DNA of 64,000 nucleotides from Candidatus Latescibacterota bacterium. GTDB taxonomy: Bacteria; Latescibacterota; UBA2968; GCA-2709665. The notes below the pieces were generated by a model, which worked only from the letters and a program-made list of their open reading frames with translations, did no database searches and was not told where the DNA came from. Positions 1 through 64,000 of the stretch are shown one piece after another (position 1 is the first letter of the stretch; each line of letters opens with the position of its first letter). Made by a program: the position numbers and the translations under genes. The stretch covers positions 352,001-416,000 of the forward strand of contig OZ244937.1 of assembly GCA_965222075.1 (NCBI GenBank), read 5' to 3'.

Positions 1-24
1 GCCTTTTGCTGAAGTTCGCTTCGC

Positions 25-381
25 TTAGAGAAGCCCCCAGAGGATATAGAGCGCAGCCGTTCCGATGAGGGCGCCGCCGTAGCAGAGGACGGCCAGGGAG
101 AGGCGGAATTTGCGGATGCCCAGTTCGTAGAGGGAAAAGCGGATGCGGTGGGCCGCGTGGTAGAGGGGGAGGACGATGAGGACGGAGAGGTAGATTTTAA
201 CGAAGGGATTGGCGATGAGGGCCTGCATGCGCTCGTAGCCGAGGAGGTCCGCGTCGATGAGGCCAAGCGGCACGGCCAGGCCGTCCAGGAAGATGTGGAT
301 GGGGACCAGGAGCGCCGCGACCATGCCGCCCACGGAGAACATGGCCCACCAGAACGGTTCGTTTTTGTCGGCTTTGTACAC
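25..381 (-). CDS. frdD: Fumarate reductase membrane anchor subunit D
   Basis: 118 aa hydrophobic protein with EPFWWAMFSVGG start and LYHAAHRI motif typical of FrdD; last gene of frdABCD. Confidence 0.85.
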   Translation of the reverse strand: MYKADKNEPFWWAMFSVGGMVAALLVPIHIFLDGLAVPLGLIDADLLGYERMQALIANPFVKIYLSVLIVLPLYHAAHRIRFSLYELGIRKFRLSLAVLCYGGALIGTAALYILWGLL

Positions 382-392
382 GGTTTATCCCC

Positions 393-806
393 TCATTTGA
401 GGCAAAAGAAGAGGTAGACGACGAGGATTGAGGCGACGCCCCAGGCGGTATAGGCGCCCACCGCCACCAGCGCCGGGGGGACCGTTAAACGCCCCACGCG
501 GACGAGCTGAATTTTGGGAACCAGGCCCAGCCAGGTGATGCTGTGGTAGAGGGCAAAGATGAGGAAGATGGCGTAGAGGGCGATGAACAGTTCGGATCGG
601 AGCGATTGCCGGAACAGCCCGTGCACATCCGGCCCCCTGGTGAGCAGGAAGAATTCGTAGAGGTAGAGCAGGACGAAGAGGGCGACGAATACGCTGGTGA
701 GCTCCCGGACCATGAACATGAAGTACCTGCGGTTTTGCATCCACCAGGTGGCCGGGATGGGGCGATGATAGGTTCTGCTGGTGTATTCGGATTCGGTCTC
801 GATCAC
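393..806 (-). CDS. frdC: Fumarate reductase membrane anchor subunit C
   Basis: Y.RPIPATWW...[11 protein letters not shown] and HSITW motifs; GTG start at 806 overlaps frdB TGA (GTGA) after a GGGAGG RBS. Confidence 0.85.
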
Positions 807-1552
807 TTTTCCCCTCCCCTTGGCAGGAGGAGCGATTTGAACCAGTCGGTGGTGGTGGCAACTTTCGTGCGCTGGATGGCCGCGGCCGGGTCCACGTCTT
901 TGGGGCAGACCTCCGAACACTCACCGATGTAGGTACACTCCCAGATCCCTTCACTGCTGGCGATGACTTCTTTTCGCGCATCCCGACCTTCGTCTCTGGA
1001 GTCCAGGTTGTACCGGTACGCCAGGGCGATGGCGGCCGGGCCGATGAATTCGGGCTCCCGCCCGTAGACCGGGCAGGCGGCGTAGCAGAGCATGCAGTTG
1101 ATGCACATGCTGAACTGCTTGTATTCTTTGAGCTGGTCCGGCGTCTGGAGATATTCCCCTTCTTCGACGGGTTTTTCCTCTTCCCGCACGATCCAGGGTT
1201 TCACCGCGCTGAGTTTCCCCATAAAGTCGGTCATGTCGATGACAAGGTCCCGGACAATGGGGAAGTTGAGCAGCGGTTCCACCTTGATTTCGTCCGGATA
1301 ATAATCCCGCAGGAAGGCCGCGCAGGTGAGTTTTGGCTCGCCGTTAACCATCATGCCGCAGCTTCCGCAGACGCCCATCCGGCAGGACCAGCGGTAGGAG
1401 AGCGTGCCGTCAATCTGATCTTTGATGTGGTTGAGCGCGTCCAGGACGACCCAGTCTTCTTGGTAGTCTATGTCGTAGGATTGCTCCGTGGGTTCGTCTT
1501 CCTGCTCGGGACGGTAGCGGGTTACGGTTATTGTCATTTTTCTATTGTTCAT
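803..1552 (-). CDS. frdB: Fumarate reductase iron-sulfur subunit
   Basis: [10 protein letters not shown]...C (2Fe-2S), [11 protein letters not shown] and [11 protein letters not shown] motifs; ATG at 1552 after AAGGGA. Confidence 0.93.
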
Positions 1553-1568
1553 CGGTTTCCCTTTTTGA

Positions 1569-1601
1569 GTAGGGAGCGGGTGAGGCATGCCTCGCCCCTG
1601 C
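1569..1601. repeat. REP-like GTAG palindrome between frdA and frdB
   Basis: GTAGGGAGC-GGGTGAGGC-AT-GCCTCGCCC-CTGC hairpin, resembling GTAG-type extragenic palindromes. Confidence 0.5.
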
Positions 1602-1611
1602 GGTGCACGGC

Positions 1612-3321
1612 CTAATACTTGCGTTCCTCAAGCTGCCAGCGGGTGATGGTCGCGGGAAGGTAATCGATACGGGGGCCGTCCTCTGTCTGGTAGGCCAGGG
1701 AGTGCTGGAGGTAGTGTTCGTCGTTCCGCATTTCAAAGTCCAAACGGGCGTGCGACCCCCGCGATTCCTCCCTTTGAAGCGCAGAATGCGCCACGGCCTC
1801 GGACACGTCCAGCATATATCCCAGTTCGAGCGCGGTGATGAGTTCTGTGTTGAATACGCCCGATCGATCGTCCAATCCCACGGTATCATAGCGCTCCTTG
1901 AGTTTTCGGAGCGTTTCGCACGTTTCTTTGAGTTTCTCCTGCGTGCGGTAGATACCGACGCCCTGTTCCATGGCGCTTTGCATTTCACTGCGGATGTCGG
2001 CGATCCGCTCGCTGCGGTTTTGCGGCCGGAAGTATTTGGCTTCGATCCGATTCTGCTCGTCGTGGGCCATATTCCGGAGTGTGCCGGGCCGGGGGGCCTC
2101 CGCTTCTGCGGCATAGGCTGCGGCCGATCTGCCGGCGCGGGTGCCAAAGACGAGACACTCGGAGAGGGAGTTGGACCCCAGGCGGTTTGCGCCGTTCAGG
2201 CTCACACAGGCGGCTTCCCCTGCGGCAAAGAGGCCCGGTATGGGCATGGCTCCGTTGATGTCTGTGTGCACGCCGCCCATCATGTAGTGGACGACCGGGC
2301 GGACGGGAATGGGTTCGTGGACGGGGTCGATGCCGACGTAGTTTCGGGTCAGTTCCCTCACGAAGGGGAGCTTCTCGTTGATGACTTTTTCGCCCAGGTG
2401 CCGAAGGTCCAGGTGGACGTAGTGCCCATAGGTCCCCTCGAAGGCCCGGCCTGCCCGCATTTCGTGGATAAAGGCCCGGGACAGGATATCGCGAGGGCCC
2501 AGTTCCATCTTGCCGGGCACGTATTCGCTCAGGTATCGTTCACCTTTGCTGTTGAGCAGATGGCCTCCCTCTCCCCGGGACGCCTCCGTCATCAGGATGC
2601 CGGTTCCGGGCAGGCCGGTGGGGTGGTACTGCACAAATTCCATGTCTTTCATTGGGCAGCCGGCACGGTAGGCCAGGGCCATGCCGTCTCCGGTTTTGAT
2701 GGCTGCATTGGTTGTGAAGGGGAAGACCCGGCCGCCGCCGCCGGTGCAGATGATGACCGCCTTTGCCGGAATGGCGTGAATGCCTCCGGAGCGCAGGTTG
2801 AGGGCGGCTACGCCGCAGACCTTTCCGTCGTCTATCAGCAGCGAAGTGACAAACCACTCGTCGTAGCGGGTGATGGCGTCGTATTTCAGGGAGGTCTGGA
2901 AGAGGGCGTGGAGCATGTGGAACCCGGTTTTGTCGGCGGCAAAGAGGGTTCGCTTTACGCTCATGCCTCCAAAGGCTCTCACACTCACCCGGCCGTCCGG
3001 GTCCCGGCTCCAGGGGCAGCCCCAGTGCTCCAGCTGGATGACTTCGTCCCGGGCCTCTTTTACAAAAGCTTCGACCACATCCTGGTCGGCCAGGAAATCG
3101 CTGCCCTTGATGGTGTCGTAGGCGTGCAGGTCCAGGTTGTCGTATTCGCGCATGACCGCGGCGGTTCCACCCTCGGCCGAGACGGTGTGGCTGCGCATGG
3201 GGTAAACCTTGGATACAACGCCGATGTTGATGCCTTCCCGGGCCTGGGCCGCTGCGATGGCGGCGCGCAGGCCGGCGGCGCCCCCCCCTACCAGCAGGAC
3301 ATCATGCGCTGGAATGTTCAT
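1612..3321 (-). CDS. frdA: Fumarate reductase/succinate dehydrogenase flavoprotein
   Basis: GGGAAG FAD motif, [10 protein letters not shown] covalent-FAD His, [28 protein letters not shown]. Confidence 0.95.
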
Positions 3322-3393
3322 GGAAATCCTCTGCCGAGTAATTTTCTTAAAAAAAATTATAAAAACTTATATTTATTCACGTTTATTTCACTT

Positions 3394-3422
3394 AAAATAA
3401 TCTTTCTTCAAGGGCCAGTCAA
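3394..3422 (-). promoter_or_regulatory. Putative sigma70 promoter of frd operon
   Basis: Minus strand TTGACT-N17-TATTTT inside an AT-rich intergenic region. Confidence 0.5.
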
Positions 3423-3466
3423 TTAAAATTTCAATGCGCGGAGGTGGCTGGCCGGTCCTCTGTTTG

Positions 3467-4564
3467 CTATTGCAACCGCCCCCGTCCCAGGAGAGGCCAG
3501 ACGGTTTCGACGAGGCCGTTGCGGATGCCGTAGAGTTCGTTGTGCAGGAAGATGGTGGTGTCGGAGTAGCCCGCGATGAATTCGAATTTGTCGCCCAGGT
3601 GCGGGGCTTCCGCAGGCTCGGTCAGTTCGATTTTGCCGTGTTCGGCCGACAGGCCCACCGATTCCACGTTGGGAATGCCGACCGGTTCGGGCACGTCGGC
3701 GTCGCTGCTCATGGTCTTTTTGCCCGCGTCGCAGATGATGCGTGTAGGCATCGGACGGCTGGTGACGGTGGCCTGGACGGTGAGCGCATATTCATGATCG
3801 ACACCGAAGACGGTTTTGTAATGGATGTCGCAGAAGATGCCCCCTCCGGCCTCGATTTCGGTGACGCCCGGCTGGAAGGCGCTGATCCAGTAGGTGCCCG
3901 TGCCGCCGCAGCTGACGATGTCAACCGGTATGCCGGCATCTCGACACATCTGTGCGCTGTGCGTGAGCTTCCGAAGCCCATCGGCAACGACCTGTTGCTT
4001 TTCGTCGGGATCTGTGATGCACAGCGCATGCGACTCCCAGGTCTGGACGCCGGAAAACTGCAGCCCTTCGCAGGTCACGATCTTGCGGGCCAGGTCCAGG
4101 ACGGGTTCTCCGGGTTCCACGCCTGCGCGGTTCATGCCCACATTGACTTCGACGAGCACGCGCAGCCGGACGCCTTTTTCACGGGCCGCACGGTCGAGGG
4201 CCTCTATATTTTTCTCGTTGTCGACGATGACCATAACGTCGGCGTGCCAGCACAGGTTGACCAGCCGGGCGATCTTTTGCGGTCCCACGATCTGGTTGGC
4301 GATGAGGATGTCCCGGATGCCGGCGGCGGCCATGACTTCGGCTTCGCCGAGCTTTGCACAGGTGATGCCGCTGGCGCCCGCTTTCAGGAGGATGTGGGCG
4401 AGGGCGGGCGTTTTCATCGCCTTGGTGTGGGGACGCCAACAGACGCCGGCCTCCTGGATGATGATGCGGGCCATGCGCTGGATGTTGCGGTCCATCACGT
4501 CGAGGTCCACCAGGAGAGCCGGGGTGTCGAGGTCCTCTTTGGGGCGGCCGACCGGGCTTATCAT
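3467..4564 (-). CDS. DSD1/D-threonine aldolase-like PLP-dependent enzyme (alanine racemase fold)
   Basis: DLDTPALLVDLD, WRPHTK (PLP Lys), GMNRAGV, GGTGT, DAGKKT, LSAEHG; ATG at 4564 after AGGAAAGGA. Confidence 0.88.
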   Translation of the reverse strand: MISPVGRPKEDLDTPALLVDLDVMDRNIQRMARIIIQEAGVCWRPHTKAMKTPALAHILLKAGASGITCAKLGEAEVMAAAGIRDILIANQIVGPQKIARLVNLCWHADVMVIVDNEKNIEALDRAAREKGVRLRVLVEVNVGMNRAGVEPGEPVLDLARKIVTCEGLQFSGVQTWESHALCITDPDEKQQVVADGLRKLTHSAQMCRDAGIPVDIVSCGGTGTYWISAFQPGVTEIEAGGGIFCDIHYKTVFGVDHEYALTVQATVTSRPMPTRIICDAGKKTMSSDADVPEPVGIPNVESVGLSAEHGKIELTEPAEAPHLGDKFEFIAGYSDTTIFLHNELYGIRNGLVETVWPLLGRGRLQ

Positions 4565-4755
4565 GGATGGGGTCCTTTCCTGGGGTTTACATCGGAACGG
4601 TTGGGAACGCTGGTGAAGGTGGCTCCCCGCCGGGGGGATGAGGACCGTGTGGAAGCGTTCGGTGTGTCGGTCCCGGGGAGGCAAGATACATCCGAAGACC
4701 GGCGTGCGCAAGTAGAGAAAAAGGGGAGCGCTGGAAAACGGCTTCTTGGGAATGC

Positions 4756-4783
4756 TTGACATTCCGCACACATTCTTTACCTT
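4756..4783 (+). promoter_or_regulatory. Putative sigma70 promoter
   Basis: TTGACA-N16-TACCTT about 40 bp upstream of the 4822 ATG. Confidence 0.5.
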
Positions 4784-4821
4784 AAATGCACACAGCGGAA
4801 ATCTCAGGTTGGGAGGACGGA

Positions 4822-6012
4822 ATGGATCGTCTCAAGATTGCCCTGGTGGGCGCGGGGCGCCGGGGTTCGGGCGCGCATCTGCCGGTGATTGTACGGTTGA
4901 CCGATGCCTACGAACTGGTGGCGGTCTGCGATCAGGATGGTGAGACGGCAACGCGTCTGGCCGCCGAGCACGGGGCGAGGGCCTACACGAGCGTGCGCGA
5001 TCTGGTGGAGAACGAGGCGCTGGATGTTGCGGATGTGGTGGTGCCGGGGCCGGCGCACCACAGTGTTTGCTGTTTTCTGGAGCGCGCCGGTGTGAACGTG
5101 ATTGTGGAGACGCCGATAGCAAACACCCGGCAGATGGCCGATCTGATGATGCGGACGGCGCAGGAGGCGGGGGTCAGGCTGGAGGTGGCGGAGAACTATT
5201 ACCGGGCGCCGATCGAGCGGTTGAAAAAGCAGGTGCTCACGTCGGGGGCCATTGGGGAGGTGAGCCGGATTTACCGAATTTTACACGAGGGAGGGTACCA
5301 CGGGATGAGCCTGATGCGGGTGCTGGCGGGGGGGAATCCCACTTCGGTGATCGGGTTGAGCCACGTGACGCAGGTGGTGCCGCATACGGACCTGATGAAG
5401 CGACACCATACGCAGGAGAACTGGAGTCTGAGTTTTCTGGAGTTTGACAACGGCGTGGGGGCGCTGATGGTCTATTCGAATGTGGCCCACGCCCGCTCTC
5501 TGGGACGGAAGCAGACAGGGGTGGACGAGGTTGATGGGACGGCCGGGAGTATCGTGGACGGCGCCGTGTATGCGGTTCCCGGGGAGGAGTTGGAGACGGG
5601 GGCGCGGGGACGGGCGATTGAACCGGTGCGGATAACCGAGACGGTGGAGGGCGTGGAGGTGCTCCGCGAGATTCGCTACGATTTGCCGGAGGGGCCCATT
5701 GTGTGGGAGAACCCGTTTGCCCGGTATCCCCTCCGGGAGGGACAGGTGGCTGTTGCGGACGAGTTGCTGAGTATTGCGAATGCCGTGTGGGAGGACCGGG
5801 ACCCGGATTACGGGGCCGCGGCAGGGCGGCTGGATCAGGAGATGGCCCTGGCGGCGAGTGTGTCGGTGCAGCTCAACCGGGAGACGGTGCGTTTTCCGCT
5901 GCCCGGGGAGACGGAGGTGGAGCGGAATATGCACCATCGGTTCGAGGAGGAGTTCGGGCATGCCTGGGACGATGTGGATGGATTGATCGATGTTTTTTAT
6001 TCCAGGAGGTAG
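4822..6012 (+). CDS. Gfo/Idh/MocA family oxidoreductase
   Basis: KIALVGAGRRG Rossmann motif, ETP (EKP-like), VAENY; GGAGG RBS. Confidence 0.85.
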   Translation: MDRLKIALVGAGRRGSGAHLPVIVRLTDAYELVAVCDQDGETATRLAAEHGARAYTSVRDLVENEALDVADVVVPGPAHHSVCCFLERAGVNVIVETPIANTRQMADLMMRTAQEAGVRLEVAENYYRAPIERLKKQVLTSGAIGEVSRIYRILHEGGYHGMSLMRVLAGGNPTSVIGLSHVTQVVPHTDLMKRHHTQENWSLSFLEFDNGVGALMVYSNVAHARSLGRKQTGVDEVDGTAGSIVDGAVYAVPGEELETGARGRAIEPVRITETVEGVEVLREIRYDLPEGPIVWENPFARYPLREGQVAVADELLSIANAVWEDRDPDYGAAAGRLDQEMALAASVSVQLNRETVRFPLPGETEVERNMHHRFEEEFGHAWDDVDGLIDVFYSRR

Positions 6013-6046
6013 CTGGTTTATTCTTGGATAAGAAAGGATCTCCACA

Positions 6047-6454
6047 ATGGAAGAACAGGTGGTTGTTTACGACGGTGAGTGCCGATTCTGCCAGTGGAGT
6101 ATAAGACGTGTTCAGAGGCTGGACTCCCTGGACCAGTTCGAATATCTGCCCCGCCAGGCCGAAGGGGCGGAGGCGCGGTTCCCAAAGCTGGCCGAATCGG
6201 ATTTTAATACGGGGCTCCGGTTTGTGGTGGGTGGAGATGACATCCGGGTGGGAGCGGATGCGGTGTACGAGATTTACCGGCGGATGCCGCCGTTTCACCT
6301 GGTGGCCTGGTTTTACCGGGTGCCTGTTCTTCACCAGTTTTTCCGTATGTGTTACGCGTTGATTGCCCGCAACCGCCACTGGTTTGGACCTGTGGAGTGC
6401 GATACGGAGGCCTGCGATGCGCCATCCGAGGCGCGTTCTGCGTCCGGAGATTGA
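6047..6454 (+). CDS. DCC1/DUF393 thiol-disulfide oxidoreductase family protein
   Basis: VVYDGECRFC (DxxCxxC) and YALIARNRH motifs. Confidence 0.85.
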   Translation: MEEQVVVYDGECRFCQWSIRRVQRLDSLDQFEYLPRQAEGAEARFPKLAESDFNTGLRFVVGGDDIRVGADAVYEIYRRMPPFHLVAWFYRVPVLHQFFRMCYALIARNRHWFGPVECDTEACDAPSEARSASGD

Positions 6455-6486
6455 AGAGAAAAAAAGTTCCAGGTTAGGGAGGTTGA

Positions 6487-7503
<1,017 letters not shown>

Positions 7504-7510
7504 AAACAAC

Positions 7511-7539
7511 TTGACGCGTCCGGGAGAAATGGGTATTTT
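7511..7539 (+). promoter_or_regulatory. Putative sigma70 promoter of trpS
   Basis: TTGACG-N17-TATTTT. Confidence 0.35.
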
Positions 7540-7740
7540 TGATCTGTACTTGAAGATTTCAATCCAAAGGTGATCGTGATGATGGCACGCGATGGACATG
7601 TCCGGGGCTGGTGGTATGAATCCATTCATACCGGTCGGCTCACTGTGTGCTGAATTCAAGGTTAAATTTTAAAACGATTTGCATCTCTGCCGGCCGGTCC
7701 AGCAGGGATTTTTATTTTTCAGGAAGAGGAGGTTTGGAAA

Positions 7741-8808
7741 ATGGCAGGACGAAGACGGATTTTGACGGGTGACCGCCCCACGGGGCGGATGCACCTGGGG
7801 AATTATATAGGATCAATGAAGAACCGGGTGAGGCTTCAGGATGAGTACGAGTGTTATTTTTTAATCGCGGATCTCCATATGCTGACGACGCGCCCGGAGA
7901 AGGAGCATATCGAGGCGCTGCGGGAGAACATCCGCGAGATGGTGCTCGACTACCTGGCGGTGGGGATCGACCCGTCGAAGTCAACGGTTTACCTTCAGTC
8001 GGCGGTTCACGCGGTTTATGAGATGAACCTCTTCTTTGAGATGCTGGTGACCCTTCCTCGCGTTGCACGGTTGCCAAGTATCAAGGATATGGCGCGTGCC
8101 GCGAATATGGACGATGAGGCCATTCCGTTCGGGCTGGTGGGTTATCCCATCCTGCAGGCGGCGGATATTCTGATGCCGCGCGCGCACCTGGTGCCCGTGG
8201 GAAAGGATAATGAGGCCCACGTGGAGGTGACCCGGGAGATCGCCCGTCGGTTCAATAATTATTACGGCGAGGTGTTTCCGATTCCGGATGCGATGATCGG
8301 GGAGGTGCCCACGCTGGTGGGCACCGACGGGCAGGCGAAGATGGGCAAGAGCCTGGACAACGCGATTTATCTGTCGGACGACGCCGGGGCGGTGGAGAAG
8401 CGGGTGCGCAGTATGTACACAGATCCCAGGCGGGTGCGCGCCGATATTCCGGGGACGGTGGAGGGAAATCCGGTTTTTATTTATCACGATGCGTTCAATC
8501 CGAACCGGGAAGAGGTGGGGGACCTGAAGGCCCGGTACCGGGAGGGGAAGGTGGGGGATGTGGAGGTGAAAGGGAAATTGGCCAGTGCGCTCAACGCTTT
8601 TCTGGATCCGATCCGGGATCGCCGCCAGCGCTTTGCAGAGGATAGGGGATACGTGGAAGAGGTGCTCTACGAGGGGACGCTGCGGGTGCAGCGGGTTGCG
8701 GATGAGACGCTGCGGACGATGAAGGCGGCGATGGGGCTGACGGGCATCTGGAACCGGATTTCCCGCCAGGCCCGGAAACGCATGGAAAAGAAGGAGGTCG
8801 GGGCGTGA
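7741..8808 (+). CDS. trpS: Tryptophan--tRNA ligase
   Basis: TGDRPTGRMHLGN (HIGH), YPILQAADI, VPVGKD, KMGKS (KMSKS). Confidence 0.96.
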   Translation: MAGRRRILTGDRPTGRMHLGNYIGSMKNRVRLQDEYECYFLIADLHMLTTRPEKEHIEALRENIREMVLDYLAVGIDPSKSTVYLQSAVHAVYEMNLFFEMLVTLPRVARLPSIKDMARAANMDDEAIPFGLVGYPILQAADILMPRAHLVPVGKDNEAHVEVTREIARRFNNYYGEVFPIPDAMIGEVPTLVGTDGQAKMGKSLDNAIYLSDDAGAVEKRVRSMYTDPRRVRADIPGTVEGNPVFIYHDAFNPNREEVGDLKARYREGKVGDVEVKGKLASALNAFLDPIRDRRQRFAEDRGYVEEVLYEGTLRVQRVADETLRTMKAAMGLTGIWNRISRQARKRMEKKEVGA

Positions 8809-8827
8809 TTGGAAGGGGGATGAGGTC

Positions 8828-9412
8828 CTAATCTGAAATCCCCAGTTTTTCGAAGACGGCTTTCCACCGCTCCGGGTGGCTGCCGTGGGTGTGCTGAGGG
8901 CGAAAGCCGGCGGTAAGATAAGATTTGATGGCGGGCAGGCGCCAGTCGTCGGTGAGGAGGTGGGCCTGCTGGAAGTTGAGGGCTTTCAGGCGGTGGAGGA
9001 CGGCGGCGTTGACGAGGTGGCCCAGGCTCCTGCGCCGGTGGGCTTCGAGGACGGCGACCATGTGGACCTCGCCGACGGTCTCCGCGTCGGGGGTTTTGCG
9101 CCATGCGCATGCGCTGGCGACCGGCCGGCCGTCACAGGTGGCGAAGAAGAGGTTTTCGGGGTGGAAGCGGAGATCGTCGATGAGCTTTTCGCGGCAGGTT
9201 TCAACGGTCCAGTTCCGGCCGACGTTGCCTTCCATGATGGTGCACCAGGCGGATTCGTCGCCCGCTTTGTACGTGCGAAGGCCGTAGCCGGGGGGGATGA
9301 GGATTTCGGGGAGGTCGTCGAGGGTCTCCCGGAGCATTTCAAGCTGGGTCAAGGGACTTTCGGACGCGGACGGGCGTTTCTTGAAGCGTCGGGATAGGAG
9401 ACGTCGAAACAT
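8828..9412 (-). CDS. GNAT family N-acetyltransferase
   Basis: VHMVAVLEAHRRRSLG acetyl-CoA motif A, L.TDDWRLPAIKSY..AGF. Confidence 0.8.
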   Translation of the reverse strand: MFRRLLSRRFKKRPSASESPLTQLEMLRETLDDLPEILIPPGYGLRTYKAGDESAWCTIMEGNVGRNWTVETCREKLIDDLRFHPENLFFATCDGRPVASACAWRKTPDAETVGEVHMVAVLEAHRRRSLGHLVNAAVLHRLKALNFQQAHLLTDDWRLPAIKSYLTAGFRPQHTHGSHPERWKAVFEKLGISD

Positions 9413-9464
9413 TGAGATTTCTCCATGTGGTTTCTCAGGCGTCGGTGGGCGACCGGTGTTGTGA

Positions 9465-10496
9465 TTATGCCACGCACAGGAAGTCTCTGCCTTCTGTGAG
9501 GCCGATTTTGTGGAGGTGGTCCCGAATGCGGGCGCGGGCGCCCCGGGAAGGGACGGCGGCCAGGATGAGGGGCCTTCCGGACGATTCCCAGGTGTGGGGC
9601 AGGGCTTCGGGGGAGACGATGGGCGCGCCCCGGCGGGTGTTTCCGATCTTTTTGGGGTCGATATCGACAAAGGCGATCAGGGTTATGCCCTCCCGCTGGA
9701 GGTGTTTCGAAAGGCGCCGGCCGATCTGTCCCGCGCCCCAGATGATGGCCCGGGGAGCCCGGGCGAGGGGGCCGAGCCGGAGGTAGCGGGCTTTGGCCCG
9801 GAGAAAATTTTCGACGGCGTAGCGATCGTCCCGGCGGGTGAGCCTGCCCGGGCTTTCGCGCCAGGAGAGGAGGACGCGGGGGATTTTGGCAAAGCGCCTG
9901 CCGGCGAGGTGGAGCCGTAGCCAGAGATCGTAGTCTTCGGCCCACCCGAAGTCTTTGTAGCCGCCCACCTCCGTCAGGGCCTCCCGGCGCACCATGACAG
10001 AAGGGTGGGGCAGGGGGCTTTCGATGTAGATCTCCCGGGCGATGTCTTCGGGGGTGAGGAGGCTGTTGAGCCAGGCTTCGTAGACCCGGAAGCCCTCTCC
10101 GACCTCTGGGCGGGGGAAGCAGCGGACGAGGGAGCTGACCAGGGCGATGCCGGGGTGTTGTTGCAGGAACCCGTACTGGAGGCCGAGCCGGTCCGGATGA
10201 GCGATGTCATCAGCGTCCATCCTGGCGATGAGAGGCCCATCAGCCTGCGCCAGGCCCGTGTTGAGGGCCTGGATGAGGCCCTGTCTGCCGGGAAACAGGG
10301 GGCGGATACGGGGGTCACGCAGGGCATACTGTTTGAGGAGTATTGGGGTGTTGTCTTCCGATCCGTCGTCTATGGCGATGACTTCGAAGGCCTCAAAGCG
10401 CTGCCGGAGGAGGCTTTGCAGGGCCTGGTCAAGGGTGGCCTCTGCGTTGTAGACCGGCAGGAGTACGGAGATAGGCGGTGCTATGGCCCTGTACAT
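9465..10496 (-). CDS. Glycosyltransferase family 2
   Basis: ISVLLPVYN, IDDGSED, RMDADD, HPSV, EDYDLW; C-terminal IWGAG Rossmann-like domain. Confidence 0.9.
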   Translation of the reverse strand: MYRAIAPPISVLLPVYNAEATLDQALQSLLRQRFEAFEVIAIDDGSEDNTPILLKQYALRDPRIRPLFPGRQGLIQALNTGLAQADGPLIARMDADDIAHPDRLGLQYGFLQQHPGIALVSSLVRCFPRPEVGEGFRVYEAWLNSLLTPEDIAREIYIESPLPHPSVMVRREALTEVGGYKDFGWAEDYDLWLRLHLAGRRFAKIPRVLLSWRESPGRLTRRDDRYAVENFLRAKARYLRLGPLARAPRAIIWGAGQIGRRLSKHLQREGITLIAFVDIDPKKIGNTRRGAPIVSPEALPHTWESSGRPLILAAVPSRGARARIRDHLHKIGLTEGRDFLCVA

Positions 10497-10599
10497 ACGG
10501 TCGATTCCCGGTTTTGATGCTCCAGGGAGAGAGCGGATACCCCCATAATAACCGATTGGGTGAGGCCAGGTCAAGGGGTTCAAACGATCCCAAAAAATC

Positions 10600-10628
10600 T
10601 TGACTTTTCACAGGGCTTATAATATACT
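10600..10628 (+). promoter_or_regulatory. Sigma70 promoter of nuo cluster
   Basis: TTGACT-N17-TATACT, 135 bp upstream of nuoA. Confidence 0.7.
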
Positions 10629-10763
10629 ACAACCTTGAGGAGAACTTATTATCTTTAAGCCGATTTTTGAGTCTGATTTGTAAAAAATGGAAGGGGTGAC
10701 GGATGTGTTCACACTGTTTCTTGTCCCCCTTTTTTTAATCAGACGAGAGGCCTGCACAAAGAG

Positions 10764-11129
10764 ATGCTGAGAGACTACCTTCCGATTGCTATTCTGATGG
10801 CGGTCGCTGTCGGGTTTGCGCTGGTCAGCCTTGCGGCCACACATTTGTTTGGGCCCTGGCGTCCGAATCCGGTTAAGCTCTCGCCCTACGAGTCGGGCGT
10901 TCCGCCTGTGGGCGACGCCAGATTGCGGTTTTCGATCAAGTTTTATCTGGTGGCGATGCTTTTTATCATTTTCGATATCGAAGTGGTTTTTCTCTACCCC
11001 TGGGCTGTGGTTTTTCGGAAACTGCTGGCTCAAGGGTACTTTATTTTTATCGAGATGGTTGTTTTTATCGGGGTGCTGGTACTGGGTCTGGCTTATGTCT
11101 GGAGAAAAGGGGGACTGGAATGGGATTAG
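10764..11129 (+). CDS. nuoA: NADH-quinone oxidoreductase subunit A
   Basis: [33 protein letters not shown]. Confidence 0.96.
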
Positions 11130-11605
11130 AGACCGGTCTGGGTGAGAATGTGTTCACCACAACTATGGACAGGATGATCAACTGGGCGCGCAAAAGCTCC
11201 CTTTGGCCAATGCCCTTTGGCACCGCCTGCTGCGCCATTGAGATGATGGCCACTCTGTCGGGACGCTTCGATATGGCACGCTTTGGCGCAGAGGCCGTCA
11301 GGTTCTCCCCTCGCCAGTCGGACCTGTTGATCGTGTCGGGGAGGATCTCGATCAAGATGATGCCGGTGTTGAAGAAGATCTACGATCAGATGCCCGACCC
11401 GAAGTGGGTGATCTCGATGGGTGCGTGTGCCTCATCCGGGGGGGTGTTCAACACCTATACGCTGGTTCAGGGGGTGGATCAGTTTCTTCCGGTGGATGTG
11501 TATGTGCCCGGGTGTCCGCCCCGTCCGGAGGATCTGCTATATGCATTGATGAAGGTCCAGGAGAAGATTGACCGGGAGCAGCCGACCCGGGCTGCAGGGG
11601 CATAG
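11120..11605 (+). CDS. nuoB: NADH-quinone oxidoreductase subunit B
   Basis: [33 protein letters not shown]. Confidence 0.97.
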
Positions 11606-11637
11606 AAGAGGCAGTGGCAGCAGACAGGAGCAGGGCT

Positions 11638-13407
11638 ATGTCTGAAGATAAGGATCAGGACATCCAGGTGGCGGAGGTGTCGAACCTGACCGCACGGAAG
11701 TTGAAGGAGCGGTTTGGGGAGGAGATTGTGGAGGTGGTGGAATCCGGCGATGAGTGTACGGCGGTGTGCAAGAAGGAGAAGATGACGGAGATTCTGACCT
11801 TTTTGCGGGCCGAGCCGGATCTGGCCTACGACCGGTTGACCGATGTGACGGCGGTGGACTACTCCGAATATATGAATCAGATACCTCCCGTGCGGTTTAA
11901 CGTGGTCTACCACCTCTACTCCCATCCGCGCAATCACCGCTTCCGGGTGAGGGCGCAGGTGGACGAGGAGGAGTGCAGCATCGCGTCGGCGTGTCCTGTG
12001 TGGGTGGGGGCCGAGTGGCCGGAGCGCGAAGCCTACGATATGTTCGGCATTCGGTTCGAGGGGCATCCGGACCTGCGGCGCATCCTGATGCCGGTCAACT
12101 TCAAGTATTATCCGCTTCGCAAAGACTATCCCCTCCAGGGGAAGGGGGAACGGGACGTGATTGCGCCTGAAGACCCGGGGTTTGAGGGGTCCCCCTTTTC
12201 GGATGAAGCCGAGGCGGAGGGGGACGATCCGATCGCGTCGGAGCGGATGGTGTTGAATCTGGGGCCGCAGCATCCGGCGACCCACGGCACGCTTCGGCTG
12301 ACTTTAGAGTTAGACGGGGAACGGCTTGTCAGGTGTATTCCGGATATCGGCTATCTGCATACCGGCTTTGAGAAACTGGGCGAACACCATACATATAACC
12401 AGTGGGTGACCGTTACCGACCGGATGAACTATCTCTCGCCCCTGTCCAACAATATTGGGTACGCGCTGGCGGTGGAGCAGCTGATGGGACTGGAGGTGCC
12501 TCCCAGGGCCTCCACTGTCCGGGTGATCCTGGCGGAGCTGTCCAGGCTTGCCGACCACCTGGTCTGGCTGGGGACGCATGCGCTGGATATCGGGGCGATG
12601 ACGGTTTTTCTGTATACGTTCGAGCAACGGGAATGGCTTTACAATATTTTCGAGGCGGTCACCGGGGCCCGGCTGACGACCAGTTACACACGTATCGGCG
12701 GGTTGGGGTGGGATGTGCCGGAGAACTTCCGCGAGATTGTGCTCGATTTTACCGGCCAGTTTCCACCAGCGATGGACGAGGTGGACAGGCTGCTGACGCG
12801 CAACCGGATCTGGATTGACCGGACGAAGGGGATCGGGGTGATCTCGGCCGAAGAGGCGATTGCGTGGAATATGACCGGGCCTATGCTGCGGGGGTCGGGG
12901 GTGGATTACGACCTGCGCAAGGCCGAGCCTTATTTGGGTTACGAGGAGTTCGACTTCGAGATTCCGGTGGGGGAAAGCGGGGATGTGTACGACCGGTACC
13001 TGGTGCGGATGGAAGAGATGAGGCAGAGCACCCGAATTATCGAGCAGGCGGTGAACCGCTTGCCCGACGGTCCGGTGAAGGTGGACGATGCGAAGGTGAT
13101 TCTGCCGGAGAAGGATGCGGTTTATACCGGGATGGAGTCCCTGATCCACCACTTTAAGGTCACCATGGACGAGCACGGGCTGACGCCGCCGCCGGGAGAG
13201 GCCTATGTGGCGACCGAGTCGCCTAACGGGGAACTGGGATTTTATGTTGTGAGCGACGGGAGCGGGTACGCCTACCGGCTGCGGGTGCGCCCCCCCTCGT
13301 TTATGAATTACCAGGCCTTCCCGCAAATGGTAGAGGGGCATATGGTGGCAGATGTGGTGGCGACGCTGGGGAGCATCAACGTGATTGCGGGGGAATTGGA
13401 TCGATAA
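11638..13407 (+). CDS. nuoCD: NADH-quinone oxidoreductase fused subunit C/D
   Basis: NuoC EREAYDMFGIRFEGHPDLRRIL fused to NuoD LNLGPQHPATHG, GYLHTG, C-terminal GELDR. Confidence 0.95.
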   Translation: MSEDKDQDIQVAEVSNLTARKLKERFGEEIVEVVESGDECTAVCKKEKMTEILTFLRAEPDLAYDRLTDVTAVDYSEYMNQIPPVRFNVVYHLYSHPRNHRFRVRAQVDEEECSIASACPVWVGAEWPEREAYDMFGIRFEGHPDLRRILMPVNFKYYPLRKDYPLQGKGERDVIAPEDPGFEGSPFSDEAEAEGDDPIASERMVLNLGPQHPATHGTLRLTLELDGERLVRCIPDIGYLHTGFEKLGEHHTYNQWVTVTDRMNYLSPLSNNIGYALAVEQLMGLEVPPRASTVRVILAELSRLADHLVWLGTHALDIGAMTVFLYTFEQREWLYNIFEAVTGARLTTSYTRIGGLGWDVPENFREIVLDFTGQFPPAMDEVDRLLTRNRIWIDRTKGIGVISAEEAIAWNMTGPMLRGSGVDYDLRKAEPYLGYEEFDFEIPVGESGDVYDRYLVRMEEMRQSTRIIEQAVNRLPDGPVKVDDAKVILPEKDAVYTGMESLIHHFKVTMDEHGLTPPPGEAYVATESPNGELGFYVVSDGSGYAYRLRVRPPSFMNYQAFPQMVEGHMVADVVATLGSINVIAGELDR

Positions 13408-13446
13408 AGATGTTTCACGTTTGGCTGCTTTTTATGGGATATCAAG

Positions 13447-13926
13447 ATGGCAGTCGAGTTTTCCGAAGAGACGAAGAAGCAGTGTGAGGAGATTATTGCT
13501 CACTATCCCCAGGACTGGAAGGAGGCGGCGATTCTGCCGGTTCTACACCTGGCCCAGAAGGAGTGGGGGTACATTTCGCTGGAGGGGTTGAAGTACGTCG
13601 CGAATATGCTGGAGATGCCTCCTGCGCGGGCGGCGGGTGTGATGAGTTTCTACCCGATGTTTTACAAGGCCCCTGTGGGGAAATGCGTGATCCAGGTTTG
13701 TAGTACGCTTTCCTGTGCGCTGTGTGGGGCGGAGGAAGTTGTGGACTACCTGAAGGAAAAGCTGAAGGTTGACGTGGGAGAGACTACAGAGGACCAGAAG
13801 TTTACCCTGGCCAAGGTAGAGTGTATCGCGGCGTGCGAGGGGGCGCCGGCGGTTCGGATCAACGATGAACTTCACCGGTACATGACAAAGGAGAAGTTGG
13901 ACCGGCTTCTGCATCATCCGGAATAA
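13447..13926 (+). CDS. nuoE: NADH-quinone oxidoreductase subunit E
   Basis: VCSTLSC and ECIAAC [2Fe-2S] N1a motifs. Confidence 0.93.
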   Translation: MAVEFSEETKKQCEEIIAHYPQDWKEAAILPVLHLAQKEWGYISLEGLKYVANMLEMPPARAAGVMSFYPMFYKAPVGKCVIQVCSTLSCALCGAEEVVDYLKEKLKVDVGETTEDQKFTLAKVECIAACEGAPAVRINDELHRYMTKEKLDRLLHHPE

Positions 13927-13932
13927 CAGACC

Positions 13933-15264
13933 ATGCCCGTAGAAGAATACAAAATTATCACAAAGCTGTTCGGTGTTGAGAACCTCCAGGACATTGAGGT
14001 CTACAAGGCCCACAATGGGTACAAGGCGCTGGAGAAGGCCCTGAAGATGACGCCGGATGAGGCGGTTGAGACGGTGCAGCGTTCAGGGCTGGCGGGGCGG
14101 GGTGGGGCCTGGTTCCCCACAGGGATGAAGTGGGGGTTTATGCCCAAAGCGCCCAGGGTGCCTTCTTACCTCTGCGTAAACGCCGATGAGAGTGAGCCGG
14201 GGACGTTCAAGGACCGGCAGCTGCTCAAGGTAGACCCCCATCAGCTCCTGGAAGGGACGATTATCGCGGCGTATGCGATTCGGGCGAGTGTGACTTATAT
14301 CTACATCCGGGGCGAGATGTGGGAGGAGATGGTCCAGATGGACGGGGCGATCGCTCAGGCCCGGGCGGCGGGATATATCGGAAAGAATATTCTCGGGTCG
14401 GGTTACGACCTGGAGGTGTATACGCATCCAGGCGCAGGGGCCTATATCTGCGGGGAGGAGATGGGGCTGATCCAATCCCTGGAAGGGAAACGGGCCGAGC
14501 CGCGTGCAAAACCGCCTTTTCCCGCGCAAAAGGGGGTTTTTGAGTGTCCGACCATTGTGAACAACGTGCAGACGCTTTCCTACGTGCCGCATATTATCAA
14601 CAATGGGGCAGACTGGTTTAAGGGCATCGGGAGTGAGCGGTTTCCCGGGACGTTCATTTTTTGTGTAAGCGGGCATGTGCGAAGGCCGGGGCTGTTTGAG
14701 CTGGAGACGAATGCGGCAACCATGCGGGAGATCATTTACGACCTGGCCGGCGGCCTGTACGAGGGCCGCGAGTTGAAAGCCGTTATTCCGGGGGGGGCCT
14801 CCACCTCGCCGATGACGCCCGACCAGATCGATATTGTGATGGATCCAGCCAATTTTCAGCTCCCCGGCAGGGGTGAGTTCAAGGGGATGTTCGGGACAGG
14901 CGGGGTGATTGTGATGGACGATACGACCTGTATGGTGGATGCGCTGCTGAATCTGATGAACTTTTTCGCCCACGAGTCGTGTGGGCAGTGTACGCCCTGC
15001 CGGGAAGGATGCCCGTGGGCGCGGGATATCCTCTGGCGAATCGAACACGGGCAGGGGCGGGCCGAGGACCTGGATACCCTGGTGGACGTGGCGAATAATG
15101 TCTCGCCCTTCCTGGGGCCCTTTACAACGATCTGTCCGTTCGGGGCGGCGTTTGCGTATCCGATTCACGGATTTATGCAGACCTTCCGCAGCGAGTTTGA
15201 GGCCCATATCGAAGGGGGCGGGTGTCCGATTCGTCAGGACAAATCGATTAAGGTTCCGGGGTGA
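13933..15264 (+). CDS. nuoF: NADH-quinone oxidoreductase subunit F
   Basis: NADESEPGTFKDR, GAYICGEE, ESCGQCTPCREG...IC. Confidence 0.95.
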   Translation: MPVEEYKIITKLFGVENLQDIEVYKAHNGYKALEKALKMTPDEAVETVQRSGLAGRGGAWFPTGMKWGFMPKAPRVPSYLCVNADESEPGTFKDRQLLKVDPHQLLEGTIIAAYAIRASVTYIYIRGEMWEEMVQMDGAIAQARAAGYIGKNILGSGYDLEVYTHPGAGAYICGEEMGLIQSLEGKRAEPRAKPPFPAQKGVFECPTIVNNVQTLSYVPHIINNGADWFKGIGSERFPGTFIFCVSGHVRRPGLFELETNAATMREIIYDLAGGLYEGRELKAVIPGGASTSPMTPDQIDIVMDPANFQLPGRGEFKGMFGTGGVIVMDDTTCMVDALLNLMNFFAHESCGQCTPCREGCPWARDILWRIEHGQGRAEDLDTLVDVANNVSPFLGPFTTICPFGAAFAYPIHGFMQTFRSEFEAHIEGGGCPIRQDKSIKVPG

Positions 15265-15270
15265 TTACCG

Positions 15271-16887
15271 ATGGCGACTTTTACAATAGACGGCAAAGAG
15301 ATCGAGATGGTGCCGGGCAAGGACGTGCTGAAGGCGGCGCTTGACAATGGGATCTACATCCCCCACTACTGCTACCATCCGGGGTTGAGCGCACCTGCGA
15401 ACTGCCGGATGTGTCTGGTGGAGATCGAGGCAGGTGGGAGGCGCGGTCTGATGCCTTCGTGTACGGCGATGCCGGCCGAAGGGATGGTGGTGGAGACGCA
15501 GACGGAGGTGGTGAAGGAGAGTCAGAACGCAGTGATGGAGTTTCTCCTGATCAACCATCCGCTGGACTGTCCGGTGTGCGACCAGTCGGGGGAGTGCGAT
15601 TTGCAGGACTACAGCTACACCTACGGTCCCGACCGAAGCCGGTTTCACGAGGAGAAGTCGGTGCAGCCAAAGAAGGATATCGGCGAACATGTGTTGCTCT
15701 ATTCAGACCGCTGCATCCGGTGTACGCGCTGCATCCGGTTCTGCGATGAGGTTTCCGGGACGGGCGAACTGGGGTATTTCAACCGGGGGGTGCACACCGA
15801 GGTTGATGTGTTCCCGGGAGAGCGGCTGGACAACCGGCTGTCGGGGAATACGGTGGATATCTGTCCGGTGGGCGCGTTGCTGGATAAGCATTTCCTGTTC
15901 AAGCAGCGGGTCTGGTTCCTGAAGGGTGTGGATACGATCTGCCCGGGATGTAGCACGGGGTGCAACATCCGGGCGGATATCAACAAGGAACGGATTTACC
16001 GGCTTGTGCCCCGCGAAAACTTAGCGGTGAACGATTACTGGATGTGCGACGACGGGCGCCACGGATGGGGCTACGTGCACAGCGACGACCGGCTGCTTTT
16101 CCCCCTCATAGGAGGTGGGAAGGAGCCGGATCTGGCGCTGTGGGCAGCGGCGCTTGAGCGTGTGGCGGAAGGGTTTGAACAGATTCGGGAGGACCATGGC
16201 GAGGGGGCTGTTGTGGGAATCGCTTCGGGACATTTGACCAACGAGGAGAATTTCCTTTTCGGGAGGCTGGTCAAGGATGTTCTTAAGGGCACGCAGGTTG
16301 CCCTGCGTTCGAAGGTCGGTTCGGAAGGCGATGTGGTTTTCAAGAGCGGGTTTACCATTCATGCGGATAAGTCGCCCAATACCCGGGGCGCACGCGAGGT
16401 GTTAGAGGGGCTGGGGCTTTCGGTTGTGGATGCGTCCGAGGTCTGGAAGGGCATCCGGGAGGGGCGGATCAAGGCGCTTTACTGCCTGGGAGGAGACCCT
16501 CTGGAGAGCGTGTCGGAAACGGAGCGGGAAGCACTGGGCGCCCTGGTATTTCTGGTGGTTCAGGATATTCTGGCAAACGATCTGACGCGACTGGCCGATG
16601 TGGTGCTGCCCGGTGCGGCGTTTGTTGAAAAAGAGGGGACCTTCACCAACTTTGCCGGCCGGGTGCAGCAGATCCGGCCCGCGTTTGATCCCCCGGGCGA
16701 TGCGCGGGCAGACTGGGAGGTCCTGCGGGATGTGGCCAATGCGCTGGACGGCGGGTTTGAGTACGCAAGCATCCAGGAGGTGATGGGCGGCCTGGCGGAG
16801 AGGGTGAAGGCCTTTGAAGGTATCCACACCGAGGCGGTAGGAGCGCAGGGATGTGCGCTTACAACGGCGGAAACAGCAGAGGCATAG
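15271..16887 (+). CDS. nuoG: NADH-quinone oxidoreductase subunit G (short form)
   Basis: CYHPGL..ANCRMC, HPLDCPVCDQSGEC, CIRCTRC, CPVGAL, CPGCSTGC (N7), EKEGTFTN. Confidence 0.92.
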   Translation: MATFTIDGKEIEMVPGKDVLKAALDNGIYIPHYCYHPGLSAPANCRMCLVEIEAGGRRGLMPSCTAMPAEGMVVETQTEVVKESQNAVMEFLLINHPLDCPVCDQSGECDLQDYSYTYGPDRSRFHEEKSVQPKKDIGEHVLLYSDRCIRCTRCIRFCDEVSGTGELGYFNRGVHTEVDVFPGERLDNRLSGNTVDICPVGALLDKHFLFKQRVWFLKGVDTICPGCSTGCNIRADINKERIYRLVPRENLAVNDYWMCDDGRHGWGYVHSDDRLLFPLIGGGKEPDLALWAAALERVAEGFEQIREDHGEGAVVGIASGHLTNEENFLFGRLVKDVLKGTQVALRSKVGSEGDVVFKSGFTIHADKSPNTRGAREVLEGLGLSVVDASEVWKGIREGRIKALYCLGGDPLESVSETEREALGALVFLVVQDILANDLTRLADVVLPGAAFVEKEGTFTNFAGRVQQIRPAFDPPGDARADWEVLRDVANALDGGFEYASIQEVMGGLAERVKAFEGIHTEAVGAQGCALTTAETAEA

Positions 16888-16893
16888 GGGCAC

Positions 16894-17934
16894 ATGGACT
16901 ACGCGCTTGAGAGCCTGATCAAGGTGGGGGTGGTGATAGGCGTTCTGATAGGGGCAGTGGCCTATCTGGTGCTGGCAGAGCGGAAGGTGAGCGCTTATAT
17001 CCAGAATCGGCTGGGGCCGAACCGGGTGGGACCCTGGGGGCTTTTGCAGCCGATTGCCGACGGGCTCAAGTTCCTGTTCAAGGAGGATGTGATTCCCCAC
17101 CACGTGGACCGGGTGGTCTATCTGGCCGCTCCGCCCGCGATCCTGGTTCCCGCGCTGATGGGGTTTGCGGTGGTGCCGTTTGGGCATACGATCTCCCTTT
17201 TCGGGCGGGAGGTTCAGCTGCAGGTTGCGGATCCGGATATCGGTATTCTCTACATTCTGGCGGTGGCCTCTCTGGGCGTGTACGGGGTCGTGCTGGGGGG
17301 GTGGGCGTCCAACAACAAGTATGCGCTGCTGGGGGGGCTGCGGGCATCGGCACAGATGATCAGTTACGAACTGGCACTGGGTCTGTCGCTGATCGGGGTG
17401 CTGTTGGTGACGGGGTCGCTGCGGTTGAGCGATGTGGTGGCGGCTCAGGCGACACAGACCCTCTTCGAGGTTCTGCCCCGGTGGAATGTGTTTACCCAGC
17501 CTCTGGCGTTTGTGCTTTTTACCGTGTCGGCGTTTGCAGAGAGCAACCGGTTGCCGTTTGACCTGCCCGAATCGGAGCAGGAACTGGTGGCCGGGTATCA
17601 TGCCGAGTACAGCAGTATGAAGTTCGCCATGTTTTACATGGCCGAGTACGCCCATATGATTACCGCTTCGGCGGTGATCGCCACGCTATTTTTCGGGGGC
17701 TGGCACGTGCCCTGGCTGGTGGAGCCGGGCAATACGGGCCTGGGCGCCGGTCTGCTGATGGTGGCGGCATTTACGGTTAAGACGGCGTTTTTCCTGTTTC
17801 TGTTTCTGTGGGTGCGCTGGACTCTGCCCCGTTTTCGTTACGATCAGGTGATGCGGCTGGGATGGAAGGTTTTGCTCCCCCTGGCGCTGGTGAACGTGTT
17901 CGTAACCGGTCTGGTGCTTACCTTAGCCCGATAA
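16894..17934 (+). CDS. nuoH: NADH-quinone oxidoreductase subunit H
   Basis: ERKVSAYIQNRLGPNRVG, QPIADGLK, AESNRLPFDLPE, PRFRYDQ. Confidence 0.97.
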   Translation: MDYALESLIKVGVVIGVLIGAVAYLVLAERKVSAYIQNRLGPNRVGPWGLLQPIADGLKFLFKEDVIPHHVDRVVYLAAPPAILVPALMGFAVVPFGHTISLFGREVQLQVADPDIGILYILAVASLGVYGVVLGGWASNNKYALLGGLRASAQMISYELALGLSLIGVLLVTGSLRLSDVVAAQATQTLFEVLPRWNVFTQPLAFVLFTVSAFAESNRLPFDLPESEQELVAGYHAEYSSMKFAMFYMAEYAHMITASAVIATLFFGGWHVPWLVEPGNTGLGAGLLMVAAFTVKTAFFLFLFLWVRWTLPRFRYDQVMRLGWKVLLPLALVNVFVTGLVLTLAR

Positions 17935-17957
17935 GGACGAACCGGCGGGGAGGGACG

Positions 17958-18474
17958 ATGGAGGCGTTTTCTTCTTTCTGTTTGCTTTTGTTGCCATTGT
18001 TTCGGCCCTTCTTCTGGTCCTGTTCCGGAATCCCGTCTACAGCGCCCTGTCGCTGGTGGCGACCTTTTTCGCCCTGGCAGGGCTTTTTGTTTTGCTGGAC
18101 GCACACTTCCTGGCGGCGGTACAGGTTATTGTGTATGCCGGCGCTATTATGGTCCTGTTTCTGTTTGTGATTATGCTGTTGAACCTGGGACACCCGGAGG
18201 CGTTAGAGCCGGCAGGCGGAACCTACCGGCGGGGTCTCTGTTGTTTTGTTGATGGGTGATTCTGGTGGTCCAGCTGGGGGTTCTGGCAGGGCGGCAGTTG
18301 GGCGCGCCCCCAGGGGCGCCAGAGGAGGAGATGGTCACAAAAAACGTGCACTATATCGGGGAACTGCTCTATACGGATTATCTGTTTCCGTTTGAGGTGG
18401 TCTCGGTGATTCTGCTGGTGGCCCTCATCGGGGTCATTGTGCTGGTGAAGCGGGATAGGCCGGCGCAGAAGTAG
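17958..18474 (+). CDS. nuoJ: NADH-quinone oxidoreductase subunit J (two apparent frameshifts, near 17967-17970 and near 18230-18256; probably sequence errors)
   Basis: Restoring one T in GCGTTTTCTTC gives [31 protein letters not shown], continuing to [20 protein letters not shown]; a later frame has [18 protein letters not shown]. Confidence 0.85.
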
Positions 18475-18500
18475 GGGCAGACTTTAACGTCGAGAAAGCC

Positions 18501-18806
18501 ATGTCAGTACCGGTCTCTTATTACATGATTCTAAGCGCGGTCCTGTTTGCGATCGGGGTGGCGGGGGTGCTTACGCGGCGCAACGTGATCGTGATTTTTA
18601 TGTGCATCGAGTTGATGCTCAACGCGGTGAACCTCCTGTTTGTGGCCTTTGCACGGCATCTGGGCGAGGGGTCCGGACAGGTGTTCGTGTTCTTTGTGAT
18701 GGCGGTTGCGGCCGCAGAGGTAGTGGTGGGGCTGGCGATTATTATTGCGCTGTTTCGGAACCGGGAGACGGTGGATGTGGGAGAGGTGAATCTTTTGAAA
18801 TGGTGA
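18501..18806 (+). CDS. nuoK: NADH-quinone oxidoreductase subunit K
   Basis: [24 protein letters not shown]. Confidence 0.97.
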
Positions 18807-18835
18807 GGGAATTGCGGATTTGAGATAGGATCGCG

Positions 18836-20693
18836 ATGCTGACTTCGGTTATTTTGATTATTCTGTTCCCCCTCTTCGGGGCATTTGTGAACGGGCTGTT
18901 CGGGAGCCGTCTGAAGGGGGCGGCCGGGTATGTGGGTACGCTGATGGTGGGGCTTTCGTGGGTGCTGTCGCTGCGGGTGCTGGTGGCGGTGGTGGGCGGC
19001 GAGACGCTCAACGAGGATGTGTATGTGTGGATCGCTTCGGGAACGTTCAAGGCGGCCGTCGGCTTCCAGGTAGATGCGCTTTCGGCGATGATGATTGTGA
19101 CGGTGACGACGGTTTCGTTTTTTATCCACGTCTATTCGTTCGGCTACATGCACGGAGACCGGGGATTCGCGCGGTTTTATACCTATTTGAATCTGTTTGT
19201 TTTTTCGATGCTGGTCCTGGTGCTGGCAAACAATTACCTGTTGATGTTTGTGGGCTGGGAGGGCGTGGGGACTTTGTTCTTATCTGTTGATCGGGTTCTG
19301 GTACGAGAGGAAAGAAGCGTCGGACGCCGGAAAGAAGGCGTTTGTGGTGAACCGGATCGGGGACTTCGGGTTCCTGATCGGGATCTTTTTGATGGTGGTG
19401 CACCTGGGGACGGTGAGCTACGGGGAGGTCTTCGCAAAGGCGGAGACGCTTTCGACGGGTGTGGCCACGGCGATTGCGCTGCTGCTGTTTCTGGGGGCGT
19501 GCGGGAAGTCCGCGCAGTTCCCGCTTTACGTGTGGCTGCCAGATGCAATGGAGGGCCCCACGCCGGTGAGTTCGCTGATCCATGCAGCGACGATGGTGAC
19601 GGCCGGGGTCTACATGGTGGCCCGGTCGCACGTGCTGTATTCGATGTCGCCCACGGCGGGAGCGGTGGTGGCCTGGGTGGGCGTCTTTACGGCGCTTTTG
19701 GCGGCGATGATCGCCCTGGTCAATACGGATATCAAGCGGGTACTGGCCTATTCCACGGTAAGCCAACTGGGCTACATGTTTATCGGTGTGGGCGTGGGGG
19801 CCTACACGGCGGGAATTTTTCATCTGTTCACACACGCATTTTTCAAGGGACTGATGTTTTTGGCGGCGGGCAGCGTGATGCACGCGATGGCCGACGAGCT
19901 GGATATGCGGAAGTTCGGCGGGCTGATGGGGAAGATGAAAATTACGGGCTGGACATTTGTGATCGGGACGGTGGCGATTGCGGGCATCCCGCCGCTTTCC
20001 GGGTTCTGGAGCAAGGACGAGATTCTGGCCGGGGCCTTTCACTCGCAGGTCCCCGGGCATATGCTCCTGTGGGCGCTGGGTGTGATTGGGGCGGTGATGA
20101 CGTCGTTTTACATGTTCCGGCTGATTTTTATGACGTTTTTCGGGTCACCCAGGGACCGGCACCTGTACGACCACGCGCACGAGTCGTCGGCGAACATGAC
20201 GGTCCCGCTGATCGTGCTGGCGATCGGATCGGTGCTTGCCGGCTTTGCCGGCTACCCGATGGGCGACGGGTGGATTAACCATTTTCTGGGGCCGCTGCTG
20301 GAGCCGAAACACGCAGTGCATGAACTCAATCTCGTACTGGTCGGCGTCTCGGTGGCTGCCGGGATCGTGGGGTTTGTGATTGCTCTGCTGATGCATCGGG
20401 CCGGAAATCTGGGGGCCGAGTCGGCCAACCCGCTGCACGGGCTGCTGGAGAACAAGTGGTATGTGGACGAGGTCTACCACACGCTGGTGGTGAGGCCGGT
20501 TCACCGGCTTTCGCTGGGGCTGTGGCATATTTTCGATACGATTGTTGTGGACGGCATCGCCAACGGGCTGGGCTATTTTGTGGTGGGGATCAGCTGGCTC
20601 TCGACCCGGTTCCAGACGGGGCAGGCGCCGACGTACGCGCTGTGGATGACGCTGGGTGTGGTGGTGATACTTTACCTGGTGACCCTGCCTTAG
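18836..20693 (+). CDS. nuoL: NADH-quinone oxidoreductase subunit L (one-base frameshift in G run at ~19267-19270)
   Basis: Frame 1 to MFVGWEGVG, second frame LCSYLLIGFW, KSAQFPLYVWLPDAMEGPTPVS, HAFFK; removing one G joins them. Confidence 0.92.
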
Positions 20694-20735
20694 CGGTCAA
20701 TCGGGGTGCTGGACGCGTTATGGTGAGGCTTTGAA

Positions 20736-22310
20736 ATGGTGTCCGATTTTTTGATTTCGCTTGTGATCTTTATCCCTTTGGTGGGCGCGGTGGTGATTAT
20801 GCTGGCCGGCCGGGGGCGGGACGGTTTTTGCCGGGTATTCGCCCTGCTGGTCTCCCTGATCACCTTTGTGCTGTCGATTTTCCTGTATACGGGTTTCCAG
20901 GCAGATACGCCGAAGATGCAGTTTGTCGTGAAGGTCCCCTGGATCGAGAGTATGGGGATCCGGTATTACGTGGGGATCGACGGGATCAGCCTGCTGCTGG
21001 TTCTGATTACGACGCTGCTGATGTCGGTGTCGATCCTGGCGTCGTGGAAGTCGATTACGGCCCGTGTGCGGGAGTATATGGCCGCGATGCTGCTTTTGGA
21101 GACGGGGATGCTGGGGGTGTTCTGCGCGCTGGATCTGTTTCTCTTTTACGTCTTCTGGGAGGCGATGCTGATCCCGATGTACCTGCTGATCGGGGTCTGG
21201 GGGGGAGAGCGCCGGATCTACGCGACGATCAAGTTCGTGCTCTTTACCCTGGCGGGCAGCCTGCTGATGCTGGTGGCGATTATCTATCTTTATTTTTTGC
21301 ACGGGGGAGAGACGGGGACCTATACGTTCGATCTGCTGGCGCTTTACCGGTTTTCCGTTGCCCGGGATGCGCAGTACTGGCTTTTCCTGGGGTTTTTCCT
21401 GAGTTTCGCAATCAAGGTGCCCCTCTTTCCGTTTCACACCTGGTTGCCGGACGCACACGTGGAGGCGCCTACGGCGGGGAGTGTGATTTTGGCAGGCGTG
21501 CTTTTGAAGATGGGGACCTACGGGTTGATCCGGTTCTGCCTGCCGCTTTTTCCGCTGGCATCGGCCTATTTTACCCCGCACATTATGATGCTGTCGGTGA
21601 TCGGCATCGTGTACGGGGCGCTGGTGGCGATGGTGCAGACCGATGTGAAGAAGCTGGTGGCCTATTCCAGTGTGAGCCACCTGGGGTTTGTGGTGCTGGG
21701 GATTTTTGCGCTGAACGCGCAGGGGATGCAGGGCGGGATTATTCAGATGGTGAACCACGGGCTCTCCACCGGGGCGCTGTTTTTGATTGTGGGGATGATC
21801 TACGAGCGCCGCCACACCCGCCGGATTTCCGATTTCGGAGGACTGGCGCGGACGATTCCGGTCTTTTCCGCTTTTTTTATGATTACGACGCTTTCGTCGA
21901 TCGGGCTGCCCGGGCTGAACGGGTTTGTGGGGGAGTTTCTGATCCTGCTGGGCGTTTTTAAAGCGAATTGGGTTTTCGGGGCGGTCGCCGCTTCGGGGGT
22001 GGTGCTGGCGGCGGTTTACATGCTCTGGATGTTTCAGCGGGTGGTGTGGGGAGAGGTGACCCACAAAGAGAACCGGAATCTGTCCGATCTGTCGGTCCGG
22101 GAGTGGGCCGTGATGGTCCCGCTGGTGGTGCTGATGTTCTGGATCGGCATCTATCCCGGGTCGTTTCTGGACAAAACCGAGGTCTCGGTGAAACACCTGA
22201 TTTCTCAGGTTCAGATCCGCCAGATGGAGGACTCCCGGAAGTCCTTTGCGGATGCCGGGGCATGGGGTAGAGCGCCCCATTTACCCCCCTCCGGGGGGGC
22301 TGACCGGTAA
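20736..22310 (+). CDS. nuoM: NADH-quinone oxidoreductase subunit M
   Basis: FYVFWEAMLIP, PFHTWLPDAHVEAPTAGS, AYSSVSHLG, GFVGEF. Confidence 0.96.
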   Translation: MVSDFLISLVIFIPLVGAVVIMLAGRGRDGFCRVFALLVSLITFVLSIFLYTGFQADTPKMQFVVKVPWIESMGIRYYVGIDGISLLLVLITTLLMSVSILASWKSITARVREYMAAMLLLETGMLGVFCALDLFLFYVFWEAMLIPMYLLIGVWGGERRIYATIKFVLFTLAGSLLMLVAIIYLYFLHGGETGTYTFDLLALYRFSVARDAQYWLFLGFFLSFAIKVPLFPFHTWLPDAHVEAPTAGSVILAGVLLKMGTYGLIRFCLPLFPLASAYFTPHIMMLSVIGIVYGALVAMVQTDVKKLVAYSSVSHLGFVVLGIFALNAQGMQGGIIQMVNHGLSTGALFLIVGMIYERRHTRRISDFGGLARTIPVFSAFFMITTLSSIGLPGLNGFVGEFLILLGVFKANWVFGAVAASGVVLAAVYMLWMFQRVVWGEVTHKENRNLSDLSVREWAVMVPLVVLMFWIGIYPGSFLDKTEVSVKHLISQVQIRQMEDSRKSFADAGAWGRAPHLPPSGGADR

Positions 22311-22346
22311 GAAGCTGTTTTAAAATTCCTGTTCCCGGGAGGCGTC

Positions 22347-22826
22347 TTGAGATACGCATTCAGTTTGGGTTTTGTGTTGTTCGGGGTATGGCTGCTGTGG
22401 TCCGGCCATTTTAAGGACCCTCTGCTTCTGGGCCTGGGGGTTGTCTCCTGCGCCCTTGTGGTCGCAATTGCTCTGCGCATGGACACCGTAGACCACGAGG
22501 GGCATCCGATGCACCTGGTTGGGCGCGCAGTTGTCTACTGGCCCTGGTTGCTGTGGGCAATCATCAAGGCCAATATCGACGTCGCCCTCCGAATTCTGAG
22601 TCCCAGGCTGCCCATCAGCCCAACCATGGTGGAGGTCCAAACAAGCCAAAAAAGTGCGCTGGGGCAGGTCATCTATGCCAATTCCATCACACTGACGCCA
22701 GGGACGGTTTCGGTTGACCTCACAGACGACATGATTATTGTGCATGCCCTTTCGCGCGAGAGCGCCGAAGCGCTTATGGACGGCGAAATGGACCGCCGCG
22801 TAACGGTTATGGAAGGAGCATCCTGA
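22347..22826 (+). CDS. mrpE: Mrp Na+/H+ antiporter subunit E
   Basis: W.LWSG, ANSITLTPGT, VHAL motifs. Confidence 0.9.
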   Translation: MRYAFSLGFVLFGVWLLWSGHFKDPLLLGLGVVSCALVVAIALRMDTVDHEGHPMHLVGRAVVYWPWLLWAIIKANIDVALRILSPRLPISPTMVEVQTSQKSALGQVIYANSITLTPGTVSVDLTDDMIIVHALSRESAEALMDGEMDRRVTVMEGAS

Positions 22827-23116
22827 TGTTGTTTGTCTCGGCAATGGCGGCCATCCTTGTGACCATGCTCCTGGCCCTTTCGCGCGCTGTTCTGGGTCCC
22901 ACCGTGTACGACCGCATCCTGGCGGTCAACATGGCCGGCACCAAGACCGTTCTGCTCATCGCCGTGCTCGGTTTCCTCACCGGGCGGCCGGATTTTCTGG
23001 ACCTGGCGCTTATCTATGTCTTCTTGAATTTCATCGGCACCATCGCTGTCCTCAAATTCGTCCAATACGGCAATCTCGCCGCTTCCGGTGATGAGGAAGG
23101 AGAGGTCCGGGCCTGA
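22826..23116 (+). CDS. mrpF: Mrp Na+/H+ antiporter subunit F
   Basis: GPTVYDRILA, DLALIY motifs. Confidence 0.9.
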   Translation: MLFVSAMAAILVTMLLALSRAVLGPTVYDRILAVNMAGTKTVLLIAVLGFLTGRPDFLDLALIYVFLNFIGTIAVLKFVQYGNLAASGDEEGEVRA

Positions 23117-23436
23117 TGGAACCGATTCTTGCAATCATCAGCTGGGTTTTTATCCTCCTCGGCTCCCTTTTCTGCATCGTCGGCGGCATCGGGCTCCTGC
23201 GCCTGCCGGACTTTTTCAGCCGCATGCACGGCGCGGGCATCACCGATACCCTGGGCGCCGGACTCGTCCTTGTGGGTTTGATGTTCCACGCTGGGCTTTC
23301 CCTGGTGACGGTAAAGCTCATGATGATCCTTTTTATCATTTATCTGACCAGCCCCACCGGAACGCATGCGGTCGCCAAAGCGGCGCATGCGGCTGGCCTG
23401 AAGCCCCTGCTTGAGGGTGAGGATGAGAGATCGTGA
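23116..23436 (+). CDS. mrpG: Mrp Na+/H+ antiporter subunit G
   Basis: GLLRLPDFFSRMHG...DTLG, TSP..HA. Confidence 0.9.
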   Translation: MEPILAIISWVFILLGSLFCIVGGIGLLRLPDFFSRMHGAGITDTLGAGLVLVGLMFHAGLSLVTVKLMMILFIIYLTSPTGTHAVAKAAHAAGLKPLLEGEDERS

Positions 23437-23981
23437 TCGAACTCATCGACATGCTGCTGCTTGCGTTTATGGCCGTCGTAGCCATTACAATTGCCCGGCT
23501 GCGCAACCTCTTAGCCGCGGTTATGGTCGCCGGTTTCTTCAGCCTGTTGTCTGCAGGTATGTTTCTCGTCTTAGACGCCGTAGACGTCGCTTTCACCGAG
23601 GCCGCTGTGGGCGTGGGTATCTCGACGGTACTCATGCTGGGTACCCTGCTTCTGACGACCCACGAAGAAAAAACGTCGGTCCGCAAGTCCTGGTGGCCTT
23701 TCGTCGTGGTATTGTTGACAGGCGTGGCCCTGGTCTACGGCACCCTCGACATGCCGCACTACGGCGATCCGAATGCACCGATTCATAAGCATGTCGCCCC
23801 ACGCTATATCCAGGTTTCGCCGTCGGAGATCGGGGTTCCCAATGTGGTGACCTCGGTCCTGGCAAGCTACCGGGGGTACGATACACTGGGAGAGGTCACC
23901 GTAATTTTTACCGCCGGGGTCGGTGTGTTGCTGTTGATCGGCGGGTCTGTGCGCAGGCGCACCAGGGGGGGCAGCAAGTGA
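23433..23981 (+). CDS. Mrp subunit B-related DUF4040 protein (stand-alone MrpA C-terminal part)
   Basis: DAVDVAFTEAAVG and NVVTSVLASYRGYDTLGE motifs. Confidence 0.85.
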   Translation: MIELIDMLLLAFMAVVAITIARLRNLLAAVMVAGFFSLLSAGMFLVLDAVDVAFTEAAVGVGISTVLMLGTLLLTTHEEKTSVRKSWWPFVVVLLTGVALVYGTLDMPHYGDPNAPIHKHVAPRYIQVSPSEIGVPNVVTSVLASYRGYDTLGEVTVIFTAGVGVLLLIGGSVRRRTRGGSK

Positions 23982-24397
23982 AACACAATATCATCCTGAG
24001 GGTCGTTGCCAAGCTCTTCATTCCCTTTATTATGCTCTTTGCGCTCTATGTACAATTCCACGGAGATTACGGCCCCGGAGGTGGGTTCCAGGCCGGTGTT
24101 ATCTTCGCCGCGGCCTTCGTACTCTACACCTTGATCTACGGCCTGGACGAAGCGCAGCGGGTCGCGAGGCCCGCGGTCGTCCAGTGCTTCGTCGCTCTGG
24201 GCGTGTTGCTCTACGCCGGGACCGGGGTGGCGTCCCTGTTCCTGGGCGGCAACTATCTGGGCTACAGCGTCCTGCTGCACGATCCGGTCCACGGCCAGCA
24301 CCTGGGGATTTTTCTCATTGAATTGGGGGTGGGCACGACCGTCGCCGCGGTGATGGTCTCCGCCTTCTTCTGTTTTGCCGGACGAGGTCGATCATGA
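23978..24397 (+). CDS. mrpB: Mrp Na+/H+ antiporter subunit B
   Basis: HGDYGPGGGFQAG, IELGVG. Confidence 0.9.
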   Translation: MKHNIILRVVAKLFIPFIMLFALYVQFHGDYGPGGGFQAGVIFAAAFVLYTLIYGLDEAQRVARPAVVQCFVALGVLLYAGTGVASLFLGGNYLGYSVLLHDPVHGQHLGIFLIELGVGTTVAAVMVSAFFCFAGRGRS

Positions 24398-24750
24398 CCG
24401 CCTGGCCAGGTCTCTACAATTACTGGATTGTGATCTTCTTGATGATGACCGGGTTCTACATCGTCATTGCCCGCGGCAACCTGATCAAGAAGATCATCGG
24501 CCTCAACATTTTTCAGACTTCGGTCTTCTTGCTCTACATCAGCATGGGCAAGGTTTCGGGGGGTACTGTGCCCATCCTCACCGAGCCGGGTGCGAACTAT
24601 TCGAACCCCCTCCCCCACGTCCTCATTCTGACCGCCATCGTCGTCGGCGTCGCCACCACAGGGGTGGGACTGGCTCTGGTGGTGCGCATTAAGGAGGCTT
24701 ACGGCACGATCGAAGAAGACGAGATTCTCAGCCAGGACAAAGCGTCGTGA
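24394..24750 (+). CDS. mrpC: Mrp Na+/H+ antiporter subunit C
   Basis: NLIKKIIGL, NPLPHVLILTAIVVG. Confidence 0.92.
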   Translation: MTAWPGLYNYWIVIFLMMTGFYIVIARGNLIKKIIGLNIFQTSVFLLYISMGKVSGGTVPILTEPGANYSNPLPHVLILTAIVVGVATTGVGLALVVRIKEAYGTIEEDEILSQDKAS

Positions 24751-26234
24751 TCTCCGCCCACCTTCCCATTCTGTTGATCGTCATTCCACTGATGTCAGCC
24801 CCGATCTGTGTGCTGTTGCGCCGCGGGACGCTCGCCTGGTCATTCGCCCTCCTCGTCAGCTGGGCTACGCTTGCCATGGGTGCTATGCTGCTGCTGCGTG
24901 TTCTGGACAGCGGCGTCCCCATCTCTTATGAACTGGGCAATTGGAGCGCTCCCTGGGGTATCGAATACAGAGTAGACCCACTCAATGCCTTTGTATTGTT
25001 GCTCGTCGCTATCATCGGCGCAGTCGTCCTTTTGTATGCGAAGCCCAGTGTGGCCGGGGAACTCCCGCAGGTCCGACACAATCTGTTCTACGCGGCCTTT
25101 CTGCTCTGCTTGACCGGCTTGCTGGGCATGGCCATCACGGGCGATGCCTTCAATCTCTTTGTCTTTCTGGAAATCTCATCCCTCTCATCGTATGCTTTGA
25201 TCAGTCTGGGGCGGGACCGCCGGGCTCTGACCGCGTCCTACCAGTACCTGGTTATGGGCACGGTCGGGGCCACTTTTTTCGTGATTGGGGTCGGTCTGCT
25301 CTACATGATGACCGGCACGCTTAACATGGCGGACCTGGCGGTCCGTCTGCGTCCGGTTATGGGCACCCGCACGATTTTGGCGGCCTTTGCCTTTCTCAGT
25401 GTGGGCTTGAGCCTCAAGCTCGCCCTGTTTCCGCTGCACCTGTGGCTCCCAAACGCCTACACCTATGCCCCTTCGGTGGTGACGGCATTTATTGCAGCGA
25501 CGGCGACCAAGGTATCGATCTATGTGTTCCTGCGTTTTGTCTTTACCATCTTCGGGTCTGGCTTTGCCTTCGAAACGATGCGGCTGGATGCCTTGCTGAT
25601 GCCGTTGTCCCTGATCGGTATTTTCGTCGCTTCAACGGTGGCCATCTTTCAGAACAATATCAAACGCATGCTTGCCTATTCGAGTGTTGCCCAAATCGGC
25701 TACGTGATGCTGGGACTCAGTTTCGTCTCGGTGACCGGCCTCACCGCCTGCATTGTGCACCTGTTCAACCACGCCCTGATGAAGGGTGCGCTGTTTCTGG
25801 GGATGGGCTGCATCGCTCTGCGGATCGGTTCGGTTAACCTCGACGATATGCGCGGGTTGGGGCGGCGTATGCCTGTCACCATGTCCGCCTTCGTCCTGGG
25901 CGGCCTCAGTCTCATCGGGGTGCCTTTAACGGTTGGGTTCATCAGCAAATGGTACCTGGTTCTCGCAGCCCTGCAAAAGGGCTGGTGGCCGATTGCGGTT
26001 CTCGTCCTGATCGGCTCTCTGCTTGCCTTGATCTACATCTGGCGGGTCGTCGAGGTCGCCTATTTTCGGAAGCCTCCTGATGAGCCCGTCAAGATCGTGG
26101 AAGCCCCCCTGCTTATGCACATCCCGATGTGGATCTTGATTGCCGCGAACCTGTACTTCGGGATTTCAACTTCACTGACCGCTGGCGTCGCTCACAGGGC
26201 CGCCGAACTGCTTTTGGGGGTCACAACGCCATGA
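24747..26234 (+). CDS. mrpD: Mrp subunit D (antiporter-like, copy 1)
   Basis: GDAFNLFVFLE, FPLHLWLPNAY, KRMLAYSS, GFISKW. Confidence 0.9.
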   Translation: MISAHLPILLIVIPLMSAPICVLLRRGTLAWSFALLVSWATLAMGAMLLLRVLDSGVPISYELGNWSAPWGIEYRVDPLNAFVLLLVAIIGAVVLLYAKPSVAGELPQVRHNLFYAAFLLCLTGLLGMAITGDAFNLFVFLEISSLSSYALISLGRDRRALTASYQYLVMGTVGATFFVIGVGLLYMMTGTLNMADLAVRLRPVMGTRTILAAFAFLSVGLSLKLALFPLHLWLPNAYTYAPSVVTAFIAATATKVSIYVFLRFVFTIFGSGFAFETMRLDALLMPLSLIGIFVASTVAIFQNNIKRMLAYSSVAQIGYVMLGLSFVSVTGLTACIVHLFNHALMKGALFLGMGCIALRIGSVNLDDMRGLGRRMPVTMSAFVLGGLSLIGVPLTVGFISKWYLVLAALQKGWWPIAVLVLIGSLLALIYIWRVVEVAYFRKPPDEPVKIVEAPLLMHIPMWILIAANLYFGISTSLTAGVAHRAAELLLGVTTP

Positions 26235-27694
26235 GTCCATCCACCGCTACACTGGTCGCCGTTGTCCTGCCCCTGCTTGGCGCCCCGATTATCGCTCTGC
26301 TGGGTCAACGACCCAATCTGCGTGAGGCGGTAACCCTGGGTACTGGCGGGATGCTGTTCCTGGTTGTAGCGTCTCTGGTCCCGGAGGTGCTTGCCGGGCG
26401 CAGGCCCGGGATTCAGATCTTAGATGTGATGCCCGGGCTGGCGCTGGCCTTTGAAGTTGAGCCTCTGGGTATGCTCTTTGGCCTGGTTGCGTCCGGTTTG
26501 TGGATTGTGACCTCTCTGTATTCAATCGGGTATATGCGGGGCCACCACGAGGAGCACCAGACCCGGTTTTACGTGTTTTTTGCGATTGCTATCACGGGCG
26601 CCATAGGCGTGGCCTTTGCGCGTAATGTGCTTACCCTGTTCATTTTCTACGAGGTGCTGACGCTGTCGACGTATCCGCTTGTTACGCATCACCGGACCGA
26701 GGAGGCGCTACGGTCCGGCAGAATCTATATGGGCATTTTACTCAGTACATCGGTGGGGTTTCTGTTCCTGGCCACCGTGTGGACGTGGAAGCTGACGGGC
26801 ACACTTGAATTTACCCCGGGAGGAATTCTCTCAGGCAAGGCCAGCAATACCGTCATCGGTGTGCTGCTGGCGCTTTACGCATTTGGCACCGGGAAAGCGG
26901 CGCTGATGCCCTTCCACCGCTGGCTGCCCGCCGCGATGGTGGCGCCCACACCGGTGAGCGCCCTGTTACACGCGGTGGCCGTTGTGAAAGCCGGCGTATT
27001 TACGGTGATGAAAATAATCGTCTACGTGTTTGGGATTGACCTGCTCAGCAGCACAGGGTTGAGTGTGTGGTTAATGTATGTGGCCGGGGCGACCATCCTT
27101 ATCGCGTCCCTGGTGGCGCTGACCAGGGATAATCTCAAAGCGCGTCTGGCTTACTCCACGATCAGCCAATTGTCTTATATCGTGTTTGGGGCAGCGCTTG
27201 CGAACACCTGGGGGGTAATCGGCGGCAGCATGCATATTGCCATGCACGCATTCGGCAAGATTACCCTGTTTTTCTGCGCGGGCGCGATTCTGGTGGCTTT
27301 GCATAAGACGGAGATTAGCGATATGGACGGGATCGGAAAGACCATGCCCGTTACCATGTTTGCTTTCTTCATTGGATCGTTGAGCATTATCGGCCTGCCT
27401 CCGTTCGGCGGTTCGTGGAGCAAGTGGTACCTGGCACTGGGCGCTGCGGAGGCCCATCAGTTCGTCTTCGTTGCTGTGTTGATGATCAGTTCGCTTCTGA
27501 ACATCGCCTATCTGATGCCGATCGTGGCACGCGCTTTTTTCCTGGCGCCTTCCACAGCACCGGCCAATTCATCCATTCGGGAAGCGCCCATGTTCTGTGT
27601 TGTGCCGCTGTGCATGACGGCTGCGGGATGTCTTGTGCTCTTTTTCTTTGCCGATGATATCTACCGGTTGCTGGAGCCGATTGCCCAGCCTTGA
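26231..27694 (+). CDS. Mrp subunit D/A-like antiporter subunit (copy 2)
   Basis: FYEVLT, PFHRWLPAAMVAPTPVSALLHA, LAYST; ATG at 26231 overlaps the previous stop. Confidence 0.88.
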   Translation: MSPSTATLVAVVLPLLGAPIIALLGQRPNLREAVTLGTGGMLFLVVASLVPEVLAGRRPGIQILDVMPGLALAFEVEPLGMLFGLVASGLWIVTSLYSIGYMRGHHEEHQTRFYVFFAIAITGAIGVAFARNVLTLFIFYEVLTLSTYPLVTHHRTEEALRSGRIYMGILLSTSVGFLFLATVWTWKLTGTLEFTPGGILSGKASNTVIGVLLALYAFGTGKAALMPFHRWLPAAMVAPTPVSALLHAVAVVKAGVFTVMKIIVYVFGIDLLSSTGLSVWLMYVAGATILIASLVALTRDNLKARLAYSTISQLSYIVFGAALANTWGVIGGSMHIAMHAFGKITLFFCAGAILVALHKTEISDMDGIGKTMPVTMFAFFIGSLSIIGLPPFGGSWSKWYLALGAAEAHQFVFVAVLMISSLLNIAYLMPIVARAFFLAPSTAPANSSIREAPMFCVVPLCMTAAGCLVLFFFADDIYRLLEPIAQP

Positions 27695-27707
27695 GGGAGC
27701 GACGCTC

Positions 27708-27953
27708 ATGGAAAGCGAGAAGAAATACTGGCTGGATGAACCCGGCAATGTGAACAAGATCTGCTGGATGCTCTACGTTGTGTGCGCCCTTCTGGTTTTG
27801 GGCGATCTGGCTTACCACAAATATATCCACTTCAACATGGAGAACTGGTTCGGCTTTTATGGCTTTTACGGTTTTGTCGCCTGCGTGGGGCTGGTGGTGG
27901 CGGCCAAGGGGCTTCGCAGAATTCTAGGACGTAAGGAAGACTATTATGGTTGA
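27708..27953 (+). CDS. Small membrane protein of the Mrp cluster
   Basis: 81 aa, two hydrophobic segments, WLD.P.N and GFYGFYGF...R.EDYY; overlaps next gene. Confidence 0.7.
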   Translation: MESEKKYWLDEPGNVNKICWMLYVVCALLVLGDLAYHKYIHFNMENWFGFYGFYGFVACVGLVVAAKGLRRILGRKEDYYG

Positions 27954-29628
27954 TCAGCTTCCGCCAGCGTTCATCCTGATCTTCGGGGCGCTGCTGGTAC
28001 CGCTGCTGCGCGGGCGTCTGCAAGCGGCTTATATGCTGCTTTTACCGGTATTGGGGTTTGTCCATCTGGTTGGCCTTTCTCATGGTGCGTACTGGCAGAT
28101 GTCCATTTTTGACTACACCCTGACGCTGGTCCGGATCGATAAGCTCAGCCTTGTTTTCGGCTATATCTTCCATATTGCCGCCTTTCTCACCGTGGTCTAC
28201 GCCCTCCATGTGAAGGACAACACGCAGCATGTGGCCGGGCTGATTTACGTGGGGAGCGCAATTGGGGCCGTTTTTGCAGGCGATTTGATCACGCTGTTTG
28301 TGTACTGGGAACTCACGGCGGTCGCATCGGTGTTTCTGATCTGGAGCCGCCGGACCGAGCGTGCGTACGCCGCGGGTATGCGATACCTGATTGTCCAGGT
28401 GGGGTCAGGGGTTCTGCTGCTTGCGGGCACTCTTTTCCATCTCCAGGCAACCGGCTCGGTCGCGTTCAATTTCCTGGGGCTTAACAGCCTGGGGACCACG
28501 CTGATTTTTATTGCGTTTGGCATCAAGTGCGCGTTTCCTTTGCTCCACAGCTGGCTCCAGGATGCCTATCCCGAAGCAACGGTGACGGGGGCGGTGGTCC
28601 TGAGCGCTTTTACGACCAAGCTGGCGGTTTATGCCCTGGCGCGGGGTTTTCCGGGGACGGAAATTTTGATCCCGATCGGTGCGGTCATGGCCGCTTTTCC
28701 CATCTTCTATGCGGTGATCGAGAACGATCTCAGGCGTGTGCTGGCCCACAGCCTGAACAACCAGCTGGGCTTTATGGTTGTGGGCATCGGGATTGGAACG
28801 GAGATGGCGCTGAACGGCGCGGCGTCGCACGCGGTTGTCCATATTCTCTACAAAGCCCTGTTGTTTATGTCGATGGGCGCCGTGCTTTATCGGACGGGAA
28901 CCGTCAACGGATCGGAGCTGGGCGGGTTGTACAAATCCATGCCCTATACCACGGTCTTCTGTATTGTGGGCGCCGCTTCGATCTCGGCCTTTCCTTTTTT
29001 CAGCGGTTTTGTCACCAAGTCGATGATTGTTGCCGCAACGGCCGATGGGCACTATGTGCTTCCCTGGCTGGTGCTGCTGTTCGCCTCTGTGGCGGTGTAT
29101 GCGGGAATCAAGGTCCCCTTTTGCGCGTTTTTCGCCCACGATTCGGGGATGCGCTGCAAGGAGGCGCCCCTGAATATGCTGATCGCGATGGGGCTGACTG
29201 CGGCCCCGTGTATTCTGATCGGTATTTTCCCGAGACCCCTTTATCAGATGCTGCCCTACGCCGTGAATTACGATCCCTACACGACGAGCCACGTGATCAC
29301 GCAGTGGCAGCTTTTGTTCTGGTCCGGTCTGGCTTTCACGTTTTTAAAGCTAACGGGCATTTACCCGCCCGAGTTGAAGGCTGCGAATCTGGACAGCGAC
29401 TGGGTCTACCGCCGGTTGCTGCCCGTCACGGTCAACACCTTCGTGCGGGTCGGCGGTCCGGTGCGCGATAGCGTCCTGGGTAGCTTCAAGACGCAGATTG
29501 GCGTGGTGATCGCCGGCATACACCAGGTTCACGGACCCCAGGGTATTCTGGCGCGAACCTGGCTTACTGGCAGTGCGGTGCTGCTGGTCACGATTTTCCT
29601 GGCGGCCTATTTGATCTTTTATTTTTAA
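27946..29628 (+). CDS. Mrp subunit D/A-like antiporter subunit (copy 3)
   Basis: FVYWELT, PLLHSWLQDAYPEAT, FTTK, HILYKALL, SGFVTKS. Confidence 0.88.
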   Translation: MVDQLPPAFILIFGALLVPLLRGRLQAAYMLLLPVLGFVHLVGLSHGAYWQMSIFDYTLTLVRIDKLSLVFGYIFHIAAFLTVVYALHVKDNTQHVAGLIYVGSAIGAVFAGDLITLFVYWELTAVASVFLIWSRRTERAYAAGMRYLIVQVGSGVLLLAGTLFHLQATGSVAFNFLGLNSLGTTLIFIAFGIKCAFPLLHSWLQDAYPEATVTGAVVLSAFTTKLAVYALARGFPGTEILIPIGAVMAAFPIFYAVIENDLRRVLAHSLNNQLGFMVVGIGIGTEMALNGAASHAVVHILYKALLFMSMGAVLYRTGTVNGSELGGLYKSMPYTTVFCIVGAASISAFPFFSGFVTKSMIVAATADGHYVLPWLVLLFASVAVYAGIKVPFCAFFAHDSGMRCKEAPLNMLIAMGLTAAPCILIGIFPRPLYQMLPYAVNYDPYTTSHVITQWQLLFWSGLAFTFLKLTGIYPPELKAANLDSDWVYRRLLPVTVNTFVRVGGPVRDSVLGSFKTQIGVVIAGIHQVHGPQGILARTWLTGSAVLLVTIFLAAYLIFYF

Positions 29629-29658
29629 GAACCCGGGTTCAGCTGTTCTTTTGCTTTT

Positions 29659-29719
29659 GGCCTTTTTCTTGTTCGCCCAGGAAAAAGGCCGAAAAAGAAG
29701 GGCGCCTGCCTGCGTGGCG
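29659..29719. repeat. 61-bp structured dispersed repeat (inverted copy of 39157-39217)
   Basis: Reverse complement matches 39157-39217 with 3 mismatches; contains hairpin GGCCTTTTTC-N12-GAAAAAGGCC. Confidence 0.85.
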
Positions 29720-29803
29720 GCGTTCGGCGATATTTGCACTTGACTTTTTCAATGTATCCCTGTTAATTAACGTTACTAATGTTTCTTTCCGGGGTTTTTT
29801 GCC

Positions 29804-31249
29804 GTGGTTGATCTGAATTGGACCATTCTTATTCCCTCGCTGATCGTGACGGGATTTGTCCTGCTGGTGTTGTGTATCGACATCATCTGGCCGGTGAACC
29901 GGGGGACGGGGGCGGCCTATACGGCGCTGGTGGGCACGGTTGCGGCGCTGGTCGCCTCGGTGTGGCTCTGGGGCCGGTGCGAGTACAACGGGATCAGCGG
30001 GATGCTGGTTCTGGACAATTTTGCGCTCTTTTCCAACATCATTTTTCTGATCGGCACAGGGCTGACCATTTTTATCTCTATGGGTTATTTGCAGCGGGAG
30101 GATAGCGGCCGCAGCGAGTACTATCTGCTGCTTTTGACGGCGACGCTGGGCATGATGTTGATGGCCGCCGGAGCCGATCTGATCGTGATCTTCCTGGGCG
30201 TGGAGCTGATGTCGATCTCGCTCTATATCCTGGTGGGGTTTATGCGGGGTCGGCCGATCTCCAACGAGGGCTCGCTGAAGTACCTGCTCTTGGGGGCGTT
30301 TGCGACCGGTTTTCTGCTCTACGGGATCGCCCTGGTCTACGGGGCGCTTGGCACCACCAACCTGCGGGAGATCCAACAGGCGCTTGTGCAGGGGCGGATC
30401 AACAGCGATCTGATGCTGCTGGCGGGGCTGGCGCTGCTGATTGTAGGGTTCGCTTTCAAGGTGGCGGCCGTTCCCTTCCATATGTGGACGCCCGATGTGT
30501 ACGAGGGGGCGCCGACGGCGATTACGGCTTTTATTTCGGCAGGCCCCAAGGCGGCTGCGTTTGCGGCCTTCTTCAGGGTGCTGATGTTTTCGATGGCGCC
30601 GCTGCAGGACGAGTGGGCCGCGCCGCTGTGGGTGCTGGCGGTGTTGACGATGACGGTGGGCAACCTGGGCGCGCTCACTCAGCGGAGCATCAAACGGATG
30701 CTGGCTTATTCGAGCGTGGCGCACGCCGGCTATGTGCTGGTGGCGCTGGCGGCGGCCAGCGAGAAGGGGGTCAGCGCCGCGCTGTTTTACCTTTTGGCCT
30801 ATACCTTTATGAATATCGGGGCCTTTGCGGTTGTTATCCTGGTGGGGCGGAAAGGGGAGGAGAACCTGGATATTTCGAGCTACGCCGGGCTGGGCTTTCG
30901 ACACCCGGGCCTGGGGCTGGCGATGACCCTGTTTATGGTGTCGCTGGCGGGGCTGCCGCCCACCGCGGGGTTTTTCGGGAAGTTCTACATTTTCAGTGCG
31001 GCGGTTGAGGCTGATCTGGTTTCCTTAGCCATTATCGGGGTGCTCAACAGCCTGGTGTCGGTCTATTTCTACCTGGGGGTTGTTGTCAGTATGTATATGA
31101 GACAACCCGTGGAAGAGGCATCGGTTTCATCCATGCCCTTATTTGCGCGGGCTGCGCTTCTGGTGGCGTCTGTGGCGACCCTCTATATCGGTCTTTCACC
31201 TTCTCGGTTTCTGGCGTATGCACGGGAGACGGTGGATTCGCTGATGTGA
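29804..31249 (+). CDS. nuoN: NADH-quinone oxidoreductase subunit N
   Basis: ELMSISLY, EGSLKY, FKVAAVPFHMWTPDVYEGAPT, KRMLAYSSVAHAGY. Confidence 0.95.
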   Translation: MVDLNWTILIPSLIVTGFVLLVLCIDIIWPVNRGTGAAYTALVGTVAALVASVWLWGRCEYNGISGMLVLDNFALFSNIIFLIGTGLTIFISMGYLQREDSGRSEYYLLLLTATLGMMLMAAGADLIVIFLGVELMSISLYILVGFMRGRPISNEGSLKYLLLGAFATGFLLYGIALVYGALGTTNLREIQQALVQGRINSDLMLLAGLALLIVGFAFKVAAVPFHMWTPDVYEGAPTAITAFISAGPKAAAFAAFFRVLMFSMAPLQDEWAAPLWVLAVLTMTVGNLGALTQRSIKRMLAYSSVAHAGYVLVALAAASEKGVSAALFYLLAYTFMNIGAFAVVILVGRKGEENLDISSYAGLGFRHPGLGLAMTLFMVSLAGLPPTAGFFGKFYIFSAAVEADLVSLAIIGVLNSLVSVYFYLGVVVSMYMRQPVEEASVSSMPLFARAALLVASVATLYIGLSPSRFLAYARETVDSLM

Positions 31250-31528
31250 ATGAAGCGTGAAGAAGGATCGAGTTGGATGCAGGTTTACCGGCAGGTCGGG
31301 TCTTATCTGGGCATCGGCATCGAGTTTGTGGTTGCTATTCTGCTCTGTCTTTTTGCAGGGCGGTGGCTGGACGGCAAACTGGGAACGGAGCCGATTCTGA
31401 TGCTGGTGGGGGCGTTTGTGGGGATGGCAATCGGTTTTTACAGCTTTATTCGAACGGTTTTGCGGCTTCAGGAAGGGGAGGTGCGGGGGGCTGAAAAGGA
31501 GGAAGAGAAGCCGGAAGACGCGGAGTGA
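31250..31528 (+). CDS. AtpZ/AtpI family membrane protein
   Basis: G.WLDGKLGT.P motif, two TM segments, first gene of atp operon. Confidence 0.8.
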   Translation: MKREEGSSWMQVYRQVGSYLGIGIEFVVAILLCLFAGRWLDGKLGTEPILMLVGAFVGMAIGFYSFIRTVLRLQEGEVRGAEKEEEKPEDAE

Positions 31529-31929
31529 AGGTGGATCTCTCCGGATTTGTCAAACAGGTGGGGCTTGTCCTGGCCGGAGCGCTGGTGCTGGGAGGGTATC
31601 CCCTGTATGCCTATGCCGATGCCGCGGCGATCTGGGGCGTGGTTCTGGGGTGCGGGATCTGTGTGCTGAACGCGCTGGCCGGTTGCACTTCGGCTGTCTG
31701 GGCGTTTGAAAAACCGCACAAGGTCTTCGTGAGGACGTTGTTTGGCGGGATGGCCGTTCGGTTGTTGGCGATGGGCCTGGTCTTTTTTCTGTTGATCAAG
31801 TTTACAGGAGTGCACGTGCTGGGGCTGGCAATTTCTCTCTTTCTGTTTTACGTGCTGTTCCAGGTCCTGGAAATCCGATTTTTGATGGGGCATCTGCCCG
31901 CCCGCGAGGTCTCAAAGGAGAGGGCATAA
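31525..31929 (+). CDS. atpI: ATP synthase protein I-like membrane protein
   Basis: Four hydrophobic segments, GGMAVRL, directly upstream of atpB. Confidence 0.65.
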   Translation: MKVDLSGFVKQVGLVLAGALVLGGYPLYAYADAAAIWGVVLGCGICVLNALAGCTSAVWAFEKPHKVFVRTLFGGMAVRLLAMGLVFFLLIKFTGVHVLGLAISLFLFYVLFQVLEIRFLMGHLPAREVSKERA

Positions 31930-31933
31930 CGCA

Positions 31934-32749
31934 ATGGCCGAGGGCGTCGAAAGCGCTGCTGCCGGGCACGGTGCCGAGCGGGTCGATTTTATGGAGCATG
32001 TGCTCGACTCCCCGGAGCTTCACCTGCCCTGGGGGCACGTCCATCTGCCTCATTTTGAGTTGTTTGGTATTGACCTGTCGATTACCCGGCACGTTGTGAT
32101 GATGTGGGTGGCCGCGGTTTTTCTGGTGGTGGTTCTGGTGGCGTCCATGCGGCGTCGGGGACTGGTGCCCTCCGGGTTTGCCAACGTCATCGAGTCGGTT
32201 GTGGTGTTTATCCGGGACGAGATTGCGGTGCCCAATATTGGGAAAGCAGAGGCGGGCCGATTCCTGCCTTATCTGTTGACGGTTTTTTTCTTTATTCTGA
32301 CGTGTAATTTGCTGGGTCTGGTCCCCTGGGGCGCAGCGGCCACGGGGAACATCAATGTGACGGCGACGCTGGCGATCTGCTCCTTTGTGGCCATTCAGTT
32401 CGGCGGGATTCTCCACAATGGCCTGTTTGGATATTTCAGGGGGCTTATCCCCCACGGACTGCCGCTGTGGCTGCTGCCGATCATGATTCCGATCGAGATC
32501 GTGAGTCTGTTTGCCAAGCCGTTTGCCCTCTGCATCCGTCTTTTTGCGAATATGACGGCCGGCCACATTGTGATCCTCTCGATGCTGGGTCTGATCTTCA
32601 CGTTCCAATCGCTGGCAGTGGCCCCGGCCTCGGTCCTCTTCGCGGTGGCGGTGAATCTGCTGGAAATTTTCGTGGCGCTTATCCAGGCCTATATTTTTAC
32701 GCTGCTGTCGGCCGTTTTCATCGGGATGGCGGTGCATCAGGAACATTAG
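31934..32749 (+). CDS. atpB: ATP synthase Fo subunit a
   Basis: NLLGLVP, KPFALCIRLFANMTAGH, IQAYIFTLL. Confidence 0.97.
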   Translation: MAEGVESAAAGHGAERVDFMEHVLDSPELHLPWGHVHLPHFELFGIDLSITRHVVMMWVAAVFLVVVLVASMRRRGLVPSGFANVIESVVVFIRDEIAVPNIGKAEAGRFLPYLLTVFFFILTCNLLGLVPWGAAATGNINVTATLAICSFVAIQFGGILHNGLFGYFRGLIPHGLPLWLLPIMIPIEIVSLFAKPFALCIRLFANMTAGHIVILSMLGLIFTFQSLAVAPASVLFAVAVNLLEIFVALIQAYIFTLLSAVFIGMAVHQEH

Positions 32750-32820
32750 AGGCGTGAAGCGTGAAAAGTGCCTTTCTCAATTTTTCATTCTTCATTTTAA
32801 CTACCATCAAGGAGGGTTCT

Positions 32821-33069
32821 GTGGGAGCTGAAGCGACATCTCTGGCGGCTGAGGCCTACGGGTATCTGGCAGCCGGTATTGGTGCAGGACTGGTGACGAT
32901 CGGGGCCAGTATTGGCATCGGCCGCCTTGCCGGGATGGCGATGGAAGGTACGGCGCGTCAGCCGGAGGCGACGGGCGACATCCGAGCGTCTATGATTATC
33001 GCCGCAGCATTGATCGAGGGGATTGCCCTGTTTGGACAGGTGATCTGTATCGTTCTGGCAACCAAGTAA
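32821..33069 (+). CDS. atpE: ATP synthase Fo subunit c
   Basis: ARQPE loop, AALIEG carboxylate; GTG start after AAGGAGG. Confidence 0.95.
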   Translation: MGAEATSLAAEAYGYLAAGIGAGLVTIGASIGIGRLAGMAMEGTARQPEATGDIRASMIIAAALIEGIALFGQVICIVLATK

Positions 33070-33174
33070 CTGCACGGTATACCCGGAGGCTTCAGGGGTC
33101 CTGCTTAAGCACCGGACTCTGTTGCCTCTGACTGCCGAGGTTTATTTCGGCGGTACTGGAGAAGGGAAGGTGCT

Positions 33175-33675
33175 ATGCTTTTAAAGATAGAACCGGGCCT
33201 GATCATCTGGACGCTTGTCACCTTTGTGCTGCTGTTGGTTATTCTCAAGGCAGTGGCTTGGAAGCCTCTGCTGGCCATGCTGGACGAACGGGAGAAGCGC
33301 ATTCAGGAGTCTCTGGATCAGGCTGAAAAGGCCCGGCAGGAGGCGCAGGAGGCCACTGAAGAAAACCGGCGGATGATGGCACAGGCCCAGGCCGAGGCGC
33401 AGGAGGCGGTGGCACAGGGGAGGGAGGCGGCCGAGCGGGTGGCGCAGGAGGTGCGCCAGCGTGCGGGGGGGGAGGCGCAGCAGATGCTGGAGCAGGCTCG
33501 GCGGACGATTCAGCAGGAGAAGGATCAGGCGATCTTAGAGCTGCGCAGCCGGGTGGCGGACCTGGCCCTTCTGGCGGCCGGGAAAGTTCTGGAAGATAAC
33601 CTGGACGATGCGCGCAACCGGCAGATTGTGGACGCGTTTATCGACGACATTCCGGATTCGGACCGGAACGGATAG
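33175..33675 (+). CDS. atpF: ATP synthase Fo subunit b
   Basis: PGLIIWT, AWKPL...ERE..I, coiled coil. Confidence 0.95.
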
Positions 33676-33687
33676 ACGGAGTAGACC

Positions 33688-34230
33688 TTGAACGAGACTC
33701 CCGTTTCGCTGCGTTATGCCAGGGCACTGATCCATGCGGCCGAGGAGCAGGGCGTGCTGGACCGGGTCCGGGAGGATTTGCTGGGGCTTCTGGACCTGAT
33801 CCGGGAATCGGAAGCCCTTCGGGCCTTTTTGACCGATCCCCTGATTCACCCGGAGCAGAAGCGGACGGCCTTCCAAACGCTGTTTTCGGGTAAGGTCGGC
33901 GATCTCACGCTGAACTTCCTGCTGCTTTTGTGTGGAAAACGGCGGGAGCGGGGGCTTGAAGGTATTATTCGGGGTTTTCTGGGGCTGTTGGACGAGCGTC
34001 GGGGGGTGATTACGGCCCGGGTGCGTTCGGCAAAGGACCTCACGCAGGAGCAGCAGGCGCGGCTTGTGGAGCGGCTGTCGGCCTATTCGGGCAAGCAGGT
34101 GCGGCTGGAGGTTGAAGTGGACGAGGCTTTGAGGGCCGGGTTTGTCGCCCGTTTGGGAGACCAGGTGTTCGACGGCACGCTGGAGGCGCAGCTGAACCGA
34201 CTGCGCCGGAGATTGGCCGCAGGGTTATGA
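33688..34230 (+). CDS. atpH: ATP synthase F1 delta
   Basis: [14 protein letters not shown]. Confidence 0.93.
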
Positions 34231-34255
34231 CAAAAAAGCGAGGTGTGTAGACATT

Positions 34256-35776
34256 ATGGCAATAAACCTGCAGATTCGGCCCGATGAGGTTTCAGATATT
34301 CTGAAGCGCCAGATTCTGGAAGCAGAGCGCGCGATCGATGTGTACGAGACCGGGACGGTGCTCCAGGTGGGAGATGGGGTTGCCCGCGTACACGGGCTTG
34401 CCAATGTGCAGGCCAGCGAACTGGTGGCTTTTCCAAACGATATTATGGGGATGGCGCAAAACCTTGAAGAGGACAATGTGGGGTGTGTGCTGTTTGGCGA
34501 CGATACCCATATCAAGGAAGGCGACGAGGCCAGGCGGACCGGCCGCATTGTAGAGGTGCCGGTGGGTGAGGCGTTGCTGGGCCGGGTGGTGGATCCTCTG
34601 GGACAGCCGCTGGACGGCAAGGGACCGATTACCACCGACCGGAGCCTGCCGGTGGAACGCATCGCTCCGGGGGTGATTCAACGCCAGCCGGTGACCCAGG
34701 CGCTGCAGACGGGGATCAAGGTTGTGGATTCCACAACGCCGATTGGACGGGGACAGCGCGAGTTGATTATTGGAGACCGGCAGACGGGCAAGACGGCGAT
34801 CGGGCTGGATGCGATTATCAACCAGAAGACGACCGGGGTGAAGTGCATCTATGTGGGCATCGGCCAGAAGGCGTCTTCGGTGGCCAAGGTGGTTGCGGAA
34901 CTGGCGGCAAAGGGCGCGATGGATTATACGATTGTGGTTTCGGCCACGGCCAGCGACCCGGCCCCGCTCCAGTTCTTAGCGCCCTATGCGGGGTGTTCGA
35001 TGGGCGAGTACTTCCGCGATAAGGGCGAGCATGCGCTGATTGTCTACGACGATCTGTCCAAGCAGGCATGGGCCTACCGGGAGATGTCGCTGGTGCTGCG
35101 CCGTCCACCCGGCCGGGAAGCCTATCCCGGGGATGTGTTCTACCTGCATTCCCGGCTTTTGGAGCGCGCCTGCAAGCTGAGCGATGAAGAGGGCGGTGGT
35201 TCTCTGACGGCGTTGCCGGTGATCGAGATCTTAGAGGGGGATGTGTCCACTTTCGTGCCCACCAACGTGATTTCGATTACGGACGGGCAGATTCTGCTGA
35301 AACCGGAATTGTTCTATTCCGGCATCCGGCCGGCGATGGATGTGGGGGCTTCGGTATCCCGGGTGGCCGCGGCCAAAACCAGGGCGTTGCGGGCGGTGTC
35401 CAATACGCTGAAAGGGGATATGTCGCGGTATCACGAGGTTCAGGCCTTTGCGCAGTTCGGCGCCTCGGACCTGGATGCAGCCACCCGGAACCTGCTGAAC
35501 CAGGGGGAAAAACTGACGGAGATTCTGAAGCAGGATCAGTTCAATCCTATGTCGCTGGGAGAGCAGGTGGTGTCGCTTTCGGTGGGTGTGCAGGTGGACG
35601 AGTTGCCGACGGTGGATGTGCGGCGTTTTGAGGGCGAGGTGCTGGCTTATATGCGCGACCAGCATCAGGATGTGCTGGATGATATTACGCAGACCGAAGC
35701 GTTGAGCGATGAGGCAAAGGTCAGGATCGATGAGGCTATCGAGAAGGTCAAGAGCGGATTTCAGGCGTCGGCATAA
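34256..35776 (+). CDS. atpA: ATP synthase F1 alpha
   Basis: [40 protein letters not shown]. Confidence 0.98.
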
Positions 35777-35800
35777 GGGCCAGATGTGAAGGAGTAAGGG

Positions 35801-36658
35801 GTGGCGACATTACGTCAGCTCAGAACCCGGGTGGCGAGCGTTAAGAATATCCAGCGTGTGACCAATGCGATGCAGCTGGTGGCGGCTGCCAGGGTGCGCC
35901 GGGCGCAGGAGCATATTCTTGCGGCCCGACCCTATGCCCGGAAACTGGACCAGGTGCTGCAGCAGCTGAGCGCCGGTATCGGCGAGGACCGGCATCCCCT
36001 GTTGCGCGAGCGCCCGGTTGAACGGGTGGCGGTGGCGGTGGTGACGGCCGACCGGGGGCTGTGCGGGGGGTTTAACGCCAGCATCTGCCGCCACGCGCTG
36101 GCAGAGCTGGACGCCTATGAAGGCAGGGAGGTGGAACTGGTTGCGGTGGGCCGGAAGGGGCGCGATTTTTTCCGCAAACAGGATTATGCGATCGTCAGGG
36201 AGTATACGGATGTGTTTCGAGAGCTGGCGTTCGGCCAGGCCGTGGCCATTGCCGAAGATCTGACCGGGCGTTTTATGTCGGGCGAGGTGGACCGGGTTGT
36301 GGTTATGTTCAACGAATTTATCTCGATTGCACAGCAGCATCCCGTTACTGTGCAGTTGCTGCCGATTGTGCCCGAAGAGGCCGAGGCGGACGACCGGGCC
36401 GTGGCGTATATTTTTGAGCCCGATCCGGAACGTCTGCTGGACGCCCTTGTGCCGAGGCATGTGAATTTTCAGATCTGGCGGGCGCTGCTGGAGTCAAATG
36501 CCGGGGAACAGGCTGCGCGGATGGCGGCGATGGACAATGCGACCAAAAATGCGGGCGACCTGGTCGAAGAGCTGACCCGCGAGATGAACAAGGTACGGCA
36601 GTCGAGCATTACCTTAGAGCTGATGGATATCATCGGCGGCGCAGAGGCGGTTGCGTGA
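35801..36658 (+). CDS. atpG: ATP synthase F1 gamma
   Basis: DRGLCGGFN, EQAARMAAMDNATKNA, RQSSIT.EL. Confidence 0.97.
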   Translation: MATLRQLRTRVASVKNIQRVTNAMQLVAAARVRRAQEHILAARPYARKLDQVLQQLSAGIGEDRHPLLRERPVERVAVAVVTADRGLCGGFNASICRHALAELDAYEGREVELVAVGRKGRDFFRKQDYAIVREYTDVFRELAFGQAVAIAEDLTGRFMSGEVDRVVVMFNEFISIAQQHPVTVQLLPIVPEEAEADDRAVAYIFEPDPERLLDALVPRHVNFQIWRALLESNAGEQAARMAAMDNATKNAGDLVEELTREMNKVRQSSITLELMDIIGGAEAVA

Positions 36659-36683
36659 AAGGCAGGGGGCAGGGAAAGGCTGA

Positions 36684-38102
<1,419 letters not shown>

Positions 38103-38139
38103 GGACCGGGGTGGATAGAACACTGATTGCGAGCATGCG

Positions 38140-38577
38140 ATGCCGATGTTTCAGCTTGAGATCGTGACGCCCGAAAAGACGGTTTATTCGGGCAGGGTGG
38201 AGAGCCTGCGGGCGCCCGGCACCGAGGGCGGGTTCGGTGTGCTGGCCGGGCACCATCCGATGCTGGCATCGCTGGATGTGGGGCAGATTATGTTCAGGCC
38301 TGCCTGCCGAGCAGGTGTCGGCGCAGGCAGGGAGGAGGGGGAGGGGCCGAAGGTGGCGGCCACCAGCGGTGGGTTCGCCCAGGTCCAGCGGGATAGTGTG
38401 ACCGTGCTGGCGGAGACGGCCGAGCTGGCCGGGGAGATCGATGTGGCGCGGGCGGAAGCGGCGCGGGACCGGGCGCGGGAGCGGCTGGCCCGGCGGCGGG
38501 AGGCGGAGGTTGATGCGGTACGGGCGGAGATGGCGCTTGTGCGGGCGCTGAACCGGTTGCGGGTGGGGGAACAATGA
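38140..38577 (+). CDS. atpC: ATP synthase F1 epsilon with an 11-aa in-frame insertion
   Basis: LEIVTPE, EGGFGVLAGH, SGGFA, C-terminal helical hairpin. Confidence 0.95.
   Translation: MPMFQLEIVTPEKTVYSGRVESLRAPGTEGGFGVLAGHHPMLASLDVGQIMFRPACRAGVGAGREEGEGPKVAATSGGFAQVQRDSVTVLAETAELAGEIDVARAEAARDRARERLARRREAEVDAVRAEMALVRALNRLRVGEQ
38299..38331. repeat. 33-bp palindromic element inserted in-frame in atpC
   Basis: CCTGCCTGC-N15-GCAGGCAGG; same length and architecture as 39024-39056 and 39139-39171. Confidence 0.85.
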
Positions 38578-38610
38578 GGGGATAGCGCGAAGGTTAGCAG
38601 GGAATACCAC

Positions 38611-38644
38611 AGGAGCGGGTTTGAAACCCGCTCCTCTTTTTTTT
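38611..38644 (+). terminator. Rho-independent terminator of the atp operon
   Basis: AGGAGCGGGTTT-G-AAACCCGCTCCT followed by C and T8. Confidence 0.85.
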
Positions 38645-39023
38645 GCAGGCAGGGGTGTAAGTGCTTACGCGGAATTGGAGTTCCTCTTTCTGTAAAAATT
38701 GCGTAAATTAAAAGGACGAATGAGGGTCAATAAGCCGCCCTTGCCGGGCGACCTGCCGAAGAAGTGACCAGGCCTCCGGCGATAAGAAAGGCAGGGTGGA
38801 GCGCGACGCAGATCCGCTATGAAGAAGAGTAAGAAGTTGTCATGTGCCCTTTGGGGCACCCATGATGATGAAAAGAGTTGCGTTGGCAGACTTGTACTGT
38901 AACCATACATGCCCTCTCACGCGTTTCGCCTCCCGCGCCTTCGCTGCGGGGTTGAAGGGGCTTTTCCGCGCGGTTCCGTCCAGCGCCTTCGCCTCGGGAA
39001 TCCCCAAGCGCTCGCAGGGCAGA

Positions 39024-39056
39024 CCTGCCTGTGCCGTGCCCGGCACGGCAGACAGG
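39024..39056. repeat. 33-bp palindromic element (intergenic)
   Basis: CCTGCCTGTGCCGTGCCCGGCACGGCAGACAGG; reverse complement is 26/33 identical to the atpC insert. Confidence 0.8.
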
Positions 39057-39138
39057 AGCTCCCGCTTCCACCACAGGCAACACTAACCATTCAAACCAAT
39101 CCAGGCAATTTGCGGAAAAGCAGCCGCCGTCTGAGCGG

Positions 39139-39217
39139 CCTGCCTGCAGCGCGGTGCGCCGCGCAGGCAGGCGCCCTTCTTTTTCGGCCTTTTTCTTGGG
39201 CGATCAAGAAAAAGGCC
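39139..39217. repeat. 33-bp palindromic element (39139-39171) fused to a T-rich hairpin repeat
   Basis: CCTGCCTGCAGCGCGGTGCGCCGCGCAGGCAGG followed by sequence shared with 29659-29719. Confidence 0.8.
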
Positions 39218-39385
39218 TCGCCGAAGGCATGGGGACGAAGGGCGGGGAGGAGTTGCGGATGACGGAGACCGCGCGGGACTGAGCGACAAGGCCATCTACC
39301 GAAAGGTTATTTTCCAAGCACTAATCGCGTTGGACTCAAATCTGTGCCTCGCAAGCAACGCATCACCAGAGAGAGGACGGCAACC

Positions 39386-39934
39386 ATGGCTATCCCCAAT
39401 CCTGTAGTCAAGTTTACCTGCGAAGACTACCTGAATACGCCGGAAGACAAGCGCTACGAGCTTCTGGACGGAGAATTGATTATGACCCCTGCACCTGGAG
39501 AGCTTCACCAGAGCATTTCCATCCTGCTGGGATCGAAACTGTTTCAATTTGTGGATGAGAACAGCCTGGGGCGGGTGTATAACGCTCCCTTCGATGTGGT
39601 GCTGTCGGATACGGACGTGGTGCAGCCGGACCTGCTCTTCGTCTCCAATGCGCGCGGCCACATTATCACTCCCGAGAATATACAGGGTGCACCGGACCTG
39701 GTTATCGAAATCCTGTCGCCCTCTACGGCCACACGCGACAGGACATTCAAGCGCACACTGTATGCCAGGCACGGCGTGAAAGAGTACTGGATGGTGGACA
39801 CCACCGCAAAAGACATAACGGTTCTGCTGCTCGGTGATCGAGGATTCGAGGTTGTGGACACCTGCGGTGAAGGGGAGGCGTTGACTTCGCCTACATTGCA
39901 AGGCTTCAGATTGAACCTCGACGACATATTCTAA
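39386..39934 (+). CDS. Uma2 family (PD-(D/E)XK-like) endonuclease
   Basis: TPEDKRYELLDGEL, VQPDLLFV, GAPDLVIEILSPST, GVKEYWMVD. Confidence 0.92.
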   Translation: MAIPNPVVKFTCEDYLNTPEDKRYELLDGELIMTPAPGELHQSISILLGSKLFQFVDENSLGRVYNAPFDVVLSDTDVVQPDLLFVSNARGHIITPENIQGAPDLVIEILSPSTATRDRTFKRTLYARHGVKEYWMVDTTAKDITVLLLGDRGFEVVDTCGEGEALTSPTLQGFRLNLDDIF

Positions 39935-39994
39935 GGTGCCGACAGCACGTTCATTCGTGTCCCGTACCTCTTCTTACAAAACGGAGGTGAAACG

Positions 39995-40201
39995 ATGCGG
40001 CAAGTGGTTCTATATCCAGGAGAAGATGGCTATTGGGTTGCCGAATGCCCCAGTTTGGCGGGTTGTATCAGTCAGGGTGAATCCCGACAGGCAGCGATTG
40101 CCAGCATCAAGGAGGCGATCGAAGCATACATAGCGGCCCTTGAAGACGACGGCCTGCCGGTTCCCGAGGATCGTTTCGAGGCGTTGGTCGTCGCCGTATG
40201 A
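39995..40201 (+). CDS. hicB: HicB family antitoxin (short)
   Basis: EDGYWVAECPSLAGCISQGES..A...I.EAI. Confidence 0.88.
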   Translation: MRQVVLYPGEDGYWVAECPSLAGCISQGESRQAAIASIKEAIEAYIAALEDDGLPVPEDRFEALVVAV

Positions 40202-40419
40202 GCGTACTGCCTTTAATTTCAGGGCGGGAGTGCGTCAGAGCGCTCGCCAGAGTCGGGTTTTACATCAGACGACAACGCGGCAGTCACATTGTTTTGCGTC
40301 GTGACGACCCTTTTGCGCAGCTCGTAGTTCCCGACCACCGGGAACTTGACAGAGGAACACTGCGCGCCATCATAAGACAATGCGGCCTGGGTATAGAGGA
40401 GTTCTCCAAGCTATTGTGA
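40198..40419 (+). CDS. hicA: HicA family toxin
   Basis: GF...RQRGSH, VVPDHRELDRGTLRAIIRQ; ATGA overlap with hicB. Confidence 0.9.
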   Translation: MSVLPLISGRECVRALARVGFYIRRQRGSHIVLRRDDPFAQLVVPDHRELDRGTLRAIIRQCGLGIEEFSKLL

Positions 40420-40452
40420 CTTTCACATTCATGTGCGATAGATTCATAACTG

Positions 40453-40496
40453 GAAGACGGGAGTTGGTGATGAACTGACAGTTGACAGCGAATTAT
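40453..40496 (+). pseudogene. 44-bp relic of the 5' end of the second hicB type
   Basis: GAAGACGGGAGTTGGTGATGAACTGACAGTTGACAGCGAATTAT closely matches 46923-46965 and 53433-53475. Confidence 0.7.
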
Positions 40497-40673
40497 GTCC
40501 GTAAGGTTGATGTCACTGATCGCCTCAATATACGGATTCGCAGCGCAGAAGGGGACTACAGTATTTCTGTCTGAATTGCGTGCCCGCAGGCGGATTTGCG
40601 GCTACAAGTCAGTGAATCTGCGCCAGGGCTATCCGCTTCTTGAGATCAGGATACCTGAGCAGGTTTGCGCCGT

Positions 40674-40885
40674 GCAAGCAACGTATCACCAGAGAGAGGA
40701 CGGCAACCATGGCTATCCCCAATCCTGTAGTCAAGTTTACCTACGAAGACTACCTGAATACGCCGGAAGACAAGCGTTACGAGCTTTTGGACGGAGAGTT
40801 GATTATGACCCCTGCGCCTGGAGAACTTCACCAGAGCGTTTCCGCCCAGTTAGGGTGGAGATTGGTTCAGTTCGCATCTGAGAAC
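40674..40885 (+). pseudogene. Truncated second Uma2 copy (leader plus N-terminus)
   Basis: Near-identical to 39351-39520 then diverges; breaks off after about 59 codons (ATG 40709). Confidence 0.85.
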
Positions 40886-40926
40886 CGACGGCACGTTCTT
40901 GCGTGCTCCAGTTAAGGAGGGTTGCC

Positions 40927-43764
40927 ATGAAGCGTCTTTCACTGGTCCTGGTCGCTTTTCTCCTGGGCTGTGCCACCACCCGGAAACAACCAGCCCAGCC
41001 CCCGGCCGCAGAGGAACAAACCGCCAGCCAGGTTTTGCCCGTGGATCCGCAGGTGCTGGTCGGAGAACTGGACAACGGCCTGCGCTACTTTATCCGCAAA
41101 AACCAGAAGCCCGAGAATAGAGCTGCGCTGCGCCTGGCCGTAAACGTGGGCTCCGTGCTGGAGGAGGAGGACCAGCAGGGCCTGGCCCACTTTGCCGAGC
41201 ACATGGCCTTCAACGGCACCGAGCATTTCGCCAAGCAGGAGCTGGTGGACTACCTGGAGTCCATCGGCATGGACTTTGGCCCCGACCTGAACGCCATCAC
41301 CTCCTTTGACGAAACCGTGTACATGCTGACCGTGCCCACCGACAGCGTCGCCATCGTGGAGACAGCCTTCCAGATTCTGGAGGACTGGGCCCACCGGGTG
41401 AGTTACGAACCCGAAGAAATCGACAAGGAGCGCGGCGTGGTCATCGAAGAGTGGCGCCTGGGACAGGGCGCCCAGCAGCGCATGTTCGACCAGCAGGTGC
41501 CGATCCTGCTGAAAGACTCGCGTTATGCCGAGCGTTTGCCGATCGGCCAGAAGGCGGTGCTGGACACCTTTCACCACGAGACCTTGAAAAATTTCTACAG
41601 GACCTGGTACCGCCCGGACCTGATGGGTTTCGTCGCCGTGGGCGATTTTGACCCGGCCTGGATCGATTCACTGGTCCAGGTCTATTTCACCCGCATCCCC
41701 GGGGTCACCGACCCCCAGGAGCGCAAGGTCTACCCCGTGCCCGACCACGAAGAGACCCTGTTCGCGATTGCCACCGACCCGGAGGCCACCTACAACAGCG
41801 TCAATATCTACTACAAGCAGGACGTGCGCCAGCAGGGTACGGTGGCGGCCTACCGGCAGTCGCTGATCGAGGATCTCTACCACCTCATGTTCAACAAACG
41901 CCTGAATGAATTGACCAGGTTGCCCGAGCCCCCCTTCCTCTACGGCTACTCCGGCCGGGGGCGCCTTCTGCGCTCCAGGGAGTTTTTCATCCTGGGCTCC
42001 AGTGTCTGGAACAACGGCTTTGACGCAGGCCTGGAGGCCCTGTTGACCGAGTCGGCCCGGGTGCGACAGTTCGGTTTCACCCGGTCCGAACTGGAGCGGG
42101 AAAAAAAGGATGTGCTGCGCGGCATGGAGCAGGCCTACCGTGAGCGCGACAAGAGCCAGTCCGGCGGCTTTGCCAGCGAGTACGTGCGCCACTTCCTCAC
42201 CGGGGAGCCCATACCCGGGATCGAGAAGGAGTACGCCCTCTACCAGGAACTGGTACCCGCCATCGAGCTGGGGGAGGTAAACGCCCTGGCCAGCGAGTGG
42301 ACCAGCACCCGGAACCGGGTCATCACCGTGAACGCGCCGGAGAAGGAGGGGCTGGAGGTGCCGGACGAGGAGGATCTGCTGGCGGTATTCGCCCGGGTGG
42401 ATCAAAAGGAAATAACCCCGTATGAAGACGCGGTTTCGGACGACCCCCTGGTGGCCCAGGTGCCGGAGCCGGCCGCCATTGTCGAGCGCGGCGAGATCCT
42501 CGAAATCGGCGTGATCCGGTGGGTTCTGGCCAATGGGGTCCGGGTCTTTCTCAAACCAACCGATTTCAAGAACGACGAGATCCTCTTTACCTCCTATAGT
42601 CCGGGCGGGCATTCGCTGGTGCCGGACCAGGACTACGTGGCGGCGATGACAGCCTCGTCCGTGGTGGGGGAAGGCGGCGTGGCCGGCTTCAACCAGATCA
42701 AGTTGCAGAAAAAGATGGCGGGCAAGGTCGTGGGGGTGTCGCCGTGGATCGGCGGTCTTGAGGAGGGTATCTCCGGCTCGGCCTCTCCCGAAGATATGGG
42801 CACCATGTTCGAGCTGATCTACGCCTACTTCACCAGCCCGCGCCAGGACAGCACCGCCTTCCAGGCCTACCAGACCCGGGTGAAGGGTTTTATCCAGAAC
42901 CGCAGCGCCGCGCCCCAGGCTGCCTTTGTCGATACCATCCAGGTGACCATGGCCCAGTACCACTTCCGGGCGCGGCCCTGGTCGACCGCACTGCTGGATG
43001 AGATGGATCTGGAGACCTCCATGGCGGTCTACCAGGAGCGCTTCGCGGATGCGGGCGACTTTACTTTCTTCTTCGTGGGGAATTTTACTCTGGAGGGGAT
43101 CGAACCCCTGGTGCGGACCTACCTGGGCGGCCTGCCCAGCAGCGGGCGGCAGGAAAACTGGAAGGATGTGGGCATCGAAGCGCCGCAGGGCGTGGTGGAG
43201 AAGAGGGTCTATCGCGGCATCGAACCCAGGAGCCAGTCGCAGCTTATATTCACCGGTCCCTTTGAATACGATGGGTGGCGGAACAACTTTGAGTTCGACG
43301 CCATGACCACGGTTCTCCAGATCAAGCTGCGGGAGGTGCTGCGGGAGGATCTGGCAGGCACCTACGGGGTGCGGGTGGGGGGCAGCGTTTCGCAGTTCCC
43401 GGATCAGGAGTACCACATCAACCTGGGTTTCGGCTGCGACCCGGAACGGGTTGAAGAGTTGACCCGGGTCATCTTCACCCAGATCGACAGTCTTCAGAAC
43501 TTCGGCACCACCGACCTCTACATCAACAAAGTAAAGGAGATGCGCAAGCGCAAACGCGAGGTGGACCTGAAGGAAAACGGCTTCTGGATCAATGTCCTGA
43601 AATGGACCGACTCCCAAGGGATTGACCCGCGCTTGCTGCTTGAGTACCCGGAGTTGGTCGACAGCCTGACCAGCGAAGCGGTGCAGGCGGCGGCAAAGCG
43701 CTACTTCAATATGGACAACTACGTCCGGGTGGTGCTCTATCCGGAGGACATGACCGAACAATAG
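40927..43764 (+). CDS. M16 family zinc peptidase (PqqL-like), predicted lipoprotein
   Basis: Lipobox LLGC, inverted zinc motif HFAEH, ERGVVIEEWR, second L.NG repeat. Confidence 0.92.
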   Translation: MKRLSLVLVAFLLGCATTRKQPAQPPAAEEQTASQVLPVDPQVLVGELDNGLRYFIRKNQKPENRAALRLAVNVGSVLEEEDQQGLAHFAEHMAFNGTEHFAKQELVDYLESIGMDFGPDLNAITSFDETVYMLTVPTDSVAIVETAFQILEDWAHRVSYEPEEIDKERGVVIEEWRLGQGAQQRMFDQQVPILLKDSRYAERLPIGQKAVLDTFHHETLKNFYRTWYRPDLMGFVAVGDFDPAWIDSLVQVYFTRIPGVTDPQERKVYPVPDHEETLFAIATDPEATYNSVNIYYKQDVRQQGTVAAYRQSLIEDLYHLMFNKRLNELTRLPEPPFLYGYSGRGRLLRSREFFILGSSVWNNGFDAGLEALLTESARVRQFGFTRSELEREKKDVLRGMEQAYRERDKSQSGGFASEYVRHFLTGEPIPGIEKEYALYQELVPAIELGEVNALASEWTSTRNRVITVNAPEKEGLEVPDEEDLLAVFARVDQKEITPYEDAVSDDPLVAQVPEPAAIVERGEILEIGVIRWVLANGVRVFLKPTDFKNDEILFTSYSPGGHSLVPDQDYVAAMTASSVVGEGGVAGFNQIKLQKKMAGKVVGVSPWIGGLEEGISGSASPEDMGTMFELIYAYFTSPRQDSTAFQAYQTRVKGFIQNRSAAPQAAFVDTIQVTMAQYHFRARPWSTALLDEMDLETSMAVYQERFADAGDFTFFFVGNFTLEGIEPLVRTYLGGLPSSGRQENWKDVGIEAPQGVVEKRVYRGIEPRSQSQLIFTGPFEYDGWRNNFEFDAMTTVLQIKLREVLREDLAGTYGVRVGGSVSQFPDQEYHINLGFGCDPERVEELTRVIFTQIDSLQNFGTTDLYINKVKEMRKRKREVDLKENGFWINVLKWTDSQGIDPRLLLEYPELVDSLTSEAVQAAAKRYFNMDNYVRVVLYPEDMTEQ

Positions 43765-43791
43765 AGCACCCCCCTTCAGGAAACCGCACCT

Positions 43792-46320
43792 ATGAACGAA
43801 GCCACAGCGCGTATCAAGATCAACAAGCTGCTCGAAGCAGCCGGGTGGCGCTTTTTCGACGAAGCGGACAAACCCGCCAATATTTGTCTCGAACCGAGTG
43901 TCAAGATCGGGAGGTCCGACCTTGACGCATTGGGCGACAATTTCGAGAAGACGACCGGCTATATCGATTTTCTCCTGTTGGACGACAGAGGCTTGCCTCT
44001 GATCGTGTTAGAGGCCAAGTCGGAGGAGAAGCAGCCGCTGGTGGGAAAGGAACAGGCACGGAAGTACGCCCGCTCGCAGAACTGCCGGTTTGTTATTCTC
44101 TCGAATGGCAATCTGCATTATTTCTGGGACCTCGAACGCGGCAATCCGTACATCATCACTTCGTTCCCGACGCCGGAGTCGGTGAGTGGCTACAACAAGG
44201 TCAGGCCCGACCCAAAGCGCTTGATCGATGAGCAGATCCGTGAGGATTACATCGTTCTTTCCCAGCGGCCCAATTATGCTTCCGAAGCGGCGTGGAAGAA
44301 CGAAGCCGAACGGCCCGGCTTCATCAAAGCCCACAAGCTGCACTTTCTGCGTGCGTATCAACTGAAAGCCATTCACGCGCTGCAGCGGGCGGTGAAAGAC
44401 GGCAACGACCGGTTTCTGTTCGAGATGGCTACGGGTACGGGTAAGACGCTGGTGGCGGGAGCGATTATCAAGCTCTTTCTGCGCTCCGGCAACGCCTCTC
44501 GGGTGCTGTTCCTGGTGGACCGCCTCGAGCTGGAGGAGCAGGCCAGGAAGGTCTTCGCCGCCTTGTTATCAGCGGACTTTCGGACGGTGGTTTACAAAGA
44601 GAAACGCGACGACTGGCGCTCAGCGGAGATCGTTGTTACCACCGTCCAGTCGCTGCTGTTCAACAACAAGTACCAGGCGCTCTTCTCGCCGACTGATTTC
44701 GATCTCGTGATTTCTGACGAAGCGCATCGGTCCATCAGTGGCAATGCCCGGGCGGTGTTCGACTACTTCGTCGGGTACAAGCTGGGCCTTACCGCGACGC
44801 CTCGAGACTACCTGAGGGGATTTGGCAAGACCGGCCCCAATGTTCACACCCCTCGTGAGGTTGAGCGGAGGCTGTTGCTCGACACGTACCGCACATTTGG
44901 GTGCGAGAGCGGGCAGCCCACGTTCAGGTACTCGCTGCTCGATGGCGTGAAGGACGGCTATCTGATCAATCCTACGGTGGTGGACGCCCGCACCGAGGTG
45001 ACTACCCAATTGCTTGCAGATGACGGTTTCGTGGTCTCCTTCACCGACGATACGGGGGAGGAGCAGGATGAGACGTTCAGGCAGCGCGAGTTTGAGAAGC
45101 GTTTCTTCTCCGATGCAACCAACCAGGTTTTCTGCAAAACGTTTCTTGAGCATGCGCTGCGCGATCCCGTCAGTGGCGAAGTCGGCAAGTCCATCGTTTT
45201 TGCGGTCAGCCAGAACCACGCGGCCAGGCTGACGCAGACTCTCAATGAGATGGCCGATGTCATGTTTCCGGGCAAGTATCAATCGGACTTCGCCGTGCAG
45301 GTCACCTCGCAGATACCGGATGCTCAGCAGTTCACGATCAACTTTGCCAACAACAATCTGCTGGGATCGGACAATTTTCTCTCCGCCTACCGGACGAGCA
45401 AAGCGCGGGTTTGTGTGACGGTTGGGATGATGACCACCGGCTACGACTGCACCGATATTCTGAATCTGGGTCTGTTTCGGCCCATTTTCTCACCTACCGA
45501 CTTCATCCAGATCAAAGGGCGCGGCACGCGGACACACAGCTTCCTGGAGCAGGTACTCGATTCAAGCCTGGCGGAGGGTGTGGTCCAGCCCGATAAGACC
45601 GCGTTCAAGCTGTTCGATTTCTTTGGCAACTGCGAGTACTTCGAGACCGCGTTCGACTACGACGAGGTGTTGAAGCTGCCTGTCTATAAAGATGTCCGTG
45701 AGAGAGGGGGCGGGGAATCGCCCGGCTCCGACGCAGGCGCCTACGCGTACCTGGGCAGGGACATCCTCTCCACGATCGGGGAGGAGACCATCGGTTCGGA
45801 GGGGATGAAGATCGACCGCATGTTCTTTGAGAAGTTCGAGGATGCCGTGCGACAGGACGAGGTCATCGCAGCAGCCGTCGAGGCCGGGCAGTGGGACCGG
45901 GTGATCGACTATGTCAACCAGGAGGTTTTCGACCGGCCCGAGGAGTATTACACCCTGGCCAAGCTGCGCCAGGCCGCGGCCGTGGACCGCCGCCTCACTT
46001 TGCGCGAGATTCTGGAGAAGGCGTTCGGGCTGATCCCGCATTTCAAATCCAGGGACGAAATGCTGGAGGAGGAATTCGCCAAGTTCGTGGCTGACTATAC
46101 GCCCGAAGAGGTCGCGTCCATCCCGGCGATCAAGACGTATTTCAAGGCGTACGTGACGAGCGACCAGATCCGCCACATTATCGAAAACCGGCATTTCACC
46201 GACCTGGCCACCAACCCGGTTTTCTCTACGCAGGACCTGCGCGCCGTGCCGGAAAAATACCGCGGCCTTGTTCCCGAGTACGTCAAGGATTATGTGCCGT
46301 TGAACCAGTTTGCTGCATAG
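43792..46320 (+). CDS. hsdR: Type I restriction enzyme R subunit (EcoEI-like)
   Basis: ID-x-LEAK nuclease motif, MATGTGKT Walker A, DEAHR, LTATP, TTGYD, QIKGRGTR. Confidence 0.9.
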   Translation: MNEATARIKINKLLEAAGWRFFDEADKPANICLEPSVKIGRSDLDALGDNFEKTTGYIDFLLLDDRGLPLIVLEAKSEEKQPLVGKEQARKYARSQNCRFVILSNGNLHYFWDLERGNPYIITSFPTPESVSGYNKVRPDPKRLIDEQIREDYIVLSQRPNYASEAAWKNEAERPGFIKAHKLHFLRAYQLKAIHALQRAVKDGNDRFLFEMATGTGKTLVAGAIIKLFLRSGNASRVLFLVDRLELEEQARKVFAALLSADFRTVVYKEKRDDWRSAEIVVTTVQSLLFNNKYQALFSPTDFDLVISDEAHRSISGNARAVFDYFVGYKLGLTATPRDYLRGFGKTGPNVHTPREVERRLLLDTYRTFGCESGQPTFRYSLLDGVKDGYLINPTVVDARTEVTTQLLADDGFVVSFTDDTGEEQDETFRQREFEKRFFSDATNQVFCKTFLEHALRDPVSGEVGKSIVFAVSQNHAARLTQTLNEMADVMFPGKYQSDFAVQVTSQIPDAQQFTINFANNNLLGSDNFLSAYRTSKARVCVTVGMMTTGYDCTDILNLGLFRPIFSPTDFIQIKGRGTRTHSFLEQVLDSSLAEGVVQPDKTAFKLFDFFGNCEYFETAFDYDEVLKLPVYKDVRERGGGESPGSDAGAYAYLGRDILSTIGEETIGSEGMKIDRMFFEKFEDAVRQDEVIAAAVEAGQWDRVIDYVNQEVFDRPEEYYTLAKLRQAAAVDRRLTLREILEKAFGLIPHFKSRDEMLEEEFAKFVADYTPEEVASIPAIKTYFKAYVTSDQIRHIIENRHFTDLATNPVFSTQDLRAVPEKYRGLVPEYVKDYVPLNQFAA

Positions 46321-46327
46321 GGAACAT

Positions 46328-46475
46328 GGATAGACAGGATAGACAGGATAGACAGGATAGACAGGATAGACAGGATAGACAGGATAGACAGGATAGACAG
46401 GATAGACAGGATAGACAGGATAGATAGGATAGACAGGATAGATAGGATAGACAGGATAGACAGGATAGACAGGAT
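46328..46475 (+). repeat. 9-bp tandem repeat (GGATAGACA)x16.4; expanded left arm of the palindromic element
   Basis: Period-9 array; units 11 and 13 are GGATAGATA variants. Confidence 0.97.
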
Positions 46476-46481
46476 GAGAAG

Positions 46482-46862
46482 ATGCTGCACGCGAGGCTGA
46501 CTCGCTCGATTATCGGGTGCGCGTTTGAGGTGATCAATGAGCTTGGGAGCGGGTTTTTGGAATCCGTATATGAGAAGGCGATGATGGTTGCTCTATCCGA
46601 TGTCGGAGTTTCCTTTGAGGTCCAAAAGCCCATCGGAGTGAGTTTTCGTGGAAAGCCCGTTGGCGATTTCTACGCGGATATTCTTGTCGAAGACAAAGTG
46701 ATCGTCGAACTCAAAGCGGTGAAGGCTCTGGCGCCAGAGCATGAAGCCCAGGTCATCAACTATTTGAATGCGACCGGCGTCGAGGTCGGACTGCTGATCA
46801 ACTTCGGGAGTCCGAGACTGGAATTCAAACGCTTTACACGGAGTAAGAATAAACATGGATAG
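46482..46862 (+). CDS. GxxExxY family PD-(D/E)XK-like protein
   Basis: LGSGFLESVYE (GxxExxY), ADILVEDKVIVELKA, QVINYL, GLLINFG. Confidence 0.93.
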   Translation: MLHARLTRSIIGCAFEVINELGSGFLESVYEKAMMVALSDVGVSFEVQKPIGVSFRGKPVGDFYADILVEDKVIVELKAVKALAPEHEAQVINYLNATGVEVGLLINFGSPRLEFKRFTRSKNKHG

Positions 46863-46912
46863 ACAGGATGGACAGGATAGAATCAACGGCCTGAAATCCT
46901 GTTCATCCATGT
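46853..46912. repeat. Palindromic element copy after GxxExxY
   Basis: ACATGGATAGACAGGATGGACAGGAT...CCTGAAATCCTGTTCATCCATGT. Confidence 0.85.
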
Positions 46913-46936
46913 GAATAAATCAGAAGACGGGAGTTA

Positions 46937-47161
46937 GTGATGACCAGACAGTTGACAGCAATTATCGAACGCGAAGGCGATGGCTACGTCGCCCTCTGCG
47001 CTGAGTTGGACATTGCGAGTCAGGGGGCAACCGTGGCTGAGGCTCGGGAAAATTTGAAGGAGGCATTGGAGTTGTTTTTCGAGACGGCTTCAGCCACCGA
47101 AATTCAGCAGCGGCTGCACGAGGAAGTGTACGTAACGCAGGTGGAGGTCGCAGTTGGCTAA
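46937..47161 (+). CDS. hicB: HicB family antitoxin (short)
   Basis: EREGDGYVALC.ELDIASQG.T..EA..NL.EA. Confidence 0.88.
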   Translation: MMTRQLTAIIEREGDGYVALCAELDIASQGATVAEARENLKEALELFFETASATEIQQRLHEEVYVTQVEVAVG

Positions 47162-47372
47162 ACTCCGGGTATTATCAGGCCGGGAAGCCTGCGGAATACT
47201 TGCGAATCACGGATTTATCGAGGTCCGGCGCAGGGGTAGCCATGTAATCATGCAAAAGGTCGAGCCCAGCAGCACCATCACCGTCCCGGTTCCTGACCAC
47301 AGGGAACTGCGGATGGGAACGCTGATGTCAATCATTAGGCAATCGGGGCTGCCCAGAACATTGTTCGAGTAA
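47154..47372 (+). CDS. hicA: HicA family toxin
   Basis: GF.EVRRRGSH, VPVPDH.EL..GTL.SIIRQSG. Confidence 0.88.
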   Translation: MAKLRVLSGREACGILANHGFIEVRRRGSHVIMQKVEPSSTITVPVPDHRELRMGTLMSIIRQSGLPRTLFE

Positions 47373-47420
47373 AGTACATCATTTGCCGTTGTACACGCAC
47401 AATTCGTCATTGATGCGCAG

Positions 47421-47471
47421 ATGGAGGGGAAGATACGGGCGGTCATTGGGCGGGTGTGGGGTGACGAGTAA
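47421..47471 (+). pseudogene. Orphan 3' tail of an hsdS-like gene
   Basis: Translates MEGKIRAVIGRVWGDE*, matching FEKKIRDVVGRVWG at the end of HsdM-S (50043-50084). Confidence 0.7.
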
Positions 47472-47542
47472 CATGGATACACAGGATAGGCAGGATGAAA
47501 AACTGAAAATCCTGAAATCCTGTTCATCCTGTCCATCCATGT
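47471..47542. repeat. Palindromic element, empty copy
   Basis: ACATGGATACACAGGATAGGCAGGAT...ATCCTGAAATCCTGTTCATCCTGTCCATCCATGT. Confidence 0.9.
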
Positions 47543-47558
47543 AAATTAAGGAGATCGC

Positions 47559-50126
47559 ATGCTTGATGCCGAAACGAAACGCCGCATCGACACCGCCCGC
47601 GATATTCTCGTGGGCAAGGTGCCCGACCCCAAGAGCCAGGTTGAGCAGATTACCATCGCGCTGATCTACAAGTTTATGGACGATATGGATGCCGGGAGCG
47701 AGGAATTCGGGGGTGTGCGCAAGTTCTTTGCCGGCGAGTTCGCCCGCTTCGGCTGGGCCAGGCTGATGCGCTCCGGCCTGGGCGGGCACGAGATGCTCAA
47801 TCTCTACGCTGAGGCCATTGTCAAGATGCCGGAGAACCCCGGCATTCCGGCGCTTTTCCGGGATATTTTCCAGAATGCCTTTTTGCCCTACCGCGATCCG
47901 GAGACTCTGCGCGCTTTCTTGAAGGTCATCGACGAGTTCACCTACGATCACAGCGAACGGCTGGGCGACGCCTTTGAGTATCTGCTTTCGGTCCTGGGCT
48001 CGCAGGGTGACGCCGGGCAGTTCCGCACGCCGCGCCATATTATCGATTTTATCGTGTCGGTGGTCGATCCGAAGAAGGAAGAGACTGTGCTCGACCCGGC
48101 CTGCGGTACCGCCGGGTTCCTGATTTCGTCGTACAAGCATATTCTGGAGGCCAATACCGACGATGAGGGGAACAGTACGCTCACGCCGGACGAGAGAGGC
48201 AAACTCGCGGCCAATTTCAAGGGCTATGATATTTCGCCGGATATGGTGCGCCTGTCGCTGGTGAATCTGTACCTGCACGGCTTTGCCGATCCGCATATCT
48301 TTGAATACGACACGCTGACGAGCGAGGATCGCTGGAACGAGTATGCCGATGTGATTTTGGCCAATCCGCCGTTTATGTCGCCCAAGGGCGGCATCCGCCC
48401 GCACAGCCGCTTTTCGGTGAAGTCCAAACGCAGCGAAGTGCTGTTCGTGGACTATATGGCGGAGCATCTGACGCCTGCGGGGCGCGCCGGTATTATTGTG
48501 CCGGAGGGCATTATCTTTCAGAGCCAGAACGCCTATAAGCAGTTGCGCAAGGTGCTGGTGGAAAATTATCTGGTGGCCGTCATTTCGTTGCCGGCGGGCG
48601 TGTTTCAGCCCTATTCAGGGGTCAAGACGTCCATTCTGCTGCTGGACAGGGCGCTGGCGAAAAAGACGGACCGCATCGCGTTTTTCAAGGTGGAAAACGA
48701 TGGGTTTGATCTGGGGGCGCAGCGGCGGGAGATTGCGGAGAACGACTTGCCGCAGGTGACGGAGAAGCTTGGCGAATATCTGGGGCGGCTACGGGCGGGC
48801 GAGTCGGTGTACGACTTCGAGCCGGCGCCGACCGCTCGTGTGGCGGAACCTGGGGTGGAGTATACAACGGACAGTTTTCAACCCACATTTGGGCTGATCG
48901 CCGATAAGGAGAAGATTGCGGCGGGTGGGGAGTATAATCTGAGTGGGGAGCGGTATCGGACTGAACACTCCATCCGATCCGATTGGCCTTCTGTGAGAGT
49001 GAGAGATGTATTCAAGAAGGCGGAGGAAACTGTCTTGCCTATGTCGCTCCGTGGTCCCGTGAGCTACGTAGGGCTTAAAAATATTACGCAGACCAGCGGT
49101 CAACTATCAGGGAATATCACGACCGATAATCCAGCAGAGATCAAGAGTCTGAAGAATGTCTTCTGTCCCGGCGACATTCTCTATGGAAAGCTACGGCCGA
49201 ATCTCAACAAGGTCTGGCTCTCGGATCGGAAGGGAATCTGCTCGACAGATATATTCGTTGTTCGGCCTCTGGATGAACGTGTTTTACCAGCCTTGTACGC
49301 CTACGTCTTTCGAAGTGGTCACTTCAATGATGCAGTCTTGGGCCAACTCAAAGGTGCACAGCTTCCGCGTATAGGTTGGCAGTCGTTTGCAAACCTCGAA
49401 ATCCCCCTACCGCCGCTGGAGGTGCAGCGGGAGATTGTGGCGGAGATAGAGGGGTATCAGCGGGTGATAGACGGGGCGCGGGCGGTGATTGACAACTACC
49501 GGCCGCATATTGTGGTTGATCCTGAGTGGCCGGCAAAAGAGCTATCTGAAGTCGCAATCAGAATCACTGACGACACCCATACAACTCCAAATTACACAGA
49601 CTCAGGGATTCCTTTTCTCCGGGTCACTGATATTACTAAAAGCAACGCATCAAAAAAGTTTATCTCTGAAGAGGAACATATGAAGCTCATTAAAAGGTGC
49701 CATCCACAGAAGGGAGATGTCCTATATTCAAAAAATGGCACAATCGGAGTTGCGAAGGTAATTGATTGGGAAGGGGATTTCAGCATCTTCGTAAGCCTTG
49801 CTCTGATCAAGCCGCGTCGAGAATTAGTAAACTCTCGTTATCTTGAGTATTTCCTGAATTCGGACACCGCTTATGCACAGGCTACATCTCGATCAAAATC
49901 CGGAACGGTGACTAACCTTCACTTGGTAGATATCAAGACAATTAAAATCCCTCTTCCACCTCTAATCAAGCAGCAAGAAGTCGTCGCCGAGATCGAAGCC
50001 GAGCAGGCACTGGTGGATGCTAACCGGGAGTTGATTGAGCGATTTGAGAAGAAGATACGGGATGTGGTGGGGCGGGTGTGGGGGTTAAGTACCATGGATA
50101 AACAGGATAGACAGGATGAAAACTGA
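47559..50126 (+). CDS. Fused type I N6-adenine methyltransferase and specificity subunit (HsdM-HsdS)
   Basis: GQFRTPR, DPACGTAGFL, NPPF; two lower-GC TRDs each followed by IPLPPL..Q.E.VAEIE. Confidence 0.92.
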   Translation: MLDAETKRRIDTARDILVGKVPDPKSQVEQITIALIYKFMDDMDAGSEEFGGVRKFFAGEFARFGWARLMRSGLGGHEMLNLYAEAIVKMPENPGIPALFRDIFQNAFLPYRDPETLRAFLKVIDEFTYDHSERLGDAFEYLLSVLGSQGDAGQFRTPRHIIDFIVSVVDPKKEETVLDPACGTAGFLISSYKHILEANTDDEGNSTLTPDERGKLAANFKGYDISPDMVRLSLVNLYLHGFADPHIFEYDTLTSEDRWNEYADVILANPPFMSPKGGIRPHSRFSVKSKRSEVLFVDYMAEHLTPAGRAGIIVPEGIIFQSQNAYKQLRKVLVENYLVAVISLPAGVFQPYSGVKTSILLLDRALAKKTDRIAFFKVENDGFDLGAQRREIAENDLPQVTEKLGEYLGRLRAGESVYDFEPAPTARVAEPGVEYTTDSFQPTFGLIADKEKIAAGGEYNLSGERYRTEHSIRSDWPSVRVRDVFKKAEETVLPMSLRGPVSYVGLKNITQTSGQLSGNITTDNPAEIKSLKNVFCPGDILYGKLRPNLNKVWLSDRKGICSTDIFVVRPLDERVLPALYAYVFRSGHFNDAVLGQLKGAQLPRIGWQSFANLEIPLPPLEVQREIVAEIEGYQRVIDGARAVIDNYRPHIVVDPEWPAKELSEVAIRITDDTHTTPNYTDSGIPFLRVTDITKSNASKKFISEEEHMKLIKRCHPQKGDVLYSKNGTIGVAKVIDWEGDFSIFVSLALIKPRRELVNSRYLEYFLNSDTAYAQATSRSKSGTVTNLHLVDIKTIKIPLPPLIKQQEVVAEIEAEQALVDANRELIERFEKKIRDVVGRVWGLSTMDKQDRQDEN

Positions 50127-50162
50127 AAACCCTGAAATTCTGTTCATCCTGTCTATCCACTT
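50092..50162. repeat. Palindromic element, empty copy overlapping hsdMS stop
   Basis: CATGGATAAACAGGATAGACAGGAT...TCTGTTCATCCTGTCTATCCA. Confidence 0.9.
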
Positions 50163-50275
50163 GAATAAAGTAGATAAGAAAGGCCGGAGTCTGCGGTGAC
50201 TTGGCAGGCGACGGCGTATTGCATCCCTCTACATTCGGGGGGCCATTCGGGGCTCGTCGAGGAAAGGAGAGAACA

Positions 50276-51307
50276 ATGCTCTACAAGCTCAATGCTGATG
50301 ATATCGAATCAAGTACACCTATGGAGGTCAGAACGCCGGCAGATTTCAATCTAAAAGAACAGGACATAGAGAATTTCTTGAGATCTCGCCTCCATGAAGT
50401 CGTTTCTGAAGAGCAACTCATGCTGATCGGACAAGAACGTAAGATGCAAGAAGAGGCCGATTTGTTGGCTCTCGACAAGGATGGAGTGCTTTACATTTTT
50501 GAGTTGAAGCGGTGGCAATCCAGCCAGGAGAACATACTCCAAGTAATGAGATATGGACAGATTTTTGGAAGATACACCTATGAAGAATTGCAAGATTTTG
50601 CAAAGCGACAGCAGAAACTGGACGGCAGTCTAAAAGAAAAACACAAGGACCATTTCGATCTTGATAACGAACTGTCAGATTCGAAGTTTAATACAGATCA
50701 GGTTTTTGTATTGGTCACAAATGGCACAGATAAAGATACGATCTCTGCCGTGAATTTCTGGTCTAAAAAAGGTGTAAATATCAAATGTTCCCCCTACCGA
50801 ATATATGATATAAACGGAGAGCCGTACATTCAGTTTGACACGTACAATCTGGACGATGAGGTTCTTCCCGATGAGAATACCGGTTTCTTCATCGTCAACA
50901 CAAACAAAACGTACATGTCGCATGCTTGGAAGGATATGCTACATGACCGTTCAACGGGCAAGGCTTCCGCGTATTACGACCGAAAAAGCTCTGTCTCCCG
51001 GATTTCAAAAGGTTCCCGTGTATACCTCTACCATACCGGAGTCGGTGTTATAGCCTGTGGCACAGCAAGTTCCGGATATAGGAAAACGGATTACCAAGGT
51101 GATGTAAACGAAGAGTTTTACGTCCCATTAAAATTTGTAGAATTTGGCTGGGCCTTAGATGAAAGTGAATGGGAGGATAGGGCACCGAAAGCATGGGAAA
51201 TTAATAGAAAATGCAATTCAAGCCATCGATTTAGACAGACCGTGTTTGCAATCACCAAGGAGATGGCAGATACAATTGACTCCATATTTTCAGAGAAGAA
51301 GGAGTAA
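50276..51307 (+). CDS. NucS-like PD-(D/E)XK endonuclease with a possible C-terminal EVE/PUA-like domain
   Basis: E..IE, ADLLALD....IFELKR, QVMRY; C-terminal IVNTN...KGSRVYLYHTGVGVIACG; low GC; AAGGAG RBS. Confidence 0.65.
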   Translation: MLYKLNADDIESSTPMEVRTPADFNLKEQDIENFLRSRLHEVVSEEQLMLIGQERKMQEEADLLALDKDGVLYIFELKRWQSSQENILQVMRYGQIFGRYTYEELQDFAKRQQKLDGSLKEKHKDHFDLDNELSDSKFNTDQVFVLVTNGTDKDTISAVNFWSKKGVNIKCSPYRIYDINGEPYIQFDTYNLDDEVLPDENTGFFIVNTNKTYMSHAWKDMLHDRSTGKASAYYDRKSSVSRISKGSRVYLYHTGVGVIACGTASSGYRKTDYQGDVNEEFYVPLKFVEFGWALDESEWEDRAPKAWEINRKCNSSHRFRQTVFAITKEMADTIDSIFSEKKE

Positions 51308-51406
51308 CAGGTGGAAGAGCAGCGTTTGGAGTTTTGAGGCCGAAGGACAACGGTCTGTAAACCGTGTACCAGCACCGCATCGAACACATTCGTAGCTCTT
51401 GATTAG

Positions 51407-51673
51407 CTATCGCACCCAGGGACCGGCATCCAGCGGCCCGTTTTCATCGCTGGCGGGAGCGCCGACCGCTTGTAACGGCGCACCGGGCTGCTGGTCGGAC
51501 TCAATTTCCGGATACTCCATCCACTGGCGTCCATCCAGAGTATTCCCGCCCGATTTGGGTGTACGCCCGCCCCATTGCTTGAAGAAGAAGGCGACGCGCT
51601 GGGCCTGACACCGGTCGCGCAATTCATGTACCCACTCTGCCTGAATTGGACGGGCTCTCGGCCCGCTCTCCTC
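51407..51673 (-). pseudogene. 3' fragment of a DUF5131 gene
   Basis: 51466-51673 closely matches 60775-60983 (FFFKQWGGRTPK..G.TLDGRQW.EYP). Confidence 0.88.
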
Positions 51674-51799
51674 ACAGGCAACTCAGATCTTGCTTCGACC
51701 TCTCTCAGGGTTTGTCAGGTGAACTCAGACAAAATTTACCGGCCCCTTCACTAATAAAGGGTAGATCGTCAGGACCTCACACATACGAGGAGAAGAGAG

Positions 51800-52327
51800 A
51801 TGCGAAAGTTCACACTATGCATCCTGTTTTACTGCTTAGGTGCCGTCTCTACATGCTTAAGCGCTGAAGAAACAACGAAGAAAGCGGTTTCTTTGAAAGG
51901 CATCACCGCGCGGCGCTTCACACATCGCTCGATCATCGTCAAGTTCACCACTTCACCTGTGAAGTTTAAGTTTGAACGGGCTGGTGATGAGTTCAACGGC
52001 TTCTCTGCTAACACAAATGCCAGGCATATGTGGATTAACCTGGAAGGACAACCTCTCACCAAGGTAATCCTGTTCTATGCTGTCTCAACAGATCACGCCG
52101 TCAATATGGTCAATACGGGAGTGGCGCTGGACCTCCTCAATCACCTCTTCCCCGATTGGGAGGCAAGAGGTAAATGGTATGCCAACGCGCTGCAATCAGT
52201 CATCCAGTCCAGAGAGCTGAACGACGTGAGACGTAAGATGAAGACCAGGAACGGACTGCGCATCGAGCTGGAATACCACAAGATGGCGGGGCTACTAAGG
52301 CTATATGTAAGTCGTATAACCTATTGA
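51800..52327 (+). CDS. Hypothetical secreted protein
   Basis: 175 aa, GAGGAG RBS, N-terminal signal-peptide-like MRKFTLCILFYCLGAVSTCLSA. Confidence 0.6.
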   Translation: MRKFTLCILFYCLGAVSTCLSAEETTKKAVSLKGITARRFTHRSIIVKFTTSPVKFKFERAGDEFNGFSANTNARHMWINLEGQPLTKVILFYAVSTDHAVNMVNTGVALDLLNHLFPDWEARGKWYANALQSVIQSRELNDVRRKMKTRNGLRIELEYHKMAGLLRLYVSRITY

Positions 52328-52338
52328 AGGATAACGCC

Positions 52339-52674
52339 ATGCAACAGATCCAGATGGTAGACCTCCACAATGGATTGCAGGGACTCCACGGCTTTACCCG
52401 TGATAAGTTCACAGAGACCGACAAGCAGATCAAGGAGCTGCGAACTCATGTCGACCAGCGCTTTGCAGAGACCGACAAGCAGATCAAGGAGCTGCGAACT
52501 CATGTCGATCAGAGATTCGCAGAAACAGATCAGAAGATCGAAGAGTTCCAAAATCAGGTTGACCAGCGCTTTGAACAGGTTGATCGACGCCTGGGATGCA
52601 TAGAAAGCGACCTGAGTTCTGTCAAGAGCGACCTGAAAGCTATCAAGGATGCGCTTTCAATTATAAGGATATGA
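52339..52674 (+). CDS. Coiled-coil repeat protein
   Basis: Three 18-aa repeats (F.ETD..I.E....VDQR); AAGGA RBS. Confidence 0.7.
   Translation: MQQIQMVDLHNGLQGLHGFTRDKFTETDKQIKELRTHVDQRFAETDKQIKELRTHVDQRFAETDQKIEEFQNQVDQRFEQVDRRLGCIESDLSSVKSDLKAIKDALSIIRI
52408..52569 (+). repeat. 54-bp coding tandem repeat x3
   Basis: Units at 52408, 52462, 52516; third is diverged. Confidence 0.85.
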
Positions 52675-52750
52675 GTGGGGGTACAATACCACGCAGAGAG
52701 TCGCCTGCCAACATTCCCGGATCAGTTGACAGGTGGAAGGGAGAGATAGG

Positions 52751-52921
52751 ATGAGAGGAAAACTGGAGATAGTCCAGGTGCTGGAGAAGTATCCAGACGG
52801 TACAACGATTGATGTGTTGATCACAGAGATGGGCTTGACAGACAGACTGGTGCGTAGTCGCATCAACGCTGCCCGTGCTCGCGGGTACAGCATCGTGAAT
52901 GTGGGATACAAAACGTTCTAG
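52751..52921 (+). CDS. Small hypothetical protein, possibly winged-HTH-like
   Basis: 56 aa, G.TID.L...MGLT...VRSRI..AR..GY.I pattern. Confidence 0.4.
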   Translation: MRGKLEIVQVLEKYPDGTTIDVLITEMGLTDRLVRSRINAARARGYSIVNVGYKTF

Positions 52922-52990
52922 CTACAGCCGGGGATCTGGCGGGGCAGGAGGACGCTATGAGGCGGCGTCCTTTGGGGGGACGTCAAACCG

Positions 52991-53039
52991 AAACAGGCCA
53001 AGAAGGGACGAGTTTCCACTTGACTTGGCCTGTTTTTTT
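52991..53039 (+). terminator. Inverted repeat / probable terminator
   Basis: AAACAGGCCAAG-N21-CTTGGCCTGTTT followed by a T run. Confidence 0.5.
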
Positions 53040-53328
53040 AGAAGCGGTTTCATAACTGCCTGAGTGTAATCATCAAGCAAGCAATATATAAGAAGGCACG
53101 AAAGATTTCGACTTTGCGCTCCCATCGGATCAGCAATCGTCTATAGTTCCCAATCCAAGCAACGAGACGTTCTACCTTCCATCGGCGTTTGTATCGTCTC
53201 AGTTTTCTGCCATCTTGGGTCTTGGGCTTTGTTCGATTGGACCGATGCGGACAGATTAATTCAATGCCCCGTCGTGCAAGGCGCCTTCGCAAAGGGTCCG
53301 AGTCGGCGGCACGGTCGTAAATCAGGCG
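53039..53328 (-). mobile_element. IS5-family transposase 3' remnant with right end
   Basis: RLIYDRAADSDPLRRRL...YKRRWKVER..AW...RRL..RWE; ends at TGAAACCGCTTCTA. Confidence 0.85.
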
Positions 53329-53351
53329 GGGCGGATGTGGGGGGACGAGAA

Positions 53352-53422
53352 AGATGGATAAACAGGATAGACAGGATGAAAACTGAAAGCCCTGAAATCC
53401 TGTTCATCCTGTCCATCCATGT
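53352..53422. repeat. Palindromic element, empty copy
   Basis: ATGGATAAACAGGATAGACAGGAT...ATCCTGTTCATCCTGTCCATCCATGT. Confidence 0.9.
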
Positions 53423-53446
53423 GAATAAATCAGAAGACGGGAACTG

Positions 53447-53671
53447 GTGATGACCAGACAGTTGACAGCAATTATCGAACGCGAAGGCGATGGCTACGTC
53501 GCCCTCTGCCCTGAGTTGGACATCGCGAGTCAGGGAGCAACCGTGGCTGAGGCTCGGGAAAATTTGAAGGAGGCATTGGAGTTGTTTTTCGAGACGGCTT
53601 CAGCCACCGAAATTCAGCAGCGGCTGCACGAGGAAGTGTACGTAACGCAGGTGGAGGTCGCAGTTGGCTAA
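53447..53671 (+). CDS. hicB: HicB family antitoxin (duplicate)
   Basis: One aa different from 46937-47161. Confidence 0.88.
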   Translation: MMTRQLTAIIEREGDGYVALCPELDIASQGATVAEARENLKEALELFFETASATEIQQRLHEEVYVTQVEVAVG

Positions 53672-53882
53672 ACTCCGGGTATTATCGGGCCGGGAAGCCT
53701 GCGGAATACTTGCGAATCACGGATTTACCGAGGTCCGGCGCAGGGGCAGCCATGTAATCATGCAAAAGGTCGAGCCCAGCAGCACCATCACCGTCCCGGT
53801 TCCTGACCACGGGGAACTGCGGACGGGAACGCTGATGTCAATCATTAGGCAATCAGGGTTGCCCAGAACTCTGTTCGAGTAA
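53664..53882 (+). CDS. hicA: HicA family toxin (duplicate)
   Basis: Three aa different from 47154-47372. Confidence 0.88.
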   Translation: MAKLRVLSGREACGILANHGFTEVRRRGSHVIMQKVEPSSTITVPVPDHGELRTGTLMSIIRQSGLPRTLFE

Positions 53883-53930
53883 AGTACATCATTTGCCGTT
53901 GTCCACGCACAATTCGTCATTGATGCGCAG

Positions 53931-53978
53931 ATGGAGGGGAAGATTCGGGCGGCGATTGGGCGGGTGTGGGGCGGTTAA
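53931..53978 (+). pseudogene. Second orphan hsdS-like 3' tail
   Basis: Translates MEGKIRAAIGRVWGG*. Confidence 0.7.
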
Positions 53979-54081
53979 CTCTACCAGGATAACATCAGAT
54001 GAATCGGTATATTTCTCAAATCTCAGGACGACAGATTCCGATAACCCTTGAGGCCCTTCTTGTCGAGGTGTCCACAATCTC

Positions 54082-57000
54082 ATGAGACACATTCCCACAT
54101 CCTTGTATATTGACACGGAGGTGTTCAAGCGCCAGAGACTGCGTTTGGACACAAGTGTCTTTAACTCGCTGAAAGACACATTTGTCAAGGGAGGACTTCG
54201 CTTGTTGGTTCCGGCTATGATGGAACGCGAGCTTCTTCGGCACTATCGGAGGCAGGCTGAAGAATGTGCGAACGCGGTTCATAAGGCACAACAGAAGCAC
54301 CCTATGCCATTCTTGGGAATGTGGACGCCACGGCCTAAAAACGAGGTTATAGATGAATGTTTCAATGAGCTTATATCGCAGTGGGAGCAGTTCAAATCAC
54401 ACTTCACTGTTGAGGAGTTGCCACTTGTTGGGGACCTCGGCCGCGTCGTGAATTGGTATTTTTCGGTTGAGCCACCATTTTCTACAGATAAGAAGAAGGA
54501 ATTTCCCGACGCTTTTATTCTGAGCACCCTGGAAGCATATCACAATGACCACAAGGCAAACATCGCCGTGGTGAGTGGGGATGGAGACTTTGGTAAAGCC
54601 TGTAAGATTCGGCGTTACATACAGCATTTTGACAGTCTCGAAAAATATGCTGACGCGTTCAAACCCGAACTCACAAGGGAGCGATATTTAATCGAGGAGC
54701 CTGTCGATCCAACTCAACCGATTGTTACCGAAGATTTGCAGGAACTAAAAGCCATATTAGGTCGAGGAGTTGGTGCTACTCAGGTCGAGATTGATCGAGT
54801 GATAAAGCTATTACAACGTCGTGGCGAGAACTATCGCTATTTCTTTTATAATGCAGATGAGCCGATGTGGCTTCCTCGTCTGAAGGCCAGTGGTTTGTTC
54901 GACAATCCACCAGAAGTTGAACGAACTGAAGATGGAAGTTTCAAGATTCCTGATTGGCCACCGATTTATTATCTCGAGAGAGTTTTTGGATCAGATCGTG
55001 AGGAAGTCCTTACCATATTGGAGGGACTACCTGAAAGCACGAACCCACGTGTGCTTGAGGAAGTTATGACCATAGTTCTGAAGTCGGACGATACGAATGA
55101 CCTGATGCGTCTCTCTGAGAAGATTCTGGCCTTTGTAGACCATTCTCGATGGGGCTATGAGAAAATCATACAACTGGTTAATAGGCTCTCGCTTATGGAC
55201 AGGCGTTTCGGCGGGTTTTCAGAATCAGTTTTACTCAAGGTAGTTGAGTTTCAACTCGACCAGAAAGCCGAAGATAAGCAGGCCCGCCGCAGAGCGAACC
55301 CCGAAGACTGGACAACTTTACTTGACCCACAACCACGCTTTGACGAGTGGGAATATAATCAAATACTGGAAAAAGGTGTCCGACCTTTGTCGGAGCGGGA
55401 GCCTTACCCAACCGCCCGAATATTGATCGATGCCACCTCGACCATGATACGTCTCACATTCCATCAGGGCGAACTTGAAGAGAGCAGCGGTAACGATCCT
55501 ACCATTTTTGAGTGGCGGCGCGTGAACGAACCTGGCAGTGATTACCCAGACTCGAAGGAGATTCTTGTTCATGCGCTCACGTTCGTCTGCGAAAAAGTCT
55601 ATGAGAAGTCACCGGAGTCCGTGGCGGCGCTGGATCAAGCGTTGCGAAACCAGCGTTGGGCCATTTTCACACGTATCCGCCAGCATCTTTACACGCTGCA
55701 TCCAAATGAACAAACCAGGCCCTGGATTCGTGAGATGATCCTTACTTATGAAGACTACGACAAATGGGAGCACCTCTTTGAGTTTCAGCGCATGATTCGC
55801 CTCGCATGTGAAAATTTCGGCGCCAATTTGCTCACCAAGGCCGAAAAGGAGCGGAGATTTGAGGCTATCCTTAGCGGGCCATCGGAACAGCGTTTTCGGG
55901 ACCGGATGGGAGACCGTTTTACCGAAGCATCATTTGAAGAACGAAAACGCTCTTTCCACAGAATGCAACTGCGTCCATTTGCTTCAGTGCTCTTCGGCAA
56001 ATACGGTGAATACTTTGAAGAGCTAAAAGCGGAAGAAGAAAAGCCGATTACGGATAACGACTATGCGCCTTATAAGTTGGAGGATGAGAGGATAGGAGAG
56101 AAGCGCAGTCCGAAGCCGGCTGAAGAACTGGAGAAAATGTCAGATGAGGAACTTCTTTCGTTCTTGAACGAATGGGAAAATGTCCATTATGATCCTGACG
56201 AGTGGTGGGTGGACATCAATTTCGAAGGGCTTGCTTGGGCGTTTCAGGCGATCTTCAAAAAGCTTATCGTACCTGACGAATCACGGTTACAGTTCTGGTG
56301 CGAAAATCGGGAACGATTGGAGCGACCTATCTATGTGAGGGTGATGGTGTCTGCCATTCACGAGCAAGTAAAACTCAAGCAATTCGACAAGCTCGATCAA
56401 TGGTTCGATTTCTGCGAATGGGTTTTGTCCCATCCAGACCGATCGGAAGAGGAAGGTGTCAACCACGGCGATGAATCCAGAGAGCATCCGGACTGGCATA
56501 GGTCACGTCGAGCGGTGGGCGATTTTGTCAAGATGTGTCTGACAGAGGAGGTCAACGTCCCAATCTCAGTGCGCCAGCGTCTCGCCTCTTTGTTGGATAA
56601 GCTTTGCACTCAATATGACAGGGGATTGGATGATGACGAGCCTGTTCTTCTGAACCGCGACGACCAGCTAACCGAATCGATCAACAATACACGAGGCCGG
56701 GCGCTGGATCATCTGGTCGATTTCGGCTATTGGGTGCGCCGCCAACTGGAGGACGATCAAGCGGATACGCCTGAGGTTTTCGCCATCCTCGACAAGCGAC
56801 TCGGTTCGGAATGCGAGCACGCACTGAAACTGCCTGAATATGCCCTTCTTGGGCTGCATTACATCCGTATATTCGTTCTGAATCGGGAGTGGGCAGTTCG
56901 ACATAAGAGTGACGTTCTTCCGCAAGAGAACCTGTGGGCATGGGTGGAGGCCTTTGGGAATTTTCTTAAATATAACCGGCCTTATAGGCCAATCTTTGAT

Positions 57001-57678
57001 ATTTTTCGGGGCGACATGGAGTTTGCGCTTGAAAATATTGATAAGTTCAAGATGGACAGCCATAGAACAACAAATCTTACTGATACGCTCGGAGAACACT
57101 TATTTACCTACTATCTCTGGGAAGTTTATCCGCTTACAGGAGATGACAGCCTGCTGGAACGATTTTACGAAAAGACAGAGGAAGACAGAGGTCGCTGGTC
57201 TCACTTGTTTGATTATGCAGGCCGCACCTTGGAAAACAGCGGCAAGCAACTGGAAGCAGGCCTTAAACAGAGAATCATCGACTTCTTCGACTGGCGCTTT
57301 GGGAAGAAGGAGCCATCCGAACTTAAAAAGTTTACGTATTGGCTGGGAGCAGAGTGCCTGGACGCGGAATGGCGCCTGACTTCGTTCTCGAAGATCCTTG
57401 ATGTATGCGGATCAGAGGACATACAAATATACACTCAGATAGATACCCTGCAGGGGATGGTTGAGGACCATACGGCGCTGGTCGTAGAGTGCTTTGCCAA
57501 GCTGACTGATTCCGTTGTCAAGAATGACAGCACCATTTACATTCGAACTGATAAAGCGAAACCCATCCTCCGAGCCGGACTGAATAGCAATGATGTCACT
57601 GTGCGAGAAAATGCTGAACGGGCTCGCGAGAACCTACTTCGAGGCGGGCGCTTTGATTTATTGGACGAGGAAGATTGA
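54082..57678 (+). CDS. Large protein with N-terminal PIN-like (DUF4935-type) domain and ~1000 aa helical region
   Basis: LYIDTEVF, ERELLRH, FPDAFI, VVSGDGDF acidic PIN pattern; no P-loop seen; low GC. Confidence 0.7.
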   Translation: MRHIPTSLYIDTEVFKRQRLRLDTSVFNSLKDTFVKGGLRLLVPAMMERELLRHYRRQAEECANAVHKAQQKHPMPFLGMWTPRPKNEVIDECFNELISQWEQFKSHFTVEELPLVGDLGRVVNWYFSVEPPFSTDKKKEFPDAFILSTLEAYHNDHKANIAVVSGDGDFGKACKIRRYIQHFDSLEKYADAFKPELTRERYLIEEPVDPTQPIVTEDLQELKAILGRGVGATQVEIDRVIKLLQRRGENYRYFFYNADEPMWLPRLKASGLFDNPPEVERTEDGSFKIPDWPPIYYLERVFGSDREEVLTILEGLPESTNPRVLEEVMTIVLKSDDTNDLMRLSEKILAFVDHSRWGYEKIIQLVNRLSLMDRRFGGFSESVLLKVVEFQLDQKAEDKQARRRANPEDWTTLLDPQPRFDEWEYNQILEKGVRPLSEREPYPTARILIDATSTMIRLTFHQGELEESSGNDPTIFEWRRVNEPGSDYPDSKEILVHALTFVCEKVYEKSPESVAALDQALRNQRWAIFTRIRQHLYTLHPNEQTRPWIREMILTYEDYDKWEHLFEFQRMIRLACENFGANLLTKAEKERRFEAILSGPSEQRFRDRMGDRFTEASFEERKRSFHRMQLRPFASVLFGKYGEYFEELKAEEEKPITDNDYAPYKLEDERIGEKRSPKPAEELEKMSDEELLSFLNEWENVHYDPDEWWVDINFEGLAWAFQAIFKKLIVPDESRLQFWCENRERLERPIYVRVMVSAIHEQVKLKQFDKLDQWFDFCEWVLSHPDRSEEEGVNHGDESREHPDWHRSRRAVGDFVKMCLTEEVNVPISVRQRLASLLDKLCTQYDRGLDDDEPVLLNRDDQLTESINNTRGRALDHLVDFGYWVRRQLEDDQADTPEVFAILDKRLGSECEHALKLPEYALLGLHYIRIFVLNREWAVRHKSDVLPQENLWAWVEAFGNFLKYNRPYRPIFDIFRGDMEFALENIDKFKMDSHRTTNLTDTLGEHLFTYYLWEVYPLTGDDSLLERFYEKTEEDRGRWSHLFDYAGRTLENSGKQLEAGLKQRIIDFFDWRFGKKEPSELKKFTYWLGAECLDAEWRLTSFSKILDVCGSEDIQIYTQIDTLQGMVEDHTALVVECFAKLTDSVVKNDSTIYIRTDKAKPILRAGLNSNDVTVRENAERARENLLRGGRFDLLDEED

Positions 57679-57805
57679 CACCATCTGTTCATCAACTACG
57701 AGAACCACACATTGGAGCTTCCCTGAGGACCGGATTGGAGTGTCAAATCCGATATTCTACATCGATGGGCGCTTAATACTCCCGGCAGCGGTTGGTGATG
57801 GGTAA

Positions 57806-58432
57806 GCGGCGGCCGCCTTGCACCCGATCGGGACGCCGGTGGGGGCGGCCGCCCCCACCGGCCACCGGCCTAATGTGATCCACCAACGGCAACAGTTGCG
57901 TCACATTCGCTTGATGCGCGCCCGTCACCGTCGCGGCTAACGGCACCCCTTGGGCATCGGTCATCACGTGGTGTTTGCTACCCGGTTTGCCCCCCCCCAA
58001 CGGCACGCACCGAGGCACTATCGACCACCGCCCGAGACCAATCAATCTGGTCGGCTGCACGTAGGTGGTTCAACAAGATATGATGCACTTTCTTCCACAC
58101 CCCGGCTTGTTGCCAATCGCCCAAGCGACGCCAACAGGTCATCCCACTGCCGCACCCCATTTCTGGGGGCAAATACTCCCACGGGATACCTGTTTTGAGC
58201 ACAAAGACAATGCCGGTTAGCACCCTACGGTTATCTAACCGGTGCCGACCGCCTTTCGGACGCGTGACATGGACGGGTAAAACCGGTTCTATCAAGGCCC
58301 ATAATCCCTCGTCGAGAACGAGCTTCGCCATGAATACACCTCCATATCAAGCCGGTAAACGCTATACCCAAAAGACGACGATGAAGATAAGGCACACTAT
58401 ACCCAACACCAAGGTTTTGTTAGAGCCTCTAA
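57806..58432 (-). mobile_element. Degenerate IS5-family element (orfA 57978-58331 plus truncated orfB)
   Basis: LW..IEP, VLKTGIPW..LP.E.GCGSG.TCWRR..W...G, DSASVRA, G9 run, GSKHH..TDAQG.PL; left end TAGAGGCTCTAACAAAA; orfB stops before the second catalytic Asp. Confidence 0.88.
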
Positions 58433-58573
58433 CAATTCTTCTTGACAAACAAACGAAATTTGTTCATAAAGGTTGACAGACCCCTGTAACATCCGTTACC
58501 GGATTGCCACAATACACCTTGGCAAACGGGCCTCTGTTGTTTTATGATTTTCTGTTAAAGAAAGGAAAACTCC

Positions 58574-60424
58574 ATGGAAAAATTATCAAACAAGATTGAT
58601 GCTAGGGACCGAACGGTTTCCGAAGTCCTTAACGAAAAGAAGTATACGGTAGACTATTTCCAACGTGAGTTTAATTGGGAAGCCAAGCATATTGAACAAT
58701 TGGTCACTGACTTAACCTCGGCATTTCTAAGAGAATACACTCCTGGTGATAGTCGCGAGAAAGGTGAGAAATATAACAGTTATTATCTGGGTCCGTTTGT
58801 CATAAGTGAGCAAGAGAGTACCCGAATCATCATTGATGGGCAACAACGTCTGACCTCCCTAACGTTATTGCTTATGTATCTGAATAATCTTCAAAAGAAA
58901 TATGGCTTTGAAGAAAACATCAAACCACTGTTCCTATCCGATTATCGAGGCCAAGAGTCATTCAATATTCAAGTTGATGAACGAATTGAATGTATGGATC
59001 AGTTGTACAAATGTGGAGAATATCATACAAGAGAAGGTGATGATCCGTCTGCGATCAATATGGCAGAGAGATACATCGATATTGTGCAAGCGTTTCCGGA
59101 AGAAGAAATTAAAGAAGATAACTTGCTGTCGTTTATTGACTGGATCAAATACAACGTCATATTGGTTGAGATCGTAGCATATTCAGATGACAACGCATAT
59201 ACAATATTTGAAACTATGAATGATCGTGGCCTGAATTTGACCCCGACAGAAATGTTAAAAGGATTCGTCTTGTCTCGGTTTCAAGATTCAACTAAAAGAC
59301 AGCGGGCTAATGAGACCTGGAAGAAGGCTGTCCAAGATGTGCAAAGCTACGATAGAGATGAGGATCAACGCTTCTTCCAAGCATGGCTGCGAGGTCAATA
59401 TGCAAAGACCATTCGCCAAGCACGTGAAGGTTCACAGAATGAGGATTTTGAAAGAATAGGTACACGTTTCCATAGTTGGGTACGTGGCAATCTTGCCAAG
59501 ATGGAACTATATGAGGAACGACCGGATAGTTTCGAGGAATTTGTTAATGTACGCCTGAAGTTTTTCTTAAAGGCTTATTTGAAAATACTGGATTCTAATA
59601 GCACGCTCTCGCGGCAGTTAGAGCATGTCCACTATATTCACCAATGGGGTATTGCATCCTCACTCAGCTACCCACTTTTGCTTGCACCCCTAAAGGTGGA
59701 TGATGACGATCAGTTGGTTGACAAGAAGATGAATACTGTTGCGAAATATATCGAAGCCTTTGTAGTGCGTCGTTCTGTGAATTTCCGAAAATTCGCGGCG
59801 AGTTCGATTCGCTATACAATGTATTCGTTGGTAAAAAAGATTCGCAATAAGGACCTTGATGAGTTAAGAAATATCCTGACCAATTCCCTTGCTGATATGG
59901 AAGAAAAATTCGACGGTATGTCTCCTTTTCGGTTGCATGGGCAAAACCGAAAGTTCGTGAAATTTTTGTTGTCTCGAATTACGGCGTTCATAGAACAGAA
60001 CTCTGGGATGAACACTACGTTTGAGACGTACTATCATTCTCCCAACGGAAAACCCTTTCAGATAGAACATATTTGGGCTGATAAATTCGATGAACATCGT
60101 GATGAATTCGAGCAAAAAACAGATTTTGACGAATACAGGAATCGTATTGGCGATCTAGTGCTCCTGCCACAAGGCACGAATCAATCGTTTAAAGCAAGAC
60201 CATATTGTGAGAAATTAAAGCATTACGTCAAGGAAAACCTGCTGGTAAGATCACTATGTCCTCTGTCATACGAGAGCGGTCCGAATTTTCAATCAATGAT
60301 TCAAAATCTGGGCTTGCCTTTTGAGTCGCATGAGCAATTCAAGAAGGGCGATATTGTTAAGCGTCAAACATTGTATCAACGCATTTGTGAAGTTATATGG
60401 GATGATTTCAATAGGGAATATTGA
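58574..60424 (+). CDS. GmrSD-like DUF262/DUF1524 modification-dependent nuclease
   Basis: FQREFNW, IIDGQQRLTS, IFETMNDRG; HNH-like IEHIW...NRIGDLVLL...N; low GC. Confidence 0.9.
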   Translation: MEKLSNKIDARDRTVSEVLNEKKYTVDYFQREFNWEAKHIEQLVTDLTSAFLREYTPGDSREKGEKYNSYYLGPFVISEQESTRIIIDGQQRLTSLTLLLMYLNNLQKKYGFEENIKPLFLSDYRGQESFNIQVDERIECMDQLYKCGEYHTREGDDPSAINMAERYIDIVQAFPEEEIKEDNLLSFIDWIKYNVILVEIVAYSDDNAYTIFETMNDRGLNLTPTEMLKGFVLSRFQDSTKRQRANETWKKAVQDVQSYDRDEDQRFFQAWLRGQYAKTIRQAREGSQNEDFERIGTRFHSWVRGNLAKMELYEERPDSFEEFVNVRLKFFLKAYLKILDSNSTLSRQLEHVHYIHQWGIASSLSYPLLLAPLKVDDDDQLVDKKMNTVAKYIEAFVVRRSVNFRKFAASSIRYTMYSLVKKIRNKDLDELRNILTNSLADMEEKFDGMSPFRLHGQNRKFVKFLLSRITAFIEQNSGMNTTFETYYHSPNGKPFQIEHIWADKFDEHRDEFEQKTDFDEYRNRIGDLVLLPQGTNQSFKARPYCEKLKHYVKENLLVRSLCPLSYESGPNFQSMIQNLGLPFESHEQFKKGDIVKRQTLYQRICEVIWDDFNREY

Positions 60425-60730
60425 CACTTGCCCTATATGCCCCGACAAGGGCCAACTGTAAGTTGACGGGTGTTTTGGAAGCTTCCACCGTCACGGGTTG
60501 TGTCCTACCGCCCATGGAAATGTGAAGAACATATCTTGATAGACTTAGCAGAACTCTTTTCTAAACAGTGGCTTGAAAAAATAAAATTTCGAGCGATGTT
60601 GAAAATGCCTATGATTACAGTACCTCAGATAGAACAGGTTTGTAATAACAGTGAGACTGGCAAGAAAAAAATCGGCCAGATTTTACTCGCGGCATCTCAA
60701 GCTGTCTCAGTCAGATTACCATCAGAGGTT

Positions 60731-61531
60731 TTACAGCAGTTTCGCAGTTGGATAGAATGAATATCCTAAGACAGCCGCTTGTAACGGCGCACCGGGCTGC
60801 TGATCGGACTCAATTTCCGGATACTCCAGCCACTGGCGTCCATCCAGCGTATTCCCGCCCGCTTTGGGTGTACGCCCGCCCCATTGTTTGAAGAAGAAGG
60901 CCACGCGCTGGTCCTGACACTGGTCGCGCAATTCACGTACCCACTCTGTCTGCACCGGACGGGCTCCCGGCCCGCTTTCCCCTCCGGCAATTACCCAGTG
61001 AATATCCTCCAGATCCACGGTGCCCATGGGACCGAGCAAGGGCTCGAATGAGACGAAGCGGACGGTAGCGTTGGTCTGTTTCAGGTGCCGGAGGCGTGTC
61101 AAGGCTGCGTGGTTTTCGATGGAGACGCCGAGCCAGATGTGCGGGGGAGCAGCCTGGTCCCGGTAGCGGGCCTGGACGAAACGGCGCATCAGCGAGCTGC
61201 GCTTGGTGAGCACCTGGTAGATGTGCCAATCGGCGCGTTCCATGGTGTCGAATACGCGCTCGATGTACCCGGTGGGAATGTCCTTGTGGAAGAGATCGCT
61301 CATCGAGTTGACGAAGATGAGCTGAGGACGCCGCCAGTGCGTGGGCTGTTCGAGGCGGTCGGGGCGAAGGGTCAGATCAAAGCCGGTCTCGAAAGGGTGT
61401 CCCTCGACGCCTCGGAAGCGCTCGGAAAGGCGCTCGGCATAGCAATGGTCGCAACCGGCGCTGACCTTTGTGCAGCCGGTGACCGGGTTCCAGGTGCTGT
61501 TGGTCCACTCAATGGCGCTTTTGTGAGACAT
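60731..61531 (-). CDS. DUF5131 (phage Gp37/Gp68 family) radical-SAM-like protein
   Basis: [59 protein letters not shown]. Confidence 0.92.
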   Translation of the reverse strand: MSHKSAIEWTNSTWNPVTGCTKVSAGCDHCYAERLSERFRGVEGHPFETGFDLTLRPDRLEQPTHWRRPQLIFVNSMSDLFHKDIPTGYIERVFDTMERADWHIYQVLTKRSSLMRRFVQARYRDQAAPPHIWLGVSIENHAALTRLRHLKQTNATVRFVSFEPLLGPMGTVDLEDIHWVIAGGESGPGARPVQTEWVRELRDQCQDQRVAFFFKQWGGRTPKAGGNTLDGRQWLEYPEIESDQQPGAPLQAAVLGYSFYPTAKLL

Positions 61532-61570
61532 GAGAGCCCCCTGCGTAACCAAAAAATACCACTGCACATA

Positions 61571-61599
61571 AGTATAGCATTTCCCCGGCCAAATGTCAA
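61571..61599 (-). promoter_or_regulatory. Sigma70 promoter of DUF5131 gene
   Basis: Minus strand TTGACA-N17-TATACT with TG extension. Confidence 0.75.
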
Positions 61600-61621
61600 G
61601 GCGGCGAGTGGGTGGGGGGAA

Positions 61622-61644
61622 AGATGGATAAAGAGGATAGATAG
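61622..61644. repeat. Left-arm half copy of the palindromic element
   Basis: AGATGGATAAAGAGGATAGATAG after GTGGGGGGAA, parallel to the 53338-53374 junction. Confidence 0.55.
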
Positions 61645-61708
61645 AAAGACACCAATCATGGGCTTGATACCCAAGCCTAAAACCGTCCACTAAACCGGGG
61701 TAACTCCA

Positions 61709-62191
61709 ATGCCAATGAAGGAGCTTCTTCTTTTCAAAGTCTTGTTGCCCATAGCGAAAGTTTATTGGAAGATTTTTCGCCCAAAAACGTTCGGCGTTAA
61801 AGGAATAATACCAAATCACAATGACGATCGGCAAGTACTATTGATACGGAACTCATATGGTAATAGGCAGCTATGGAATATTCCAGGGGGGGGCTATAGT
61901 CCAATGCGAGAAATGCCGGATAGCGCTATTGAGCGAGAAATCAGGGAAGAATTATCTATAACACCATTTAAGATTCAAGAGCTAGGAGAATATATCACTG
62001 ATGTAGAGGGGAAACGTGACACCGTTACCATATTTCTCTGCCGTATAACTTCAGCACACTTCAACGTCAATCGTGAAATTGCTGAATTTACATGGGTTTC
62101 GATAAATAATCTCGACCAGATTCGAAATATTGCACGCGTAGCTTCATACGGAATAGAACTCTATAAACAAACTCTTACTAGTCCTAAATAA
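61709..62191 (+). CDS. NUDIX hydrolase
   Basis: WNIPGGG....E....A..REIREEL Nudix box. Confidence 0.85.
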   Translation: MPMKELLLFKVLLPIAKVYWKIFRPKTFGVKGIIPNHNDDRQVLLIRNSYGNRQLWNIPGGGYSPMREMPDSAIEREIREELSITPFKIQELGEYITDVEGKRDTVTIFLCRITSAHFNVNREIAEFTWVSINNLDQIRNIARVASYGIELYKQTLTSPK

Positions 62192-62353
62192 GCGAGTTTT
62201 GATCATCGGATCAGTATTTGGTCATGCACAACGAGCTTCGAATAGGATATTTCGCTATATTGAGAACAGAGACACGACGCACGACTATCTCGAAATCAGA
62301 GGGATAGATCTCAAGAATGAGAAAACGCCAAATTCAACGGGGTCGCGTCTGAA

Positions 62354-63118
62354 ATGCCAATTTCATATCCGATTCTTGAGTTCGACGAGGAACGGGAAGC
62401 TGTCATCGAGCCGTCGAGAGCGATCAAGCATCGCGACGTCCCGGAATACTGCGTCATCTGCTACTTTCGGGAGACAATCGAACGTGTGAGTGAACAACTG
62501 GCGCTTAGACCATTACGACCGATCGAATCTGAGATGGAAGATATGCGTCTCTACTCTGGAGAATACGATGGACAGACGGTGGCGATTCTTCCCGGCGTGG
62601 TAGGAGCCCCTCTGGCCGTGGGTTGCCTGGAGGAAGTGATCGCTAGGGGTGGACGCAAATTCATCGTTTGCGGAAGCGCGGGTGTTCTCGATCGGTCCAT
62701 CGCAAGCGGCCATATCGTTGTCCCGACGTCTGCTTTAAGGGACGAAGGCACATCGTATCACTACCTGCCGCCAAGCCGGCAGGTCGAGCCGACGCCGGAA
62801 GCCGTCAAAGCGATCATAGCGTCTCTCAAAGAGCACGGATACGGTTACGTCGAAGGCAAGACCTGGACAACGGACGCGTTTTATCGAGAGACCCGAGCAA
62901 AGGTAGCAAAGCGCCGTGATGAAGGATGCATTACGGTTGAAATGGAAGCGGCTGCGTTATTTGCGGTCGCTCGATTTCGCGGTGTTCAATTGGCGCAACT
63001 GCTCTACGGGTCGGACGATGTCGGCGGTGCCGAGTGGGACCCCAGGGATATGGGAAAAGAGATCTCTGTCAGGGAAGCGCTTTTCTGGCTGGCGTTGAAC
63101 GCATGTCTCAGACTGTGA
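62354..63118 (+). CDS. Nucleoside phosphorylase (PNP/UDP family)
   Basis: [36 protein letters not shown]. Confidence 0.9.
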
Positions 63119-63135
63119 TGGTCTGACTTCCGTTA

Positions 63136-63358
63136 TCGAAAGGGTGTCCTTCGACGCCGCGGAAGCGCTCGGAAAGGCGCTCGGCATAGCAATGGTCGCA
63201 ACCGGCGCTGACCTTTGTGCAGCCGGTAACGGGGTTCCAGGTGCTGTTGGTCCACTCGATGGCGCTTTTGTGAGACATGAGAGCCCCCTGCGTAACCAAA
63301 ATTATACTGAACATAAGTATAGTATTTTTTCAGCCAAATGTCAAGGCGGCGAGTGGGT
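63136..63358 (-). pseudogene. 5' fragment of DUF5131 gene with its promoter (63316-63344)
   Basis: Copy of 61389-61612; TTGACA-N17-TATACT retained; ORF truncated after GHPF. Confidence 0.9.
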
Positions 63359-63374
63359 GAGTGTGGGGGGAAAC

Positions 63375-63406
63375 ACTGAAACCCCTGAAATCCTGTTCAT
63401 CCATGT
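63375..63406. repeat. Right-arm half copy of the palindromic element
   Basis: ACTGAAACCCCTGAAATCCTGTTCATCCATGT after GTGTGGGGGG. Confidence 0.75.
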
Positions 63407-63442
63407 GGATAAATTCGAATGTTATAACGATATAGAGGAATT

Positions 63443-63988
63443 GTGAGACAGTTGCTGCTGATCAGACATTGTCAATCCTCAGGACAAGAACCGGACGCTG
63501 CACTGACAGAGATTGGGCGAAATCAGGCGGAAACACTCGCTGGTTTCTTGTCTGACTACCCGATCGATATGATTGTCTCCAGTTCCTACACCCGGGCACG
63601 GCAAAGCATTGAGCCGTTTGCTGTCAAAACGGGATTGCCTGTCCATCCGGACCACCGTCTGATTGAACGCAGGCTTTCAGAGCACGCGATTGACAACTGG
63701 CGTGAGGTGATCCGCGACTCATTTGAAGATCTGACGTTGCGGGCACCGGGAGGTGAGTCGGCAAGCGAAGTGTTAGACCGTGGCTGGGCAGCAATAACCG
63801 ATCTACTTGACGGTGGATATCGGTTCCCAATTGCGGTGACCCATGGGAACCTGTTGAGTCTGATCTTGAACTCACTGGACCGTAATTTCGGTTACGGTGG
63901 ATGGGCCTCCCTATCGAATCCAGACGTATTCGCGCTAAAAGAAGCCGACGATGGTCGATGGGTATTCGAGAGACTCTGGTCTGTATAG
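63443..63988 (+). CDS. Histidine phosphatase family protein
   Basis: LIRHCQS (RHG-like), SS.Y.RA.QS, L.ER, GGES, VTHGN. Confidence 0.87.
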   Translation: MRQLLLIRHCQSSGQEPDAALTEIGRNQAETLAGFLSDYPIDMIVSSSYTRARQSIEPFAVKTGLPVHPDHRLIERRLSEHAIDNWREVIRDSFEDLTLRAPGGESASEVLDRGWAAITDLLDGGYRFPIAVTHGNLLSLILNSLDRNFGYGGWASLSNPDVFALKEADDGRWVFERLWSV

Positions 63989-64000
63989 GCCTACGTCTGT

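Follow-up and report, generated by a model that had tools for sequence, protein, structure and literature searches.

The intact atp operon in the stretch of DNA analyzed here (64 kb of a Latescibacterota genome; hereafter, the window) ends with an epsilon subunit gene that carries a 33-bp palindromic insert. This locus raises the question of what the insert is and how it entered an essential gene. It is probably a copy of a nonautonomous, REP-like hairpin microelement. The features around it were as follows.

38140 to 38577, plus strand: atpC, F1Fo ATP synthase epsilon subunit, 145 aa (TIGR01216 above the cutoff; PDB matches; Foldseek TM score of 0.83 to 2e5y).
38299 to 38331, minus strand in the family orientation: CCTG-tagged hairpin element, 33 bp, in frame, atpC codons 54 to 64.
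38295 to 38298, plus strand: CAGG repeating the end of the element, a junction microhomology.
38611 to 38653, plus strand: terminator-like hairpin and T run after atpC, then a lone right arm (38645 to 38653), as read from the sequence.

Codons are counted from the ATG at 38140 (an alternative start lies at 38146). An earlier note on this DNA had given the position, sequence, and frame of the insert correctly and had predicted an 11-aa gap in alignments with close homologs, which was found. The homolog search yielded 2922 proteins, and the comparison was made on the best 120 of these. Across the insert site, the window protein has 35 residues versus 23 to 25 in all 119 nonself homologs (24 in 113 of them), none of which has an equally long loop. 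Named homologs among the best 120 of 2922 belong to Latescibacteria and Gemmatimonadota genomes; the two closest relatives in this set are 93 to 94% identical outside the gap and exactly 11 aa shorter at the site. The alignment places the entry of the element into atpC after the split from these relatives. In an AlphaFold model of the protein with its insert (mean pLDDT, 82.9), the epsilon fold is kept, and the insert lengthens the turn between strands 48 to 54 and 71 to 75, with a pLDDT of <50 at residues 59 to 67. The sequence of this turn is free to vary among homologs, so the site is permissive. The modeled site is a variable beta-turn in an otherwise intact predicted fold, in line with the surface loop that had been proposed.

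The family pattern occurs at exactly three places in the 64-kb window versus 0.02 expected by chance, and a relaxed scan of the window revealed no further copies. Three full copies and one partial copy thus lie within 64 kb, the last three of them in the following context.

39024 to 39056, plus strand: intergenic family member, 33 bp, T9/A class, 33/33 identical to an element in another Latescibacterota genome (L031).
39139 to 39171, minus strand: intergenic family member, 33 bp, at a G|C site within a larger host repeat (pattern match).
39172 to 39217, no strand assigned: host repeat with an A/T-tract hairpin (39186 to 39217), adjoining the 39139 element; 61-nt, 95% inverted match to 29659 to 29719.
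29655 to 29719, no strand assigned: second copy of the host repeat, with one element arm only (29705 to 29713), between an antiporter-D-like gene and nuoN.

The two intergenic copies listed in the earlier note are real and 33 bp each. Its truncated copy at 29705 proved to be a single arm, the rest of the resemblance being about 50 nt of flank that the second host-repeat copy has in common with the 39139 copy. Two other Latescibacterota genomes, L046 and L029, have elements that match the atpC insert at 30/33 positions. An Rfam search over 37800 to 39600 gave no match at E values up to 1. The lone right arm at 38645 to 38653, directly after the T run of the atp terminator, may be a remnant or a chance occurrence.

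The host repeat with its A/T-tract hairpin (29655 to 29719 and 39157 to 39217; positions 2953 to 3070 in L046) is common to the window and another Latescibacterota genome, and it may itself constitute a family of mobile repeats. In L046, the repeat that hosts the window copy at 39139 carries a different element in the opposite orientation, which suggests independent hits on one host repeat; an inversion followed by divergence is the alternative.

Copies beyond the window were sought in GTDB genomes with the pattern CCTGYCTGYGC-N(7-22)-GCAGRCAGG, which fixes the arms and both GC dinucleotides and limits lengths to 27 to 42 bp. The scan gave at least 129 matches at at least 123 loci from at least 104 genomes, or at least 126 elements after the collapse of 3 nested matches. 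All counts "of 126" below rest on these at least 126 listed matches, an arbitrary sample that includes some chance matches (52 to 1009 are expected for the pattern in all of GTDB). Among the matches listed, elements were found in Latescibacterota (at least 6 genomes), Desulfobacterales, Planctomycetota, Verrucomicrobiota, Bacteroidota, Nitrospirota, Spirochaetaceae, Zetaproteobacteria, Chloroflexota, Patescibacteria, and WOR-3. Some of the records are complete chromosomes, and most are metagenome bins, so some taxon labels may be wrong. Seven matches are suspected to be chance (L103, which matches a TnpB zinc-finger motif, L044, L070, L088, L100, L111, and L120); they were left out of the flank profile and kept in the 126. 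Shorter forms of 16 to 21 bp are present in the same loci as the 27- to 42-bp elements. Searches of plasmids and phages (blastn) gave weak partial matches alone, with E values of 0.1 to 0.9.

One 27-mer is unchanged in at least 8 loci from distant taxa. The family is a mobile microelement, and its mobility has been recent. The earlier note had called the element active; mobility is supported and present activity is not, given that the window copies are at best 26/33 identical to one another and that no transposase was found near any copy.

The fold of the element is asymmetric. A 5' CCTG tail leads into a basal stem of 5 bp (CCTGY/RCAGG), above which lie a 2-nt bulge (AG) and an inner hairpin that varies between copies. 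The tag is present in all window copies and throughout the family alignment, where the search pattern itself imposes it. Covariation links position 9 to the fifth-last base (T/A in 79, C/G in 38, and other combinations in 9; Watson-Crick in 117 of at least 126), and position 5, the symmetric partner, shows no covariation. The change at position 9 and the fifth-last base may be a single ancestral one. On 14 distinct 33-mers, the tagged register had 4 pairs with two-sided changes, a score reached by none of 500 shuffles. A symmetric inverted-repeat fold was rejected as the conserved structure, as no pair in it had two-sided changes on the same 14 sequences. The compensatory A-T/T-A pair reported earlier is real, and the covariation supports the tagged fold rather than the simple inverted repeat then described. 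The outer arms are at most 9 bp long, with full complementarity in the C9 class and imperfect pairing in the T9 class. The atpC copy belongs to the C9 class, and for 39/39 sequences of that class the symmetric fold is more stable than the tagged one, by about 2 kcal/mol.

Insertion leaves no target duplication; the family favors purine|pyrimidine junctions, G|C most of all, and often lands within other hairpins or its own copies. The junction is purine|pyrimidine in 84 of at least 126 elements versus a 24% background (G|C in 40, G|T in 24, and A|C in 12), with G before the element in 80 and C after it in 65. In a filtered flank profile (n = 95; 31 dropped as self-adjacent, with T at position 5, with a short flank, or as suspected chance matches), G precedes in 59/95 and C follows in 50/95. 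The site of the 39139 copy inside the host repeat is G|C; the atpC junction is C|C in the family orientation and fits the preference on one side only. For 5 elements, empty sites were found with a gap of exactly the clean removal length each; matches for 2 others were uninformative. Target-site duplication was rejected because duplication lengths match those of shuffled flanks up to 4 nt (at least 126 elements) and empty sites are clean; long duplications (7 to 9 nt) occur in three elements, all within tandem arrays. The CAGG repeat at atpC exists, yet its reading as a duplicated target is not supported: the two other window copies have no such repeat, and a 4-nt junction repeat is present in 3 of at least 126 elements. 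Empty-site flanks fold strongly in 32/121 cases versus 20/242 background windows. Of at least 126 elements, 19 are self-adjacent (next to or inside another copy), 7 lie near CGTC-REP-like words, which look like targets and not relatives, and 5 lie in tandem arrays. Nested or side-by-side family copies were seen in L027 (157 to 186), L079 (3001 to 3030), L005, L049, L069, and L090.

We propose that an enzyme encoded at another locus would cleave and rejoin copies in the form of single-stranded hairpins, the plausible route at a size of about 33 bp. Insertion at G|C would recreate G|C at both ends, and such a copy could be excised again. Y1/HUH enzymes act on bulged hairpins with a tag at the base, with precise ends and no duplication, and we therefore favor an HUH-type enzyme; a trans-acting HUH/Y1 (IS200/RAYT-like) nuclease would be the most likely class, with a chance that we place just short of even. 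In PMC6006769 and PMC8266576, Y1 substrates are bulged hairpins with a tetranucleotide at their base; PMC8266576 treats the movement of REP-like elements as unresolved. No Y1/RAYT or GIY-YIG gene was found with Pfam among 189/226 neighboring ORFs or 35/72 window genes, and clustering of 3497 ORFs revealed no recurrent enzyme family near the copies. In L071, an element (3001 to 3027) lies in the 3' end of an IS91-family (Y2 HUH) transposase ORF, a single case and probably a target.

Two other routes are each unlikely. In the first, a site-specific recombinase of the IS607-like serine, IS110-like, or integron-like tyrosine kind would mobilize the same element, with exchange at a 2-bp GC core common to the circle junction and the target. 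Enzymes of these types exchange strands at a dinucleotide core, and the symmetric preference for G before and C after is what the center of a head-to-tail junction would show; the lack of duplication and the use of one site in both orientations agree. However, 33 bp of double-stranded DNA cannot bend into a circle, no recombinase recurs near the copies (ISL3, IS91, and tyrosine recombinase genes occur once each), and the C|C junction at atpC departs from the proposed core. Equally doubtful is movement with no dedicated enzyme, in which existing copies or their transcripts would serve as donors for template switching or repair at sites of hairpins and tandem repeats. The excess of strongly folding flanks, the self-adjacent copies, those near CGTC-REP-like words or in arrays, and the failure to find an enzyme in the neighboring ORFs and window genes covered are all in its favor; against it are the precise ends, the nonhomologous sites (unrelated genes included), and the 27-mer found unchanged in distant taxa.

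A further alternative, implied by the earlier note, is a classical MITE with terminal inverted repeats, moved by a DDE transposase, with CAGG as a 4-bp target duplication. The repeated CAGG at atpC and the perfectly complementary 9-bp arms of the C9 class recall this design, which is very improbable given the lack of any duplication excess up to 4 nt, the other window copies that have no CAGG repeat, the arms without symmetric covariation, and a length of 33 bp, below the smallest cellular MITEs (41 to 49 bp in the available part of PMC11602168). As described in the portions of PMC3184786 and PMC11602168 covered here, bacterial MITEs are likewise nonautonomous and fold back, with filled and empty sites; they differ in their 2- to 10-bp target duplications, in their inverted arms (at least 10 to 15 bp versus at most 9 bp here), and in size, the CCTG element being below the range reported in PMC11602168.

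The anatomy is REP-like. In PMC3733652, PMC6006769, and PMC8266576, GTAG REPs with their RAYT/TnpAREP enzymes are imperfect hairpins of 20 to 50 nt with a 5'-foot tetranucleotide and a 1- to 3-nt bulge, mostly intergenic, with some copies in frame inside genes. The long-hairpin anatomy of PMC6006769 (tetranucleotide, stem, bulge, and upper stem) is found here as well, with a basal stem of 5 bp versus 7 to 20 bp. In contrast to GTAG/GTGG REPs, the tag here is CCTG; the boundaries of the element coincide exactly with the tag and the foot of the stem; the preferred site is G|C versus C|T; no RAYT was found near the elements in the ORFs and genes covered; and identical copies cross phyla, whereas REPs are species specific according to the portion of PMC6006769 consulted. 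The guide rule of the REPtron (PMC8266576, in part), applied to CCTG, predicts cuts at C|A or C|G, and the observed junctions are most often G|C.

CGTC REPs, as covered in part of PMC3733652, are also short tagged palindromes for which no dedicated transposase has been identified, with intragenic copies in conserved genes, including dnaE in Rickettsia conorii; tag and sequence differ, and no CGTC tag is present at the element end. Intragenic GTAG and CGTC REPs are both documented there, the latter including the Rickettsia elements RPE-4 and RPE-6. The precedent invoked in the earlier note, in-frame palindromes, holds for Rickettsia elements (PMC10969869) and intragenic REPs (PMC3733652), as far as the available portions go. 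The Rickettsia palindromic elements of about 150 bp (same sources) also enter unrelated housekeeping proteins in frame and in a fold-compatible way; the CCTG element is one fifth of their size, is set apart by size and tag, and is not confined to a genus, and its coding share is 6 of at least 126 on firm assignment versus nearly half there.

The CCTG element works like known repeats, but its tag, its size, and the lack of duplication keep it from being a member of any of them. Full-text literature searches, which do not reach figures, bioRxiv supplements, some other supplements, and most subscription papers, found neither a CCTG-tagged family nor lengths in multiples of 3 (3n) among intergenic copies, and an earlier description may exist. 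CCTG is absent from the main text of PMC3733652, PMC6006769, PMC8266576, and PMC11602168; the supplements of PMC3733652 yielded nothing, and those of PMC6006769 yielded one unrelated GTGG REP. A single in-frame insertion is of an already known kind, and it is the cross-phylum family, the length periodicity, and the missing enzyme that set the find apart.

In-frame colonization is a minority outcome: among 129 spanning ORFs scanned, 6 of at least 126 elements lie firmly in frame within a Pfam domain, all of 3n length. They occupy an fn3 domain, two HATPase domains of histidine kinases (probably one event), DnaE, TsaD, and a polyprenyl synthase. Together with atpC, they show that the element has entered unrelated conserved proteins in frame. 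Alignment with solved structures gives a gap of exactly 12 aa at the 36-bp copy in DnaE and of exactly 11 aa at the 33-bp copy in the prenyl synthase; TsaD (L087, 301 to 330) has about 27 extra residues because its 30-bp element sits in a 7-bp tandem array. Six further elements lie at uncertain positions in Pfam-bearing ORFs, one probably by chance. None of the 26 non-3n copies lies inside a Pfam domain in the same scan, and four of them inspected by eye showed no clear broken gene.

The 3n length that the earlier note saw in a few copies holds family-wide, in 100 of at least 126 elements, with peaks at 27 (39 elements), 30 (36), and 33 bp (16) and none at 31 or 35 bp. A few successful subfamilies dominate, so these observations are not independent; among the matches listed, 3n lengths make up 75/95 distinct sequences and 82 to 86 of 104 when one element is drawn per genome. 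The bias is found in both arm classes (52/62 and 28/33) and, among the matches listed, also in elements without a spanning ORF of 95 aa (39/42) or of 70 aa (20/22) and outside heuristically called genes (39/48). Geometry would not account for it: a hairpin lengthens two bases at a time, and there are 28- and 29-mers. Stop codons in the inner part are only weakly depleted (21/95 versus 26 when shuffled; 28/300 shuffles as low), and the arms are stop free; given the usual 3n length, a hit in a permissive loop thus leaves the protein whole. We infer that 3n lengths were selected since frame-preserving lineages cost the host less.

In atpC, the insert would be a tolerated passenger. An adaptive role, whether in the mRNA as a hairpin or in the protein as an added surface loop that tunes epsilon, might be read from its retention in an essential gene and its stable folding (z of about -2.8), but is highly improbable for a sequence absent from the 119 nonself homologs, with a low-pLDDT loop, whose family also occurs in unrelated genes and spacers. 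An assembly or sequencing artifact is scarcely credible, as the ends of the insert are exactly those of the family, its inner sequence is distinct, and the frame is preserved, and the identical protein occurs on 3 contigs (the longest 5.46 Mb), which are perhaps not independent.

For the family as a whole, we tentatively suggest that CCTG marks another superfamily of tagged hairpins, in addition to the GTAG and CGTC REPs. Its members would be replicators of some 20 to 40 bp that cross phyla by means of a single-strand enzyme and whose lengths have evolved in threes, even outside genes, as a form of translation neutrality. If so, they would be a standing source of short peptide insertions in the core proteins of many uncultured lineages. 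A preference for 3n that extends beyond genes would point to selection at the level of the element lineage. The family is a testable substrate in that its ends are sharp, it prefers certain sites, and empty sites exist in nature; co-occurrence offers a way to its enzyme. In metagenome-assembled genomes, CCTG inserts account for short gaps in core proteins, and they could be taken for conserved signature indels.

Other repeats were observed in the window. About 16 copies of a 9-bp tandem repeat (46328 to 46475) run into a PDDEXK_3 (GxxExxY) gene (46482 to 46859). Hairpin-like repeats related to this array lie at 46841, 47459, 50080, 53340, 61610, and 63369, and two family elements in L031 target the same repeat type. 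A Uma2 gene (39344 to 39931) and its truncated duplicate (40640 to 40912), 88% identical over 220 nt, flank a HicAB pair. A 300-nt module (46896 to 47195 and 53406 to 53705), 97% identical and with a HicA gene in each copy, is duplicated in a region of type I restriction-modification and GmrSD genes. The Na+/H+ antiporter subunit D-like gene (27946 to 29628) lies immediately before nuoN.

Follow-up and report, generated by a model that had tools for sequence, protein, structure and literature searches.

GxxExxY nuclease genes and their cognate palindromic repeats: a possible mobile-repeat system resembling REP/RAYT pairs

Genes of the GxxExxY family (PF13366/TIGR04256) and palindromic repeats that also occur without a gene may together form a mobile-repeat system of a new type, similar to REP/RAYT pairs. 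Of 100 GxxExxY loci drawn from many phyla, 67 have the ORF enclosed by inverted arms made of short tandem units; the corresponding figures are 4 of 391 for shifted windows and 4 of 76 for other small ORFs. A locus was scored as positive above the 99th percentile of the controls; since related genomes are not independent, such counts overstate the support. The filled/empty pairing of gene and palindrome, which the first-pass annotation had proposed for a single 64,000-nt stretch of a Candidatus Latescibacterota genome (hereafter, the window), is thus a general one. We regard it as an even proposition that a widespread two-part element occurs in the window once filled and several times empty, and that this element is a REPtron-like system in which a PD-(D/E)XK nuclease replaces the Y1 transposase. 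We infer that the arms are what the GxxExxY protein binds or cuts, and that this activity spreads the copies.

A review table gives the function of PF13366/TIGR04256 as "Unknown". A search of openly accessible main texts found no published description of a GxxExxY gene paired with hairpins, and the mentions of GxxExxY there were incidental; the curators' comment on TIGR04256 may bear on the family's context.

The filled unit and its GxxExxY protein

In the window, the filled unit follows hsdR, which encodes a type I restriction subunit (43792-46320, plus strand; Pfam ResIII/HSDR_N, PADLOC REase_I), with 3 nt between the hsdR stop and the left terminus. The left arm (46324-46475, plus strand) starts at 46324 with ACATGGAT as its terminal unit and continues as an expanded array of the 9-bp unit GGATAGACA, for which Tandem Repeats Finder reports 16.4 copies with 97% matches at 46328-46475. 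An ATG within this arm (46326-46328) is in frame with the GxxExxY ORF, and two variant units containing TAG (46425-46427 and 46443-46445) close this frame. The ORF itself (46482-46862, plus strand) codes for 126 amino acids, and its TAG stop (46860-46862) falls within the left arm of the next hairpin. This complete 60-nt hairpin (46853-46912, plus strand) was recognized by pattern match and has a DNA fold of -13.4 kcal/mol (z -4.2); its right arm, ATCCTGTTCATCCATGT, is also the filled unit's right terminus. The previously described inverted termini at 46324 and 46912 are both present, but the latter does not belong to the unit alone: because a complete hairpin follows the gene, this terminus is common with an "empty" copy. 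Downstream lie hicB (46937-47161) and hicA (47154-47372) on the plus strand (Pfam UPF0150-like and HicA_toxin), the first hicBA copy of a segmental repeat detected by BLAST.

The ORF product matches PF13366 (PDDEXK_3) with 144.6 bits (cut-off 22) and TIGR04256 (GxxExxY) with 146 bits (cut-off 35). It possesses residues G24, E27, Y30, D66, E76, K78, Q90, Y94 and N107-F108-G109; over 100 family sequences, in which the catalytic D..ExK and the GxxExxY motifs are conserved, no variation is seen at E27, Y30, D66 and K78, and at least 90% have E76. The AlphaFold2 model is confident (pLDDT 92.7) and shows a nuclease fold of the restriction-endonuclease-like type, with PD-(D/E)XK proteins as the best Foldseek matches, including Cas4 SSO0001 (E 5e-5), lambda exonuclease, splicing endonuclease and Hjc (TM 0.5-0.6 for these four) as well as RecE. 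These neighbours of the predicted structure are generic and indicate no substrate. A sequence search against solved structures gave insignificant matches only (2f8l, E 0.028; T7 endonuclease I, E 0.32-0.81), and a homodimer prediction returned a score of 0.00, on which the predictor gave no verdict. The family comprises 19,329 clusters at 50% identity (E<=1e-10), and two-domain GxxExxY fusions exist.

Gene-less hairpins in the source genome

The pattern ACATGGAT-N40-70-ATCCATGT matches the window at 46853-46912 and 47471-47542, where none is expected from 100 shuffles. Two slightly diverged copies (50092 and 53352) and two half copies (61622 and 63375) were read directly from the sequence, so that all repeats listed in the first-pass annotation, together with the 9-bp array and the GxxExxY ORF, were recovered. 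The 72-nt hairpin at 47471-47542, preceded by a G-rich box (feature 47445-47554, plus strand; also supported by the nhmmer profile and fold), lies 16 nt upstream of the start of an hsdM-hsdS fusion (47559-50126, plus strand; Pfam N6_Mtase and Methylase_S). The fusion ORF extends into the third hairpin (50092-50160; with its G-rich box 50066-50174, plus strand; nhmmer E 9.6e-30, fold z -6.7), and its TGA stop (50124-50126) is located within the left arm. The fourth hairpin (53352-53420; with box 53326-53434, plus strand; sequence, nhmmer and fold) adjoins a DDE transposase fragment on the minus strand (53050-53292), in agreement with its earlier description as an IS5 relic, and is followed by the second copy of hicB and hicA (53447-53882, plus strand; BLAST). 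Both half copies follow a 232-bp repeat and a G-rich box: the left-arm half copy (61594-61650, plus strand; weak nhmmer match, E 1.2) is preceded by the repeat at 61383-61614, and the loop and right-arm half copy (63350-63418, plus strand; nhmmer E 7.4e-8) by the repeat at 63130-63359, which is an N-terminal fragment of DUF5131. The previously noted DUF5131 relic (63108-63314, minus strand) was likewise found.

For eight hairpin strands, DNA folding energies lie between -12.8 and -17.1 kcal/mol (z between -4.2 and -6.7); for no strand did any of 200 shuffles fold equally well. Five hairpin copies share a conserved G-rich box on the 5' side and GAATAAA on the 3' side. A profile built from seven copies identified ten plus-strand sites (E<0.001) in the 5.36-Mb genome, nine of them within one 34-kb low-GC defence island (46.8-80.5 kb in window coordinates) and the tenth at genome position 1475523. 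The same profile has no site in positions 1-46300 of the window, as had been claimed for the core region, and GC content is about 0.59 before and 0.43-0.53 from 46 kb onward.

The first-pass annotation considered the hairpins as marks of module junctions. Indeed, every copy in the window is intergenic or overlaps a 3' gene end, but four copies are parts of a 350-620-bp segmental repeat composed of a hairpin and hicB(A), and not all copies are therefore independent junction marks. Positions 46851-47461 and 53350-53971 are 94% identical over 622 bp (BLAST), two more hairpin-hicB copies are located beyond the window, and the blocks are 92-96% alike, with 90-91% between copy 1 and the two copies beyond the window. 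Judging by these repeats, much of the hairpin multiplicity in the source genome is segmental duplication. The proposed shuffling of defence cassettes, for which hairpin-bounded segmental repeats are the sole basis, is not supported.

Contigs of four sequencing runs, aligned to 44500-54500, contain joints between the arms of different hairpins (e.g., 46349>46896, 46350>47515, 46878>47516 and 53678>53930); the sides of these joints are 21-41 letters long, mostly under 30, the runs are from mixed communities, and the joints may belong to other loci or organisms, so that no conclusion is based on them.

Arm motifs across genomes and orthologous sites

The arms covary with the protein: the sharing of arm 6-mers increases from 0.04 below 40% protein identity to 0.36 above 70% (Spearman 0.33, reached by none of 999 permutations). 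Arms of the ACATGGAT/ACAGGAT type are found beside proteins 66-84% identical to that of the window, in records titled Dehalococcoidia, Anaerolineae, Spirochaetota, Planctomycetia, Chloracidobacterium, Opitutales and Pedosphaera. In 33 of the 100 loci there are no clear arms by score, and in some of these the gene stands between complete hairpins instead.

Among the genomes tested, the arm motif of the resident gene has 13-371 matches in its own genome, and many of these are gene-less hairpins. The counts are 371 in G170, 176 in G171, 41 in G169, 15 in G168 and 13 in G172, versus 0-1 for reversed-pattern controls. The motifs are also specific to their cognate genomes: that of G234 has 129 matches versus 0-2 in four other genomes, that of G236 116 versus 0 elsewhere, and that of G241 14 versus 0-1 elsewhere; the motifs of G235 and G240 have 56 and 14 matches. 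The termini are genome-specific and the same in filled and empty copies, being ACATGGAT in the source genome, TACCGGGAT in G171 and AACCACAGAT in G236. Within the Dehalococcoidia-titled order of G171 (61 genomes), G171 and G194 alone are motif-rich, and each has a GxxExxY gene flanked by this motif; the 56 genomes in which the gene was not found have 0-6 matches.

In a sister genus, all 15 genomes have 19-112 motif matches, and a protein at least 75% identical to that of the window occurs in only three of them, once apparently frameshifted. Hairpins are present in G006 and G012, in which no PF13366 match was found, and therefore do not depend at present on a resident gene. The window-type hairpin is dispersed around the chromosome in this genus, and hairpins also stand between housekeeping-type genes. 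The suggested link to defence genes is thus not exclusive.

Comparison of orthologous loci revealed filled, empty, scar and absent states. Among 21 loci at the hsdR-hsdM junction, one lacks the element, two carry scars, three have empty copies only and ten are filled, with three arm types. Where G168 and G233 carry a filled 451-bp unit, the orthologous site in G220 is an unrelated 67-bp spacer, i.e., the spacer is replaced rather than interrupted by a clean insertion. No target-site duplication was found at this site or at three empty and one filled copies in G236, a small number of sites.

Alternatively, the hairpins may have come first. REP-like host repeats would have spread by other means, and GxxExxY would be a selfish homing-type gene targeting the loop of its cognate hairpin; empty copies would be cut and would acquire the gene during repair, for which the arms supply the homology, a "filled" unit being an invaded hairpin and not the parent of the empty ones. 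Hairpins far outnumber genes and occur in genomes without a found gene, the same intergenic site carries different hairpin types in different genera, and in L116, L120 and L131 one arm type is accompanied by remnants of another. Diverged copies of the 3' end of the upstream gene adjoin the elements in L115 and L116, as expected of co-converted flanks. However, efficient homing would fill many copies per genome, whereas full or partial PF13366 matches number only 0-6, and in the Dehalococcoidia-titled order a matching gene is present in precisely the two genomes that are motif-rich, which fits a gene-bearing unit as the seed better. We consider the homing scenario unlikely.

Position of the element in host operons

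The upstream neighbour is co-oriented with the GxxExxY gene in 78 of 86 loci. Its stop lies inside the arm or within 15 nt of it in 36 of 65 loci, and the GxxExxY start codon is inside the left arm or at most 15 nt after it in 32 of 65; in L174, carA ends inside the repeat and an ATGA stop/start overlap falls within the arm. A further arm-like site within 5 kb on either side was found in only 10 of 44 loci. A coding left arm was rejected as a general rule, the gene frame being wholly open in 17 of 65 loci versus 31 and 17 for the other two frames. Only 5 of 65 loci have an ATG within the left arm in frame with the gene, and coding arms hold only in part of the ACAGGAT clade.

Such a context raises the possibility that the arms act at the RNA level, pairing in a read-through transcript like the stems of 23S rRNA intervening sequences. 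They would then have a role in the processing or stability of the transcript or in controlling translation by fold-back, the gene-less hairpins would be operon punctuation, and the nuclease would have its target elsewhere. The co-orientation, the start codons at the left arm, the L174 overlap and the host ORFs that terminate within left arms are all in line with this scenario, as is the lack of an intrinsic-terminator signature at the hairpins. Against it, the sense strands of 66 loci contain 84 G.T (that is, G.U) and 92 A.C mismatches, and since the two are equally common there is no sign of RNA-strand selection. Moreover, Rfam searches gave no match at E<=1 in 46000-64000, rRNA included, and none at the arms of 14 loci, and an RNA role leaves unexplained both the tens of near-identical dispersed copies and the covariation with the protein. 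It appears to us quite improbable. On the same mismatch count, folding of the bottom strand, which predicts an A.C excess on the sense strand, was dropped.

Finally, an absence of any functional link, with hairpins and small selfish ORFs piling up in tolerant places (gene 3' ends and islands) and the window reflecting import and local duplication, would agree with the repeated hairpin-hicB(A) blocks, the 232-bp repeat before both half copies, the GC drop at 46 kb and the presence of two Y1 transposase genes (PF01797; 2.07 and 3.02 Mb) that could in principle mobilise repeats, but is already disfavoured and very unlikely given the excess of arms at GxxExxY over other small ORFs, their covariation with the protein, the genome-specific motifs and the lack of a hairpin match near either Y1 gene.

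Comparison with known systems

The REPtron, a RAYT gene with REP/REPIN repeats, is described in PMC3733652 as a single small nuclease-type gene between inverted palindromic repeat copies, with the repeat also present in tens to hundreds of gene-less copies, its own repeat type for each gene lineage, a loose correlation between present-day gene and repeat abundance, and a proposed expression by upstream read-through. All of these features have their likeness in the GxxExxY system, where the gene is flanked by inverted repeat copies, the repeat is also dispersed without it, and expression by read-through is likewise a proposal. The enzyme differs, being a PD-(D/E)XK protein (PF13366) and not an HUH/Y1 (IS200/IS605-like) transposase, and both PF01797 genes of the source genome are away from all hairpins. 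The GxxExxY arms also differ in consisting of tandem 8-10-bp units that can expand to arrays, the hairpins measure 60-150 bp versus 20-40 bp for REP, and no GTAG tag was noted at them.

Similar to MITE/IS pairs, gene-bearing copies share terminal inverted repeats with short gene-less copies that resemble internal deletions. In contrast to such pairs, the element has GxxExxY as its sole ORF, with no DDE or other known transposase, lacks target-site duplications in the comparisons made, and has an entire arm, not just the tip, that is conserved and self-complementary. Intervening sequences of 23S rRNA with an ORF (e.g., the Coxiella IVS with S23p) also place a long stem around a small ORF in a host transcript and have been read as selfish elements (PMC4990558). 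The GxxExxY unit, on the other hand, lies between protein genes (hsdR and hicB), contains an ORF of a different family, PF05635 (IVS protein) not being found in the source genome, and has dispersed gene-less copies. Integron attC arrays are comparable in their imperfect 60-140 bp palindromes between co-oriented cassettes, toxin-antitoxin genes among these. The termini ACATGGAT/ATCCATGT do not appear to fit the attC core sites (RYYYAAC/GTTRRRY), and the hairpin copies are dispersed genome-wide in relatives.

Proposed mechanism and implications

In the REPtron-like system that we favour, a filled unit measures about 0.5 kb and has a left arm of 2-5 tandem 8-10-bp units (16 in the window), an ORF for a GxxExxY PD-(D/E)XK nuclease of about 120 amino acids, and a right arm complementary to the left one in inverted orientation. 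The unit resides directly 3' of a co-oriented host gene with the start codon in or beside the left arm, and because of this position the gene is probably expressed by read-through transcription, sometimes with translational coupling. Empty units are 60-150-bp hairpins with the arms and termini of the filled unit. The nuclease, probably dimeric, may recognise arms of its own type, either in hairpin or cruciform shape or as 7-bp cores in a row, and cut at or near the termini; gene-less hairpins would be copied or maintained by it in trans, as is thought for RAYT transposases acting on REP/REPIN, and horizontal transfer of a filled unit could give rise to a new hairpin family in the recipient. 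The small family of the source genome, almost wholly confined to the low-GC defence island, was probably imported with this island and multiplied partly by segmental duplication.

In its widest form, to which we lend slightly less than even credence, the proposal is that REPIN-like palindromes have a second class, based on PD-(D/E)XK enzymes and spanning at least eight phyla going by record titles, to which GxxExxY proteins are dedicated as nucleases. Each lineage would read its own 7-bp core, tandem in both arms, and thereby create, maintain or move gene-less hairpins in numbers from tens to hundreds; the gene would ride host operons by read-through and translational coupling.

If true, the flanking hairpin as a partner would give a function to a very common family and extend the REP/RAYT paradigm by a non-HUH counterpart; it would also provide small nucleases with simple repeated recognition units. 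It would further account for tandem 9-bp arrays and intergenic palindromes that are currently passed over in annotation and, in genome annotation, for host ORFs that end within repeats, such as hsdMS in the window and carA in L174.

A GxxExxY unit and gene-less hairpins in the window

The window (C1:352001-416000) belongs to a genome (G000) that is a single contig of 5.36 Mb with 59% G+C. A series of features starts at 43.8 kb with hsdR (43792-46320), which is followed, 3 nt past its end, by the terminal motif ACATGGAT. This motif precedes a tandem array, (GGATAGACA)x16.4 (46328-46475), and a 126-aa ORF (46482-46862) with a full-length match to the GxxExxY family (PF13366/TIGR04256), the stop codon of which comes from the left arm of a 60-nt hairpin (hairpin 1, 46853-46912). 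The hicB and hicA genes are located between this hairpin and hairpin 2 (72 nt, 47471-47542), the hsdM-hsdS fusion (47559-50126) has its stop codon within the left arm of hairpin 3 (50092-50160), and hairpin 4 (53352-53420) lies after a DDE transposase fragment and before a second hicBA pair. There are also two half copies, a left arm (61622) and a loop with a right arm (63375). The first-pass annotation of the filled unit, the hairpins and the half copies was borne out nearly base for base. A search of the window for the exact pattern ACATGGAT-N40-70-ATCCATGT gave 2 matches versus 0 in 100 shuffles, and 3 matches were found in the whole genome when the gap was set to 20-120 nt. The four hairpins fold as DNA on both strands with z of -4.2 to -6.7, into helices of 7-8 bp with 2x2 internal loops between them; they have no T run on the 3' side, and a terminator scan called 0 of the four.

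Five copies in G000 share a G-rich box on the 5' side of the hairpin and GAATAAA on its 3' side. The box, GGGYGGRTGTGGGG..GACGAG, occupies 47445-47470, 50066-50091, 53326-53351, 61594-61621 and 63350-63374, in each case 5' of a hairpin or half copy; a comparable box, GGGGGACGGG, was observed 5' of left arms in G171, a genome whose record is titled Dehalococcoidia (loci L147, L151-L155). In part of the ACAGGAT clade (L003, L005, L034, L035, L037, L158), the GxxExxY ORF is in frame with an ATG in the terminal ACATGGAT, so that an MD(x)QD(x)QDK tail is encoded by the left arm. In the window (46326-46481), this arm-encoded frame is closed by two TAG variant units (46425 and 46443); the array with these units shows that slippage and decay have affected the upstream part. 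At another GxxExxY locus (L174), the carA stop and the GxxExxY start overlap as ATGA within the left arm.

Genomic setting of the window copies

Defence genes around the window copies encode type I restriction-modification, PDC-S11 and a Dsr1-like protein of 1198 aa, and further genes of the island include GmrSD/HEC-06, DUF5131 (PDC-M41B) and NUDIX (PDC-S07). From 46 kb on, the G+C content is 0.43-0.53, down from about 0.59. A search profile built on seven hairpin copies (E<0.001) identified ten sites in the G000 genome, all on the plus strand, and no site in positions 1-46300 of the window. Nine of the ten lie at window coordinates 46.8-80.5 kb, so the island extends past the window end; the tenth (genome position 1475523) is flanked by two co-oriented genes.

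The copies are not all independent, since they share duplicated blocks and a 232-bp repeat. The segments 46851-47461 and 53350-53971 match at 94% over 622 bp. There are two extra hairpin-hicB blocks; identity to the 53.35-kb block is 96% for the one at 71.8 kb and 92% for the one at 80.4 kb, and both are about 91% identical to the block at 46.85 kb. At 71.8 kb, a hairpin is found on each side of hicB, and hicA is deleted. The 232-bp repeat (61383-61614 and 63130-63359, 92%) is located 5' of both half copies. One hairpin is seemingly split into a G-box with the left arm (61594-61650) and a G-box with the loop and right arm (63350-63418), with NUDIX and a PNP/UDP phosphorylase gene in between; the 232-bp repeat before each part is a DUF5131 5' fragment. 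Confinement to the low-G+C island, together with the segmental repeats, suggests that the window copies reflect import and local duplication, not recent activity. Two other repeats were noted in the region: a 54-bp tandem repeat (52412-52573, x3.0, 80% matches) within a coiled-coil ORF (52324-52674) and, past the window end, a separate dispersed repeat of about 190-360 bp (L031:14320-14680, ~78.3-78.7 kb) with >40 BLAST matches around the genome at 70-90% identity.

The sole other GxxExxY gene of G000 (2982335-2982673) has CAGGAT-rich repeats on its 5' side and ATCCTG motifs on its 3' side. In the region around it (2982030-2983090; L033:7030-8090), a CAGGAT-rich tandem duplication of ~137 bp lies 5' of this gene, and two displaced, diverged copies of the 3' end of the upstream gene (..LYxLTxEE.. 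and stop) lie 3' of it, as if each of successive insertions had carried a replacement gene end.

Arms flank GxxExxY genes in many phyla

We collected 30 PF13366 loci from relatives and 80 from named genome records spanning many phyla. To obtain an arm score, the 200 nt upstream of each gene were compared with the reverse-complemented 200 nt downstream, and the best local alignment was taken; the threshold was the 99th percentile of the scores from 391 windows placed at shifts of 1.2-3 kb. It was exceeded by 67 of the 100 scorable GxxExxY loci versus 4/391 shifted windows (median scores of 33.5 and 18, respectively); 4/76 non-GxxExxY ORFs (90-160 aa) from these loci, taken as a control, were above it. 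The arms consist of short tandem units, frequently with a distinct terminal unit, and their unit cores include ACAGGAT, CACGGAT, CACAGAT, CGCAGAT, CGCAAAT, CGCCGAT, CACGAAG and CACAAAG, among others.

The units are compact, with a median span of 535 bp in the 65 loci having arms and sufficient flank. Within this set, the GxxExxY start codon lies inside the left arm or at most 15 nt past it in 32 loci, the right arm starts at most 15 nt from the stop codon in 30, and a co-oriented ORF (>=100 codons) ends inside the arm or at most 15 nt before it in 36. The neighbouring gene has the orientation of the GxxExxY gene upstream in 78 of 86 loci and downstream in 48 of 73.

Arms and proteins covary in 66 loci: the more similar two GxxExxY proteins are, the more 6-mers their arms share, from 0.04 at <40% identity to 0.31 at 60-70% and 0.36 at >70% (Spearman 0.33, reached by 0/999 permutations). 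The proteins closest to that of the window (66-84% identity) have the same ACATGGAT/ACAGGAT arms and belong, by record title, to Dehalococcoidia, Opitutales, Pedosphaera, Anaerolineae, Planctomycetia, Spirochaetota and Chloracidobacterium.

Filled, empty and absent states at orthologous sites

Comparison of the hsdR|hsdM junction in 21 loci from the taxonomic order to which the window belongs revealed filled, empty, scar and absent states. The junction has a 27-nt spacer without any element in L126, a short scar in L124 and L129, and a gene-less hairpin only in L130, L134 and L131. It is filled by a unit of the ACATGGAT/ACAGGAT type in the window, L116 (where the gene is apparently frameshifted) and L117, of the GATCCACGAAG type in L122, L123 and L128, and of the GCCACAAAAGG type in L121, L125, L127 and L133. 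About 450 nt of other sequence lie between ACAGGAT arms in L120, an array and a hairpin occupy the junction in L132, and the junction is disrupted in L118 and L119. Finally, L115 (genome G018) has a block repeated four times in tandem, with divergence between the copies; each copy joins about 25 nt from the 3' end of hsdR to a hairpin of the GCCACAAAAGG type with a ~150-nt loop, and a PF13366 match lies further downstream by coordinates.

At one site of a second lineage, genomes G168 and G233 possess an element that begins 1 nt after the upstream stop codon, whereas G220 has an unrelated 67-bp spacer replacing 451 bp; no target duplication was found in comparing these sites. A solitary ACAGGAT-type hairpin of G000 (1475524-1475583) occupies a housekeeping intergenic site, which contains a relic (the loop and one right-arm unit) in G001 of the same genus (L178), a hairpin of another arm type (GCGGAT) in G004 (L179), and other sequence in the nine sister-genus genomes read. 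One intergenic site has been re-used by different hairpin families, as seen from G000, G001 and G004.

Gene-less hairpins are specific to cognate genomes

The window arm motif ACATGGATNNACAGGAT (at most 1 mismatch) was counted in 168 genomes of the phylum. There are 16 matches in G000 and 19-112 in each of the 15 sister-genus genomes; G024 has 23, and two genomes of another family have about 25, as the variant ACAGGGAT. Most remaining genomes have 0-2, and the reversed pattern gave about 0. In G021, matches are dispersed over the whole chromosome and form a dense cluster where the GxxExxY gene lies. Four sister-genus loci (L135-L138 from G006, G011, G015 and G021) contain clusters of 5-25 matches between small ORFs, including HicB-like, PIN/VapC and NUDIX; in a Pfam scan of 20 ORFs from these clusters, most had no match.

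The motif GGATNNACAGGAT has 176, 371, 41, 15 and 13 matches in five genomes with a close homologue from outside the phylum sample (controls, 0-1). Among 61 genomes of the order of G171, only G171 (176 matches) and G194 (26) are motif-rich, and in both the motif flanks a GxxExxY gene; the 56 genomes without a detected GxxExxY gene have 0-6 matches. The CGCCGAT type has 129 matches in its own genome, G234, versus 0-2 in four others; the corresponding counts are 116 in G236 versus 0 for CACAGATGAACACAGAT and 14 in G241 versus 0-1 for GCCACGAAT, and G235 and G240 have 56 matches of the CGC[A/G]GAT type and 14 of GAACACTGAT, respectively. Copies read directly are plus/minus match pairs at 40-110 nt spacing, i.e., gene-less hairpins, with termini identical to those of the filled copy of their own genome. 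The proposed pairing of filled and empty elements through GxxExxY is supported, well beyond G000. The defence-specific part of the proposal is unsupported; in other genomes the hairpins show no tie to defence genes, and the shuffling of defence cassettes is a conjecture from the hairpin-bounded duplications.

GxxExxY protein and a REPtron-like interpretation

Over 100 GxxExxY sequences, E27, Y30, D66, K78, Q90, Y94, N107 and F108 are invariant, and E76 and G109 are conserved in at least 90%. The AlphaFold2 model of the window protein (pLDDT 92.7) has generic PD-(D/E)XK nucleases as its closest PDB neighbours (TM 0.5-0.6). The family comprises 19,329 representative clusters (E<=1e-10), and PADLOC has no model for it. 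Many top matches are two-domain fusions with catalytic residues lost from one half, which look like covalent pseudo-dimers and suggest a dimeric working unit. Five two-domain fusions (P0001, P0002, P0004, P0006, P0008) are 250-277 aa long, and one half of P0002 and P0004 lacks D..ExK.

A lineage-specific palindrome around a small nuclease gene, with empty copies in the same genome, is best fitted by a system similar to REPtrons, in which a RAYT gene is flanked by REP/REPIN palindromes. The likeness to REP/RAYT is in the pairing of gene and palindrome, whereas the enzyme class and the build of the repeat are different. It is unlikely that the hairpins are the targets of a homing-type GxxExxY gene. 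Action of the stems at the RNA level appears somewhat less likely again. That hairpins and small ORFs merely co-accumulate is improbable, the excess of arms being found at GxxExxY genes versus shifted windows and other small ORFs.

G006 and G012, where hairpins are present though no GxxExxY gene was found, speak against strict dependence of the hairpins on the gene; an equally loose correlation of gene and repeat is described in the RAYT literature (PMC3733652). A literature search, with supplements and subscription journals outside its scope, found no description of the GxxExxY-hairpin pairing, and neither a table passage of PMC3424549 nor one passage of a preprint (10.1101/2021.01.26.428298) bears on it.

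In the REPtron-like system, the GxxExxY protein would recognize and cut the arms, probably as a dimer, and the hairpin copies may spread through its action. Horizontal transfer of the gene-bearing unit would found new hairpin families.
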